A stretch of 64,000 nt of DNA from Klebsormidium nitens (taxonomy: Eukaryota > Plantae > Klebsormidiophyceae), in contig DF237232.1 in assembly GCA_000708835.1 (NCBI GenBank), positions 49,307 through 113,306 on the forward strand, read 5' to 3'. This document shows positions 1 to 64,000 of this stretch, piece by piece; positions within the stretch are counted from its first letter, which is position 1; each line of letters starts with the position of its first letter. The position numbers were made by a program, and so were the translations under genes. The notes beneath the pieces are model-generated. The model did not search any database and had not been told where the DNA came from. It saw only the letters and a list, made by a program, of their open reading frames with translations.

Positions 1-359
1 GCATCCCCTACCAGGAGCTGATGAGCAGCCTGCACGAACTCGACCAACGCATGGCTCGGTCGCCCCCACGACACCGCGTTGGGCTGGACCAGGAGGCCTT
101 GGGAAGTGGCAGCGGTGCGCAGAGGGGTTGGCAGCCTCCGGGATATGTGAGCCCCCCTCCAGCCCGGCCGCTCGCCCGGTCGGCGGCAGCCAAGCGGGCC
201 CCCGCGCGGAGCTACCTGGACCGGCTGCTGCGGCAGCTGCGGGAAGAGCAGACGGCGGCGCAGCGCGGGGGCAGCCATGACCAAGAGCTCCTCAGCAGTG
301 GAACCAAGAGCTTGCCGCCAGAGCACTGGAACAGGACCAAAGGGGGAGGCATAGGCTGA
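1..359 (+). CDS. 3' end of an unidentified protein-coding gene (partial, begins upstream of the window)
   Basis: Frame is open from position 3 (IPYQELMSSLHELDQRMARSPP...SYLDRLLRQLREEQ...) to TGA at 357-359, with GC-rich codon-like composition matching the other exons. No family recognised. Confidence 0.55.
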   Translation, partial: IPYQELMSSLHELDQRMARSPPRHRVGLDQEALGSGSGAQRGWQPPGYVSPPPARPLARSAAAKRAPARSYLDRLLRQLREEQTAAQRGGSHDQELLSSGTKSLPPEHWNRTKGGGIG

Positions 360-739
360 AGATGGGGCTCGGACAGCAACAGGACTGCGCAGCACGTGAC
401 GGCGTCGGATTGTGTTTGGAGTCTGAGTCAGCTTCCTCGAAAAGAGGACCGTCAAAATGTGTGGATAAAGTTGGAGACCCTTACTGGGGCCGAGAGATAG
501 TCGTCAAGATTGAGTACTTGGCCCCGAGGAACTGTAAGTTATGTGAGCTCAATCATATCTGTATTCTTGAAATATAGTGGCTTTCGTCGCGTGGTAGTCA
601 GAAGTCCTGCAACTGAACATACTTGGGACGAAGCTCCAAGAGGACCGAGAATCGTGCCAGAATCACAAGAACGCTCGGTTTGCAATCCCAATGGGTTTTG
701 CCCATCTTCCGACACACCATGCATGACTGAAAGCTGTCA

Positions 740-1630
740 CTGACAACTCAGGTACTATAAGCGGCCGCGCGGCGCTGACCATCGACGACATACGTACATG
801 TGCATAATTGGTCGTATTCATGCGCATGATCGGGAACGGTTCAACAGTTCGCATTAAACTGCATGGCAGTCTAGTTATAGGTGCCGTTCGTTCTGCAAGA
901 CGCAGCCCCGACATCATTGCAGGCGCCGGTCTGCAATGATAAGCATAACTTGTGGTTTTTCTCCTATATGCATTGTGAGGATCAACGTACGAGCGCAAAT
1001 CGATCCCGTTGCAATTACGTACACGTATCCAACTCTCAGGTACTTTGAGGGTGGTCATAGATAAGCAGACGGTTGGGTCGTGCTAGCTGCGGGGCCGCCG
1101 GTTATGCCTAGGTCGGCTTCTTGCCTGCAGAAGCTGGGCCGGGCGCAGCTGCGTGCAAGATTGAACATGTCGTTCCACGCGAAACATATGCGCGAAACTT
1201 ACAGCTTGCTTAATGAAAGTGCATAATGTTGTACAAAATTGTTCGAAATCCGTGAATGATGCAGCTGTGCAGCGCAAGTCCAGCGCGCGCGCTGTGGATC
1301 AAAATATGGCCCGGCGCCTAGGACCCCGCACGTCAATCTGAATTGGTACTTCGTTGAAGCCGGGCAAACGGAGTTCGTATAAGGGGTTGAAGGACTCTGA
1401 CTGCAACCAATACATTGAACATACCACATCCACGAACATAGTACCGTCAGTGATTTGTACACTGGCTCGAGGCCTGCGGGGTTGGAACTTTGCAGCATCC
1501 TCATGTACATGCATGGTCTGGCGGCTGTGAGTCCTAGCTAGCTCCAGCGTGGCGCGCCTGACCGCGGTACACACGGCGACAGCAACGGCCGTGTCCTAGC
1601 TCGCGGTTCAGCATCCTGCGCGCCAGACTC
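740..1630. other. Palindrome-dense convergent spacer tract A
   Basis: Lies between the stop of gene 1 (+) and the stop of TPPP (-). Hand count of 16 palindromic 4-mers in 781-900 (about 7 expected for uniform sequence). Perfect 14-bp palindrome CAGCGCGCGCGCTG at 1281-1294. Boundaries are approximate. Confidence 0.7.
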
Positions 1631-2156
1631 ATGGCGGCAGTCGTTCACCCGCCGGAGAAGCGTCGTGCACAACGTGCAATGCCATGTTGCTTGAAATGTG
1701 CCGGTCCATTCACTCGAGTCTCGGTGCTCATTCCTTTTGTAACAAACACTTCTATTTGGTTCATAGTAGTTCCCTTCTCCATTCAGTCACTGTCACAGGA
1801 AAACAGAACCAGGTCTGGCAGCAAGCCTGTCGTGTGTGCTCGCGTTCTGTGTATGTTACACTAAGATATCATACCAAGCCTCGTAGACGCGACGAGCTAT
1901 CCGAAGTAGCGCCGCCAACCGCTCTAAAGTCCAAAAGTGGAGTCACAACCTATGCTTAATCTCTCTTCGCGTTGATCTCCTCACATCGAGGCGAGAGCTT
2001 CTTCAACCCTGCCTGCATTCCTACCCCATTTAGATTCAAGAAAAGGACTGATCATCGTCCCGGCTTATTCAAGCAGTCGGTCATTGTGTTGGCTGTCCTG
2101 TAGCAGTCCGCCCGGCCGGGATTCCCGGGCGCCCTGCGCTCTTCCTTGGCACGTGC

Positions 2157-5100
2157 CTAGTACTTGTCGTTGATCTTGATCCCGCGGATGTCGGACGCGG
2201 TGCGGTCCGCCAGGCTGGACAGCGTGATCTTGTTGTCCACCGTCGTCGGGCCGCCCTTGGCGTGCACGCCCTGCGCCAACCACCACTCGCAGACGTCAAC
2301 CACACACAAACGTCGTGTCATCCGGCAGGCGGCAAGCGGAACCCATTTTATGCAATGAATGCCTTCATTGAGGGACTGTTGTGATGTCCGAAGGCATCGT
2401 GTTCACAAGCAAGAGGTACTATGGTGGGGCGGTTTGTCTCAAGCCGCAGCGATAAGCCACGGATTGGCAGTCCTCCAGTGTCCGCCTGGGCGGAACCCAA
2501 AGCAAGACAAAGGAGGCAGTCGTTCTCCCGAAGACAGCGGACTTGAGCGGGGCCGGGCGGCTCACGGTGTAGAGCGCCTTGTCGTCGTGGAACTTGACGG
2601 CCTCCGCGACGGTGCCGCTGCTGGAGGGCCCCTTGGCGGCGACCACCTTGGCCTCCACGTCCGCCGCGCTGCACCCCTTGCTCTCCGCGATGGCCGCCAG
2701 CGCTGCCTGGAACTGCAGGTACAGAAGACGGCCCACACCAGGGTGAGTGAGAGTTTGCGGCGGAAAGGAGGCAGGCGGACGAGGGTCAGAGCAAGCAAAG
2801 GGTGTGACACGCGTTTAGTCGGCGCAAGGCATTCCGAACCATGTCTTGGTCTCAGAGGGCAAGGGTTCGTGAGGGCAAAACGGCAAATGTGAGCCTGCGG
2901 CACGCTGCGGAGGGTTTACCTGGCTGAAGGTGATTTTGCGCTCGCCCTTGGGCTTGACCTTGGAGAACACCAGGTCCACGCTCTGCACACCGCGCACGGC
3001 GTCAGCGGGGCCGCCGCCAGCAAGGGGCCGTGCCTGGCTACGGCTTGGCACCAGGGAAAAGCTCCAGAACAACTCCCGCAACCCCGGAGCTCTGAATCAA
3101 CTTGGACAAAGCGACGCGTCAAGCGGACATATGAGTCAGACAAACCGCGGCAACTTCGGGCCTTGTAACTACGAGGACGCGGCAGGAGGTTCGGGCCGCG
3201 CGTGCTGACCGTGGTGGTGAACTTTTTGTCGACGAGGCCGCAGTCCTTGCACAGCTTCACGAACTTGGCGCCGTCCATCTGGTTCACCGGCTGCACGGGG
3301 CGACCAGCACAGGCGTCAGTACAAAGCGCGGCAGAACTTGAGCGCCCGCAAGTGCCGATGCAAAAGCAAGTGACCAGCGTTTTGATTCCTGGGCGAGAGC
3401 GTTTGTCCGTCCTCGCCCGCGCGCGCGCTCCTGCGGCTGACCTTGCCGGAGGAGCCTGCGCCGAAGGAGCAGAAGTCGTCGAAGACGTCCTGCAGGGAGC
3501 CCCCGGTGTAGGACCCCGAGATGCGCTTCTCCGCCTTGAACGACGACTGCGACGACAGCGCCGCCTTCTTGGGGCTGCCGCCCGCAGGCTCCACCGCCGC
3601 GTACCCGCCCTTCTCCGCGCGGTCGAACTTGGGCTTGCCCTCGTCTGGACACAGCGTGACAGCACGAAGTCAGAAAACAATTTCTGCGCACAATAGGGAG
3701 ATGAGCAACAGGGTATCGGTAAACGCGGTGGGGACATCGTTTGGACATGATACTCGCTCGTTGTGGGATTCCACTTAGGAAGGCAGGTGCAAACAAATTG
3801 GCTAATTCGAGGGGAATTGAGTTGTTGTGGAGATGGTTCCCGACGAAGGCAATCGACTTTGCAGCATGGCCTCTAAGGTCGTGCGAAACAAGCTCTACCC
3901 GACTGCTTCTTTCGGGAAATCGTCAAGAGACCGGCTGAATGTTATGTTTGGGCCATTATATCTGTCCATAATGGCTCTCGACGACTCTTGGGCGGATGCT
4001 TTCCGCGCTGCGCCCAGCGGCCTCACCGCTGAGCCGCTTGGGCAGGCCCCTGACGTCAGCCGAGGAGCGGTCGGCGAGGTTGGACAGCGTGATGACGTTG
4101 TCCACGTTGGTGGGGCCGCCCTGCACGTGCGTGCCCGTGTACAGCGACTTGTCGTCGTGGAACTTGTTGGGCTCCGCTTGCTGCACGCACCCGCACCGGC
4201 CACGGGCATCAAGAGGAGCCATGACTACAGGCGTGAAAGTGAAACGACATGCAGTCTTCTATCGCTCTTCGTCTGCCCACCATTGCGCCCTTGAGGGCAC
4301 AGCACCAATTCTCTTTAACCACGTGGGGGCTTCTTCAGCTGCACCCGTCATCGTACAAGGCCAGGGTGTTATGAAGCTCCGTGAATTCAGGCATCCTTAA
4401 CGCAGCTTTTTCAGGCTCTGGCTAGTTCGTTTCCTTCTGGCTGTTCCTTACAGTGCCTGAGGAGGAGGGCCCCCCTGCCGCGACGGCCTTGGCCACGATG
4501 TCGTCCAGCGAGGCGGCCTTCTTTTCGGCCACCAACTCGAGCGCCTTGACGAACTGCACGTAGTCGATCTTGCGGGCACCCTGCAGGACAGTCGGAAAAA
4601 AGGTCAGTCACAAGGGGGAAGTGTCTGAGACGGGTGACAGGCAGGACTTCTTGTTCGCGTTGTACCTGGTATTCTTTCCAAACCAGGCCCCAGGAGTCCA
4701 CGAAGAAGCCCATGAAGCTTTGGCCCAAAGTGTCTGTTCCGTCCAGTTTCCGTTCAGTACAGCATTGCCACCTACGCTTGCACCCACGAGTCTCCAACAT
4801 CCCGGCCAAGAGCCTGTTTGGGTGACCAATCTATTCAATTCTCTGCTTTTACCATTTAGTGACTGCATGAAATATCTCGTATGTATCTTCTTTTTTCGAG
4901 GTGAGACAGGCGTATGATTTTAGGACGGCCCCATTCATCTGACGCCCCTTACCTTGGCTTTGGCCTTGGCGTACGTCAGGTCCACATCGGTGGTGGTAAA
5001 CTTCTTGTCCACAATCTTGGTGTCGCGGCAAAATTTGGCGAACTTGGCCCCGTCCATCTCCTCCACCTGCACACATACACGTGCCGCACATTGTCAGGGA

Positions 5101-5788
5101 TGCGGGGAGGAGCGCAGAAGGAAAGCTGCAGCCGGCAGGCGGGTCCAAAGGAAGGCCAGCCGCAGGCGGTGACAGTGGTAACACCTTTTGCTGCCCAGTG
5201 ACTGCCTGTTGTCTACCTCACAGCGTCTTCACTACCCCCTCCGGCATTCACATTACCCCTTGCTTCAGCATCCTTCTGTTCCAACTTATCCTCAGGGATT
5301 CGAGAAAGAAATGGTGGCAATAGAATTGAAAGCCGATGAATTACCCTCCTCTGATCTTATGACTAAAAGGGAAATTGTTTGCTTCAAGACCAGAGTCTCT
5401 CTCAGAGGGCCTGTCCTGCCAAGAGAGGAGGCTAGCAGTCCATCACAGTGCTCAGTCATGCTTCCTGCCAGCAGCATTGCAAAAGGTCCGACCACCGAGT
5501 GGACCCCTTATTGCGTACTGGAGGCGTACTGAGGCCTTTGCCCCCCAATGCCCCAATGATGCTTTGTCCGCCTGTCATTTCTCACGTCTGCCTCCTATCT
5601 ACACTGTCAAATTTATACCGTCTTTGTCAATATTACAGACATTACGCTGGACCCCTCACACCACATGCGTCTCGCTGAGGCTTCGCTCATTTGGCACTCA
5701 CTCGCTTGCTGCTTCCGAAGGAGCAGAAGGTGACAAACAGTTGCGCCAGTTCATCGGCATGGGGGCCATTGTAGGAAACGGGAGCCAT
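2157..5788 (-). CDS. TPPP: Tubulin polymerization-promoting protein (TPPP family) with two tandem p25-alpha domains, about 363 aa
   Basis: Nine phase-consistent exons with GT-AG boundaries: 5702-5788, 4953-5066, 4452-4580, 4027-4180, 3442-3644, 3210-3290, 2920-2982, 2566-2712, 2157-2270. Two copies of F.sFcSFG...MDGAKF.K.C.D...DKKFTTT.VDL...K.K....RKI and of KFHDDK.LYTG.H..GGPT.VDN.ITLS.LADR, which are p25-alpha hallmarks. Confidence 0.92.
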
Positions 5789-6887
5789 GGCAGCAGGCGG
5801 CAAGGAACAGGCGGCACGGCGCAGTGGCGATATCGTCCTGTTGGTTTCTAGTGTTGGAGGTCAAGTCAATAAAGTGACAAACGTCTTCAAATTAGTCGTG
5901 CGCAGGAGTTTTTCGGCACAAGGAATGTGGGTCCTATATTTTGTATACACTCGAATTCAGTGCTTTCCAAAGTTGATTACTGCACGTACGGTACGTCCAG
6001 ATAACGGTAGCCGGTTGACCCTGCTGCATGTGTCAAGGTCATCAGGTGTGTCTTCCCGTCTTCTATACCTATGTCCAGACCGGACGTATGCTCCTTTCAG
6101 TCGATCGAATCAGGCAAATCTCTTTCACGCAAGCAAGATCTACAGGCTTTCTTTCATCTCGACTCATTTACTAAATGATAAATAATAAATGATTTCGTTT
6201 GATCAGCAGTCTTCAATGTTGCCTCGGCTCGGAGTCGAAATGTCTATCAACGGCGGAGAGACAGCTAGAGGCGGCTAGCTTGTCATTGTCGTCAAAGCGG
6301 TTGTGCGCGAGCTCAAACCTGGCCTATCGGACAATCGTGATCGTCCAACGGTGTTCGCCTTGGATTGGGTGATTCGTCGGAGGCGGTTAAGTACAGTTAG
6401 AAACTTCCATGTCTAATTGCCGTCGATTGGATACTTCAGGCTCCCTGACAAATCTGGGCCGTTGGGGGCTGCCAAAGCAGGATCCCACGTGGTATTTACT
6501 GGGTACTTTTCGGCCGACAATCAGCCAATCCATCCTTAACCTAACCCAGGTTGACACTGACGAAAGTTTGTCCGGACAGCTTGTCCGATGAGCTTTGCTC
6601 AGTGTCAAGCGGTCACCACGAGAACCTTCTGCTGGCAATGTCGGCCGGCGTGCTGCTGCGGCTCTCGGATGAAGCCTCCATCCCCTGTGCGACAAGTCGA
6701 CTGCAGCAACTGCAATCCAGCCCACCCAGCCCAGCTGCTTGCAAGCTGCAATGCACCGGGCAGCTCTCACTGTCTGTGCCTTGGCTCTCCGCTTGATCTT
6801 GGGCGCCCCAGATCCGCCATAGCTGCTAGGAAAGCTGGTGGGTGAGGGACCTCCGGAGCGCTTAAAGTTCAAGTTCCTGGTTGTGGC

Positions 6888-9557
6888 ATGGCGGACCAGC
6901 GCTTGGTCGTCTCCTGCCCGTCGGACACAAGCGGGGGCACAGATGTGCTGACGGTTCTCGGTGGCAAGTCGTCCTGCCGCCGCAAGTTTGCCATGGCGGT
7001 GCACCTAGTGGATGCGGCAGGGACGCTGGTGCCCCGTGACCTCGTCCTGCACGCCGCCGTGGTGTATCATCACGACCACTCTCTTGTGCTGCGTGGGGAG
7101 AAAGCAGCGGAGAGTCCAGTGTTTACAACCTTCAATGGCATTGAGTATCCTGCCACCGACAAGCCAACCCGTATGATTGCAGGAAGGGCCGCATTCAAGC
7201 TAGCTCTAAGCCTCCTGTCCTCCAAGTGCGACAACAGCCTGTTTGCCATCCAGTTCAGCGCACAGTACGCTCCAGGGGCGGAGCAGCTGCTGCCGCTGCC
7301 GCAGGCTGCGTACTCGGGCCCCATCCGGAGCATCTCGCGCAAGAGGAACAGGGTGCCGGGCGCAGGGGGCGGCCACCCAGGTAGGCAATGGAACTACAGC
7401 AAGCCAGCCCCGCTTGCCAGTCTGCTGCGGTGGTGGTCAGCTCGGTTAGTCCGTGTGGAAGCAGGGTTGCTGGTTCTGAGAGTTTGAGTGGTGGACCGAA
7501 TGTACGTGCTTGCCTTCTGCACCATACATTGTGAACTGGCCACTGCGCATTGCTTCATTCGCTGCGAACCTGCACTTTTGAAACTGCTCATACTCAGAGG
7601 CCTCATTCGCTGGAAATGAGTCACCAAATATGCTGTTAACACTTACGTGTACAATGTGTAAAGAGCAGGTCAGCAATGTGATGCTGGAAGACGCACAAGC
7701 ATTGGTATGGATATCCTTTGCACCTCGCATTGGCTTGCCTTGTCTCCAGCCTTGTCACCGAGCCAAGCAGTCCTGCTTGAACGTGCCCTGTTGAACATGG
7801 CTGCCAGGTGGGCTAACACGCGGCTTGAATGTGCAGGCTATCTGGCGGGCAGCCTTCTTGACGAGCTTCCCATCCTGAGGTCCCCTGCGTCCGGCTTTGA
7901 GCAAGAGCAGAGCTCTTCCCCCAGGAAGAAACTGAAGCCCGAGGAGGAGGACGAGGACGAGGAGGACCCAGATGTTCCAGGTCAGAGGGGCAGGTATGGC
8001 TCCCAACAACTTATTTCGGACTCTGCTAGGTTAGATTGTTGCGTGATTAAAAGCTGCTGATTATCTTATTGGCGGCGCAAGAAGTTGATGCTTCAAGGTG
8101 ACAAGGTGATGCGCAGGTTGGCTTAGAGCATGGAAGGAAGGCCCTGATTTTGCACCTTGAGGTTGCAGGTGGCCAGCTTTCCAGGCAGGCCAACTGAGGA
8201 CTGTTTTGATGCTGACAGCCTGCTTTGGGTTTGCAGCAGTCCAGCTCTGCCTTTGGAAGGGGCCAGTGCCGCATCATCCGGAGGGGCTGACCCTCCAAAG
8301 CAGACGCATGCAGAGGCTCCCATGTCGAGTGCCCCACCAGCTGCAGGCCATCCCACAGCCCAGGACAGCATTCTGGGTAGGTGCACTTCTGACGGGCCCG
8401 GTTGCCTCATAAAAACGCCTCTCATTCCATGGAAATAATTATTTCACAATCAAGTCTTGAGAAGACTGAGGGCTTGCAAAGCGCCCTGGGCGTGCATCTT
8501 CTGTCTGCTTGTGTCTCAAGTTCTGTGAGTGAAGAGGAAATATGGCGTGAAGCGTCAGTTCTTACCCGCTCTCGTTCTTTCCCCACCAGGCGCTCGTTTC
8601 CAAGCTCTGCACCCCGCTCCCCTTCACCCTGGCCCTGCCGCTACCCCTACCGGGGACACACCCAGGAGCGCTGGCGGGCCCCCCGTCACCTTTGCAGACC
8701 TGGCATCCATGCTGACCCAGGCAGGAGCCTTTGCGCCAGCTGCCCTCCGGTTACCAGCAGGAGACCCCAGCTCGCCCTCACTTGGAGCGGGGCCCTCGTC
8801 GGGCTCCTTGCCAGGCATGAGCGGCGAGCGCGACGGCCTGGCGTCCCCCATGACTCCCTTGACGTTGGACGCCCTGAACCAGGCCAGTGCCATGGCGGCG
8901 GCCGCCAAGATGGCCGCAGTCATTGGGAGAGCGCTGGAAGGGGGCGGGCATGGAGGCGAAGGGGCGAGCGCGGCAGAGATGGAGCAGCGCAGCCTGGACG
9001 AGGAGGAGCGTACCTTGCAGGTAGGGGGTGATTGGTGGTGATACAGCGCCCCAGACTCGCTGGATATCCCTTCAAATTGTTTGCTTGTGCCAGGAGTTGC
9101 TTCTGTTTGAAGCTGCCTAGCCCTCCTAGCCCAATCCAGGTGCAACCAAGCCTACACTCGTTGGCTGGTGCACGATGAGACAGTTGCATGCAAAGCTCTT
9201 TTTGAGTGCTTATGGCTCCGAGTCTGATCTGCGGGTGAGCCTAGTCTGCCAAATAGCTGGGGCAAGAGCTAAGCCACTACGAAGAAATCCTTGTCGTTGT
9301 ACGAGCCTGTTTGATATCGACCAAAGCGCTGCCCGTTCTTGCCAAACCCTGCCTCACGATGTTGCTTTCAGCAAGTCAGTCTTTTCTGTCGTCTTTTGCA
9401 GTACATGGAGGCCAGCCTGGCCGAGGTGACATTGGAGCTGCTGCGCCGGCGGGAGGAGCTGAGCGTGCGGCGGCGCAGGTACCTGGACCACGAGCAGCGC
9501 ACGAGCGTGGCCCGCCAGTCGCGCCTCATGTGGGCGTGTCCGCCCACGGGCCACTGA
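6888..9557 (+). CDS. CudA-like / plant SH2-domain protein A/B (SHA/SHB)-like protein lacking an SH2 domain, about 500 aa
   Basis: Phase-consistent exons 6888-7380, 7750-7980, 8185-8376, 8590-9020, 9402-9557. Exon 1 encodes SPVFTTFNGIEYPATDKPTRMIAGRAAFKLALSLLSSKCDNSLFAIQF...YSGPIRSISRKRN, resembling from memory the conserved GRASFKLKISQLSSKCDNRLF...PIRCISR block of plant SHA/SHB. The C-terminus is low-complexity or coiled-coil. The true start may lie upstream. Confidence 0.6.
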
Positions 9558-10049
9558 AGCCTCCACGGTCAGGCTCGCTGTGAGTCGAGTAGCATCATCT
9601 GGATCAGATATGCAACGGGTTGTTGCACTATATGGGAACTAGGACTGACCTCCTTACTAATCAGGCAGGCGGGCTTCAAGTAAGTTATTGGTGTCTTGGT
9701 ACTGGACGGGTTGCAAGCTTTCCAGTAGGTAAAGGTGTGTGTGGGGACACGTGCACTATGCTAGCAATGATCCTAAGACTCAGGTACTAGAAGTGAACCG
9801 ACCATCTGGATTCCTTGACAACTGAGGAAGAAGCAACTCAACATGCTCCGACTGAGCATTCTTCTAAATTACCGTGCACGAAAGCAGATGACTGCCCCGA
9901 CTTGGACAGATTGCAATACAGACTCGTGCAGTGAATGGATAATACGATAGTCACTAAGCTTCCGTTGAGGCAGTCACCGTTAGCCACAACCATGGGTTGT
10001 GGCTAGCCCGAGGCGCCCAATTGCACACAGCATCTCACATCCTTCTATG

Positions 10050-11290
10050 CGAGATCTTGATTCCAATGAATCAGGAGACAATTACTGTATGGAGTAGACG
10101 GTAAGCGTGCTTCGATCGACAAGCTGACATATGATAGTGCCCCGGCCCTCCTTTTGAATCACCGTATACGTTCCATGTACATGCATCATGGCAGTGCATG
10201 CCATACAGATTGTTGCATGCGATCTGCACAGTAGTGTGAGTGGGCTGCGGATCCGATATGATTGCTTTGAACGGCCTGCTACAATGATGCATCATTGCCG
10301 CGGGCACGTATTGCATGGAGGAATATGTGCGTGCCGGGTGAGGAGGGACCCGCCATGCCTTATAGCTTATAGTGCTCAATATCATGGGCCATCCGTACTG
10401 TCCCTGATCGAACAAGATCGATCGAGTTCGATCACGTATAGTAAAGCTATTGTTTGTGTGTCGCGCGGCATGCCACATATGTGATCGCGCTCCACATTCA
10501 ACCAATTGGCGCAGTCGATCGCTGAAACAATGATATCGTATTGGCCCATAATCCACTTGAAATGTTCACTTGATCGGATATAGCTGCGTGCACCGCGGGA
10601 GCGCGCGCTTCCAGATGCGCGTGCACATGTTCGTTCGGCATATATATACTACACCTAACATGATTGCTAGCTCTTGAGCTGATTGACAACCATATCCATC
10701 AAATCGTGACGTACTGATGCAGTGACAATTGCGGATTGTTGTGGTGCGGTAGGTGGCCCGCCGACTCGAGCTAGCCCGCCAGATACAGCGTTATTGTTCG
10801 CCATAAGTTGGTCTATGCAATGTATTAAGTATCTTAGATTTTCGATGACGGTTGTAAACAATTTGGCAATTGCGTTCGCAGGGTTCGATGGGCCAGCTAC
10901 TGCGTATTTTAAGCAAGACAATTGCAAGTCGATCCGTTACCTGTGAGCGCAGCATCCGAATTCGCACTTGTTCAACCTCTCCGACTCAGCGTCCAGCCAC
11001 CTCAAATGCACCGCGCGCGTGCTCCTCTCCTGACGGTTATTTCCATGGTTATCTCCTCTGTCCGATCACCCGGCGCGCAGAGCAACTACTGCGCTAGGCT
11101 AATGTAGCTACTGCAGCTTAACATTTTGCTAACTTAGAATTATGTACGCTTACGCAGCAAGTCGTCATCTGGTATTATGCAACCAACCAAGGCTAGCTAG
11201 ACACGTATTCTGACCCTTTTGAATCAAAGAATATTTACGAATCCTTCAGTATCTAGGCTAAGGCAGCAGCAGCGACATAATTAATTTGAG
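10050..11290. other. Palindrome-dense convergent spacer tract B
   Basis: Lies between the CudA-like gene (+) and the O-FucT gene (-). 17 palindromic 4-mers in 10141-10260. Contains CATGTACATG at 10174-10183 and GATCGATCGAGTTCGATC near 10416. Boundaries are approximate. Confidence 0.75.
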
Positions 11291-11295
11291 CTAAG

Positions 11296-14200
11296 CTAGT
11301 TTTGGGAGCTGCACTCCGCTCTGCACCGCCCGCCCTGCGCGAGCCGGCCCTCGCATGCCAGGTAGTCCACCCAGTGGTCGCTGCGATTGCCCAGGATGCT
11401 CTTGCCGCCTGTCTCCAGCATTGGGAAGTTCTGTCGGGCGAAGCACGCCCCCCCCGAGAGCAGCTCCAGCTCGTCCTTCCTCAGCTCCGCCCCGGACTCA
11501 TTCACAAAGGGCGCCATCCCCTCCTCCCCCTCGACATCTGCCCGCCCCTGGAGGAGCGCCTCGAGGCGCGTGGCCCCCCGCCCCGTGTACTCGCGCGACT
11601 GCGCCACCTGCATGCTCCAGCTGGACTCGCTGGTCCCCAGGAACACGGCCCCGCGCTGGCTCACCTCCTGCTCCACCAAACTGATGAACGACGCGTGCTC
11701 GCGCAGCAACGCTCCGAGCACGTCCGCCCCCTTTTCTCCGACCTCCCGTTCCACTTGCGGTGTCTCCCCTATTCCGCTGGTAAACACTCTGGCCGCCTGT
11801 CGGGTAGGTTCAGTCTGCCCCGCATCGCGGCAGTGCTCGAGGACCACCACCCGCTGCACCGCGTCGTGAGCCAGCAGCCCCGCAATTGCTCGTTCCACCA
11901 GCCGGCAGCTCTCCGGCCCGCGGATGAAGCCGTCGGTGGATAAGAAGAGCGTGGCGAGCCCCGCCGCCCGCATGCGCTCCCCCACGGCCGCCACGAAGTC
12001 GTCCACGCTGACTCCCGTCACGACGGCCAGCATCGGATCACCACAGGACGCAGGCGAGAAGTCGGCCGCGACCTGCCGCCATGCGTCGTGAGGGGGGATG
12101 AGAGACGGAGCCCAGAGTGCGCCATAGTTGCAGCGCACAAAGCAGAGGTGGTCCGTCGGCTTGTCGCGGCAGCGCAGCTCCTCCACGCGCCAGTGCAGGG
12201 CCAGGTAGGGCGTACCACCGAGCAGCTGCTGCTGGACGTGGTCTGCGTAAGCGCGCACCTGCGGCAGGGACGGAGATGAGAAAGATGACAAACAAGGCAG
12301 GCCAATAAGCAGGCCGTGAGATGCGTAGACACGATATTCTCGGGGGTGAACCACGAAGGTGAAGGTCGAAGGCGGCCCCTGAGGCGATACACGAATCAAA
12401 AACTTCTGTCGTGTCTACCAGCCCGCTAGCCACCACCCCAAAGCATCGTTACTGAATTAGACATAACCTCGATGTAATCCAACTGCGAGTTCGTCAAAGG
12501 CACCAAATTTTGATGGGAATTTTGCTAGTCGAGAGAATTTGGTGGCAGAGAAGATGAAGAGGGGCTGAAACGGGGACACCGGAGTCTGGGCCACTTTCTT
12601 CGAGGATCTTAGCCACGTATGGGGCCGAAAGGTGCCACCTTTCTGCAAAACAAGGCCATCGGTGCTTAGGAAAAGTGATGGCTTTTCGACGTAAAGGGTT
12701 GACTGGTAGAAAGGCTGTCTCTTCATTCAAACAAGCGGTAGTGTAAGCTTACCTTGTCGGACGGCTTGACGCTGGAGTAGAAGAGCCGCCACGGCTCCCG
12801 GAAGCGAAGCCCCAAGAAGGTGGTGGTCCCTAAGCAGGCCACAGCGCGGGACGAGCTGAACCAGGCCTCCAGGCTGGCGCGGCTCGACAGGCTGGACGAG
12901 GACGCGCGGGGGGAGACCTGCGGGGGGAGGAACGAGGAAAGAGATGAGCGATCCGCCAGTTGCATGTGCGGGGCGAAGTTCATGAGGGTGCTGACATCAG
13001 CATCACGCAAGGTCAGCCTCTGCGAGGAAGGCCTCCGGTGTTCAAAGCAGGGGCGCTTGTTGGCCCAGAAAAAGCGGGTCGATCAACATGACACACCGCT
13101 CCTTTCCATATCCATACATGTGTTTGTCAGCCACTGTAAACGAGATACAGGCTTGCCATTCCCTATAGAAAGGGGCCGCATGTGGGGGGTAAGATTCCTC
13201 TGGCCTTACACCCAACACATAGGCCAAGGACATGGAATGAAGACCATTCTATTCACAACTTTTGATCCCGCCGTTTCAGGACAAAGGTCATGAAGAACCC
13301 GATTCATGACATTTTTGACCTTTGTGAAGCACTTTGAAGAACCCGTTCTCCAACGGACACATGCCATCCCTCCCCGTTCCGGCATCACTCACTTTCCTCC
13401 CTAGGCGCAGCCCATGCGCTGCTGCGTAGTCGTCCCATGTCGGGTACTTGAGGCCTGGCCCGCGCTCGAGGAAGTAGCTCTCCATGAAGTGCAGCTCCTC
13501 CAGCAGGCCCCCGCACGCGGCGGCGCACTCCTCCAGGGGCCGCACGCGCACCACTGGCCGCAGGCTGTCCACCAGAAAGTGGTCCGACCACCTGCAATGT
13601 GACCACATGGGGGCTTAGCAGGGCTGACAAATCCGCTCCAAGCGCAGTTCGTCCAATCCGGGGCAGGACCTCCCAGTAAGTAGAAGCTAAGATGTGACAC
13701 TGAGTGCTTCCAGTACAGCGGATTGGAAATGGAGCAAACCTAACTTGGTTCATTCCTTTATTTCACCACCTTCAGATGAAAAGCAGACTGTTGTGGGGTT
13801 TGACCTGCAGCAAGGTCTAAAGCCATGCCCCCCAGAACGCGTTTTACTCCAACATAGTGATTGACTGAGATCTCCCAAAGGTGTAGAGCCCAGTTGATGC
13901 TGGGGTATTTGCGGCTATGAAGAGGACGCAGGTTTAGGTGGGGCTCTCGGTAGAAGAAGCGTGGGGGAAGACATGGCCAGGGGCAAAAAGGGAGCAGAAG
14001 GGGTTGAAGGTGACCAAAGGCGACAGCTTTTCCCAAGAATGGGTGGCTAGAAGACTACACGCCCAAAACGTCGTCATGATGTCATCAGGTCCTATTGCAT
14101 GCACACGGTTTCATGTGGCGCCATCAGGCGGGGGTGGCAGCGTTTGACAATCTGCAGAGTGCTGCTTGGCAGCAAGTAATCATGTGATGTTTGGAACTGT

Positions 14201-14835
14201 AACTACAATGCTGGCCCAATGCTGATCCTCACGATGCTGATCACCACTCCAGTCAAGCTGTGGTGTCATCATTTGACCTTTGGATGTAAAAGCGAAGTTG
14301 GAAGAGCGCCTCACTTTGGCACTTGGTTCAGGTCATCCCCTCCCTTGTGTTCCTTGGGCTGGGCCAGCGGGTTGGCGAGGCAGAGGGTACGGTTGAGTAT
14401 GCGTGCAGTGTAGGCTGCAGAGATGAACTCCTGCAGCTGGTTCCCCACCCCCCACCTCTCGTCCACCATGGGGAACAGAAACTGCTCCGGCCCATCAGGG
14501 CTCGCGGCCCCGGCATCCCAGCGATCCCCCCTCGTGATGGACCCTTCACCGGAGCTGCTGAACGTGACCGTCTGCGTGACTGTCACGGACGTCTCTGCGA
14601 CCCACTGGCCCTTGCGCCACTTGAAGGCGGGTGTGCTGTTCTTGAGCAGTGCCAGGAGCTGCCCCGCCAGCCCCGCCGCGGGCAGGCCCAGCAGGCCCTC
14701 GTCCACAGAGCGCACGCCTGCGGGTTCGCGCCACTGGAACAATGGCACTGCAACCACCGCGGCCAAGAGAAGGAGGCCCACCAGAAAAGCGCGCAAATAA
14801 AGGCGGGCAGCGGAGGGCTCAGGGCTGATCGACAT
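11296..14835 (-). CDS. O-fucosyltransferase family (GDP-fucose protein O-fucosyltransferase-like) type II membrane protein, about 615 aa
   Basis: Exons 14315-14835, 13393-13591, 12753-12917 and 11296-12258 join in frame. N-terminal transmembrane segment (LYLRAFLVGLLLLAAVVAVPLF). Family motifs G.GNQLQEF..A...AR.LNRTLCL, YLALHWR, LFLSTD and VEQEV...G.VFLGT..SSWS. Confidence 0.8.
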
Positions 14836-15003
14836 TGTGGAGCCCCTGCATTACTCCAGGGACCACCATGGAGCAAGCAAATGGGTGCATGGCGGCCCTG
14901 CCATGGGCATTTCACAGAAGGACGAAGAGCAGGCGTTGCAGAATCCAGCAAGGAATTGCAAGGAAATCGCCTTGCACAATTGCACGTGCTGAAACGCACG
15001 GCA

Positions 15004-15060
15004 TTAGGGTTTCGGCAACTTTCGGCGTCAAATCAAAAACTTGAATTTAAATTAGGGTTT
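15004..15060. promoter_or_regulatory. Two telo-box elements (TTAGGGTTT, reverse complement AAACCCTAA) in a 455-bp bidirectional promoter
   Basis: TTAGGGTTT at 15004-15012 and 15052-15060, between the O-FucT ATG (14835, -) and the myotubularin ATG (15291, +). Telo-boxes are established plant promoter elements. Confidence 0.55.
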
Positions 15061-15290
15061 GAGAACGCACGTGACTTCAGAGCAATTGGCTGGGGTGCTG
15101 TGCACTACAATAGCAGCTCAGTGCCAGTAGCATGCGCTGGCAGTGCCCAGTTGGAGGTGAACATGTTCTTTTCCTTTCCTTGAAGAACAGCGATGATGGA
15201 GGATCTGTTCAGCGAGGTGTTCTTGGAGCTCTCAATGGCCTGTAGTCCTACATATGGGCCTAAGTTGGTGGCGTGATTTCAACCAAGCTA

Positions 15291-18200
15291 ATGGAGCTGT
15301 CCGACAGCGGCGGCCTGCTTGGCGGTCGTTGGCTGAGCGTTGAGGTGAGGCATACTGGCCACCGGTGGTTTTGCAGCGTGCAATTGTACAATGTCTTGTC
15401 GAGTTGATTACCTATCTTTCGATCGAAAACCTGATGCTGTTCGACATACTCATAGGCCCAAGAAGTGGCGAGCTCTCGGGCCACCCGTCCTCTGAAAAGA
15501 GTGATTCGAAAACTTTTCCAACCTGATGGTGCCAAATGTTATCCTCCCGCAGCCATCTGCCAGTGCTGCCGCAGTGTCTGAGATCACCGCCAATTTCCTG
15601 CTACCAAATGAGGGAGTTGTTGCACAGGTGAGCCCTACCCTGGTCACCTGTCACGTCGACCTTGTGACAAGACATGCGCTGTTTGTTCAGCTGACGAAAG
15701 GAAATTATACTCTCAGCTGAGCAGATTTTAGAGAAAGCTTTGAATGGCACTTTCCTAGCCGTGTGCTGCACAATGATCCTGGCCATCGTCACTTCCTTAC
15801 TGAACCTTGCCGTCCGCGACTGGGCAGGTCTACAATGTGACGCTGGTGAACACTGGGGAGGATGGCATGCTCCTTGTCACCAACTTCCGCCTCGCCTTCC
15901 TGGCCGCCGGAGCGGCGCTCTCTCCGGCCCCAATCGCGGATATCCCCTTGGCGCTCATCGACCGCGTCACCAAGAGCATCAGCAGCAAGACTGCTCTGGC
16001 ACTGGCGCGCGCACACCGCGGCTCCTATGGCGAGAATGGCGTTCGACTGATGCATGTGGCGGCTAAGGATTTGCGCCATGTGGTGCTGGCGTTCCGGCCC
16101 CACACGAAGCAGCGGCGGCTCATCTTTGACACACTGCAGCGCGTGGGCAAGCCGGCCAGGCTGCAGGAGCTGTACGCATTTGCGGGGAGCGCGGCACGGT
16201 CGACGGGGGGTGGGGGTCACACGTTTGGCATGGAGAACGCCTTTGGCCGGCTGCGCTCGGAGTACGAGAGAATCCTGCGACAAGCGGACGAGAAGCTGGT
16301 GAGGGATGCATGTTTGCCTGGGCGACAACCCAAGTTGACCATGTCTTTAAGGGCTCCGCTCACAGCTTCTCTTATATCAAACCCGCGGAGTTCTCTTTAT
16401 ACTGAATCCCTTTTCTAAACCATTTCAAATCTGTAGAATGAAGTTCCGTGTCTCGTGTGCAGCCCGCATCATCTGCCGGGCGGTGGCGCATCAGCGATGC
16501 CAACTCTGGCTACATGCTCTGCACGAGCTACCCCTCGCAGCTGCTGGTCCCTGCCCCCATCAGCGATGCGGAGCTGCAGGCGGCCGCCGCCTTCCGCGGG
16601 CGTGGGCGCATCCCCGTCATCACATGGGCGCACGCCAACGGCGCTGTCCTGGCACGCTCCGCACAGCCGCTGGTGGGCCTCATGATGAACAGCCGCAGCG
16701 AGGCGGACGAGGCTCTCGTGTCCAGCCTCTGGAGGAACACCGACGCAGGCCCTGCGAGCGGGAGCCAGCGGGGGTCCGGGAGCCAGAGCGTTGTGAGCGG
16801 GCAGGTGGGGGGGACGCCCACTCGGCAGGGCAGCTTCAGCGGGGTGCTGGAGGCGAGCCCGCGGCGGGCTCATCGGAAGCTGTACATCGTGGACGCTCGG
16901 CCGAGGAAGAACGCGTTTGCCAACGGGGCCATGGGGGGGGGTTCGGAGGGCGCCAACTACGCGCACTGCGAGGTGGTGTTCCTGGGGATTGAGAACATCC
17001 ACGCCATGCGCGAGAGCTTCAATTGCCTCGCGCTGTACATTGACAGCTACGGCGCAGGGGCGGGTTTCGACATGAGCCGGCCGCCCCCTCCCTTGGACAC
17101 GAGCTGGCTGGCGCACAGCGGCGCGCTGCTGGCGGGGGCAGCGTGGGTGGCGGGCAAGCTGCAGGAGGGCTCCTCCGTGCTGGTGCACTGCAGCGACGGG
17201 TGGGACCGCACTGCGCAGCTCACCGCGCTCGCGCAGCTGCTGCTGGACGGGCACTACCGCACCTTCGACGGCTTCCGCGCCCTGGTGGAGAAGGACTGGC
17301 TGGCGCTGGGGCACCCGTTTGCGGAGCGGCTGGGCCTGCCGGACGCCAGCGCGGCGGGGCAGGGCAGCATCAACCTGGGGGCCAGCATGTGGGAGAGGCG
17401 GCCCAGCGACGGAGGCACGCAGGACGCACGCAGGTGAGGGGCGGGGGGGCATTTGTCACAGCCTTGGCAGCAGACGCTTGTGTCGATGCCAACGTTTGAG
17501 AGCGGCGTCTCGAATTGAGTGAAATCGCTCCCGTCACTTGGGCAAAATGAAGTAGCGTGGAGCCGAGTTGACAGGCTCCCTGTCGCCACGTCTCGAATCC
17601 CAGAGCATAACGACTGCGTCTTTCCAACATGCTTCTAGGTGAAACTGCCGCCGCCTGCTGGTTGTCGTCCGTCCGTCTAGGGGGACAATTTTACGCTTCT
17701 GTTTTCAATAGTCGACTTCGTACGTCGTCCAGTCAGAGGCAGATATGATGCAGTCCTTGCTAAACATTTGATTCGGTTCGCTTCTTTTTTTGGATTGTTT
17801 TGGGCGTCTCTGGAGCGTTGATAGGTACACTGCATCAACAAAAAAATTGGCCCTGGACTTAAAGTGGAACATTGGCCTGTGAAATCTCCATGTAGTCCCG
17901 CTTGTTAGCTTCAACCCGTGATTTACTCTTCTGGCTGGAGGGCAGGAGTGTCAATGGATGAGTTTCATTTCTTGTAACTCTGAAGCTCCTTGCTCATGGC
18001 CGTCGGCATGGAGAAAAGGAAAGACGTTTCGGCCAGCGCGAAGATTGCATGCTCGCAGCCGCCACTTCTGTGCAGCTGCAAGTTTCGTCCGTTTGTTGGC
18101 ATCGTCTTTTCTGTGCAGTCTCAACCGGTATTTCACGACAGTGGTACTTTGACTTCTCCATAACCTCTACAGCGCGATCGTCTCCTCACCCATGCACCTA

Positions 18201-20264
18201 GTCGACAATCACCAATCTCCACTCTGTTTTTTGGCTGCTCAGGTCCCCTGCCGCCGCCGCCGCCTCTGCTGCCGCTGCCGCCGCAGTATTGGGCGCGGCC
18301 CCGGTGGGCGGCCACAACAACGCGGCCAACCAGGCGCCCATCTTTGCGCAGTTCATTGACTGTGTGGCGCAGCTGCTGCGGCTGTACCCGCGCGCCTTCG
18401 AGTTCAGCGCGGCCTTCCTGGTGGACCTGCTCGACTGCGTGCACTCGTGCCGCTTCGCCGACTTCGTGTGCAACAGCGAGGCCGAGCGCGTGCTCCTCGC
18501 CACGCACCAGCTGCCGGCCGCCTGGGACGCGCTCGCCGACAAGCGCTCCTCCGCCAAGGGCCACGCGCACCGCAACCCCTTCGCGGCCGACCGTGAGCCC
18601 CCGCCCCCTGCCAACGACGTGCTTCGTGTGCTAGGTGGAAAACGAAAGACTGCCTTAATATGTTGGCTTCTTTATCAGCACCGTCAGAGTTTCCTCCACC
18701 TCCTTAGCACCCGTTCCTTAGACTCCCCTTCTCCCCAACGCGTCCTCTGAGGTCAGACTGACGAACCAATCTCTTCGCTGTGGTTTGACCCGCTTGTCCG
18801 TGCCGCGTGCAGGGTACACGGGTCCGCTGTCCCCCGCCCCGGCGTCGCTGGTGCCCACGCTGTGGGCGCGCTACTTTTTGCGGTGGCAGGACCAGGGCCG
18901 CGCCGACCTGGGCCCCGGCCAGCTGGCGGCGCTGGACCCGGTGGAAGGGCTGGCCACACAGTTCGAGGTCGCGCTGCTAACCAACAAGAAGGTCAGGATG
19001 ACCTTGTATTGGTTTCCTTGTGACCAGAGTGTGCGGCGATAGCAGTGGTTATAAGTGAAAGGGTAAAGGGACCACGTAAGGGGGGCGTGAGCAGGTCTCA
19101 GCACTAAGCAGTGTTTCTGCTGCTTATGCTCATGAAACGAGGAAGTGGCCCAGATCGCAGTCCTGTCGACCTTCACTGGTGTTCTGCAATTGGTTGACAT
19201 ACTTCGCCGGTTCGCTTGCTGAAGCTCGCGGATGCCTCTCATAAACGCCGTTCCCCCGTTCAGGCCCGCAAGGAGGCGGAGGCGCGCGCGCACGCAGCGG
19301 CGGCGCGGGTACTGGACCTTGAGGCGAGCCTGCGGGAAGAGACGGTGCGGCGGCGGCAGGCCGAGACGGCCGCCAGGCGGGCGCAGAGAGAAGTGAAGGC
19401 CATGCGGCAAGTGATGGCGACCATGGGCTGCCAGTGCAGGTGAGGAGGGCAAGCGGCGGGCAGCCCGAGAGAACGAGGGCCGTTAGTGGAGAGGGGGCAG
19501 GCCCCAGCAGCGGAGGGGGGCGACAGGGCCTTCCCATACTGTTGGCCTGCAAAAGGTCGTCCGTTGCTGAGACAGGCCAGCTGCCCGGGAATACGAACTG
19601 TCAGGCGATAGCTCTGCTGGACCTGAATGCTACAAGATGATTATGACAGCAGTGTCGCTTGTTTAAGAAAGCCTGACCGCAGTCTTTCTGCGTGGCCTCC
19701 CAGGGTGTCCCGCGAGAACTTCGGCACTGCGAGTTGGGAGGAGAGCGAGCGCGGGTCGGTGGACGACGGGGACGCGGGGTCGTCGTACCACTACGTGCAC
19801 CACGACGCCGGCAGCGGGCCCACCGACGTGAGCGCACCTTGGGGCTTGCGCTCTGAGCGAACGGAAGGCGAATCTGGTTGAGGGGGTCCGATGGAAAGCG
19901 GGGCTCTAGACAACCTCTTGATGGCGACTTATAGTTGTGAATGTGATGATTGTTCTCCTTGGTATTGGTTTCGTGGACCTCACGCTGGCTGGCCTGCCTC
20001 GGGGTGCAGGAGCCGTTGTCGGTGTCGGTGACTGCCCTGGACGACAGCAGCGACGAGGGGTCGTGTACCGGGAGCCACCGCACGCAGTTCCTGTCCAGCT
20101 GGCACAGCAGCGACTGCAGCTGGAGAGCGGCGCGAGGGAGCTGCTCGCGGGCTGGCAGCGACTTTGCGGGATTGAAAGTGGATTACGACGCGTTTAGAGC
20201 AGTGCCAATCGTGCCAAGTTACTTTGGTAGAGATCGTTCTGTAGATAACCTGGACCATGGATAG
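15291..20264 (+). CDS. MTM1: Myotubularin phosphoinositide 3-phosphatase, about 884 aa
   Basis: Nine phase-consistent exons: 15291-15344, 15553-15627, 15828-16298, 16463-17433, 18243-18592, 18813-18991, 19264-19439, 19704-19827, 20010-20264. GRAM-like LLVTNFRL, then RGRIPVITW, ARSAQPLVG, DARPRKNAFAN, an intact catalytic VHCSDGWDRT, APIFAQFIDCV.QLLR.YP.AFEF, a coiled coil and a plant-type C-terminal F.GLK.DYDAF. Confidence 0.96.
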
Positions 20265-20869
20265 AAGTCGCAAGTTGTCTGAACGCTCCTCAAAGAGCAC
20301 GTGAGATACATGTCGGTGATGCTCTGCTTTGCTCGACTGACATCGTGTGGTGCGGCAGCAGCCCAGAGCGCCAACAAGTCTGCAGACAGAGATCCTCGAT
20401 GGTCGCCTGGCCGCCGAGTCTAGCTTGATCAACTCAGCTCGCTTAGTAACTCTGGTCCCATCCAAGGTACCGGCCACGCGGGGATGTGTAGTGTCAACAT
20501 CTAATCCAAACTCGAAGAAGCATCCGGCTGCTGCTTTGTACAGTCATTGAAATCGCTTGAGAAGATTTCCGGAAGCAAACGGGCAGTTCATCATCAGCCC
20601 AAACAATTGATTCCATCAAACCATGGTACTAAGTCAGTAGCTTTTACACAGGTGCCAGCCACTGGCCGGGGCGGCCCTGATTCGGGAGTTTACGCTGACT
20701 CGCATGCAACCGCAACCCATCGGTTCCTCAGGGAGTGAATTCAGTATGCACCCTTATTTATGGCACTGGAGGTGCGCATTCTTGCACTCTTGTCATTATG
20801 TTCATGCAACGTCCGCGGACTTGGGGTGGGCTGCTTTATTCAACATAAGATTTTGTGCCATGTGTACAC

Positions 20870-22130
20870 ATATACTTGAGCGGTGACTAGCCGGGGTTTC
20901 TGTACGGTCATGCATGCAGATCTGCAACCTTAGGCCCTGCACATGACGTGCCGCGGACCATCCGATGCGATCCTGGCCGGCCGGCATGGGCCCGGGCGGC
21001 GCACGCGATAGCCGACATGATCTACAACCGGTACCGCAAGGGCAAGGACAAGGAGAAGTCATCTAATCGGCGACGCATATTCAAGTGTCAGGCTAGGCTA
21101 GCTCGGGCAATGTAACACGCACGACCGAGTAGCGTAATTCGATCCGATCACTTCGTCGCATTAGAACATTTGCATTGCATAACCATGATGCTTCTCATGC
21201 CTACCATGTTAGATTGAATGCTTGTTAGCGTACATGTAGGTTAGGCTTTGCAGATCGATCGCTGGACATGACTGGCAGCCATAGCAAGCTGCGGGGTCAA
21301 CAAACTATCCCGGGTATGCCGGAGACCGTGCTCCATGGCCATGGTGGCTAAGGACGTTAATAATTTAGAAGTTACCATCATATTATATGCATGTCCATCA
21401 TGAAGTATATACCGGAGTACGTGTTAATTCTGCAATCTGATCCATGCCGATCCATTTACTTGCATTGATCGATATCTTAGCAAACATTGCTGTACGTTAT
21501 AAGCCAAATTATAGCTATAGTATTACTTTAGTATAAACCGCGCGGGCTGCGCGCGTATACTAGATATCAAGCTCGCGATCGCAAGTCCGATCATCGGTTC
21601 AGCATGTGCCACATGTGCAAACAAAGTTTTAGTGGCGAAAAACTTAACTTCATGTCGAGTCTGTGTACATGTCAATGCCGCCGGGCTGCCCGGCCGGGTG
21701 CATTATGCCGGCATCGAGTCCGGTCACATGCAACAAGCTAGAACTTTACGTTTCCAGCCATCTTCAATGTCGGGAGCTCTGCGCCACATCGGTCGAAATT
21801 AGCTGGGCCCAGGCCTATAGCACAGCTAGTGGCATATTCGGTTTGCATGCGAGTCAGTTGACAACGGGAGGCTCCAGGAATCTTGTCAGCTGCATGCCAA
21901 GCAGCCCCCGCGGAGGACAATTTTGGTGAGTGTCGGATCGGTCTGTAGCGTTGTCTATGCTCAACGAGCAGTCTTTGTAAAACATTGTTGAACTCCCGCA
22001 TAAGCAGCCGCAACTCCATGAAAAACTGCAAATCCCAATTTTAGAGTCACAAAACTTGACTGGTCCAGGCTCGCTCAGCCAAGGACCAAGGTACTGAGAC
22101 CTATCATGGGTTGACTCGGATCGATTATCG
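20870..22130. other. Palindrome-dense convergent spacer tract C
   Basis: Lies between myotubularin (+) and HUS1 (-). 22 palindromic 4-mers in 21481-21600, for example TTATAGCTATAG, CCGCGCGG, GTATACTAGATATC, TCGCGATCG. Boundaries are approximate. Confidence 0.75.
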
Positions 22131-22241
22131 CTAATTAACTTGTAAAGGAACTGAGCTTCGCGAAATGCTCTCGCCTGGTGTGATCTCTTACTTCAATCTT
22201 TATTAGCATCCCTCCACATGCAATCCAGATCATTCTTGCGT

Positions 22242-25200
22242 TTAATCATCTTGCTCAAGAACCGGAAGACGGTATTGTAGACTGATTGAGTCGTCGGTCA
22301 AGCGTGTCCCCGGTGCAAAATATTGGAACATCATTAGCAGGCACGCGTTTCCAGGGGCAACACCTGCACACGTACGACTCTGCGTCAATGGGGTGGTATG
22401 CCAGTCCAGAACGTTGCGGGATGAGATCAAATTGAGTCCGCCACTGCCCTGGCTTTCGCGTTTGCTGCCAGTCCTCAAGGACAAGCCGGAGACTGCATAT
22501 CAATAGGACCAGGATACAGGGCAGCAGAGGAATGGTTACCTTGCTTAAAAAGAAAGAACGGCACCCCACCGTATTCTCGACCAATAGAGCTTCCAGTGAA
22601 ACTCACCAGATTCTAACTCGTGTACTCTTACTCACTGTTCTTGTGCACTTTGTTCAAAGAATTGCAGTCTCCCAGAGGAACGACCGCTCACAACAGAGAC
22701 CACCAAATTCTCCTGTCCTCTTCGACTTTGTCCTAGCATGCTGCTCGTGTCATTACAGGCAATTGTAGAATGCGAAGTTTCCAGCCACATTTCTTGCTCG
22801 AGGCTCCAAGGAACATTCTCGGAGCTCTTTTTCTTGAGCTTGAGCTTTGACTCACCACAGTAGCACGCATCGGGCTTCGTCAAATGACACTGCAGACTTC
22901 GTACAAAGTGCTTCATGTTGACCTTCTGCAAAGACCGACCAACGTCCCAGTCATTATGAGACTTGAGAATGCCAAGCTGATCAGAGAATTAGAGGACGGG
23001 CGCAGAAGGTGGCAGAGCGGCGTATTATTGTCTGGACAACCTGAAGCTGTTTTGGAGGGAGGCTCTATGGCAGCGCATACCACGACGGAAGCCTCCCCTT
23101 GTTCCAAGGCCCTTTGCAAGCGCGCACTTCCTTCAACCGTGTCGTCAACCGGGGCTGCAGCTCCTGCAAAAGGACAGCCCGGGTTGATGGGCAGTCACAT
23201 GAGAGTATCAGGAAATTGGCGAGGGTTTCCCTAAAGGAGCGCATGCTCCCTGCGGATGTGCTTTGGTCATATCACTCTCAGGAGTGTATCGCGCGACAAT
23301 TCAAGTTTCTCGGGTTTCACGGTTAGGCAGACTGTTCCGAGGAGTGAGCGCCAACCGTCCGTTAGTACATTTACCGGCGTCCCTGAGGGGCGCACAGTCC
23401 CCCACAATTTCGAGGGCGAATTCTGGGGGACAAATCATTGATTTCAGTCCCGGAGGGACGGTACGCTCCAGAAATGCTCATATGTAACCGCCCTATGAGC
23501 TCAGGCATGACACGGGACCCTTCAAAAGCTCGCCCTGAGCCGCATCGAGAAGGGCATGGGCAATCTTCGGACGATGCCCTCAGTGACAACTCGACAGCGA
23601 CAACTTAACAAGAAACGACCGGGAGTGTTATATGAAATAAAAGCGAGATGGGAACGAACGAAATGGACGGCAGTTTGCAGAGGGCATGGAACGCAGGGAC
23701 CGGCGGCGGCCAGCCAGATCAGGCAACCAGAGTGTGGCCCCGAGCATTGGCATCAAACCGACAACTTCAACATGGATAAAGCGCGACGTAGAGCCATTGA
23801 TTGTTCTCAGCGCAACAGTGTCACGATTATACAACAGATGTACGCCACGAAGTGCTTTCCATTGGGTCGATTGTCTCGTACAGACAAGCTATTCCGGGTC
23901 CGCAACCTCCTCCACTCCTTGCTCAACCAAGGTCTTGTCAGGGACTCAACCGCAGAAGCACGTCCCAGCACAGCCAGGCCAGTGTGATGAGGCCCACCTC
24001 GAATCCCCAGCACGCGCAGGTGCCGGAACTGTGTCCCGATGGAGACAAAAGCGGTGATGACGCGCAGGAAGAGGTCCCCCGCCTGGGTGAGCCCCACGTC
24101 CAGCACCTCCCCCACCGCCTTCAGCCGCTCCACCAGCGCCTGCAGCGCCACCAGGTCGGGCAGCCCCACCAGCGTCTGCGCACAAAGACGGTCGGGCCGC
24201 TTGAGCCACTCTTGAGGGAAAGAGAGGACGGGCCTAAAAGCGGGCACGCTACTGTAATCAACACTGGGATACAAATGGAGCGAGTGGCTTCAACACTGTT
24301 GCTTTTGTCCAGACAATCCATAATTTGCAACTTGAGCCTAGAGAGTCACCTCAGGGAGAGCAGAAAGACAACAAAAGTTATATCTTGTGAGAGAGCGTCA
24401 GAAAAAGGTTTGATTGACCTGCTCAATCGGTGAAGTCAGGAGACGAGAAAGCCATGAAAGAGCGATGAAGATCCATAAAACTGACTGGTGGCAAATCTTG
24501 AACAGCATCCAGGGCCGCCTGCAGGTCCGCCACATCGGCTCGGGAAAGGGGAGGAGAGATGGGAACGTCTTGGAGGATAGCGCTTCGGTAGCCCTGCACA
24601 AAGCCAACGGCAGAGGGCTCAGGGCACCGTGGCGATGTGGTGTCAAGAAGGAGAAAGAAGTGCACCGAAAACCATGGCATCCGAATCGCGGTAGTGCATC
24701 CAAATAGAAGAACAGGGTCACAGGGGTCTGTCTATAGGATAAGCAGATGTTATGTTCACATTTAAGTTTGGAAGTGAAGGCCTACAAGTGATTTCTTGCA
24801 GAAGAGGAGACTGTGGCTTAAAGGAGACTCTGGCTTCCCGCACCTTGCTTTCGAAGGTGAGAAACGGCATGGACTTTTCTGTGAGGCTGGCCCGCTTCTT
24901 GACCAGCTTCACCTGGAGCTTGTCTCCATCCATCGCAACACTGCTGCGCAGAGCACGCAGGAGGAGGGACAGGTCCACCTGGAATGCAATGCAGTCATTG
25001 TTCTGACTGCTGATGCGGTAGTCATCGAAGATTGCGTCCTGCAGGGGCAGAGAAGAGCCACGCAAGTGGGGCATGAGTAAAATGGAGCATGCAAATTGCA
25101 ACTTTCTAACAGGTGCAAGTCTGGTTCAGCAACAATGTCAGGGGTTCAAGGGAAGTTCTGCTTGAAAGAGGATGGTTCCTGGGGGCGGCCCTGACGAATG

Positions 25201-25651
25201 GGGGTAAGAGACAGGCCGCTGGAAGGAACTAGCATACACACCTTGGCAAGCTGCGCAATGGCTTGCACGCCATCTGAGTTGAGAACGTTGTGTAACAGGA
25301 TGACATGATCCCGGGTCAAGTAGACATGGCATGTCTTTCCAATCTTTTCAAAAGCGGGTACAAATCCTGCACAACCACCACAGATAGTGTGACCTTTTTC
25401 CAACCAACATGTTAGATTGAAGTCCTACGACGTGATCAGAACGACAAATGACTGCCATCAATCAGATAGATAGAGAGAAGCCTGTACATTCTTGCTAGAG
25501 TCCGAGAGTCCCAACTTCAGCTGTTGGAGATCCCAAATGGTCATTGTGGGGCAAAAGGTGACCAGACAGCAAGATTGACAATCTGTCACATATACTCACG
25601 CTTCTCTAAGATATTTACGCCTCGATCAGTGAAGGCAGCCTTAAACTTCAT
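22242..25651 (-). CDS. HUS1: Checkpoint clamp (9-1-1) subunit HUS1, about 310 aa
   Basis: Eight phase-consistent exons: 25600-25651, 25242-25366, 24844-25038, 24486-24593, 23998-24175, 23081-23163, 22856-22925, 22242-22363. Translation MKFKAAFTDRGVNILEKRFVPAFEKIGK...FDDYRISSQNND.IAF...KLVKK...MPFLTFESKGYRSAILQDVPIS...VNMKHFVRSLQCHLTKPD...ISLQYRLPVL matches plant HUS1. Confidence 0.96.
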
Positions 25652-26138
25652 TATTTGACACCTCAGGCTCCTGGAGATGACAGTTCGGCACCCTGACTTC
25701 AAACTTTTGCATGTCCTGAAAAGGGTGCATTCAGTGCCCCCCAGCTTTGTAACACCTGGCAGTGGTGCAGTTACAACTCACAGTCTGCCCTTTCCTTCTG
25801 CTGGGGCGCATAAGTTGCTGCCAAAGAGCATTTTTTGCCGTTTTGGATATCAAAGTGATGCAATTGCAACCACTTTCTTTCATTCTAGGTATGCAGAGGA
25901 TGCACAGCTTGCAAAGTTACGTGATTGCAGAAACCCTTATGAAAAGCTTGTAAGCACACAAAAGGAGCAAATGCATCTTTTTTGGCTGGTATGCTGATGC
26001 AATGTGGCACCACTGTGATCCTGTAAGAATCAGATAATGCTGGCATGAGCCTGCTGCCTAGAGCCTGGTCGAGGGGCATGGACGCCACGATTGTGCAGCT
26101 CAGAGTTACAACTGTAGAGTCACACTCAGACTAGCTAG

Positions 26139-26182
26139 TCAGAGTCAGACTCAGACTCAGAGTCAGAGTCAGAGTCAGACTC
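26139..26182. repeat. Hexamer array (TCAGA[G/C]) x7 in a divergent promoter
   Basis: tcagag tcagac tcagac tcagag tcagag tcagag tcagac tc, read directly from the sequence. Confidence 0.85.
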
Positions 26183-26196
26183 GCCCCAGTGCTAAA

Positions 26197-26205
26197 TTAG
26201 GGTTT
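26197..26205. promoter_or_regulatory. Telo-box (TTAGGGTTT)
   Basis: Single telo-box immediately after the hexamer array, upstream of the presumed 5'UTR exon (donor at about 26392) of the zinc-knuckle gene. Confidence 0.45.
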
Positions 26206-26860
26206 CGCAAGCTCTCGTGCCCCCGTGCTCTCACGCTCGTGCTCTCGTTGCCCAGCTCAGAACTGACAGAAGACGGAGACGGTTCTCTCTGGCGACGTGG
26301 GGCAAAGGCGGGCGCAAGGGCGGGCTCACGCATTTGCCGTGAGAACAGGCTTGGCACGGGCTGCAGCTGATTGCGGCCATCCTGAACGCAGGTGAATATC
26401 TATCAGTACCTCGGCTCGTAGCGCTTTTCATGAAGCATGCGGATCAATCTGCCTCCAGCAAATGAGGTTACCTAAGAGGTGATGTTGGCTCTAACGGATC
26501 ATTATTCGGTGTTTCCCTTCAGGGTCTCAGGAAGATGTGGCTTAAGCTTGGATAAGGCCCTCACGGTTTCTTGATAAAATTTCCACACAACTTGTATGCA
26601 CCTTGCAACTTGCTGCAGGAAGCAGGACAACATTGGCAGTGGGATACGTAGCCCGGGAGGTTTTGCATAGCGCTTGGTGCGTTGACCTAAACCTTTGTCA
26701 GTGTCAGTATCATCAGAACCCTTATCTGTAAGTTACTCTGGTCCAAAACCTGGGAGTATAAGCTTTCCCATCAGTATTGTGGTGCAGCTGGGATTGGTCA
26801 ACAGCATTTTCTGATCCACGCCCCTTTTGAAGCAGCAGGAGGGATACTTGTCGGGACACG

Positions 26861-29858
26861 ATGTTCCGCTCTCATCGAGATGATCGCTTACGGAGGCATA
26901 GTCGAAGCCCCGTCCGCCGCGAAAGGATTGACGAGCGCACGCGGGAATACGAGCGTCCAAGTCGCCGGAGCCGAAGCCGGAGCAGAAGCAGGAGCAGAGA
27001 CCGAGCTCCAAGCCGCCGGTAATTGTCTTGATGGTCCTGGGAATCCTAAGCAGAGAGATGCATATATGTGACCTTTCTTACAAGTGCGGATGCAATCCTA
27101 GCTTGTCTGTGTGCATGGCCTTGTTTCCGCCATGTTATGAAAGATTGTTGTTTCAGCTTGCAATCAAATGCTACGAGCTACTCGTAAGTGGTGGTCATTT
27201 TGTGTCACCCTACGACATGCTGCTCTTGTTGATCTGAGTGTGGTTGCATCGGAAGACCTCTGATGATCATCAAGCATGGCGCAGCCCATGCTTGGTTTGA
27301 TTGTCGGTTTATGTTCGTATTTTGGATGTTGCAGCCTTGTGTCACCTAGTGCTGGCCTGTTCATCAATCTTACACTGACAAGCTTCTTTCCAGCCTGCAT
27401 TCCTGTGGTTTGCTGCTCCTGCAACCTTTTGACCCCTGTGCAGGCATGGGGACCGCAGCCGCAGCAGAGAGCGCGGCTATGACCACTCGTACGGGCGTGT
27501 GGAGCGGGACAGGGAGGCAGAGTATGACCAGTACGCGGCTTTTGGGGGCTACGGTTATGCCGGCTATGGCATGTACCCTGCAGCGCCGTATGGGGGGCCG
27601 GTGCCAGGCTTGCTGGGCGACTCATGCTTTGTGTGTGGCGGGATCGGGCACATTGCTCTGGACTGCCCCAGCCGGGAGACGCTGCAGCGCGGACGGGTGG
27701 GGGTCGCCAGGATGAGCCGGGAGCGGGAAGTGGAGAAGTGCTTCGAATGCGGGAAGCAGGGGCATCAAGCAAGAGAGGTGAGGCGGGGACGCGGAAAGAG
27801 GGGCTCTGGGCTGCACCCTCAAGTGCTGCGGTGTCAAGGGGGCTCCTGCTGTTAGGAGGCACTCCTCTCCTAGTGTTATGGAGATGATCGTTGATCGTAA
27901 ATGTGGGGGTCGGGCAGAACGGTGACACTTGGTGGGCATTGGGCCAGGTGAGTTTTTGGGGTAGAAGTTGCAGCACCCCACCTGATCGAAGGATGCGGGC
28001 AGTCTGTGGCAAAACTGGTGGTGCCTGCCTGCAACGAGGGTGGCCACGCAGCACTGACGGAAAGAGGGCTCAGCAGATTTCCTGGGAGCTCGCGATGGGT
28101 CCGGGGTCGGTTGAGGCTTTTGTTGCCGAGGCGTGTGGAATCGGTATAGTCTGGGGAGAGTGGGGGCTGTGAGAAAGGGTGCCAGTCACGGGCCTGCAGC
28201 CGGCCTGGATCAGACTTCCCAAGCGCTTCAATTGAGCCGGTACGAGGACACAGAGCGAACTGACCCATCACCGCTTGTGATTCGAAGATGTTCTGTGTAC
28301 TTCCCTCTGGACTAACCTGCAAGAGTCTCAGCTGATGCAATTAGCTTTCAGATATGTCACTCTCTATCACTCTAATCTAGCCTCCTAGGAAGCTCCCTAA
28401 CGTACTGAGCGCTATACAGCTTTTGCTGTTTCAAGCGACTCTTGTTCAAGTTAGCCTTCTCCTGCATCTTCGCAAAAAGACGCCTCTGCCGCTTTTTGCA
28501 GTGTCCGTTTGCCAAGACAGTCCATGAGAACGGCGCCCCCGTCCCCCGCTGCTACACCTGTAACGCTGTGGGCCACATTGCACGGGACTGCCCCCAGCTT
28601 ACCCCTCCTGCCCGCAACCGCAGTCCCCCTCCTCGTCGTGCGGACCGAGTCCCTGATGAGGATGACAGACCGCGACGGGATCGGGAGAGAGCAGCCGACA
28701 GGTCCCCCAAAAGAGAGCGCTCACCTGAGCGGCGCCGGTCGTCCCTTCCTCCGCCTCCTCCCCCTCCCCTCGGTCGCCCAGGTGGAAGCGAACTCGGGTG
28801 CTTCATCTGCCATGCGACGGGGCACTTCGCCCGAGATTGTCCGGAGAGGGGCGGCCCCAAGGACCCCCGGGCTGACGACTACATTCGCAGCAGAGGGTAT
28901 GGTCTTGGCGTGGGTCCTGGCATGGTGGGCCCCAGCCTGGCGTATGCAGCAGCGTACAGGCCGTCGGCCATCCCCGTTACTAAGCCCCGCCGCGGTGAGG
29001 CGGTCTGCTACGAGTGCGGGCAGGTCGGACACTTCGGCAGGGAGGTACGTGGCTCTATCGACCTGTTTCATACGTATCGGTGTGCAGCATAAGGGTCTTG
29101 TCGAGGTGGTGGTGACTGGTGCAGGGCTCTGCTCGAGGGCTGACATCTCCAGCCTGAAATTTTTTGGGTCAGGTTAGGGCACGTGCAAAGATCCGCCTTG
29201 GCTCGCCACTTGTGGTTCAGGCAGAGTTCGTGTTCGGTGCTGATGGCGCAGTCACCTGGCCTTCGCTTACGGGGCCCAACATAATCATGGGGATAACAAT
29301 ATAGACGAGCAGCTTTTGCTAGTACGCACTGTGACTTGGAAAGCGCCCTTTGAAGTCATAGTCGTCAACACAGTAGTGTCTCCTGGAATCCACAAGCTAT
29401 CAGTTTCAGAACTCCACAACACTTTGGCAGACAAGTCCGGTAGAAGAACACCCATTGCATCATTGACTGCCTAAGCTTCCGCTCTCCTTTTTATGTTGAC
29501 CTCAATGTCCCTGTCAGCTTTTGCGGTAAGCATTGACACGGCTTTTGTTGCTCCTTGGCAGTGTCCTGTACGGCTGGCTAACCATGGCCGGAGGGGCGAT
29601 TACAGGTTTAGTAGGGAAGATCGGGAGGAAAGGATGGAGCGAAGATTTGACGAGGACCGTAAGGAGGCTGCCCTTAACAATGATTTGGAAGACTACATGA
29701 AAGCAAAGCCTGCAAAGGAGAGAGATCATAATGGTGGTGATAGGGCTGAGCGGGATGGGAGTGAGGCTCGGGAACGAGAACCAAGCATGGGTGGTTCTCG
29801 AGAGGGCAGCAGTGAGCGCAAAAGAGATGGGAGCATGGAGCGCAGGGGTGAGAATTGA
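26861..29858 (+). CDS. RS-rich multi-CCHC zinc-knuckle RNA-binding protein, about 443 aa
   Basis: Exons 26861-27018, 27444-27777, 28502-29044 and 29562-29858 join in frame. N-terminal RSRSRSRSR tract. Five CX2CX4HX4C knuckles: CFVCGGIGHIALDC, CFECGKQGHQARE|C, CYTCNAVGHIARDC, CFICHATGHFARDC, CYECGQVGHFGRE|C. Arg/Glu/Asp-rich tail. Confidence 0.88.
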
Positions 29859-30149
29859 TGGGACGAATGAAGGTGCAAATCACTATGGGTACGAGGAGCT
29901 ACCATTGGCAGATTATGTGCGCTAGTGGTGAGCTTGATTGCAATCATCTGGGCGGGTCTGAGCACAAGTGTCACACTCCAGAGCAGTGGTGGAACTTGGC
30001 AGGGTCGGATGAGCCACCGAACCAAGATATTGAAGCACTTTTTATTCACATTCTAAGAAGTTTCTCAGGCTGCTGCAGAAGCCGTGTCGTTCTGATAATC
30101 TTGGAAGGCGGACCGACTGTCTGACATGTTCTTTGGAACTAAAGTGGTG

Positions 30150-30720
30150 AGATTGGTGCATGTTCGGCTCTGCCATTCATGTTATCAAATGCATGTCGGG
30201 TGTACGTTGATATGTTATATTCAATACCAACTCTCCTCTACATATCGATGCCAGTACGTAGCATCCTAGTCCGCGCGCATATGCCGTCTGATGTCTGGCA
30301 CGTGAAGCTAGTACTTGCATGAGAATCATGTAAATCGGATTTACTACATATACACATGATCGTTTGTTTCAATCATGCATAGGGTGCAACACTGCACAAT
30401 CGATCAATCAGAGTTCCTGGTCTTCCAAAATAAGTTAGACCAAGCCATCGCGCAGGGCTTCATGCACTTGGACATGCCACATTCAGATTGTCCGTGCACG
30501 CGAAAAGAACAGTAAAGTATTACGATAACATGCTGCATCTGAGTGACACCGTGTATCACTGATCTATGTCTATGAAAGCTTGTAACATGTATGCTGATTT
30601 TCTTCACAGGTTAAGATGGAGGGTAACTGCACTGCCAAACTTGAAAGTACATGTTTAAAAATACGAGAGTCATCAAGCAGAGTGTGAAAGTGACGAACTA
30701 CTAAGTTAGCATGACATAGC
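30150..30720. other. Palindrome-dense convergent spacer tract D
   Basis: Lies between the zinc-knuckle gene (+) and NF-YB (-). 20 palindromic 4-mers in 30241-30360. Boundaries are approximate. Confidence 0.7.
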
Positions 30721-30926
30721 CTGATTGGTCACTTTGAAATTGGTCGTGACCGGACCCACTAAGTGGTCCGCTGCCTAGCCCAAAAGTCTGCCCATACTTG
30801 AGGGAACCTCCAGTCAACAAAGGAAAAGAATGTTTTTGTGAGCATGCTATGCTCGTGACGGGCCATGATTACAAAGAGAGTGCTTGAACACCACAGTGTT
30901 CCGGTGTTTCTGCTTACTTGCGTAAG

Positions 30927-32515
30927 CTATGATGGACCAGAAGTCGGTTGCTGGCTTTGGTATGGATTCCCACTCTGAGGAGGAGCAAACTGCAAATTTG
31001 AGGGGCCAAAGTCAGTAAAACATGTGATCGAACCCTCAAGAGCGCGTGCGCATCCAAGTTCTAATCTTCTATCCCCAAGGTGCTTCCCCTCAGCTACAGT
31101 CATTAGTTTGGAAGCCGTCCTATCAGCTAGACTCAAACGGAGTTCTTCAGTACAACATACCAAGACGAGTTTGCTGAAAGTTTTGGTCAACCCCAATTAT
31201 GCAAATAATGCACCTGAAACACTTGCCTGAGTTCCATACGTTGGTCCGCCATATCCGGGTTGCATCGCCTGCAGTGCAAGCACTGGTTTTAGACTTCTTT
31301 GTTCAACCATTTTTTTCTAATTTAACTCATTAGTGTTTAACGCTGGTTTCGCGCCACAAATCCATAAAAGGTGCCTCTCAAAATAGGGCTGGTATAGAAG
31401 TTGCACAAAATCCAAGATAGGTTAAAGCAATGCTTTCTGAGAGCACTTTTACTGACTGTCAAGTCATGCCTTCATAAAACAGAAAAGCATAACCGCATTG
31501 GCTTGGTCCTGATGGAAAGAGACTGCCACCTGATGATATGAGCCCATTTGGACATTCTCCTTTCTGCCCATGTCACCTCCACCTTGCTTGGCTAACGACG
31601 CCTTCTCACCCTGCAGAGGACGCACAGAGTGATGAAGACAAAAGAGCATAGCATATAGATGCAGGAAAAGGGCGCAGGCTGTCCTATCACTTGAACCAAA
31701 TGGCAGACCACACCGGAATATCGTGAAGCTTCAGGCAGGGAGCAATCGGAGGCAATGCAACAAGTGCGTCCAGAAGCTCACCTCAGTCTGTCAGCAAGGG
31801 ACGCCATCATGCAAGACACGTAGGGGCAAGAGGTCAATGATACAAACATGTAATATTTTGAGGCCTAGAAGCAAAGATTCTTCAAGGTGCACCAAGTGCC
31901 ATTTCGATAATTGCAGCACACATTTCAAGCTCTCTGGTGGAGATTCAAGCATTGCTATGCAGACACGAGCACCTTGAGTGTGATTCGGCCACCTCACCTC
32001 TCTGTACTTGTGTAGGTACACTTTGAGCGGCTCCACATAGTCCTCAAAGCCAAGCGTGCTCATTGCCCACAAAAGATCGTCGCCGTTGATGGTCTTCCGC
32101 TTTTCTCGCTGGCACTTGTCACTTGCTCTGGGTGGGTCAGCAAGGTCAAGGAAGAATCAAGATGAACAAGAGAGGGCCTCAAATGACAGCATAGGCAGTA
32201 AAGCAAGGAGCTAGCATTGACAATCTGATACAAGGAGAATAGAATGCTCAACATGTATTCTACGGTGTCTGTTGCAGGATACTCGCTTGTGATGAAGCTG
32301 ATGAACTCGCTGACGCACTCCTGCACAGTCTCCTTGGCATCCTTGGCCACCTTGCCATTGCTTGGCAAAGCCCGCTTCATGATGCGGCCAATGTTGGCAA
32401 TTGGGAGAAAGCGGTCCTGCTCCCTGATGGACGAGCCATCGTTGCCCTGCTGCATATACTCTCCACCTTCCCCAGGACTCCCGGGATCACCTGACCCGTT
32501 GGCATCTTCAGACAT
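30927..32515 (-). CDS. NF-YB: Nuclear transcription factor Y subunit B (HAP3), about 184 aa
   Basis: Exons 32283-32515, 31998-32127, 31782-31787 (6-nt microexon), 31530-31610, 31227-31268 and 30927-30989. Histone-fold [91 protein letters not shown]. The C-terminal exons are less certain. Confidence 0.95.
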
Positions 32516-33520
32516 GATGTTCACTTTACTGAGTAAACAAGACTACTTTACTCTTGAACTCTGGGTACAGAAGTCTCAGATTTAGTGATGGTAAAAATAG
32601 AGGGATTTTGACATCCAGTAAGTGATGCACTGCCAGCCAATGAAGCTCTTGTTCCGAGCGTTTTGAAGCCCTCTAATGCCTCCTAGTATCAACTTCTCAG
32701 CTAGCTGAGGATGGAAAACAGGGGTATCACTTTATTGGAATCCTTGGCGCATTCCAGAATGCCGCCTAAGGAAGGATACAGTGATAATTTTCAGCTTGTC
32801 CGAAGTGCCGCGTCCTTTCTAGGTGGACCCTCCTCCTGAAGCTGAAACAGTGAAAGCAACCACGTAGAAAGCAAGCACGCAGGCTCCAGCCCCAATGGTG
32901 CTCGTGTGTTGTGGCCCGTGGGTCCTGCTTCAGAGTGAGGGCGCACAAATTTGAACACAGCATGCGAACGGAAAACGAGTCCTGGTCCGGTTATCCTAGA
33001 GGTCGGGGTCGGCGAGAAACCCGCAAAGTGGAGAAATGCACCGTCGGATGACAATTGTGTGGGTGATGGACTGCTCAGATAACGCTGATTCTCGGCCCTC
33101 AAAGTTGACCGAGCGCACCTCAGCGCTGTTGCCAGGCTTGCTCAATGCTGAGGCTTGAATCATGCACAAGAAGACAAGGAACAGAATTTGAACAGAGGGA
33201 CTCCAGCTGCCACAATTCGAAAGCCAACGTTGGGCCATACGGTATGCAAAAGGGCGCACAACCTTGGCTGGAAGTCGACATGGTATCAAACCGCATACAA
33301 GGCTCCTACGAGCTTAATTGAAGCTCACGGGGAGAGCCGTGAGCTGCATTTCTCAGCTGCCAATCCGCAGCCTGCCAGGTTGTGTTTACTTTGTCCATAG
33401 ACACGTTGGAAAGTTTCACATTGCTGGGCGTCTAAGGCTTGGTTGGTAGTGTCATCATCATAAGTCCGGACCTCGATAGACAGATGCTCCAGATCGCAGA
33501 GAGTCCATGAGAGCCATGGT

Positions 33521-36500
33521 ATGACTGGTAACATGAGCCAGGGGCGTGCCTTGACCCATGGGCATGTTGGCGCGCCAGGCAGAGATGTGGGACAAAAGAG
33601 CCAACACGAGCCCCTTGAGCACAGTCATGGGCATGGAAGCCCGCAATTAGGCTGTCAAGCACAAGGGAAGAACATGTCATTCGCAACAGGGAGTGTGTCT
33701 CCCAGAAAAGAACCGCGTGGGCGAAAACGAAGGTCAAAGTTGTCACAGGTCAGGGTCATCATAACCCTCCCTGATATCTTTCAGGCGGAAGGAGAAGACT
33801 GTGCGTGAGAATGCAAAAGTGCATGCAAGATTATGATGGCATTCGAAAGATTTGGCATAGCTAATGAGGGTTTCTTGCTGTGATGCCATTCTTGTCCCTT
33901 ATTGTGCTCCCGCCATGAAGACACGGCTTCACATTTGCAGCAAATCTTTGTCTTCTTGGTCTCTGCTTAAGAGACCAAATCCAGTCTAACTTTGACTCGT
34001 CTTCATGCCTGAGCTTGTGAGACCCTTTGTGAATGTTGTTCCTATATCAAGCATAATGGATCACCATATGATCCTGTGATGTGTGCGCAGATTCTGCTGG
34101 GAGATGCCCCCCATGGTGGGTCCACAAGCACCAACGCTGGCCATGGACCCCCCTGCCTCCTGCCCCTTTCTGCGCATCTTCATATGCAGTTGCCGACCAA
34201 GCCTGAAGCAGTGTTCCTTTGCCCCTCTTCCAAAGGGCCCAGTGGAGGCCAGGACGCTCCTGCGACGTCCATTGCAGGGCCTCTGCTTCAAGAGAGCCCT
34301 TTGGGACTCACTCTCAAGTGAGCAGTGCAGACTTCCGTCTTAGCCGGCTAGCCTGAACTCTTGATCTTATTTTCTAGCTTCGCTGGACACTGTGAGCCTA
34401 CAGTGCAATCTGTGATCTGGAGTCTGCAAGTGGCTGTAAGAATGGTTTACTTTTTTGATGAGTGCACGCGGCTTTGATGACAATCTCTCGGTCGCGAGAA
34501 TCTGGCTCAGTTGTGTCTCTTCATGTGCAGAAAAACCCCGTCCCTGCTAGACCTCATCTCCAGTACTCTTGGATCCCGCCCATACGAAGGATGGCGGGGC
34601 CACGTGGAACCCCCCCAAGATATGCTGGGTGTCCCGGGCAGGCCCCCAAGGAGCATGCCCACATTCACTGGGATCAGCAGCGGCCCCAGCATGTTTGCTC
34701 CAGGGGGTGCCGCAACGCCGGCAGACAAGCTGAAGGCCTCAAACTTCGCTGCCCTTTCTGCAAAGATTGGAACCTGGGAGCGGCACTCACGCTATGAGGG
34801 AGACCTGGTGGCCAAGTGAGGCTCCTCCTAAAGCGATGAAGTGGGATTGTATTGCCCCGCTCAAGCATGTGTACTTGGATGGGTGATGTTGTTCAAGTTC
34901 TTGGCCTCCAAACTGGCTGTCTGTCTTGTGGGCGGGGTTGCGATTTCACTATGTGATTTTTGCAACGGCGTCCAAAAGCTGGGGCCGCTGGGCAATTCAT
35001 GCCGCTAGGTTGGGTAGCTGGTTCTCTGATTAAGGAGACAGTCCTTTGTCTCTACAATTGTGCTGCATTCTGGCGACAAGGAGCACGAACACAATCTGAG
35101 CGGAGGCCCCCACCCGGCGCAGGTGCTACTTTGCGAAGAAGAAGTTGGTGTGGGAGGTGCTGGAGCAGGGCCTCAAGAGCAAGGTCGAGGTCCAGTGGAG
35201 CGACATCAAGCGGATCAAGGCCGTGTGCTCCGACACGGAGCCAAACATCCTGGAGATTGATATCGTCAAGGCCCCCATGTTCTTCCACGAGATGAGCCCG
35301 CAGCCGCGCAAGCATACCATCTGGTCCAATGCGCCTGATTTCACGGGGGGACAAGCGACGATAGCCAGGTAGGATAGGGGAGCAAATTCCACCCTATAGA
35401 CTGCTTCTGTGACATTCCCTGCCATGCTGACCCTGCTAAACCATCCATTGACATAGTGAAAATCGGCTGCGGACAACGTCTCAGCACCAGGACAAATTGG
35501 TCACAGCCAGGGGAATCATCGCTGACATTGATGCACTTCCAAATTCCAGATATCGTGGAATCGAGCAGGCAAGGCATCTCGGCATGCTGGAGACAAAATG
35601 ATGATGCTGAGGGCCATTTTGCAGAAAGAGCGTCTGTTTGTCCAACAAATCTTCCACAAAAGCACAGAAGCTGTGGTCCCTGGAAGCTGGTTCCGGCGCA
35701 TCCAGAGTCTTCTTGTATGCATCAAATTTGTCTGCGTGTGGGCATGCTTGCCAGGATGACAGACTACCAATGCGGTCATTGACTATTCATTGGTCTTGTG
35801 GCTGGCACGCTGACCTTTCGCGGTGGGTGCAGGAAGCACGTGTTGACATTTGCGCCGGGCGTGCTGGAGCCGCACTACAAGAAGCTGCTGCTGTGTGACA
35901 GCCGCCTGCGCGCCATCGCAGCCGGCCTGCCTGAGCCGGTGGCCATGCGGCCCCCGCCCCATCACAGGATGCAAGTGCCCAGAGTGAGTGGGAGCGCTGC
36001 GCTGTCTTAACCACGCTGGGCAGGCAGCTGGCGCCCCTCTATCTTCCACTGCGTCGTCTTCTGTTAGCTCGATTATGAACCAACAGCACCATCCGAGGCT
36101 GATGCCCGCGCTGTACTCGCTGCAGCCGGTGGGCAGTTTCCCGTGCATGCCTACCCCCCGCCACTTCTCAGGACTGCCGGGCAGGCCAAGCGGAGCGGGG
36201 CTGCCGGGGCCTGTGCCATGGTCGGGGCTGGTGGACAACATGCAGCGCGTCTTGTTGCAAGAGCGGCCCGGCTCGCCAAGCTCTGGTGAGGGGCGGTGCC
36301 ATCCAGGGGGAGGCTCATACACAAAATGCTTGTCAGGAGAAGCTATGCAGTGGCAGCCCCTTGTTGCGATCTACGTTTTCTTTTGACCCCTGTGCTGTGC
36401 GGTTGCACTTTCACAACGGAGGCTGCTCCTCCGGAAGGCCTTGCTATCTGATGTTGGCCAGTGCGCCTGTCGGTGTCACGTTGCCAGCGGCTGGTGTCCT

Positions 36501-37237
36501 GTTCGTCCCCTGAATATCTGCTGATCCGATGACCATTTGATTCTGCAGTGATTGGCCGGGGGGATCGACCCTTTGGGGAAGAGAGTGGCAGCTCCGAGGA
36601 CACGGGCCATCTGCTGCCCCCGCCCGGCATGGGCTTTGTGGACGCCAACTTTGCGAGGGGCTCGGAAGGGGAGGACCACGACGACATGATGCTGGACAGC
36701 CCATTTGCGCCCGCTGAGGGGCCGTTCCCCGCGCTCGACTTTGCTCGCTCTCCGCCAGCGGGGCTGTTCCCGGACATGCCGTACGACCTGCCCAGCTCGG
36801 AGCTGCTCATGGACGCCGAGATGCAGGCAGCCGGGGAAGCGCTGGACGGGGCCGAGAACGAGGGGGCCGAGGCGCGGGAGAAGGAGGCAGCGGACCAGCT
36901 CTCGAGCAGCCAGCCCCAGGGCTTCTCGGTGTTTTCTGAGGGGGGCAGGTTACGCAAGTACGGCTTCTCCTCGAGTGTCCCGTCCCTGGGGTCCGAAATG
37001 AGTGCTTTCCACGTGGTTCGCGCAGGGCCGAAAGCGTTGCGTAGTGTTTATGGCAGGTCGCCCCCAGGCCCTAGCGTACTACACGATCTTGACAGCCAAG
37101 TGGGCAGCCGGGACTCTCTGCCAGGCTTTGGGGTGCCGGCTGTGCACCCACCTTTAGGCGGGGGAGCTGCCTCTGCTGGTGCATGGCGGCCAGAGCAGGA
37201 GTCAATTCACTATTTGCGAAGAATGGAGGGCCTTTGA
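33521..37237 (+). CDS. Plant-specific ASG1/At2g24100-like protein (PH-like conserved domain)
   Basis: Conserved blocks ESPLGLTLK|KTPSLLDLI (about 34300-34560), DKLKASNF...KIGTWERHSRYEGDLVAK|CYFAKKKLVWEVLEQGLKSKVEVQWSDI...PQPRKHTIW...DFTGGQAT (34725-35368) and RKHVLTF..GVLEPHYKKLLLCDSRL (35833-35983). Acidic last exon 36549-37237. The start codon and the 35940-36070 junction are uncertain. Confidence 0.8.
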
Positions 37238-37839
37238 AATCGACGCGCTCTGCCAGGAGCCTGTCGTGAACGGGTGAAGCAAATGCAGCAGGAAGCAGCC
37301 AGGCACAGGAGTAGCGGCCCTCTCAATCTGATCGGGCAATGTAAACTGTTGTATGGTACACTGCGCAATGACGTTGCGCTGCTGAGTGTACACGTCAAGC
37401 GTCCTACTGAAAAGAAACTCAGGTTTTCATAAGCTCAAAGTAGTGCACGGGTTTGGTAGATTGCAATAGGCTTCAGGTAAATGTTTGCAATAGAAATCAT
37501 TAGGCCGATTGAAACGACAATCAGACTAGCTTATGATCTTGTGTGAGCCGTGTTTGGCAGTGTGAGCAGGCCTGTGAGCCGCCAGCATTTGCGTGAGACC
37601 AAGTAGGATTACGAATGTAGAAAGGACCCTGTATTCGATGTACATTACTTTAGCCGAGTACTGTTCAAGCGTGCAAGCAAATCCGCTCTTTTAAGTATAG
37701 GATCCTAGGGTTTGAACACCTGCAGCATGCCAGGAGCTCGGCAAATGCGAGGCGGTCCGTAAATTAAGTTTTGAATTCTGGCTTACAAACGGGCCAAGAA
37801 ACGATCTTTCGCGATTCACTTGACGCACCACAACTAGAT

Positions 37840-38560
37840 GGCTACAGTAGTTAATATATCCTCATTCAAAGCATTCAATAAGTTGAGGGTTAGCGACTTG
37901 ATGCAGCTACATATTATGACTTTATTAGGCCTTATCAATTTGCAGATGTTGAGCAAATTATGATGATCCTACAACTCAACCGCGCGCACTATAGTAGGCG
38001 CATCATGCACTCCATGATGGCATGAGCTAGTGACCGGCGGCCCCGGCTAGCTATTTCTTAGCATGAGATCGTCCGGCCGCGGGCCGCCCAGCATGATACA
38101 TATCATTATGACCATGCATATGTGGCTAGCCTGGTATACCGTATATGTGCACCCGGCAGATTTGATCGAATTCCATGGATTATTTTCGAACTTAGCATGG
38201 GTCCGACTGCATATACGTCTCTTGTCAAACATGTAACACCGCGCGCGCTCGATCAGGGCGCACGCATTTCTTTGAACGGAAATAATCTAGCTTCACCAGG
38301 CAGCCCTCGTTTGTATAGGCCGGGGATTCGGAGTCGTCGATTGATACAACTATATATGGTTTTCAATCAACAATTTCACATGTGTGGAACCGGTAAGCAA
38401 GACGGGTTCAATAGGCATGGGCTTGGCACGCATCCGAAATCAAGCCTGTGGGTTTTGCCGGAATATTCCATTGATGATCATGTAAGATGTTCTGAAATCA
38501 TGAAGGGTGCATCCATGCTCGGCATATCATTATGCAGGCACTGACAATCATCATTGGCAA
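37840..38560. other. Palindrome-dense convergent spacer tract E
   Basis: Lies between the ASG1-like gene (+) and DUF789 (-). 20 palindromic 4-mers in 38041-38160. Boundaries are approximate. Confidence 0.7.
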
Positions 38561-38922
38561 AACATGCATTCAATGCAGCGAGAAACATTCCCATGTCCCA
38601 TGCAAAAGTGGAACTGCTTATGTGCACGATGTATGCACAAGCTCTGAGGCAGCACAACTTATGTGCTTTGCACTATACAGAGTCTTTTGTCCGCTGGTTA
38701 TATTGTCTGTGCCAGGATCAACTTTTCAGGATCAAAGCTACCTCACTCTTTAGCAAAACTGCCACCCATTATGAAATCTGGAGCACGAAAGTGCTTGCCA
38801 TACGGACCTATCTGAGAGAGCATAATTACATGGAAGTACCCATGCTCGAGCCCACAAACATCCCCTCGCAGAGGCTTGCAGCAGGCCTTGCTGCAAGTAC
38901 CTTCTTACGAACTCTGACAACG

Positions 38923-41900
38923 TCATCTCCTCGAATGTGGTAAAGTGTTTAGGGGCGTGCTCAGCTGCTTGAGGAAGAACTCGAAATCCGGATGATGTAT
39001 GTTGCGCTTGTCCAGCCAAGACCTGGCTGCTTCTCGCATCACCTCCTCGTTCATGCTGGTTGCCAACTTCCCGCCGCGCCCGCTGGACCTGGAACATACA
39101 CAAGTGATCTCAAATCAACAATTGTAAGACTTTCGAAGCCTAGACCTGCTAGTGCTTGCACACAGAGCAAGAACCCAAACAGAAACTTTCAGAAAAGTAA
39201 GGAAGAATGGACAAGCACCAAGTACAGCTCGGAAGTGTGAGGACGACTGATTGCGGCGCCGAGCTCACCAGACCGCTCCTTTCATTTTATAGGCCACCAT
39301 CCCAAACGGCAGCAGAACGTGTTGCTGTCCTCCGGAGCTGGATTGGGCCTGCAGCATCTCCTCCCTTTCCTCACGCGCATCTGCCGCTGCAGGTGTCAGG
39401 ACGGGAGGAGCAGGGGGCCACGCTTGGCAGCTTGCGATGCCCTGGCTGGCAGCTGCAATGAGAAACAGAACCATCTGAGCGACTGCAACGCTTTCAAAAG
39501 ACTCAGGACCAATGAGCGTGTTCCAAATATTTGGGGCAGTGCCGGACGCAGTCAGGGGCTGCATGGGTGACATCGCCAAGGTGTTCAACCAGAGGGCTGC
39601 CAGTACGAAAATCGCTGCTGCTTCATTTCAAATGCCAGCTGGCATGCGCAGGAAGCTTGCCAGGTATACACGAGCAGTCGCTTGGAGGCGTCCCCAGGCG
39701 CGGTGTTGCCAAAGAGTGATACGTCAAAAAGCACGCTCCAAGATCTCGGAGGGTCTTGCCCATAGGTATTCGGTAGATTGGGTACCTGGAAAGAAAAGGC
39801 AGTAATCCACATGAGAGCTCAGAACACGCGAGGAAAACAGAACCATCTGTATGACGTGCCAGCTTGACCAAGTTGTGGAAAGTAGAGACGTGAGTTGGTC
39901 CGCATACCAAGCGATCTTGACGGGCCTGCTTCTCACCATGCGATGGAGACCCAACTCGAAGGATGGAGGTCCTGGCTGCTCATGCTCATGAGACATGGGG
40001 ACTTCTTTGCCAGCTCCGCCACCTGGAAACAGAGCAAACAGTCATTAGCACGCTCTCTCATCTATTGGAAAAATGATGGCGAAAGAAAGAAAAGATGGTA
40101 TGCAAGATGCTTGACACACCTAAGAGAGCTGAAAATGAAGGGAAGACAACTCCAAAAACTCTGACTGCAACAGCCCCATTCCTCCGCCCTACTCCCCCTA
40201 TCCCCCGAATCCAGAAACAGGGGTGGAACTAGAAGCTCGAAGTATCACACAATTGAACGATCTAAACAGCCTAAGTTGTGCTGGACATACCTTGTCTGCA
40301 AGCGGCACCCTAAGGAATGGGGGCGCATTCTCAGCGTACTCAAACAATCTGTTCCCCTGTTGTCTGTCAGGGCACACGTTCTGGCTTCCCCAGGGCCCTC
40401 GACTGGAATGGTGCCTCGGGCTCTCTTCTTCCAGGTACATGGACCCTGCTGATCCTGAACACACGGACAGCGCATCATGGCTGCTCCTCGTGCTGCCTGC
40501 TCCCCCCCCTATGGCCCCTCGGAAGCTTTCCCTATCCAGCTCTAAGAGGACTGCTGCTGATTCCGACTGATCACTGTCACTGTCTGCCCCATCGCTGCTG
40601 GCCTCACGTATATCGCTGTCGCTCCCGTCTGGAGTCCTGCAGAATAACGGCGGCTGATCATTGCACTAACAATTGCAAGAACTCTGCAGAGAGATAACGC
40701 AATCACACGCAATCAGTAGATACAAGGCCCTAAACAGATTCACTTTCTTGGAAACAATCTCTTCGCTCAAGGTCTCTTTGAGCGTCCTCTTGCTACTGCC
40801 TGATTGTTATACTTAGCAAGCAGGAAAGAGCAGCAACCTGGACGAAGGATGACTTACTGCACATTCAACTCTTTTCGTCGATCCGGATATCTCCAGAGCT
40901 CTATTGCCGATAAATATGGTACATAGTACTGAACGACGTCCTCATCCCCGTTTATTACAATTGGTACGCCCGCACCGTACGCGCTGGCTTCTTCCAATGA
41001 TGCCCACAGATCGCTCAGCAGGAATGGGGGTGGGGCAGCCTGGCTGGCGCCCCAATGTTGTAGGGGTATCCGGTAGGCGCCATCCTCTAAGCATGACTGC
41101 ACAAGCACTTGAAGAAGGTCACATGAACAGCAGAGAACTAGCAAACCTGCTGCAAACCATGATCCGGAACCAGCTGCTGCACGAGCACGTAGTCCACTGT
41201 TACATTTGACATCCATTATTTTCTGCGAGATCCAAATGTGCATCAACTTCTTTGAATGAAGCACATATCAGCAGCAAAAAGACTCCACTCTTTAGATAAG
41301 CTACCAGAAGGGGAAGCTAAAAACGGACACAATCCAAAAATGTTCTGTGCAACCCAGATGCCAAAATAGAACTAGCTAGACAGTGATGCTCGCGCAGATT
41401 TGCATCTGCAACACCCAAAATTTGCCACTCGATGTACAGCTACAGTCATTTAAGATGAAGTTATGCCAGATCGCAATCGTCTAGCAATAAAAAATGGAAA
41501 AACAACTCTTGACTTACAAGCAGGTATGGGGCCTACATGCAATCAGCGTCATTACTATATCCCAACAGCTATACCTCGGGCTCTTTTCGCAATAGACGCT
41601 TTGCACTACATGCTAACAGTGGGTCACGACTCTTTCTACCCAAGCAAACTCGTTCAGGGTCGAGGGCAGAGTAGTATGCTTTTCATGTCCTTCAACCAAC
41701 CAGCCACTTGGCCAGCAAGGCCACCTTTTCACTCGCTTCTTCACTTCTGCCTCCAGCTGGCGTAGTGAGATCACTATGTGCAGAAAAGAGCCAAACATAT
41801 AACATATGTGCAATGCCACACAGAAGAAACACAAAACAATTCTACATTAAAAAGAAGTCAGAGCTCAAACTTCTTCCTCCTCAAATAACACATTTCCCCT

Positions 41901-42751
41901 TCGTCTTACAAAGTGCCTTCTTTAGGGTCCTTAAGCACTCTACACCAAGTATGATTGGTCAGATAAGCTCCAGTCGAGATTAATAATATCTGCATGTGCG
42001 AACACTGTTGAGGGCAGACCATGTCCTGCAGCATCATCTTCCAAAAAGCAGGCCTCCAGAATACAAGGACATTCCACATTGTAGACAATTTTTCCAGATA
42101 CTCAAAATAGTGTGGATCAAATACGTACCATATGAAGCATGCACGGTCACCATTCCAATGCAAGTGCAAAATGTGACTTCCTGCAAACATCTTTCAACTC
42201 ACACCCATAGACAAGGCAACCTGATACCTCAAAAGAGAGCCCTCAGGCAAACCTTATACCCCATGCACAGCTGTAGTTAACAGAGGGCCTACCTTGAAGG
42301 TTTGGTGTATAGGTACATACGGGGCTGTCGCTACTCCAAAAGAATCAATGTTGGCCAAGCCGCTGCTTGGTGCTTCAGCACCAGAGGTTGCACGATAGCT
42401 GCTATCTGGTCTGTAAATGCTGTCATCAGAGTGCTGCGTTGCATCGAGTGTCCTTCCCTTGTCACAGGCCCCAAATCCATAGCTGAACGTCTGTAAACCA
42501 TGAAGAGGACTGCTCTCTTCGTAGGGAGCAGCGACTTGGCCAAGTCTTCGCTTGCCTTGGCTCTTGTACCTGTCCATCCTTGGGGCCTGCGAGACAGCAC
42601 CGTTACTACAGCTTTCCAAGGGGGACTGACTGCTGTTGTAGCTTCTAGTTTTGACTGCATCTACTGGCCTCCCTGTAGAACCAACAGAACCCGGGAAGTC
42701 CAAACATAAATTGTTCTGATGTGCTGGACCTGTCTCAAGAGGACCTACCAT
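38923..42751 (-). CDS. DUF789 family plant protein
   Basis: Exons include 42293-42751, 40858-41096, 40291-40636, 39937-40022, a segment starting near 39785, one ending near 39268, and about 38923-39088. Motifs [32 protein letters not shown]......[65 protein letters not shown]...YKM.G..W and WL....I.HPDFEFF. The start and one internal junction are uncertain. Confidence 0.88.
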
Positions 42752-44196
42752 GACCCTCCCCTCTTATGCTCCCCCTGCCTTTGAATACCTCGCTCTTCCT
42801 GGAGTAGCTTGGAGCGCTCAATTGCTCTGACAAAAGCACTATAACTGGAGCTTTTGAGACCTACAGCGGCAGCTTCGGCTCCAGACCTGCTTAGTCCTGC
42901 CCTGAGCAGAGAACCCTTTGCAGCGACCAAAAGCTCTACTAGGATGTCAATCTGCGCTTGCCCAAGCCCATAGTAGACAGTAGTAGAAGCCCTTCTTCAC
43001 AGGAAAACGGTCCCTACCAAATCGCAAGTTGGCAAAGAAGCCAGAACTCGGGAGCACTGAGCTCAGGAGGACCTTAGCGCGCTCTCTGTTCTGATTCAAT
43101 CACCTACAGGCTACAGGCTACAAATGAAGCCGCTGAGTGCCCCAGGGCCAAGGCTGAACTTGAAGTTGAAGCCTGTGAAGGCTGTTCAAAGAAGTCTGTA
43201 GACTCGTGTAGAGAGACCCTTGCTTTGGTGAGAAGTCACAGCTCTAGCAGAGAATCTCAGCGCTGGTACCTACCGTAGCTGACTACCGTACGGTATCCGC
43301 CTCAACCCCCCCACGCGCCGGGAATGGTCTAAAACGAAGTGTCAATGGAATCTTCGACAGCTACCTTGGGGGCCCATTCCCATTTCGCATACGGTATGAG
43401 TCGAATGTAATACCTACTGAATGCACTGACAATGCTACAGCTACATGCTTATTAAGTGGAGACCAGATTGGCCCTACGCCCGGTAACAACCGGTGTGAAC
43501 GATCAGCGGTACCAGAAACGTGATACCGAAGACCTCAGGCTCTCCGCGAGAAGCTTGACTGTTTTCAAATGAACGTGAGTCGTCGAGAGTCGCGAAGTTT
43601 CCCCTGAGCTGAAAGAATTTACAGGACTGCTTCTAACAACCGTCCATGGAGGATTGTGAGGGCCATTTTGACGGACGGATCTTAGCCTCCGAAGAGAGTG
43701 TGTAACTTTACCTTCAAACTTGAAGTTGAATCATGCAATCGTCCACGTTCGTGCAGGCCGGCCAGGACAGCTAATTCTGATCGAGCTCAGCTGATTCTGA
43801 GTCATGATCGAACTTGGAAGTTGAGAGTTCAGAAAGTGGAGCAGAAGGGGCTCAAGACAGCCCCAGACCGGCTTGCATGCACTCCCCCTGCACTCTCTGG
43901 GGAGTGGTGGCCCCTTCAGACGTAGGAAGGAACGGTGGAAGCTCCTAAAGAAGTCGGGTCGACACAAGGGGCCGAAATTATCTTCAAAGCCTGCGCTTCA
44001 TGATGGATAAGAGACGTGAAGCTTAGACGCTAAAGCTGGTTCCTGCCGCGGTCAGTGATTCGGGCCTGGTACAATGGGGGTGGTGTGTCTCAAGTGAGAT
44101 GCACTGGCCCGCAGTATTCCGCCTCATGTGACATTCGTAGAAGGTTCGTAGAGCTGTGATTGTTGAAAGCTGAGTGGCAGGGTAAGTTTCCGGAAA

Positions 44197-46520
44197 ATGG
44201 CACGGGGTAGGCGTGCTCCGTCAAGAAACAGCAACACAATGCTGTCCATCATGGTGGTACAGGTGAGGAACTAGACATGTGTTGCTCCTGACAAACGTGT
44301 GGATGTTTCTTCTTCTTCTGTGAGGAAAACGAGTTTTCAACGGAGACGAGACCACTGTAAACCAGGCTCCGGGCATCATGTATGTGTTGGCATTCGCTTC
44401 ATTGTGCCAGCAAATGGGTCCAGACTTAATATGAAAGAGTTTTTGGAGTGGAGACCATTGTTCCGTCAAGGTTGTAATAAAAACTGGTTGCAGGGCCCTC
44501 TTCACCCCGCACTTGGCTGTGTTGGTTGCAGGCCTTGACCCAGTTCATGAAACTTGAGCAGAAGCCTCCGGTCACGGTAGCACTGATCCTCATCAACGCG
44601 CTCATCTTCTTTCGGCCCGGAGATCTTGTGGAGATTGTGCCGTCTGTTGCCGAGATTTGCCTAAATCCATACTTGGTGCTTAAGGTGGGTTGTGATGTCC
44701 AAATGAGCATATGTATCTACGTTGGTGATCTTCTTCATCCTTATCTAGATGCTTCAGCTCAAGGACTTCATCAAAAGCATTATGGCCCCCACCAGAGAAG
44801 CTACGCCTTGGGCAATTTCTCCTTGTGAAGGTCTGACTTCGCTTGCAAGTTTGTTTCGGATTGTTGCTTCAGTCTTTCGGCCCTTTCTTTAAGCCTTCCA
44901 CACTTAGAGGGCTTCTTGTCCACTTAGTTGACTGGGCAGGAAGAGATTCCCACTCTGTACTTGTCTGTTGGTTCAAGGTTCTGAAGGTAGTGGTGTAGAG
45001 GCCTGAAGGTTCAAGGTTCTGAAGGTAGTGGTGTTGAGGCCTGAAGGGATCTTTGATTGTCCATCTGCACAGGATGGAAATCTTAGAAAAGGGATTTAGT
45101 TTTGACAAGCTCCTCAAGACGTTTCAGGGATCCCTAGAGCAAGTCCCACATTCCACAGGTACTTTCCAGCAGCATAAGTGGCTGACACGAGCGTCATCTG
45201 CCCTTTGCCACAGAATCGTGACTGGAAGCGGCTCCTGTTATCCGCCTTCATGCACGCTGACGAAGCCCATCTTACATACAACATGGTCTCTTTCCTTTGG
45301 AAAGGGGTACAACTGGAGGGTGCGCTTGGCAGCGCCCAATTTGCCAAGCTGATAGCCCTGCTTACACTCCTCTCGCAAGGATGCACCCTGCTGGTTGCCA
45401 AACTCATAGCGGACCAGCTGGGAATCAGGGTAGGCTCGCCCGCTTGCTTCTTATCGCTCCCTGTGAGATTTTGACTGTTAATCTTTGAAAAGGAGGATTC
45501 AATCCAAGCTGGTCTTCAGAGGTGCCCTGGCAGGTTTTTGCCCGCTTGGATGAGAGCTTTTCTTTGCATGCCTTGTGCTGCCATATTCAATACGAAAGGC
45601 AGGCAATTTCTTCTTGGATTGAGAAGATGAATCGGAACTCATGGGTCCTACTGAAGACCATTTTGGACTGCCATGTGACGGGGGTGGTCTCTTGAACGTA
45701 TGGTTGGAGCTGTTCATCAAAGAGCGTCTGAAAGGGGCACCTCTTTCTTCGTTCACTATTGGCTGAACTGCCTGTGCTCATGCACACGCAGGAACCGTTC
45801 TACCACCAGTGTGCTGTCGGGTTCTCGGGGGTCATCTTTGCTCTCAAGGTGGTCCTCACGTGGCACTCCCCCACCTCCAGCACCATCGCCGGCTTCATCA
45901 TCCCCACCCGCTATGCTGCATGGGCGGAACTCGTGGCCATCCAGTACGCGACTCCACAAGCTTCCTTTGTGGGACATCTTGGCGGAATCTTGGCTGGATT
46001 GATACTGGTCTATTTTCCGAGGATCTTGCCACGTGGCCTGCCCTTTGTGGTGGGGCTGAGAGCACTGGCCCCCACCACCGTGGCGTCAGTGCAGTCAGGA
46101 CGAGTCGAGGAGCAGCAGGCGCCGCAAAGGAGGACGCGATGGTTTTCCAGCTGGGGTACCGCAGGTTCAACGGAAGCGCATGTGCGGGATCGAGGGAACG
46201 CAGGCCTGGGGCAAACAGGCAGCCAAGAAGGTTCGGGATTGGGAGCAGGGTTACGAAGTTTCTTCACAGATTGGATCAACCCTCGGAGTACACAGGTTGA
46301 ATGGTCTTGCCCAGCTTGCACCTTCAGGAATCGAGGAGAAGCCGACTTTTGTGAGATGTGTGGGGAAGCCGGAGGCACCACCTCTGGCATGCATCAACGA
46401 ACCCCGAGTGCAGTGCAGCAGAGTGATGCAAGTGACGGTTATGAAAGGGTGTCTCCTGCTGAGAGTATACGAAGGCGCCGTTCGGAAAGGTTTGGTGAAA
46501 CTTCAACGGCTCGGAGATAA
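44197..46520 (+). CDS. RBL14: Rhomboid-like intramembrane protease with a C-terminal RanBP2-type zinc finger (RBL14/RHBDD1-like), about 387 aa
   Basis: Exons 44197-44262, 44532-44684, 45214-45429, 45792-46520. KPPVT..LI..N, WKRLLLSAFMHADEAHL.YNM.SFLWKG..LE, catalytic GFSG (Ser) and SF.GHLGGI (His), zinc finger WSCPACTFRN......CEMCG, terminal RRRRSERF. Confidence 0.92.
44970..45047. repeat. 38-bp tandem duplication (2 copies, 1 mismatch) in RBL14 intron 2
   Basis: GGTTCAAGGTTCTGAAGGTAGTGGTGT[A/T]GAGGCCTGAA at 44970-45007 and 45008-45045. Confidence 0.9.
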
Positions 46521-46719
46521 TCTTGCACTGAATCACTCTTAAGTTAAGTTTCAGTGAATATAGTGACATCTGGATGTTTCGATGTTGTTGAGGGCTGTAC
46601 TGGCCTGAACGATTGTTCTTTCTCTGTGAGATGATCACTGCACGTCCTTGCGTGATGTTTGTTGCGTAATTTCCGGGTCTCTGCATGAGGGGCCTGTGAT
46701 GTGCAATTTCAATTGGTTG

Positions 46720-47720
46720 GACACTCTGTGCATGTTGTATGAGCTAGCCCCGGGGCGCCCGGAAGCCTTCAGATTCTCTATGATTTATTTGTTGTCATAT
46801 GAGCTAGATGTCTCATACTAGATCGAGGTTGACATGTATTTGTTTAGGAATGATATTTGCCTCAACATCGATCAGTTTCTCATGCTCAGAGGCTCTGTCG
46901 CTTCAAAGCCGGTGCATGTATCATAAGGAACGTTTATGCAGCTTTCAATCGAATGCTGCGCAATCAATCGCGTGCCGGGTGGCATCTTTCTAGGTGCATC
47001 ATTGGCATGGTCCATATACATATTAAATCAGCTCCGGCCGAAGGAATGACATGGTTATGCAGTCTACTTAGTATAGTACGCGTTGCACTATAACTTCTCA
47101 TTCTTGCATGATCGAATCTTTGAAATGAAATTATATTTCAATCATGCCCATGGCTATGCACGAAGTTGTGCTAGTTGAGTGTATATGGAGCTTCGATGGT
47201 CTCTTTTCGTAACGCCGTAGCCAGTGCGGCCATAGGCTTCTCATGGCATACAATTGTTGTGTTTGAAGATGTCTGCTTCTCTATCAACTTACGACTAATG
47301 TGAGCCTAACGACACAATTACAAACACGAGGCTGACGATCTGCCAATCCCAGCGCTGTCCGGGCCTTGTCTTCAACATAACCGAGGGCGTTAGTAGCTAA
47401 ACGACGGATTTGTACAAAGGCAACATGACTGACATGCGTGAATTCGGCAAGGCAGAACCCGGGCCGGATTGCGCCGGCCACATGCGTGCTAGTAGGCCTG
47501 CGAATGCAGGGCAATTACTCGAGCAAGTGTACCTAACCGCATATATAGCTTGCCTAACTTGTTCGCACCGGCCAGGCACGTTCCGATGCTGCCATTCAAA
47601 TGTGATGTGCCTAATAATCAAATTGTGCCATGTATTGATCAAGTTGTTGTTCAAAACATATACTAGCTTCGATCATTATGAAATCCACAGTCAGGCTCAT
47701 CGGATCATGATGCAACTTGA
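46720..47720. other. Palindrome-dense convergent spacer tract F
   Basis: Lies between RBL14 (+) and the ANTH gene (-). 17 palindromic 4-mers in 46981-47100. Boundaries are approximate. Confidence 0.68.
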
Positions 47721-48182
47721 GCCACGCAGGCTCTCGATCAACACACAATCGCAAAGAAAAGCTCTTGAGGTGAACGATTGTGGGTGATAGGCAAGGGGCA
47801 CATCCCAACTCGGTCTATACGAGATCAGGGGATCATTGGGCGCGGAGTTGTCAGCCCCCCGAAAACATCGCACAAAACATGTTGGTGCTAGCAAAGATGA
47901 TAACAATCCATCTTTAGCAGGGTAGGAGTTCCTTATCGTGGCTACCTTTAGTTGAAGACAATGTATGCTCGAGTCTCAAGTCAACTCTTTCAATAGGAAT
48001 GTGATAGTGCTCAGTCCAAACCCTTCTGCAATGCCAGCTTAGAATCCTCCAAGCTCCACTAGATATCCCTCCCCAAGATCTAGTCGGTATACTAGACTTG
48101 CATAGCCAAACATTTCGGGGCATTTCGAACTCCTGACGAGCACACTAAAACCAAGTTCACAGTACCTCCGAACCTGCATCGT

Positions 48183-51100
48183 CTAAAAGGCAGGATTGCC
48201 AAAAGGGTTGCTGTTGTACGCTTGTGCAGGTGGTTGTGCCTGGTAAGGATTGCCGAACGGATTGGCAGCAATCTGCGGCTGGGCGTACCCAGCCTGCGGC
48301 TGTGCCCCATAGCCATAACCTTGCTGCGAAACTTGCTGCTGCTGATACAGGACCGCCTGCTGCTGTCGCATCTGCAACCAGAAGCAGCGGGTTTGATGCA
48401 ACCTCAAAGAGTGGGGCGTCACAGATAAGTGATCAGAGACAGACTCTCCTTCACTAGGAATTCAAGCATCGGAAAGCCACAGCCGTCAAACAGGAACTGC
48501 GGAAAAACGCTTGAGTGCTTGAGCCAGGCAAGTCTTACCTGTGCCATTTGAACGGATGGAGGTGGCGCAAACTTCGAGGAGGCTGCAAACGGATCCGACT
48601 GTGCAGCAACTGGAGCGAAAGGGTTGCTGGAGACGGGGCCGTTGTAACTCCCTGCGCTGTTGTAGCTCCCAGGGGGTGTTGTGTAAGGAGACCGCCTCGT
48701 CAGTGCGTCCTCATAGAGGCTATCCAGGGTCAGCTTATCGAAGTTGCCAACCTGTGTTGCAGCCGAGACAAAGCAAGACGAAAATCAGAGGGGCAAAAGT
48801 ACGGTTGAGCAGGGTCGACCTTATCGCAAACAGGAGGATGTTACTGCGACAGACGCAGTCCGTTCTTTTGATACAGCTTGCGATACGGAATCCTTTGGTT
48901 TCGCATGTGACTGTACGAATCCAGAGATTTTTCTTCCATCGGTTCGAAAGCGTCTGGGGCCTAAGGATTGCTTTCTTGCGGCTCTGAAACTTTTTTCCTA
49001 CGCCACATTCCGTCCTCGTTTCCCCAAAAACGCCTTAACGATTGTAGATGGTCTTCTACAGCCTGCAGTGCAGGGCTTCCCCGAAGAATAAGGAGCACAT
49101 TGAGGACGTAACAACGCTGGAGAAAGGATCTAGTTCATCAACGCGAAACGGACCTGCCACCACGGCCTCACCTTTTGAGAATTCGAGTCCTGAGTGGGAA
49201 CAATTGCAAGCTCCCAACCGCTAGCGCCGGCTGAATCAAAACCGTTGCTTGCTGGGGCCACCCCTCCATTGCTTGTGGGACCTGGGAAACAGTTCAACGC
49301 GTCTAGTGAGAACAGGTTAAAAAGACCGCTCTCGACTTGCACCAGAGACACGGGGTATCAGAAACAGACAAGCAAGCTTGCTACACAGAGTTTCCATCTC
49401 CTCCAACTGACAACCAACAAGGGCAATCGCCAGATCCTGACTGGTGTACTACACTGACGGAGGACTCCCCCAGGGGCAGAAAACGGCTCACCACTCGGCA
49501 CAATTGCCAGAGCAAGTGCGTTGGACTCATCCAGGGCGTTGCCATGCTCCGGGCTTGCTGTGGCCGTAATTCCCTGCACAGATCAATTAACGCAGATCAT
49601 TGAAGAAGGGGTATCTAAGAGAAACCGCTCATTGCTCCTTCCCAGAACAACGTTGTAAAGGTCGCCTCTAAACAACGAATTCCTTCCGGATCGAGGAGAG
49701 TGAGCAAAGAATGCTAGGGATGCTTTATGCAAGCAAGCTCGGTTGCAGCAGACCTACCAAGAAGTCTGGCTGCTCTTCAACTGGCAGTGGTGCAGGAGGT
49801 CCACCGCGCTGCCCCGGCTTGGGGACCGGCTCTCGGAACGCCTCCTGCTCCTGCTTCCCGGCTGCCCCTCTCGAAACCCCACCATATGACCGAGGACCCT
49901 CCTCGTAGCCATCCTGATGACAATCACGATCACACCAGTACGCTCCATGGACGCTGACAAGACTGAGCAGTCATACTAATGAGGTGACTTCGGAGACCGA
50001 GAGAACACTGAGGTTCACTGCGACGAAAGGCAAGAGCAACAGGCTACAGCCAAGATCCAGCACAGCAAGTTTCTCTGAATATAAAGGCACTTACCGAGAC
50101 TTCCCGAGGCATTTGCTCAGCACGGGGAGCATCCCGAACGTACTCTTCCATCGTAGACAGGAAAGAGGTGGGCGGCTGCAGAACACACAACTCTTACTGT
50201 AATACAGATCTGTGAAATTCAGTTGATGATGTACGCCAGAAAGATGCCCCCACGAAACAAACAGTAGCACCACAAAATATAAATACAAAATGCAGGTCTT
50301 GAAGATGGGTCAAGAAATCCTGATTCCTCCTTTGCTGACATTGAGTGTTCTTAGATGTACCTGTTCTACCCAGATCCTCAGCCTCTCAATCCAACTGAAC
50401 TGCCTAAAGATGGATTCCCAAGCAACGATCTCACGGGCCACCTTTTCCAAATGAAAGTTCAGAACCAGCCAAGCACCTCAATTGCACGTACCTGCTCGAG
50501 AGTGGGGAATTGGAAGCTCCGTCCAAGGGCGAGGGTTTTGCACGACTCATAGAACTCCGCCAGTCTTTCTGCCTGCTTTCCAGCCAGCTTGTAAACCTCT
50601 AGAGCCTTGATTGCATCATGCCGTTGCATGTCGAAGAACTGCAACGCGAGAAGAATAGTCAAAGAAAAGTGGATCACCAGTCCAGACCCTTAACTCAGAC
50701 AAACCTGATCAAGCATGAGGCCACATACAGCTACTCACCATTCAGACTTCTAGCTCACCATCACAAGCTCTTGCCCTAAGGAGCTGAAACTCACCTTGTC
50801 CACCAGATTGATGATGCCATCATTGATTGCTCTGTAGAGCTTGAAACTCTCTTTCAAAACCTGCAGTAAGAGAAAGATCAGTAAATGGACGAATATCGGA
50901 GAAAGTTTGACTAAGTTTCACCAACTGGCTTTCCGTTTGCGACAACATTCAAAGAGAGCATAGCCCTGGGAGCCTCTTGAGGTTACTGAGCCACTGGGCC
51001 ATTGGGCCACTTCACTCACCAATCCAAGAGCAGCCTCGATTACGAAGTTTGAAGTTGCAGCCCCTTCAGGCTGACAGTTGAGCAGCCTGTAGAGGGTCTG

Positions 51101-52588
51101 CTGCAGGGCCGGAAGCTGTTCCAGGAGATCTGGAGTATCTAGCTCTCGGGTCTTACTATGGCCCTGCACAGCTTGAAGACAGCAATTCAGCATGGGTGCA
51201 AACCATGGTTCTTCCCCTCAACATACACCTGCTGATTGCCCCGTCCCGAAAGTATCTCAGAGTGTTCGCAGTCAATCTTTAGCGGCGTGTCGAACAAACC
51301 GACTGCTTGCTTACAAGCCAAGCTTTTTTGTTGCCAATAGAGGTAAAAAGAGCTCACCGACGAACGCTCAGCTTCCACGTCGTACTTCAGTACCCGGAAG
51401 CACTCCAACCTTTCCTCCAAGAAGAGCGCATACACTCGTACCCATGCAGAGTAGTCCCAAGCTGCAGGGGGGTTGGGACGTCACTACCATCAGCACCAAG
51501 TATTCTACACTGTGAGCATTTTAGCCCTGCATTGTCGGCAATTGCATTAGACTGCAGTCCAAATACTCCACATAAGAAGGTAAACATGTCTCGCCGTGCT
51601 CCACTTTCCAAGAGAAGCAATATCACCCGAACGTATCTACTTCACATGGTAAGCAGTCAAACAAGCAAACATGAGGCATCCCGAACCTTCTGCTCACCTG
51701 GGGGACTGGACTCGTCCTTGAAGTGAGACATATTTAGGAGGTGGTTACGGCTTCGAGAAAAGTTGATAAGCTCCTCGCGGAAAGTAGGGTCTCCTTCTCG
51801 CAGACATCTGTGGATCACCATCAATGTCTTCAGAGCGACCTGCATACACGAGGATCATAGAGTCAAGTGCTGTGCACCAGATCCTAAACCACATCCAGAG
51901 AGTCTTCAAGATTCAAATCTTGCTTAGAAACCAGCTCCAGAAGCTGTCATTTCGTAACACCATAACTTACCGCCCAGTTGTGCGTCTTGGATAACCGCTT
52001 CGCAATTGCATTGATGAGGTATGCGATGTCCGCCCGTGGCCTGGCAGCAGATGTTGCGGCCAGTATTGCTGCATTCATTTTAAACCAGGATGAGCAGTGA
52101 CTCTTGAAATAGTGAAAATCTCAAGCAACAATCAGAGGAGTAATCACAGCGCAGTGTATTATGAGCTTTCCTGAGAGACCGAGTTCTATCAAGCCTGATC
52201 GTGCTGCCTACATTCCAGAAGTGCAACCTCCGTGCCAGAATTGACTTAGGGCCGCAGCCGCAACTCACTTCGTACGTGCTTTTCCTTTGGAGGTGACTCA
52301 ATGTGGTTGGTTGCTTTTACCACAGCAACATCCAGATCCTGCACATACGTGATCCATCTTAAGCGATCCAGCCCAGAACTGGCAGGCTTGGCTAGAGGCA
52401 GCACTGCACCTGCTTTGCAAACAATAGCAGCTTCAGAAACCTGCACATGCAAGAATCCTCAAAATTGCACATTGCTCTGCATCAGGCGGGAAGGCAATGC
52501 TTACCTTGTAGTTGCCGCTGCCAGCCTTCGCCAAACTGACAGATGTTGCGTCTTTTGCCTTTCCGGCATACTTTCGAAAAGACGACAT
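48183..52588 (-). CDS. ANTH-domain clathrin assembly protein (AP180/PICALM family)
   Basis: Multi-exon gene whose first exons are 52505-52588, 52269-52338, 51971-52068 and 51698-51839. Translation [21 protein letters not shown]...[21 protein letters not shown]...[41 protein letters not shown]...[29 protein letters not shown]...[13 protein letters not shown]...[23 protein letters not shown]...[13 protein letters not shown], with a C-terminal NPFGNP repeat. Middle exons are not fully resolved. Confidence 0.93.
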
Positions 52589-53747
52589 CCTTGGAACTCA
52601 GGGTCACTTTGCAACCAAGATGCAATCTGCTCTGCGAAAACTCCTGTGAGGGACTCCCCGTCTGATCAAGTGTCCTGACACAGCGGAGTGTATTCCCGTT
52701 TCTTGAGCAATTGTCTACAGTCCTTATCTTTGACGCAGGCTTTCGCAGGGATGTAATGGCCTCTTTCCCAGACACCCTTTCCTTCCTGCTTCCTCGGGTC
52801 CGCAAGAAGGACGCCTGTGACGCAAAGCAGCAAAGCGCTGCCTCGCCTCGATTCGATTGACCTGTGTGCTGTCCAGGCCCCAGCTGGTCTGCCAGTGCAA
52901 GACTGCAGCCTGGTGCGCAGGGCAGCCAGTCAAGTAATGGCGTAGCTATAGCCCTAGGTACGGTACTTGTGAAAGTACAACCACCGTAGTCCAAGCCTCA
53001 AGCCTCAGAAGGTACCTAATATGATTTCGAATAACCAAATAATTATCTGCATTCGGAACATCAGAAAGTCGAACTATGTAATACCCGTTCGGAAAGTGGA
53101 ATTTCGGAAAGGTCAATAATTCTGGAAATGGTCCTCAATACTTGGAAGCCCCATGCACAAGTTACAGCCGTCAACTGGGCCCAAGACGGCCAGTGTCAGC
53201 CGAAATATTCCCTTCTTATTGAGAACATACGGCATTCGGATTATGTTGTCAGAACCAGCATAAATGGATCCGCTTTTCTCGTCGGATTGTCGAAAAACAA
53301 TTCGAAAATAAAATCGTCTGGAACCTATAGGCTACCGTATACTTACTCAGACTCGGAGTACGGTCAAAGTGGTCAAGCCGTGGAGTGCTCGGGCCTTCGG
53401 TTTCCGGACACCTCAGACCCTCCATGACTTCAAAGCCTGCTGTGATTGGCAAATACATACCGTCGATAGAGCTGACGTCAATATTGACCGTCCAGAAGAG
53501 CCGATCCTAAACTTACTAAGGTTGTAAATACCGTAGGTATAAATTTACCGTAGGATGCACTCTGCATGCAGAGGCCCAGCCTGAAGTCTAAGAGGAGAAG
53601 AGCCAGTGTTTTGAATCAAGGGTGGTCGCCTCCGACCTCCCTCTGCAACGGTGGTGCCCTAGGCTGGCCTAATACGCAATGCTGGGGTTTTCGTACTCCA
53701 GAGTCCACTTCTCTTGATTGAGGCGCTTCCTCAGAACCCCTGCAACC

Positions 53748-56700
53748 ATGACCTTTGAAACTTTAAGTGCGCGGCTGCCGCGGCTGAGAGACGGGTGCGT
53801 TCGAGGGGCGTGGTATGTGCAGAATCATAAGGAGCTCAAATGTGAAGGGATTGCCAATCATCAACTGTCCGCCTCCTTTCAAAGCAAGAAGATACAGGGG
53901 GCCATACAGGTGCCCAGAAGCCTGTTAACATCCAGATCTCATGTGTTCTGCGAACAAGTTAAGAAGAAGCTGCAATATTGCCCTGGGCAGCTGATTGCCC
54001 CAGTGTGTGGTAATACTCTCCACAACCGACGTTCCGTGGGTGGCGCTCATGGGAAACCTGCTGCTGTTCAAGTTTCGGCAGACCTGGATCAATCAAGAAA
54101 CTCAGCCAATGTTCCCAAAGAAGTTCTGAAGCGTGTTGCTGTGATTGGGAGTGGCGTTTCAGGTCTGGCAGCTGCAAAAGCTTTTTTGCAAGATGGGCAC
54201 TTTCAAGTGAGTGTCTATGAGCAGCAGAATGAGCTGGGAGGTCTGTGGGCCAAGACGTACGAAACCGCTCGCATCCAGAACGGGAAGTCAATGTATGAGT
54301 TCTCAGATCATCCAATGCCAGCTGAATTTCCGATGCTGCCGTCAAAAGATCAGGTCAAATCGTACTTAAAAACTTACGCGCATCGTTTCAGCGTGGATCA
54401 GCACATCAACTTCGGTACGCGTGTCGCAAGCATGCGGAAGGCAGATCTAGACAGGTATGCCACCCCAACCTCTATTTGTAGAATTTGCACTTGACCTCGT
54501 CTTGCCCAACGTGGTCATCAGAGACTGCATGTGACATAACACCTGTGATGCTGACGGTGATTCTGGCCCCCAATGATAAGGCTAGAATCTGTGTTGCCCC
54601 CACCAAGCTTATAAGGTCAACTTCTTGTTTGTAACTCAGCCAGCTGGGAAGGTTTCGCGTTCCAGCTTTATGTCAAGCGTCACTGACTGCTCAATGTTGG
54701 GGGCCTCTTCCTGCAGGACCGGGGCAAGTTGGGCAGACTGCAAATGGATCCTGGACCTCGAGACACTGGGAGAAGATGGGGCATGGCGCCATCACAAATC
54801 AGAAGAATTTGACTTGGTCATCATGTGCCTTGGCAATTACAGCGAGAAACCGCACCTGCCGTCCTTTTCAGAGGGCAAGGGCCCGGAGGTCTTTTGTGGG
54901 GAGAGCATCCATTCCGCTTCATTCAAAAGTGCGCAAAACCTGCAGGTATGACCGTATTCTTGTGTTGGTCTTAAAGCCATCGACGTGCTGCCAATCAGAT
55001 CCCAGGTCGGGGCGGGTGTTTCTGCAGGACCCAATGTAGATCGGTGGTTGCTGTTCTGAACATCTCTATCACTGCCCATTGTTGATGGCTAGCCATACCA
55101 GCGCTTTTCCCTTAACCGTACATGACAGCCTTCTCCTCTTTGTGACAGGGCCGCCACGTTGGAGTCATAGGCTTTGGAAAGACGGCTTTGGACATTGCAG
55201 TGGCAGTTGCTGCCGCACAAGAGGAGTCGGGGCTGCCAGTCACTCTTATCTTCCGAAAAGCAAAGTGGATAATACCAAGGTGAGGACGTCTTGTGTGCAG
55301 AACAGATTTTATCATTCTCAGTCTGTGCCCTTTTGACACATTTTCAATTTCGGTCTCACCGTTTTACCATAGAATTAATATCTGGTGTCTTCTGACTGCA
55401 AGTGTTTTTTTAAGTGCCCGCAAATTCAGACGGCCAGAGCTTCTCATTTGACTTCAAATGCAAATGCAGTTCGGAAAGCTTGGGACCATCAGTCTCGATG
55501 CATGAAATACCAAGTGAAAACTTGATTTTAGAAGACCTCACTGTCTGGTCCTAGGCTGATATGTGTACCCTTGTATAGAGTCTCGTTTCTCTGGTCAAGG
55601 CCCTCCGTTTTGTTCCAACCAATCCTGGACATGTCAAAGACAGATCTAGTGGTAGATGTGAGGACTACCAGCCAGTCAAAGCTACCCAAATGGATCCATG
55701 TAAAAGGAAATCTGGACGGAAGAGCTTCAAATGCCGCTTCCGTCAAAGCTCTACCCTTGGACGTTGTCAAGACCAGCATCGCGTTGTGGGCAGTCTCCCC
55801 AGCCACTGCGCCTTGATTGACCCTTCTTCTTCTTCGACTGTGCTGTCGACTTTGCAATTCGCACTTTGTGTGCAAGCCAAAGATCGCCCGGATCTTCTAA
55901 GCTGGCGTGGAACTTCTTGCCTGCTGACTTCGAAGTCTGTCTTGCTCCAGGAAAGCGCTCGAGAGGCGGGGGAACAATTCGCGGCCGTATTTGCGCTTCA
56001 CCGAGCTGTGGGTCGCCAAGCCGGAACGGCACTGGGCGGAGCACCTCCTCCACACGCTGGGGTTCCCGCTGGTGAGCGAGCGCAACTATCGGTGCGGTAC
56101 CTGGAACGATCCGGGTGTATTAGGATGTGATGTCGCTTCGAAGCGGGTCCAACTTAGCAGGTAGCTAAGTTCTTCATGACTTGTTAGTGCACGGAAACTT
56201 AGTCGGAGGCACTCGACCGTCCTCTGACAAGTTGCTGTTCCTCAGACTTATTAGCGTGTCTCAGTGTACACGTATGGGAAGAAGGGTCAAAAGTTGTCTT
56301 CTCCAAGAACTTCTCTCGGTTCACGCCAGAGATTGACGACAATCGTCAATCTTTGCCCGGCACCAGGCTTTTAAAAGCAGTTGCCCTTCCCTGTCCAACT
56401 GTTTGGCGCCCCGCTTCCAGGTGTGGCTGTACTGGGCTGTGCAGCAGCGAGTGATTCGGGGCATGCTAGACGGGTTGGTGCAGAGCGGCAGCTACCGGCC
56501 GAGGCACTCGCTGCAGAGCGCACTGGGCTGCCCTCTGGCCTTGGAACCGGAGGGCTTCCAGGAGCTCGTCAAGGCGGGCCGCATCGTGCTCAAGGAGGTC
56601 TCAGGTGCGCGCTCAAAAGAATCAGGCTGGCGCTGGCCGACGTGTGATGGAACAGGGACAGCGCTCAGCATCGATCTCTGTATTTATGACCACGCGTCTT

Positions 56701-57707
56701 TCTTGCCTTGCTTCCACTTCAAACGGAGCCCTGTCTCGACTTTCGAACTTGCTGAAAGCATCGGTTCCGTCCACCTCGGATCGAACCAAACTTTTCCCGT
56801 GCCAAGAGGTTCTTTCATACTCAATCTCTCCTCGCCGGCCCTTTGACAGCGGTTTAAGATTGACGCCCACCGACTCCACGCGCCTCCGTGCAGACTGGCA
56901 CTACACTGAGCGGGGCCTGCGGCTGAATGGTCACGACGACCTGGCCTTGGACACGGTGCTGCTGTGCACCGGGTATGACGGGCCGAGCAAGCTGGCGGAG
57001 ATCCTGCCGGAGAATGAGAGACAGTTTCTCGCTGAGCATCAGGATGGTCTCCATCTTTTCAGGTGAGCCGTTGGTTCTGCTTTGCGGCTCCACGGAAAGT
57101 CAAATTATCACGAAGACAGCCTCGAGATAATCCGCTAGTATACGAGACTGGTCGATCAGACACAGCGCTGAAGTCATGTTTTCGTCCTTCCTACTCAGGT
57201 TCAGCGTTTGTTTTGCCTGTGAAAATCGTCTTTGCAGTGGGTCCTTTTTGTGGTTCACTTTGGCCAACAAGTTCGTCACGAGTTGTTTGCTTTGTCGCCG
57301 GCCTAGAGGCTACGAGCCCCGCCTGTCAGCGATTAACTCTTCCCGCTGGTTTCCGCAGGGGCATCATCCATCCCAAGGTGCCCGCCGTCGCCTTCTTGGG
57401 GTACAACATGACGTTCTCGGTGGTGCACTCGTCGGAGCTGGGGGCAAAGTGGCTGGCCAAGCTGGCCGGCGGGTCCTTCGATCTGCCTAGTGAAGAGGAG
57501 ATGGAAAGGGACAGGGAAAAGTGGCGAACGTTCCGTGAGAAGAACTGGATCTCTTATCCGGAGCGAGGGCAGTGCTTTGCTCCGCTCAATCTGACATACT
57601 ACGACATGCTTAGAGCCGACATGGGCTGGCCAAAGCTGGTCCTGAGTTCGAACCCTCTAAAAAATCTGATTGCTCCCATAGCATCAAGGGAAGTGTGCGA
57701 ACCTTGA
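53748..57707 (+). CDS. Flavin-containing monooxygenase, FMO1-like clade, with an N-terminal extension of about 125 aa
   Basis: Exons 53748-54454, 54717-54945, 55149-55279, 55951-56071, 56421-56604, 56894-57062 and 57359-57707 join in frame. FAD motif GSGVSG, TYET..IQ....YEFSD, FMO signature KGPEVFCGESIHSASF, NADPH motif GFGKTA, and CTGY. Confidence 0.9.
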
Positions 57708-57759
57708 ATATTCATTGAGTTGTATATAGACTGAATAAGTTGCACTGAGCTCGCTTAAT

Positions 57760-58740
57760 CTGGTTACTTACTGAACAGCATATACAGCATAGCCTTCAGC
57801 GCGTTGATTGCATCAAGCGCCAAGTAGTTCGCACCCCACGTTCTTAATGCAGGAGCCCATGAAGTGTGGTCGCCTTTGATTCTTATAAGCTGTCGCCCCT
57901 TTTTTTTCCTATTCTTTTGTCTAAAAACCTTTGCAAAAAGGGGGCGCCCCAGGGGATTTGCCCTTGTATATAGTGCCTGGCCCGCATCCCCGCTAGACTT
58001 GAAAGATGTGGCTCCCTTAAAGCCGCATGAGCAAGCTGATCGGATTGTCTCCTTAGTGCAGTCGTCCTTGTCACTGTACTCAGATCCCTATGTAATCAGG
58101 CGGATGGAGCTCGACAAAGAAGTTTTCATGGTAGCATTGCCACTATGCGCATGCATGGTACGCCGTGCAGCACGCGGCCGCATATATGCGCGCCGTACGT
58201 TGGGCTAGCTCGTCCCACGCGAACGACATAATTTTCTTAAGCACATATGCACGGCCCGGCTGTTAGTGCATATCATATGATCATCTTCATCCGCAGATTG
58301 TCGTGATTATTATCTACTTAATTTATACCATGCAACCCATCATGCGATGCGCAGCGCAGCCGCAGCTAGCTCTAGCTATATATGCGCAACCTGACTGAGG
58401 CTTAATCCGATCCCACCGTATTTGTCCAACTTAAGCCCATGGTGGATTGATAGCTTGCACCGTACAGATACAGCTACCTGTACTGGTTGGCGTGAAATCC
58501 AACGCGTGGTCGAGCCGCGGCCGACTGGATGATTTGCCGTTAGATGCATACATCTCGGCCGTTATACAGACTTAGATGTTCATTCCCGGCTTATAACAAT
58601 CGACAAAATTCACGTCCCGCGGACAGCTCACTGTCACATCTATATGGTACACTTTACTATCAAAGTCTCGGTAGCTGTGATCATGTACTCCTAAGGGAAT
58701 GCTTAAGCAACATCATTCGCTCTCAACTCCTTTGATTTTT
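57760..58740. other. Palindrome-dense convergent spacer tract G
   Basis: Lies between FMO (+) and SOD (-). 25 palindromic 4-mers in 58141-58260. 12-bp palindrome CGCATATATGCG at 58179-58190. Boundaries are approximate. Confidence 0.75.
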
Positions 58741-58994
58741 GCAACGATTTGGGTCGACCGTCGTGTTTCTTCTGCAGGATTTGAACTTTCTCTCCTCTGA
58801 ATGCCAGCGAGGCCGCTTCACTTCGATTCCTTGCTTGCGAAAAGACAGACACATGCTTGTCCGTCTCGACGCTCAACCGATCGAGTCAACAGAGTGCAAA
58901 ACGACTCGATTGATCTTCCCTCGAGGTCCGAAGCAACCTCCTAACCTGTCTTACGTTCACCAAGCCCAGTATTTACCTGCGGGTCTCTGCTTAG

Positions 58995-61545
58995 CTAAAC
59001 CAGCCTCACTGTTGCATACGCTGCTCGACCTCCGGCGTTTCCTGATGGCTGCAAAGAAGCAGAGTGGGGCCATCGTTAAATTCGACCGAATTCTCGTGAA
59101 GCGAGATATCTAGCAAGAGAAGCACGAAGCGGGACCTGAACGGCCACAGTACACGCCGGAATGGAAACTAACGGAAGTTTGCTTGAATCGGTACTCCGCT
59201 TGGCCATCCAATCAGATCCAAAGGTACTTTAAGCTTTTTAGATAACATCACGACTGAAGGGCTCGATATAATACGAATTGAAACCATCCCGCCATTGGTC
59301 ACAGTCTTGATGAAAAAGTTGTTTGTTACCCCCGGCAACCGTGGGCTGCCTTTCTGTAACGAGTCTGCCAGCTATCCACGTGGCGGCCACGCCGCTAAGC
59401 ACAAAGATCCTAGCGGAGCTGCGTAAGTGTCTGCTTCTTGTTAAGATATTGACTTTATTTCTCAGGCCGGGAGCGACTGGAGTTGTGGAGGTCATGCTCT
59501 GACGAGGGCAAAGAGCGTAAGCTATCGAAACCCCGGCACCCAAGGCATCAAGGGTCAATTCGATACCCTGCCCACCGACCCACAATTTTCGATCGAATCA
59601 CAGCAAGCTGCTCAAGGTGAAGCCAGTCGAAAAATGGAAGAAACACAAGCCCACCCGCAGAAAGCCAGAGGTAAGCATGCAGGCCATCAATCTAACCAAA
59701 AGATAACCAAGCCGTCAAGCAACAACAATCTACACAGTCAAGGCGACCCCCACCTGAGACTCCAGATCGTCCTGACCAAAATGGACGACCACCGAGTGTC
59801 CCACAATCGAGCTGGGCCCGTCTAAGCTGATGACAACGTCCTCCAGCGTGGTCTGGACCTTGCCATCCTGCAAGGCAGGCAGATGAGCAGGCGCACAACT
59901 CAGGGAAGTGTCTCTGATTAAGAATATGGCCAAGTATTGAGCCTAAATCCTTCCACCCGTCGAGTCTTGCTGATCTGATGCAGGCCTCGTTACATCCAGG
60001 TCAGATGGCACAGACGGCAACTCAGCCATTGTGCTGGCCCTACGTTGTCAGCCCGAATGTTCCCCAGATCGCCCACATGCCGCTCCTCGCTGCCAGGCGC
60101 CCCGTGGGGCTTCTTGCTGGGGTTGTAGTGCCCCCCCGTGCACAGGCCGTCATCGCATGTGACATCGCCAATCTCCTGCAGCGACATCGAGACCAGTATG
60201 AACAGAACCGCAGCAGTCCTAGCATCTGACTATTTTGCGAGCACAGGCTTCATTTCTAACAGGCACACATGGGCAGGGGTAGCAGTCCCACCACCTCTGT
60301 CTCGCGGTCAGTTTGAGCCAGCACGGAGCAGAGCGCCGAAGTTCATTGCCTAAACATGAGTTGGTTCATTTGTCAGTGCTTGCGCTGAAGTAACGAGCCT
60401 ATGAACGGTTTGTTTTAGCCAGACTTCCAATGGGCGCAGAAAGTTGACCGACTTTTCTCCCGATGTTGCTTCCGCACAGGTCATTGGACACTACCTAAGG
60501 ACGGCTGGGTCAGCGATCCCCCTTCACCTCCCTTCCCATCCCCCCTACCCCTTCCTTCCCCTCCCCCCGCTCCTCCCCCGCCCCTCCCTCTTCACCCCCC
60601 CTTCATTGCCCTGCATGGCTTCACTTTCGTTTGCTTGCCAGTATCAGGCAAAGAACACATACAGTAATGCAGACTCTTTGCCAAGGGACAAAATCCTGAG
60701 AGACAAGACGCCAAGGAGCAGAGTTCTGAGAAAGAAGCTGTACATCGCTCCAAACTAAAGCGTCTGCTCAAGCTGACTCACATGAATGTGGAATCCATGC
60801 ATACCAGGGGAGAGACCCCCAATATTGACGTCCACCTTCACTTTCCTGCCACCAAAGAAGCCCGACGACTCTGTGAATGTAACTTCACCTGTACAAGGAG
60901 CAGGAGATGCAAATTACGTTGACGGGGTCCACATTTTGGGGGCTTTAAAGCCCACTAAAAATTGTTCTTCTACAATGATAAATAGGACTCTGGAACAATA
61001 CCTGCGGAAGAAGTAAAGAACCACCTCAGAGGAGCTCAAGCAACTGCTGCGAATGACTATCCGGTCAACAACAGCGGCCACGATGCACTCCTGGCATAGA
61101 TTCTCACAACACATGCTGTGGGCGACTTCAAAAAGCACCATTCAGTGGGCCTTGTTCTAGACATGGAAGGAGACATACCAAAAGCCGTGCTTCCCTTTGT
61201 AGGAACCAATTTGGCAACTGCCACCTTTGCAGCTGCTGCCTCAGCTGGCTGAGCCAATGCTGCGCTGGCTAGGGCGAGGCCGAGGAGGAAATCTCGCCGG
61301 GGGCACTCAGGCCCACATTGGCAGCCCACTGCCCTTGCTTCTGAGAAGCTGCCCACACATTGTGCCTGGACTGCGAGCTTTCGGGTATGAATTGGCACTG
61401 GGGCAGCATGCACGGGAAGGCCCCAAAATGACTTTGGCAGGACGGCGGAGCTTGCGACAGAAGCAGCCGCTTCTGGACGAAAGACTAAAGCACCAATAGT
61501 AAGGGCAGCAGGGCCTGAAAAGGCAATTGCTACAGTGCACGCCAT
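58995..61545 (-). CDS. Cu/Zn superoxide dismutase with a predicted plastid transit peptide plus twin-arginine thylakoid transfer signal, about 257 aa
   Basis: Exons 61179-61545, 60782-60888, 60044-60175, 59754-59867 and 58995-59048 join in frame. Metal ligands are present: [29 protein letters not shown], plus the catalytic Arg in GNAGGR. The N-terminus contains [21 protein letters not shown]. Confidence 0.92.
60517..60604 (-). repeat. C-rich (G-rich on the sense strand) low-complexity tract in SOD intron 2
   Basis: Many runs of 3-7 C separated by short T/A/G linkers, e.g. CCCATCCCCCCTACCCCTTCCTTCCCCTCCCCCCGCTCCTCCCCCGCCCCTCCC. Confidence 0.8.
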
Positions 61546-61906
61546 TCTGCTGGACAAGAGGACTGGAAAGCGGAGAGCTGTACAGATTCGCACCCTAGGT
61601 GGTCCTTGAGAGTGCTTGAGAACGGATTGCAAATTTGTTAATTCTTCACGTTTGTAATTAGTGAAGAATTTCGGTTCTCTTGTGCGGACCGACAGATTCG
61701 AATTTGTTAGCGCGCAGCGCGGCCGCGCAGCGGCCGCGTGCGCGACTTCAGCAGTATAAAATGAGCAATCTCCCGCTCATTCCTTCATTCTGCCAAGTTC
61801 TAGCACGCAAGTTCGCTACGATCGTGCACTCTTTTCCTTTCTTCTTTCCCTTTCTTTTCGTTTCGAAGAACAGTGAGCTACTCTATCAGAGCCTCTCAGC
61901 CTGCGT

Positions 61907-62879
61907 ATGGCATGTCAGTTCGGCCAGATGGATCCTCTCATGGCTGAGGCCTACGCAAACGGCTTGTTCCCTGAAGGCGTCTTCGTCAACCCGCAACTAG
62001 TGCATGGACCTCGAGCTCCTCAGATGCATGGCTTCTTCCCTGGCGCTCAAGACGAAGGTCGTGCTCAAGATGAGATGCATGAAGACCAGGAAGGTGGTCA
62101 GGGTGACGAAGCAGCTTTCGATGCGCATGCAGCAAACCAACAGGCTCAAGCTGCTGCTGAAGAGGCTTTCGGCATGCAGCAACTCCAGCATCTCTTCCAG
62201 GGACTCTCTGATAACATCATCGCTCGTGTCAAGGGGGAGTTGACTCAGTCCGTCTCAGCCTCTGTGCAAGATGCAGTCTCATCCACATTGGCTGGCAAGA
62301 AGCGTCGAGCTGAAGCAATCAAGAACGACGGCATCAAGAAGCAGTTCGTTCCCCTCGAAGAAGCCTGCCTGCGCATGGAACATGTCAAGTCCTCCCTGAA
62401 GAACTTCACCGAAGGAGAAACTGAGGAGATCTCGCACGACGATGCCGTCAAGATGCAGGACCGGACTTCTTGGATGAAGGTATCTCCCTTTGCCAGAAGA
62501 GAATGACTCACCTTGAGATTGCTGAGACTGAAGGTTGGGGGGTTGCGAAGAAGATGGAGGAAAATGCGCTGTTTCTCAAGTTGCAGACGATGTCCAGAAG
62601 CAGCTCAAACGGACAAAGAAGGATTTCAAGGCCGAGGAGAAGGAGAAGGAGTCCAAGAAGAAGACCAAGCAGGGCTTCAAGCCGAAGTTCTTCCAGAAGA
62701 CCAAGAGCTTCTATCCCCGCGGGGGATTCTCTGTTGGACGTGGTGGAGGCTTCTACCAGGCTCCTGGCGGCGGCAAGCCGTGCTATTCCTGTGGCCAGCC
62801 TGGTCATATCAGTGCCTTCTGTCCTGGGAAGGGTTTCGCAGCTGTGAATGCTGGTAGAGCACGCCCTGCTCTACAGTAG
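61907..62879 (+). pseudogene. Frameshifted gag-like ORF of the retroelement
   Basis: Plausible protein continuity requires shifts near 62460 (DDAVKMQD to LDEGISLCQKRMTHLEIAETEGW) and near 62575 (EENALF to SQVADDVQKQLKR). Confidence 0.7.
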
Positions 62880-63446
62880 TCAGGACTTAGTGTTGGTCTC
62901 AGAGTTGCTAGCACTAGGTTGTTGGCTAGACAGACATTGGCATTGACGGAACATTGTACAATCCTGTATCCATTATTGAACACTTGCTTGTAACACACAT
63001 ATCTCAGCTGTCTATTTCGATATCTTCGTGCATGTCCTTGAATTGCTTGAGTTTCCCATTTTCTCTTTTGGAATTGACAAAGGTGCTACCTTTGGTTCTG
63101 CAGTCTTCTTGAGAGAGCTATGATCAAGGCTTCTGGGAGCTTCCCAGAGATTGCTGCCTTAAAAAGAGAGCTGATTGCTCTAAGAGATTTTTCTGGCAGG
63201 GATGCCATCCCAAACGCCATTGAGGAGCTTCCTCAATCATGGCTTCGTCAGCCTGCTGAGCCAGAGTTTCTGGTTTTTCCCTTGCGCTGCTTGGGTGTCC
63301 GCTCATTACAGGGAGCTTCCCTGTTTCTTCTTTGTTCGCGCAGCGAACTAATTTTGGGGGAATGATGCTTTCCCACTGGATCGAACTTCTCCATGGGAGC
63401 CTTTGTGCTTATCTGACCTCCCATTGTTTCCAGTTATCTAACATTT

Positions 63447-63992
63447 ATGTTTCGTGCTACTACAGCTGATGCTGAGTCACTGCACCTGCTCTCTGATTTC
63501 ACTGGCGCTGCCGAGTTCGAGGGTTCTCGTCGTCCCTCTGAGTCATCTTTTTCGAAGCCTACCACTCTGCCTTCGTCTTCATCTGCGCCTCCTGCTCCCC
63601 GCGAGCCCTGGCTTCGGAATCGCCTGCGTGATCAGCTCTCCTTCTGGCGCACCATCTGCACTTCAGCTTTTGTGCTCAGCATCATCTCCGTTGGCTATCA
63701 GCTGCCTTGGCTCGAGGGTCCTCCCCCTGGTCCGTCTTTCAAGGCAAACCACCCGTCTGCCTTCCAGTTTCCCGACTTCGTCTCTGATGCTGTCGCTTCC
63801 TTAGTTGTCACGGGTGCTGCTCAGGAGGTCTTCTTTAAGCCTTTCATCATCAGTCCTCTTGGTGTAGTACCAAAAGGTGTCGATAAACTTCGCCTCATTC
63901 TGGATCTTCGATGCGTCAACAGCTTTCTCAGAGTGGATAAATTCAAGTATGAATCTGAAACGGCGGGGCTAGTTTGCACGCCGTTGGACTGA
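63447..63992 (+). pseudogene. Reverse transcriptase N-terminal fragment (DIRS pol), premature stop at 63990-63992
   Basis: Ends at FKYESETAGLVCTPLD-stop, before the DLK.GY and catalytic YxDD motifs. Confidence 0.75.
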
Positions 63993-64000
63993 AGACACTT

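Follow-up and report, generated by a model that had tools for sequence, protein, structure and literature searches.

Why is the DNA between the tails of two converging genes crowded with short palindromes, and are these a scar left by mutation or do they form a stop zone that works in both directions? The question arises in a 64-kb window of the Klebsormidium nitens scaffold DF237232.1 (the window being the whole stretch of DNA analysed here), for which an earlier note had described seven palindrome-dense tracts, all at tail-to-tail gene junctions.

Palindrome excess in convergent gaps

Our data confirm that palindrome-rich convergent gaps are a real feature, apparently one new to the literature. 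Pooled over the seven tracts, palindromic 4-mers (pal4) number 765 against 514 expected from dinucleotide-matched sequence (observed/expected, O/E, 1.49; z 11.6), and longer palindromes are in excess as well (O/E 1.77 for pal6, 2.38 for pal8 and 2.5 for pal10); pal4 O/E is 1.01 in the window outside the tracts. In raw counts, the tracts hold 47–67 palindromic 4-mers per 500 bp against about 28 outside. The excess survives an order-2 Markov null as well as dinucleotide shuffles, the matched-null comparison that the earlier note had called for, and a likelihood segmentation run blind returned as its seven best segments the same seven tracts that the note had named; in a blind 400-bp scan, 22 of the 27 windows with z of at least 2 fall in tracts. 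The note's hand counts from 120-nt samples were too large, at about 1.5 times the tract mean (about 14 per 120 nt). Chance and base composition are excluded by mononucleotide, dinucleotide-shuffle, order-1 and order-2 Markov nulls together with base-balanced non-palindromic control words. Patchy composition was also rejected: strand-skewed patches lower palindromes when mixed, and AT-rich or GC-rich patches would lift only all-AT or all-GC palindromes, whereas the mixed words GATC, CTAG and AGCT are equally enriched.

Gene orientation was taken from GenBank gene calls at 1.3–24.8 kb and from Pfam hits to exons elsewhere. The values given with each tract are its segmentation score, its pal4 density per 100 nt and its z against dinucleotide-preserving shuffles, in that order. 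Tract A (718–1686; 35.4, 12.8, 6.4) lies between a plus-strand gene ending near 700 and the minus-strand p25-alpha gene (CDS end 2157), tract B (10112–11357; 40.1, 12.3, 5.3) between DG1062_N (plus, stop 9557) and the O-FucT gene KFL_002830150 (minus, stop 11296), and tract C (20859–21849; 46.3, 14.0, 6.5) between the myotubularin gene (plus, stop 20264) and Hus1 (minus, stop 22242). Tract D (30157–30405; 13.5, 14.9, 2.7), between a zf-CCHC gene (plus) and an NF-YB-like gene (minus) oriented by Pfam, is the shortest and weakest, with z of 1.4 across the whole spacer and 2.2–2.7 in the core. Tract E (37691–38357; 28.3, 13.5, 4.0) separates the PH_TRF2_HOY1 gene (plus, stop 37237) from a DUF789 gene (minus), again with Pfam orientation. 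Tract F (46633–47674; 21.9, 10.9, 4.4) follows the rhomboid gene (plus, stop 46520; Pfam) and faces a minus-strand gene at about 47.8–53.4 kb that is inferred solely from splice-donor matches (14 minus, 0 plus) and one codon-scored exon. Tract G (58147–58688; 26.3, 14.2, 4.5) is flanked by an FMO-like gene (plus, stop 57707) and a Cu/Zn SOD gene (minus), both oriented by Pfam.

Split by junction type, convergent inter-CDS spacers have a pal4 O/E of 1.38 (z 10.7) and a pal6 O/E of 1.67 (z 9.1), divergent spacers only 1.08 (z 1.8) and 1.31 (z 3.0), and genic DNA 0.99 and 0.98. The tie to tail-to-tail junctions proposed earlier thus holds within the window, relative to divergent and genic DNA. 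The orientation of the approximately 15 genes is strictly alternating; a search of the 64 kb for a tandem junction found none, and the contrast is one of convergent against divergent against genic DNA. Outside the seven tracts, a weaker dyad-symmetry peak occupies the divergent spacer between the DUF789 (minus) and rhomboid (plus) genes (43401–44200), with O/E of 1.6–1.9 and z up to 3.7 but only about 8 pal4 per 100 nt; about half of it is represented in RNA contigs.

Range and composition of the dyad symmetry

Dyad-symmetric words of 2 to 8 bp, whatever their sequence, are over-represented in the convergent gaps and almost nowhere else in the window. Every one of the 16 palindromic 4-mers is up (order-2 O/E 1.12–1.80; non-palindromes average 0.97, Mann–Whitney p 1.6e-10), with TA and GC centres enriched as much as AT and CG, and a search of the tracts for a dominant hexamer found none. 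Because non-palindromic words of the same base content stay at 0.99-fold in the tracts (unbalanced words at 0.93), the signal is dyad symmetry itself and no motif. The tracts, with a GC content of 0.43–0.54 (about 49%), are strand-symmetric, as the earlier note had held.

The symmetry is short. Complementarity is at background past 4 pairs from the centre, a range of 8 bp or less, and an origin in long palindromes since decayed, or in fold-back copying, is ruled out on this ground. The excess of inverted 4-nt arms is greatest at spacer 0 (z 8.8) and has faded by spacer 4. Period-4 tandem duplications of self-complementary units occur 18 times against 4.5 expected, and those of other units 19 times against 17.5. 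Simple tandem slippage was nevertheless rejected as the chief source, since the self-complementary period-4 arrays contribute roughly one fourth of the excess and need no further explanation once 4-mer frequencies are fixed. With these frequencies fixed, longer palindromes and tandem arrays show barely any excess, so that the type of event cannot be read from the sequence.

Purine–pyrimidine alternation, also claimed for these tracts, was recovered: the step-alternation probability is 0.565 in tracts versus 0.472, and 36 of the 78 alternating runs of at least 10 sit in tracts, which make up 10.4% of the window. Alternation is not the cause of the excess, RRYY and YYRR palindromes being enriched equally to RYRY and YRYR. 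The runs in tracts are 19 bp or less and mixed in sequence, not long (CG)n or (CA)n, and Z-DNA-forming tracts were rejected on these grounds. A search for extra folding found none, the DNA folding-energy z averaging −0.19 in 40 tract windows versus 0.07 in 49 controls (p 0.32); with a longest perfect palindrome of 16 bp, this argues against hairpin or cruciform terminators, whether REP-like or intrinsic-terminator-like. Both results support the earlier judgement that cruciforms and Z-DNA are unlikely here.

Transcript ends and turnover between species

The tracts are DNA past the poly(A) sites at which two converging genes end, absent from mature RNA, as the RNA ends from tract B show; it is here that both polymerases have to stop. 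Mapped RNA ends cover one of the seven gaps, spacer B, where RNA contigs from four runs stop at 9951–9996 (plus gene) and 10802–10861 (minus gene) and RNA depth between the two mRNA 3′ ends is zero. This untranscribed core of about 0.8 kb (9997–10801) is the densest part of the spacer (12.8 pal4 per 100 nt, O/E 1.48) and includes a TATATA at about 10641. An origin as a 3′ UTR (mRNA) feature was rejected because the mapped 3′ UTR of the plus gene is at background (5.5 pal4 per 100 nt, O/E 1.03; introns 0.78–1.00). Along nine oriented 3′ flanks, the first 400 nt past the stop codon hold 6–7 pal4 per 100 nt, and the density then climbs to 10–14.5.

CDS, introns and most divergent spacers align at 74–85% with the related contigs L002 and L005. 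Tract cores gave no alignment to sister-species contigs, even at word size 7; at the O-FucT flank homology ends about 50–100 nt short of the mRNA end, and core lengths differ between species (1370 vs 790 bp; 593 vs 781 bp). In regions picked solely for non-alignment, pal4 O/E is 1.47 (sister species) and 1.23 (a more distant species), with balanced non-palindromes at 0.98–1.00, and the counterpart of tract D, a non-alignable orthologous stretch (L005 3262–4041), is also palindrome-dense. These comparisons show a replacement of gap DNA fast enough to leave nothing in common between sister species, yet with the same signature at the same places.

Both of the synteny breaks observed (2/2) fall in tracts. 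At tract C the sister species has a different neighbour gene on the far side: the rhomboid and myotubularin genes face each other tail to tail in L002, as expected from a single inversion that broke in tracts C and F. In L006, synteny breaks at tract E and the DUF789 gene is inverted just past the tract; the DNA between genes in L006 and L003 has no match to the window. The signature is not that of any untranscribed or fast-evolving spacer, since the divergent spacer at 32600–33440 is poorly alignable yet has a pal4 O/E of 0.99, although the picture is not clean, the 43401–44200 peak being about half transcribed. A general plant feature was set aside on anecdotal evidence, one Physcomitrium locus past the orthologous gene, which held nothing comparable.

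Origin of the tracts and comparison with known systems

As between scar and stop zone, the best reading, one we hold tentatively and at somewhat less than even probability, is that the tracts are a footprint of DNA turnover in the termination gap through local breakage and rejoining. An indel process of this kind, blind to sequence, would add inverted duplications of very few bases where ends are joined. Candidate routes are hairpin-capped ends opened off-centre, snap-back fill-in as ends are joined, and hairpin-stabilised slippage of self-complementary units. The process would be concentrated in the untranscribed termination gap, or tolerated there alone, and the same breakage could make the gaps favoured inversion breakpoints; the tract would then be a by-product of the ending of converging units, with no sequence-specific signal role. 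Turnover, length changes, inversion breakpoints and the absence of sequence preference all fit. However, the mutational events are inferred and none was directly observed, and a property kept over three species is equally expected from selection on that property. Fast change alone is also insufficient: given the O/E of 0.99 in the poorly alignable divergent spacer, the process would have to be gap-specific. The earlier note had listed a local fold-back or template-switch process among its readings; a local mutational process is the best fit, but long fold-back copying falls away because the symmetry reaches 8 bp or less.

It is possible, though rather doubtful, that the tracts are selected strand-symmetric termination or insulation zones, in which the property is under selection and the particular sequence is not. 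Such a zone would work both ways, stopping or buffering converging polymerases; homodimeric roadblock proteins and a chromatin state are examples of how it might do so. The core of tract B lies exactly between both mRNA ends and is RNA-free in four runs, density climbs about one 3′ UTR length past the stop codon, the property is retained at orthologous places in three species despite the lost sequence, and the strict orientation alternation of the genes looks as if tandem read-through were avoided; Klebsormidium also is without a recognisable near-upstream poly(A) signal (PMC1868727). Against these points, the tracts have neither a common nor a conserved motif and the 16 palindromic 4-mers all rise alike, which a single reader protein could not use, the cores change faster than introns, the palindromes are too short for folding and folding energy shows no excess, and the same excess is found in one divergent spacer (43401–44200). 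The symmetric terminator or insulator of the earlier note fits the position between poly(A) sites, but no motif unites the tracts and their cores cannot be aligned between sister species. We think it unlikely that a sequence-blind dyad-symmetry code ends the converging units of Klebsormidium, kb zones selected for two-strand sameness serving as two-way terminators or insulators and as rearrangement hinges, a reading that couples these zones with a genome whose gene pairs alternate strictly.

A role as substrate for symmetric DNA modification or as a chromatin boundary, with 6mA at ApT or another two-strand mark at transcription-unit ends, is improbable. The AT dinucleotide is at 1.37 times its base-composition expectation in the tracts, CATG and GATC are among the top words enriched over the remaining window, and the location at unit boundaries may be likened to that of base J at trypanosome convergent regions; yet TA and GC centres are enriched like AT and CG, beyond any single modification. 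CpG O/E is 1.04 in tracts versus 0.73 elsewhere, and K. nitens CG methylation lies on gene bodies (PMC5890265), which together make long-term 5mC on the tracts unlikely. The CpG 5mC version put forward earlier is disfavoured by this ratio and by all centres behaving alike.

A similarly low probability attaches to two-strand purifying selection, whereby a gap read both ways would have oriented signals (cryptic promoters, splice sites, poly(A) sites) purged on both strands; since a palindrome offends one way and a non-palindrome two, palindromes would be relatively enriched. On this view palindromes as a class, irrespective of sequence, should be in excess only in DNA read on both strands. The data match, and the tracts are strongly depleted of homopurine and homopyrimidine words, but a 1.5-fold excess would need about a third of 4-mers to be harmful, which clashes with turnover above that of introns, and unbalanced words are merely at 0.93. 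Cut-and-paste excision leaves short palindromic footprints and safe-haven insertion at 3′ ends is frequent in plants, but decayed (MITE-like) transposons, or foreign or repeated DNA gathering at safe intergenic sites, are a highly improbable source: blastn at word size 9 over the window and five related loci found no homology among the tracts or with sister-species tracts, as the earlier description of sequence-diverse tracts without transposon copies implied, long-range inverted symmetry and terminal inverted repeats are absent, complementarity stopping at 4 pairs, and the four longest ORFs of the tracts gave no Pfam hit; there was no phage match, and no Rfam family at gathering score or tRNA in the window.

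Read as a mutational footprint, the tracts would offer a natural record, and an unusually clean one, of break-repair linked to the ends of converging transcription, and a reason why the breakpoints of inversions in this lineage lie at gene tails. Should they instead be under selection, symmetry and not sequence would define a terminator or insulator, in an algal lineage that is a frequent stand-in for the land-plant ancestor, and this would bear on how compact genomes prevent interference among neighbouring genes. On either reading, the signature allows transcription-unit ends to be marked cheaply, from sequence alone, when Klebsormidium genomes are annotated.

At trypanosome convergent strand-switch regions, the ends of converging Pol II units are marked by base J and histone variants. 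The tracts likewise have a special state where converging units end, but base J is a chemical mark on ordinary sequence, whereas in Klebsormidium the primary sequence itself is unusual. Termination and supercoil handling are proposed roles of bacterial REP elements. REP is reported to be palindromic DNA after genes, often between convergent ones (bioRxiv 10.64898/2026.03.23.713779), and to that extent resembles the tracts; REP is a repeated family of hairpin units of about 35 bp with a consensus, whereas the tracts have no family, consensus or folding excess. In yeast, short inverted repeats are enriched at poly(A) sites and 3′ flanks (Miura et al., 2018, PMC6420913, citing Strawbridge et al.). 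They share with the tracts a short dyad symmetry enriched at gene 3′ ends and 3′-flanking intergenic DNA, convergent genes having been analysed, and are likewise too short for likely cruciform formation, but are ApT/TpA-rich or A/T-tract, tied to the poly(A) signal and within tens of bp. The Klebsormidium tracts enrich 16 of 16 palindromic 4-mers, GC-rich ones included, over 0.25–1.2 kb at about 49% GC, and the enrichment begins at or past the mRNA end, not upstream. Yeast-type AT-rich repeats or a UAUAUA efficiency element were rejected on GC content and on the equal rise of GC-rich and mixed palindromes, and a yeast-type element inside the mRNA near the cleavage site on the tract B peak in the untranscribed gap and the 3′ UTR value of 1.03. 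P-nucleotide or hairpin-opening junctions, hAT excision footprints and snap-back insertions in polymerase-theta end joining are known sources of very short, zero-spacer inverted duplications of any sequence where a break has been repaired. These repair-junction footprints are known as single events, whereas the tracts are a kb-scale standing composition; what the two have in common is the 2–8 bp, sequence-blind symmetry.

Converging gene ends and the palindrome excess

GenBank gene calls cover 1.3-24.8 kb of the window (window position = 24836 - L001 coordinate) and comprise p25-alpha (minus strand, CDS end 2157), DG1062_N (plus, 6888-9557), O-FucT (minus, 11296-14835), myotubularin (plus, 15291-20264) and Hus1 (minus, from 22242). 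The 372-aa exon ORF at 11299-12414 (minus) is 100% identical to KFL_002830150 of Klebsormidium nitens, recorded in assembly GCA_000708835.1 on scaffold DF237232.1. Beyond 24.8 kb, orientations are based on Pfam matches to exon ORFs and on sequence statistics; the matches place zf-CCHC (plus), NF-YB-like (minus), PH_TRF2_HOY1 (plus), DUF789 (minus), rhomboid (plus), FMO-like (plus) and Cu/Zn SOD (minus) genes, and 14 minus versus 0 plus splice-donor matches, together with a codon-scored exon, point to a further minus-strand gene at ~47.8-53.4 kb. From these assignments it follows that the seven spacers named by the earlier note are all tail-to-tail, as it had read them. About 15 genes alternate strictly in orientation across the window (1-64000), with seven convergent and seven divergent junctions and none that is clearly tandem; the chance of this is ~6e-5 if orientations are random, and the alternation could reflect a genome-wide layout as divergent pairs. 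Two neighbouring p25-alpha genes (284 aa and 119 aa) lie on the same strand only 200 bp apart (2157-5788, minus; GenBank), and because the gap between them gives an intron-like alignment with a sister species, they may be a single gene split by annotation.

Each of these spacers holds a tract (A, 718-1686; B, 10112-11357; C, 20859-21849; D, 30157-30405; E, 37691-38357; F, 46633-47674; G, 58147-58688) with raw counts of 47-67 palindromic 4-mers (pal4) per 500 bp, versus ~28 elsewhere in the window. The palindrome density first noticed by eye persists under matched nulls, each tract being denser than shuffles of itself that preserve dinucleotides (z 2.7-6.5) and than an order-2 Markov expectation. 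Pooled, the tracts contain 765 pal4 versus 514 expected (observed/expected, O/E, 1.49; z 11.6), with O/E of 1.77, 2.38 and 2.5 for palindromes of 6, 8 and 10 nt (pal6, pal8, pal10), and pal4 O/E in the remaining 57 kb is 1.01. A blind 400-bp scan put 22 of 27 windows with z of at least 2 inside tracts, and the seven best segments of a blind likelihood segmentation were the same seven tracts, to within ~100-400 bp of the earlier note's coordinates.

Stratified by junction type within this window, convergent inter-CDS spacers have pal4 and pal6 O/E of 1.38 (z 10.7) and 1.67, respectively, divergent spacers as a class 1.08 (z 1.8) and 1.31 (z 3.0), and genic DNA 0.99 and 0.98; with convergent and divergent junctions alone represented, restriction to convergent gaps and location beyond any poly(A) site are indistinguishable in this comparison. 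Two divergent spacers carry smaller dyad-symmetry peaks of their own, one at 43401-44200 (O/E 1.6-1.9), about half of which is found in RNA contigs, and one in a 117-bp stretch at 61628-61744 that has 17.9 pal4 per 100 nt. DNA outside the tracts has a mild excess of palindromes of at least 8 bp (pal8 O/E 1.24, z 3.5; pal10 1.32) and none of 4-mers or 6-mers, a weak window-wide background tendency.

Dyad symmetry as the tract signal

The tract signal is dyad symmetry as such. Measured against a maximal-order expectation, each of the 16 palindromic tetranucleotides is in excess in the tracts (1.12-1.80), versus a mean of 0.97 for the 120 non-palindromic word pairs (p 1.6e-10), and the 20 non-palindromic words of balanced composition (A=T, C=G) stand at 0.99 versus 1.48 for palindromes. 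No hexamer dominates the tracts, the top one, CATGCA/TGCATG, occurring 27 times in 6.7 kb. Purine-pyrimidine alternation is indeed raised, as had been proposed (0.565 versus 0.472 per step), but it is ruled out as the cause because the four purine/pyrimidine palindrome classes are equally enriched.

The symmetry is short-range. The probability that the next pair outward is complementary is 0.38 at pair 2, 0.31 at pair 3 and 0.35 at pair 4, and 0.25 farther out. The excess of inverted 4-nt arms is greatest when no spacer separates them (z 8.8) and has returned to background at a spacer of 4-5, and with 4-mer frequencies fixed pal8 are just 1.32-fold in excess (z 2.1). Period-4 tandem duplications of self-complementary units number 18 versus 4.5 expected (other units, 19 versus 17.5), an excess for which 4-mer frequencies account. 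Pieces of 150 nt from the tracts show no extra folding relative to shuffles (mean z -0.19; controls 0.07); hairpins and cruciforms are therefore not what matters here, in keeping with the low standing that cruciforms had been given at the outset.

Transcript ends, turnover and rearrangement

Logan contigs from four RNA runs of four studies, mapped onto 9300-15299, confirm the three O-FucT introns and place the transcript 3' ends in spacer B at 9951-9996 for DG1062_N and 10802-10861 for O-FucT; between these ends RNA depth is zero in 4 of 4 runs, such contigs being better evidence for presence than for absence. Palindrome density is 12.8 pal4 per 100 nt (O/E 1.48) in this untranscribed core, 5.5 (1.03) in the DG1062_N 3' UTR, 9.3 (1.23) in the O-FucT 3' UTR and 3.9-5.1 (0.78-1.00) in introns. 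In nine 3' flanks, each oriented by its stop codon, density is 6-7 per 100 nt over the first 400 nt and 10-14.5 farther out, a rise at ~400 nt that agrees with the mapped UTRs being 400-490 nt long. Because core density is high and the flank rise matches UTR lengths, we conclude that the tracts are mainly DNA past poly(A) sites, with direct RNA mapping for one gap only. An 8-bp stem with a 3-nt loop (CCACAACC / GGTTGTGG) lies at 9985-10003, exactly at the DG1062_N RNA-contig ends.

We compared the window with a sister species (Logan SRR23617307, contigs L002 and L005; 83-87% protein identity) and an alga at greater distance (JGI metagenome, contigs L003 and L006; 68-70%). Alignment with the sister species, at 74-85% identity, covers CDS, introns and most divergent spacers, and no alignment of tract cores was obtained at 9701-11070, beyond 20459 or at 30004-30597, even at word size 7, a search that still found collinear blocks in a poorly conserved divergent spacer. 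Downstream of O-FucT, homology extends ~390 nt past the stop and is gone ~50-100 nt before the mRNA end. Core lengths differ between species (1370 versus 790 bp; 593 versus 781 bp), and the corresponding places in the relatives are palindrome-dense too: regions chosen solely for failing alignment have pal4 O/E of 1.47 (sister) and 1.23 (distant), with balanced non-palindromes at 0.98-1.00. The property of the tracts is preserved and their sequence not. The divergent spacer at 32600-33440 is nearly unalignable with L005 (6189-7014), yet it has no palindrome excess (O/E 0.99), and therefore fast divergence alone is insufficient for the signature. A further metagenome contig (L004, JGI 3300060285) stops 35 bp past the O-FucT stop codon, where the tract would start; assemblies may be prone to break at tracts. 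At the single Physcomitrium locus examined, no comparable signal was found.

On L002 (3-1523, versus window 46000-46528 and 19974-20459), the rhomboid gene, which adjoins tract F in K. nitens, is convergent with the myotubularin gene, which adjoins tract C, an order expected from one inversion whose breakpoints lie in C and F. On L006 (10716-20023, versus window 37206 and 42412-38817), the DUF789 gene is inverted, 5 kb past the gene left of tract E. Both synteny breaks seen between K. nitens and the two related algae (2/2) lie in palindrome-dense convergent spacers.

Processes that could produce the tracts

The absent sequence preference and a turnover faster than that of introns are hard to explain by a conventional signal, and any reading would have to assume that sequence is replaced rapidly in these places. 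The most economical model, which we put forward tentatively, is that this one replacement process would deposit very short inverted duplications at its junctions and would also account for inversions usually breaking in these gaps. Candidate reasons for confinement to converging gaps are topological stress, polymerase collision and lack of transcription-coupled repair.

Selection could instead maintain a symmetry-defined terminator or insulator that works in both directions, though we consider this less probable than such a replacement process; tract position, the conserved property and the strictly alternating gene orientation favour it. Less likely than either are three further explanations. 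Symmetric DNA modification of the tracts seems improbable: CpG O/E is 1.04 in tracts versus 0.73 elsewhere in the window and K. nitens carries CG methylation in active gene bodies (PMC5890265), evidence that the tracts have not been CpG-methylated over the long term. Purifying selection acting on two strands is no more probable than modification. Transposon relics are very improbable; none of the seven tracts resembles another, as the first reading had found.

Searches returned no Rfam family and no tRNA in the window and no phage match, none of the four longest ORFs in the tracts has a Pfam domain, and our literature search did not tie Klebsormidium to palindromes, gene orientation or intergenic structure. 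Neither an AAUAAA-like signal nor UGUAA is seen in Klebsormidium ESTs (PMC1868727). The closest parallel described comes from yeast, where short AT-rich inverted repeats are enriched at poly(A) sites (PMC6420913), from which the tracts differ in composition, scale and position.

Follow-up and report, generated by a model that had tools for sequence, protein, structure and literature searches.

In the textbook account of plastid superoxide handling it is CSD2 and FeSOD at the thylakoid surface that deal with the radical, on the stromal side. Superoxide is also thought to arise within the thylakoid membrane and on its lumenal side, and the existence of a lumenal superoxide dismutase (SOD) has been an intermittent question since the 1980s; we know of no SOD that has been assigned to the thylakoid lumen in plants. 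Does a Cu/Zn SOD gene of the alga Klebsormidium nitens encode such an enzyme? The gene lies in a window of 64,000 nucleotides from contig DF237232.1 (the whole stretch of DNA that was analysed), and its product had been read in the initial annotation as bearing a bipartite plastid plus Tat signal. That reading is supported in silico by the obligatory nature of the leader, the position of the twin-arginine module and the recurrence of this module in other algae, with the localisation itself being a prediction. From the sequence we put at roughly 0.6 the probability that the protein is imported into the plastid and then exported by Tat to the thylakoid lumen.

The span of the gene on scaffold DF237232.1 coincides with an annotated K. 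nitens locus and represents a nuclear gene (Table 1). Local joining of the exons gave a spliced CDS of 774 nt and a protein of 257 aa that is identical to GAQ86348.1 (P0001). The gene is expressed, and all four introns were verified by spliced RNA contigs (4 runs, 4 studies), the exon joint 60888|61179 being present in contigs of 4 runs. In contig depth, exon 1 belongs to one class with the remaining SOD exons, and contigs covering it end at 61648, 61647 and 61612 (three runs), about 100 nt beyond the ATG. With regard to a transcript start downstream of the twin arginines, the concern raised in the initial annotation, the RNA contigs span exon 1 up to 61648. No ATG was found in the 215 nt 5' of the start ATG, and there is no Met between residue 1 and residue 152 from which translation could start internally; the leader is therefore obligatory and a leaderless enzyme is impossible from this mRNA.

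Table 1. Features of the K. nitens Cu/Zn SOD gene, in positions of the window.
Feature	Coordinates	Strand	Description	Basis
Cu/Zn SOD coding region	58995..61545	(-)	5 exons, 4 GT-AG introns; ATG 61545, stop TAG 58997-58995	
5' UTR, minimum extent	61546..61648	(-)	ATG-free	RNA contig ends
Exon 1	61179..61545	(-)	367 nt, phase 1, donor G|GTATGT; entire presequence plus 19 mature residues	
Residues 1-82, chloroplast-transit-peptide-like	61300..61545	(-)		Composition; disorder prediction
Cys cluster C-Q-C-G-P-E-C (CxC triad), residues 75-81	61303..61323	(-)	Directly upstream of RR	
Twin-arginine-type lumen-targeting signal (predicted), residues 83-103	61237..61299	(-)		Motif, profiles, shuffles, model
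Predicted mature start, Ala104 onward	61179..61236	(-)	Includes beta-strand 1	Comparison with solved SODs and the N-termini of mature bacterial SODs
Exon 2	60782..60888	(-)	Beta-strands 2-4, Cu ligands in H-G-F-H-I-H	Pfam Sod_Cu; RNA joints
Exon 3	60044..60175	(-)	Loop IV, C-x4-C (Cys165, Cys170), bridging His, Zn ligands His/His/Asp	Sod_Cu; alignments
Exon 4	59754..59867	(-)	Greek-key strands, last Cu ligand (V-V-H), DDLESQ as start of the shortened electrostatic loop	Sod_Cu; RNA joints
Exon 5	58995..59048	(-)	P-S-G-N-A-G-G-R (catalytic Arg), Tyr for disulfide Cys, Arg for human Gly150, stop	

The Pfam family Sod_Cu (PF00080) was matched by exon 2 (E 3e-06), exon 3 (E 1.4e-10) and exon 4 (E 1.5e-06), and the whole protein carries a precomputed assignment to PF00080. 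The AlphaFold2 model shows an eight-stranded Greek-key barrel with pLDDT values of ~87-98 from residue 107, and a Foldseek search with this model returned SODs only, at TM up to 0.92. Across 60 sequences, the columns of H156, H158, H174, H182, H191, D194, H231 and R248 vary little or not at all; the Klebsormidium protein keeps all metal ligands, with three His and the bridging His for Cu and His, His and Asp for Zn, as well as the catalytic Arg (R248), and is predicted to be catalytically intact. The canonical intrasubunit disulfide (Cys57-Cys146 in the human enzyme) is absent, with Tyr251 in place of the strand-8 Cys and loop cysteines at C165 and C170. This absence does not exclude membership of the Cu/Zn SODs, because bacterial Group 3b enzymes likewise lack the canonical disulfide (PMC8382915). 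An Arg at the position of human Gly150 makes an E-class dimer unlikely.

To which branch of the Cu/Zn SODs does the enzyme belong? Of its best 120 database matches 117 were bacterial or metagenomic, with 46-59% identity, and the other 3 were the query itself, a Chlorokybus sequence and P0041 (38%), a Logan protein of two domains; plant CSDs are absent from these 120. Relatives encoded in GTDB genomes numbered 557 and came from at least 14 phyla. The algal SODs nest within bacteria, apart from the animal and fungal E-class domains (support of 96/83 in one tree and SH-aLRT of 92 in another), in trees that contained no plant CSD1/2/3 sequences. The enzyme is probably no variant of plant CSD2, since the closest relatives, the match to the solved structure 7B4O and the trees all place it in bacterial Group 3; a lower score against the plant chloroplast enzymes, two indels and the lack of plant CSDs in the best 120 matches likewise speak, indirectly, against orthology with the plant CSDs. 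By these comparisons the Klebsormidium SOD belongs to the periplasmic 'eukaryotic-like' Group 3 Cu/Zn SODs of bacteria, as an offshoot in a eukaryote. The sister of the algal sequences differed by tree, being a Planctomycetota MAG in one and a metagenomic protein in the other (a quick tree). The nearest bacterial relatives carry Sec or lipoprotein leaders, which points to a periplasmic location. An RR-type leader was seen in 0 of the 80 nearest and in 12 of 267 in a wider set, and inheritance of the Tat signal from the bacterial donor finds no support in the former count. A cyanobacterial (endosymbiotic) origin was likewise not borne out: a single cyanobacterium, Calothrix, occurs in the 80 nearest genome matches, and its protein, which bears a lipoprotein leader, falls in with Rhodothermota.

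Ahead of this domain, residues 1-82 are made up of 21% Ala, 11% Val, 10% Pro and 9% Ser, and contain no Asp, 3 Glu, 3 Arg and 2 Lys, for a net charge of +2. In the AlphaFold2 model they are disordered (pLDDT 45-56) and without secondary structure, and they have the unstructured, acid-poor, Ala/Ser/Thr/Pro-rich character looked for in the N-terminal extension of a transit peptide. The acid-poor, Ala/Ser/Val-rich composition described initially was borne out, whereas the length was not, with ~82 aa found against the ~70 claimed. The Cys cluster at residues 75-81 is not conserved in the Chlorokybus or Gloeochaete leaders. A CxC motif has been treated as copper-binding (PMC8382915) and, although speculative, it might be that the C-x-C cluster of the leader serves as a stromal copper donor for the barrel ahead of Tat export.

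The twin Arg, hydrophobic stretch and A-x-A that had been seen to lead into the SOD barrel are indeed encoded on the minus strand, as listed in Table 1. Within P-R-R-D-F-L-L (residues 82-88), the string RR-D-F-L fits the RRxFL core of the Tat consensus SRRxFLK, including its Phe (PMC7317946). The h-region F86-A98 is charge-free, 13-14 aa long and has a Kyte-Doolittle value of ~1.5-1.6; a helix is modelled at residues 85-95, and Pro100 is next, followed by A-E-A (101-103). Beta-1 occupies residues 107-115 in the model, and the RR/h-region/AxA module hence abuts the folded domain. When leaders were shuffled 20,000 times with composition preserved, the pattern (RR, a charge-free hydrophobic stretch of at least 12 aa, and AxA at the leader end) arose in 0.36% of cases for Klebsormidium and 0.56% for Chlorokybus, percentages that are rough because the pattern was picked after viewing the sequence. 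The Pfam TAT_signal profile gave 17.3 bits (E 0.005) on the Klebsormidium leader, under its cut-off of 22.7, and TIGR01409 gave 8.9 for Klebsormidium and 15.0 for Chlorokybus, both under the cut-off of 16.7; these profiles are modelled on N-terminal bacterial signals, while the algal signal is internal. The Tat HMMs had no match on five bacterial control leaders.

A survey of homologues, as suggested in the initial annotation, found that an equivalent RR module recurs in Chlorokybus, and further in the glaucophyte Gloeochaete, these two being the algal homologues found besides Klebsormidium. An all-vs-all representative search, which was dominated by multi-domain tandem-SOD proteins, contributed one new algal homologue, the Gloeochaete cluster. 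The Chlorokybus domain is 68% identical to that of Klebsormidium and is its sister sequence (support 100/99), and both have a 5-aa hairpin insert besides the C-x4-C loop and the Tyr. A 17-residue insertion and a missing V-H...DDLxSQ segment in the Chlorokybus protein are taken for gene-model errors. Its leader reads T-RR-SALIAAAAAAVAAAP...ALAAA ahead of the mature domain, and that of Gloeochaete, which begins MAFV, reads T-RR-NTFLGIARAAIASSMLSQLMAQQEAFA at the same place. Phe-type transit peptides have been described for glaucophytes (PMC4510345), and the MAFV start resembles them. The Gloeochaete h-region has an Arg inside it, and the strict shuffle pattern failed there. All three algal leaders, otherwise unalignable, combine a plastid-type N-terminus with RR, a hydrophobic segment and a site resembling AxA just before the mature domain. 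The Gloeochaete homologue could instead be targeted to the muroplast periplasm. An AU test of a single origin of the three algal sequences gave p = 0.124, a value compatible with single or separate origins.

We infer the transport steps, the cleavage sites and the site of metal insertion for the Klebsormidium SOD as follows. Residues 1-~82 would serve as a transit peptide for import across the envelope and would be removed in the stroma, uncovering the P-RR-DFLL/h-region/A-E-A signal for recognition by the thylakoid Tat (delta-pH) translocase. This translocase would move the pre-folded SOD barrel across the thylakoid membrane, and the thylakoidal processing peptidase would cleave after ~Ala103. 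The presumed product is a soluble SOD of ~15.8 kDa, probably monomeric, that would be released in the lumen and dismutate superoxide there. The thylakoid lumen is the topological equivalent of the bacterial periplasm, the workplace of the enzyme's relatives. On the other hand superoxide dismutates spontaneously at the acidic pH of the lumen, which makes the physiological need for a lumenal SOD arguable. In the literature we found no description of a lumenal Cu/Zn SOD, of Klebsormidium SODs or of the accessions.

The same destination might be reached by way of Sec (cpSecA/SecY), with the protein crossing unfolded and receiving Cu and Zn in the lumen, as do periplasmic SodC and plastocyanin. Such entry is possible because Tat and Sec signals overlap functionally (PMC7317946) and because the c-region Q-P-A-E-A is without a basic 'Sec-avoidance' residue, although this residue is common in Tat signals rather than obligatory (PMC7317946); the Sec or lipoprotein leaders of the nearest bacterial relatives and the sub-threshold Tat HMM scores point the same way. 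Nonetheless we consider this route unlikely, as Arg pairs are very rare among Sec signals, at 0.02% for E. coli (PMC7317946), and the Klebsormidium motif agrees with RRxFL down to the Phe. Moreover, RR stands directly ahead of the h-region in 3 of 3 algal leaders and is absent from the nearest bacterial kin. Of similarly low probability is retention on the stromal side, either as a soluble protein or anchored by an uncleaved hydrophobic segment, where the RR/h/AxA module would be an anchor or a non-functional remnant. Plants, after all, have their plastid Cu/Zn SOD in the stroma or on the side of the thylakoids that faces it. Uncleaved Tat-type anchors are known as well, the Rieske protein being an example (PMC7317946). 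However, the AxA site follows a Pro and sits directly ahead of beta-1, 13-14 residues are short for a stable membrane span, an equivalent module has been kept in three leaders that share no alignable sequence otherwise, and the enzyme family is a periplasmic one.

Destinations outside the plastid fit the leader less well. Residues 1-22 are fairly hydrophobic, with a Kyte-Doolittle value of ~1.5-1.8 that is near that of the later h-region, and could pass for an ER signal peptide; the SOD would then be secreted in the manner of animal EC-SOD (extracellular Cu/Zn SODs of animals are among the search matches) and the second hydrophobic stretch would be incidental. We regard this as very unlikely, given that the N-terminus is rich in Gly/Pro/Ser/Thr, has no basic n-region and no predicted helix, that the leader of Chlorokybus, rich in Ser/Thr/Arg, is less hydrophobic and the Gloeochaete MAFV start is plastid-specific, and that a spacer of 80 residues and a second signal have no role in secretion. 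Still harder to credit is a mitochondrial bipartite presequence, in which a matrix-targeting part and a hydrophobic sorting part would deliver the SOD to the intermembrane space. The yeast and animal intermembrane space does contain a Cu/Zn SOD, and the basic residues, the uncharged stretch of ~15-19 aa and the cleavage recall sorting signals of the cytochrome b2 type, but residues 1-82 with their few basic residues do not form an Arg-rich amphipathic helix, and the leader of the glaucophyte homologue is of the plastid Phe type. A complex-plastid leader (ER signal plus transit peptide) was rejected, the plastid of K. nitens being primary.

Plastid import followed by Tat export to the lumen accordingly remains the reading we prefer, and several consequences follow if it holds. 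A gene predicted to yield a soluble Cu/Zn SOD of the lumen, and present in three early-branching lineages of algae, makes the long-standing question directly testable in a culturable, sequenced alga, and the lumen metalloproteome would likely gain a copper enzyme. The case would exemplify 'conservative sorting by topology', whereby a periplasmic bacterial enzyme is sent to the periplasm-equivalent compartment, here with an RR export signal in the alga that is absent from the nearest bacterial relatives. As the disulfide on which the CCS chaperone pathway relies is missing from this SOD, the question is also raised of where Cu and Zn are inserted. With regard to history, it is tempting to picture a bacterial-type Cu/Zn SOD gained once in early Archaeplastida and given a transit peptide and a newly evolved RR signal, such that a lumenal SOD would be ancestral to the primary plastid, surviving in glaucophytes, Chlorokybus and Klebsormidium and lost before land plants; we hold this scenario only tentatively and would wager against it.

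Among known systems the nearest is that of bacterial Group 3a/3b (Wright 2021, PMC8382915), with which the Klebsormidium SOD shares the short electrostatic loop DDLxSQP(S/T)GNAG and a loop IV of equal length, one residue longer than in the E-class. The best solved match is the CuZnSOD of a Bacteroidetes bacterium (7B4O/7B4P; 142 bits, TM 0.91-0.92), and Group 3 relatives in the database are 50-59% identical. Further likenesses are the missing canonical disulfide of Group 3b, with Cys replaced by Tyr in Klebsormidium, and export from the cytoplasm in the case of the bacterial family, and the C-x4-C loop is also found in a few bacterial Group 3 members (P0200, P0271). In contrast to Group 3, however, the Klebsormidium gene is eukaryotic and nuclear with four spliceosomal introns, a transit-peptide-like leader plus RR signal takes the place of a Sec or lipoprotein leader, and Arg occupies the human Gly150 position; the 5-residue hairpin insert is limited to Klebsormidium and Chlorokybus.

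The plant plastid enzyme CSD2 (spinach 1SRD, tomato 3PU7/3KM2) agrees with the Klebsormidium SOD in fold, in metal ligands and in the catalytic Arg at ~45-47% identity, and is likewise nuclear-encoded and plastid-directed, the latter being predicted for the Klebsormidium SOD. CSD2 carries a simple stromal transit peptide, and its place of action is the stroma or the thylakoid surface facing it. Against the 142 bits for 7B4O, the chloroplast SODs of spinach and tomato score 115 bits, and they have a disulfide of the Cys57-Cys146 type, an electrostatic loop 6 residues longer and a loop IV 1 residue shorter than in Klebsormidium. The E-class (CSD1/CSD2/CSD3) is defined by a disulfide between an upper-subloop Cys and the strand-8 Cys and by Gly at human Gly150 (PMC8382915), positions at which the Klebsormidium protein has Tyr for Cys and Arg for Gly. 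A parallel to export of a SOD by Tat comes from Chroococcidiopsis, whose MnSOD SodA2.1 is predicted to be sent to the periplasm or thylakoid lumen, its own Cu/Zn SodC being predicted as cytoplasmic (PMC8193680). SodA2.1 differs from the Klebsormidium SOD in belonging to the Fe/Mn family, in being prokaryotic and in having a single signal.

Substrates of the thylakoid Tat (delta-pH) pathway with bipartite presequences include PsbP/OE23, PsbQ/OE17 and the copper enzyme polyphenol oxidase. These proteins present the same order of transit peptide, RR, moderately hydrophobic h-region, AxA and soluble lumenal domain, and similarly have acidic residues just ahead of the RR. Polyphenol oxidase provides the precedent of a copper enzyme on the thylakoid Tat route, whereas the Klebsormidium protein would differ from the lumen proteins described so far in that the passenger on this predicted route is a superoxide dismutase.

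Reading the minus strand in three frames from 61700 down to 57000 yields a SOD gene whose four introns are all GT-AG. The interval singled out by the initial annotation, 61179-61545, coincides exactly with exon 1 from ATG to donor, and its ORF, used as a database query, returned P0001 (GAQ86348.1, 257 aa), annotated as 'copper/zinc superoxide dismutase [Klebsormidium nitens]' and nothing further. The translation of the 774-nt spliced CDS is identical to this database protein, which served as the query for all whole-protein analyses. Since the gene lies on scaffold DF237232.1 of the K. nitens assembly (GCA_000708835.1) beside FMO-like and ENTH/ANTH genes, it truly belongs to the nuclear genome of this streptophyte alga, whose plastid is primary, and is not a contaminant.

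Features of the SOD gene, its leader and the flanking DNA
Feature	Position	Strand	Details
Exon 1	61545-61179	minus	ATG at 61545; 367 nt; donor G/GTATGT
Exon 2	60888-60782	minus	own Pfam Sod_Cu match
Exon 3	60175-60044	minus	own Pfam Sod_Cu match
Exon 4	59867-59754	minus	own Pfam Sod_Cu match
Exon 5	59048-58995	minus	
Leader composition	residues 1-82		Ala 21%, Val 11%, Pro 10%, Ser 9%; Asp 0, Glu 3; net charge +2
Unstructured segment	residues 1-84		pLDDT 45-56 (AlphaFold2)
Cys cluster	residues 75-81 (61303-61323)	minus	C-Q-C-G-P-E-C
Twin-Arg motif	residues 82-88		P-R-R-D-F-L-L, RRxFL core of SRRxFLK Tat consensus (PMC7317946)
Helix	residues 85-95		sole one outside barrel (AlphaFold2 model)
Uncharged stretch	residues 86-98		13 residues; Kyte-Doolittle ~1.5-1.6
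Pro	residue 100		
A-x-A	residues 101-103		A-E-A
Near-palindrome	61715-61760		GCGCGCAGCGCGGCCGCGCAGCGGCCGCGTGCGCG, then TATAAAA
Retroelement ORFs	61907-63992	plus	head-to-head with SOD gene
gag-like ORF	62535-62879	plus	CCHC zinc knuckle; Pfam zf-CCHC E 1.5e-05
ORF with reverse-transcriptase-like stretch	63447-63992	plus	no Pfam match

Logan contigs from four runs of four studies, aligned to 58800-62000, contain all four exon-exon joints and reach depths of 100-460 on exons versus about 2-28 on retained introns, and are therefore RNA assemblies. The low-depth contigs cross introns 59049-59753, 60176-60781 and 60889-61178 in all four runs, which indicates that a minor fraction of SOD RNA is unspliced or intron-retaining. 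Contigs of exon 1 extend past the ATG to 61648, 61647 and 61612 (about 100 nt upstream); as far as contigs, which record presence and not 5' ends or levels, can show, transcripts do not begin downstream of the twin Arg, an outcome that had been named as refuting the proposal. The 215 nt 5' of 61545 are free of ATG, and Met152, the only Met in P0001 besides Met1, lies inside the barrel, so translation of a leaderless enzyme from this mRNA is impossible. Between the SOD 5' end and the neighbouring retroelement ORFs, the GC-rich near-palindrome and its TATAAAA may represent a promoter or terminal-repeat feature of the retroelement; over 61903-62000, the first 98 bases of the retroelement stretch, the four runs gave no RNA contig coverage at all.

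The succession of twin Arg, hydrophobic stretch and A-x-A ahead of the SOD barrel, first noticed from the sequence alone, is confirmed at residues 82-103; the consensus Phe is shared with two thirds of the Tat signals of E. coli (PMC7317946). Directly after A-E-A, the sequence can be aligned to beta-strand 1 of solved SODs and to bacterial relatives at their mature N-termini, and because this strand is modelled at residues 107-115 the end of the signal coincides with the beginning of the folded domain, as expected of a cleaved export signal. Profile scores were below cut-off for Pfam TAT_signal (17.3 bits, E 0.005; cut-off 22.7) and TIGR02811 (E 0.019) on the K. nitens leader, and for TIGR01409 (15.0; cut-off 16.7) on that of the Chlorokybus homologue P0006, and Tat-signal profiles gave no match to five bacterial control leaders. 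The combined RR/hydrophobic/AxA pattern arose in 0.36% of leader shuffles, a rough figure given that it was picked post hoc. The Cys cluster directly upstream of the twin Arg includes a CxC triad and is not conserved in the leaders of Chlorokybus and Gloeochaete; in CCS, and at the N-terminus of some bacterial SODs, such CxC motifs are copper-binding (PMC8382915).

The strongest support for the signal comes from comparing the leaders of three algae, the database searches having yielded just two eukaryotic relatives of this type besides the K. nitens protein. P0006, from Chlorokybus atmophyticus, shows 68% domain identity to the K. nitens enzyme and is its sister (100/99); both have a five-residue hairpin insert, one identical loop and a Tyr replacing the strand-8 Cys. 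Its leader is unalignable with that of K. nitens and follows the same plan, a Ser/Thr/Arg-rich start and T-RR-SALIAAAAAAVAAAP...ALAAA right ahead of the mature domain. The P0006 gene model (Chlat1/5144) carries a 17-residue insertion ahead of R-H-x-G-D-L-G-N and lacks the V-H...DDLxSQ segment, where the final Cu ligand lies; a retained intron and an overlooked piece of exon, both faults of annotation, are the probable causes. P0267, from the glaucophyte Gloeochaete wittrockiana (MMETSP1089), begins M-A-F-V, the Phe-type start characteristic of plastid transit peptides in glaucophytes (MAFVAPIVAV and MAAFVAGAQA in Cyanophora; PMC4510345), and has T-RR-NTFLGIARAAIASSMLSQLMAQQEAFA before the mature domain. 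All three leaders have their twin Arg at the n/h boundary and otherwise share no sequence, which is hard to explain other than by selection.

We infer a route, to which we assign a probability of roughly 0.6, together with its transport steps, cleavage sites and place of metal insertion: a transit peptide would bring the precursor into the stroma, its removal would lay bare the RR signal, the thylakoid Tat machinery would carry the folded barrel to the lumen, and the thylakoidal peptidase would cut after about Ala103, leaving a soluble enzyme of ~15.8 kDa and pI ~5.9 (computed) in what is topologically the periplasm. Among the main rivals, Sec-dependent entry into the lumen would accord with the sub-threshold Tat profiles, and has to accommodate paired Arg, which are very rare in Sec signals (PMC7317946). 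The protein might instead stay on the stromal side or be anchored in the membrane, a reading that could make use of the same hydrophobic stretch and sits less easily with a signal that ends at the domain boundary. The two remaining main rivals read the leader as an ER signal or as a mitochondrial intermembrane-space sorting signal; against both stands the plastid-type start of the Gloeochaete protein.

In two trees rooted on animal and fungal E-class (eukaryotic) domains, plant CSDs being left out, the algal sequences are nested inside a bacterial radiation (96/83 in one). GTDB species genomes hold 557 relatives in at least 14 phyla, headed by a Planctomycetota MAG (59%) and including a single cyanobacterium. 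The bacterial donor cannot be named because the tree backbone lacks resolution, and a single origin of the three algal genes is neither rejected nor demonstrated (AU p = 0.124). As RR-type leaders are absent from the 80 nearest bacterial genes and occur in 12 of 267 in the wider set, the RR signal looks like an algal acquisition rather than an inheritance. Group-3 ('eukaryotic-like' bacterial) SODs also occur in Chlamydiota (Parachlamydiaceae, Waddliaceae) and Babeliales, intracellular associates of protists (L033, L061, L069, L078, L004 and L063); their identity to the algal enzyme is 48-54%, and in the trees they are not adjacent to the algal sequences.

No article dealing with a lumenal Cu/Zn SOD or with Klebsormidium SODs, or citing these accessions, came up in full-text search, most subscription journals being outside its coverage, and Wright 2021 (PMC8382915) mentions neither algae, chloroplasts nor Tat. 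We rate the enzyme family and targeting route as already known, and their combination and the compartment as new. Among the best 120 matches from 5.8 billion proteins, 117 are bacterial or metagenomic, 46-59% identical and with Sec or lipoprotein leaders; the others are the query itself, Chlorokybus and one two-domain protein. The closest solved structure is the Bacteroidetes CuZnSOD 7B4O/7B4P (142 bits, TM 0.91-0.92), type structure of the 'eukaryotic-like bacterial CuZnSODs' (Wright 2021, PMC8382915), versus 115 bits for the spinach and tomato chloroplast enzymes; with bacterial best matches besides, a variant of plant CSD2 is unlikely. The catalytic Arg and the full set of metal ligands are in place, and because Arg occupies the human Gly150 position the enzyme is predicted to be monomeric (criteria of PMC8382915). 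Many proteins of up to ~2,165 aa with 4-12 tandem Cu/Zn SOD domains (P0121-P0156) scored above every single-domain relative in the representative search, and the bacterial lipoprotein P0271 has two domains of C-x4-C type. As in the group of Wright 2021, the electrostatic loop of the algal enzyme is six residues shorter (DDLxSQPxGNAG) and loop IV one residue longer, and as in Group 3b the canonical disulfide is absent; the C-x4-C loop is common to the bacterial relatives P0200 and P0271, and the strand-8 Tyr recurs in P0200, whereas P0271 has Thr/Val instead.
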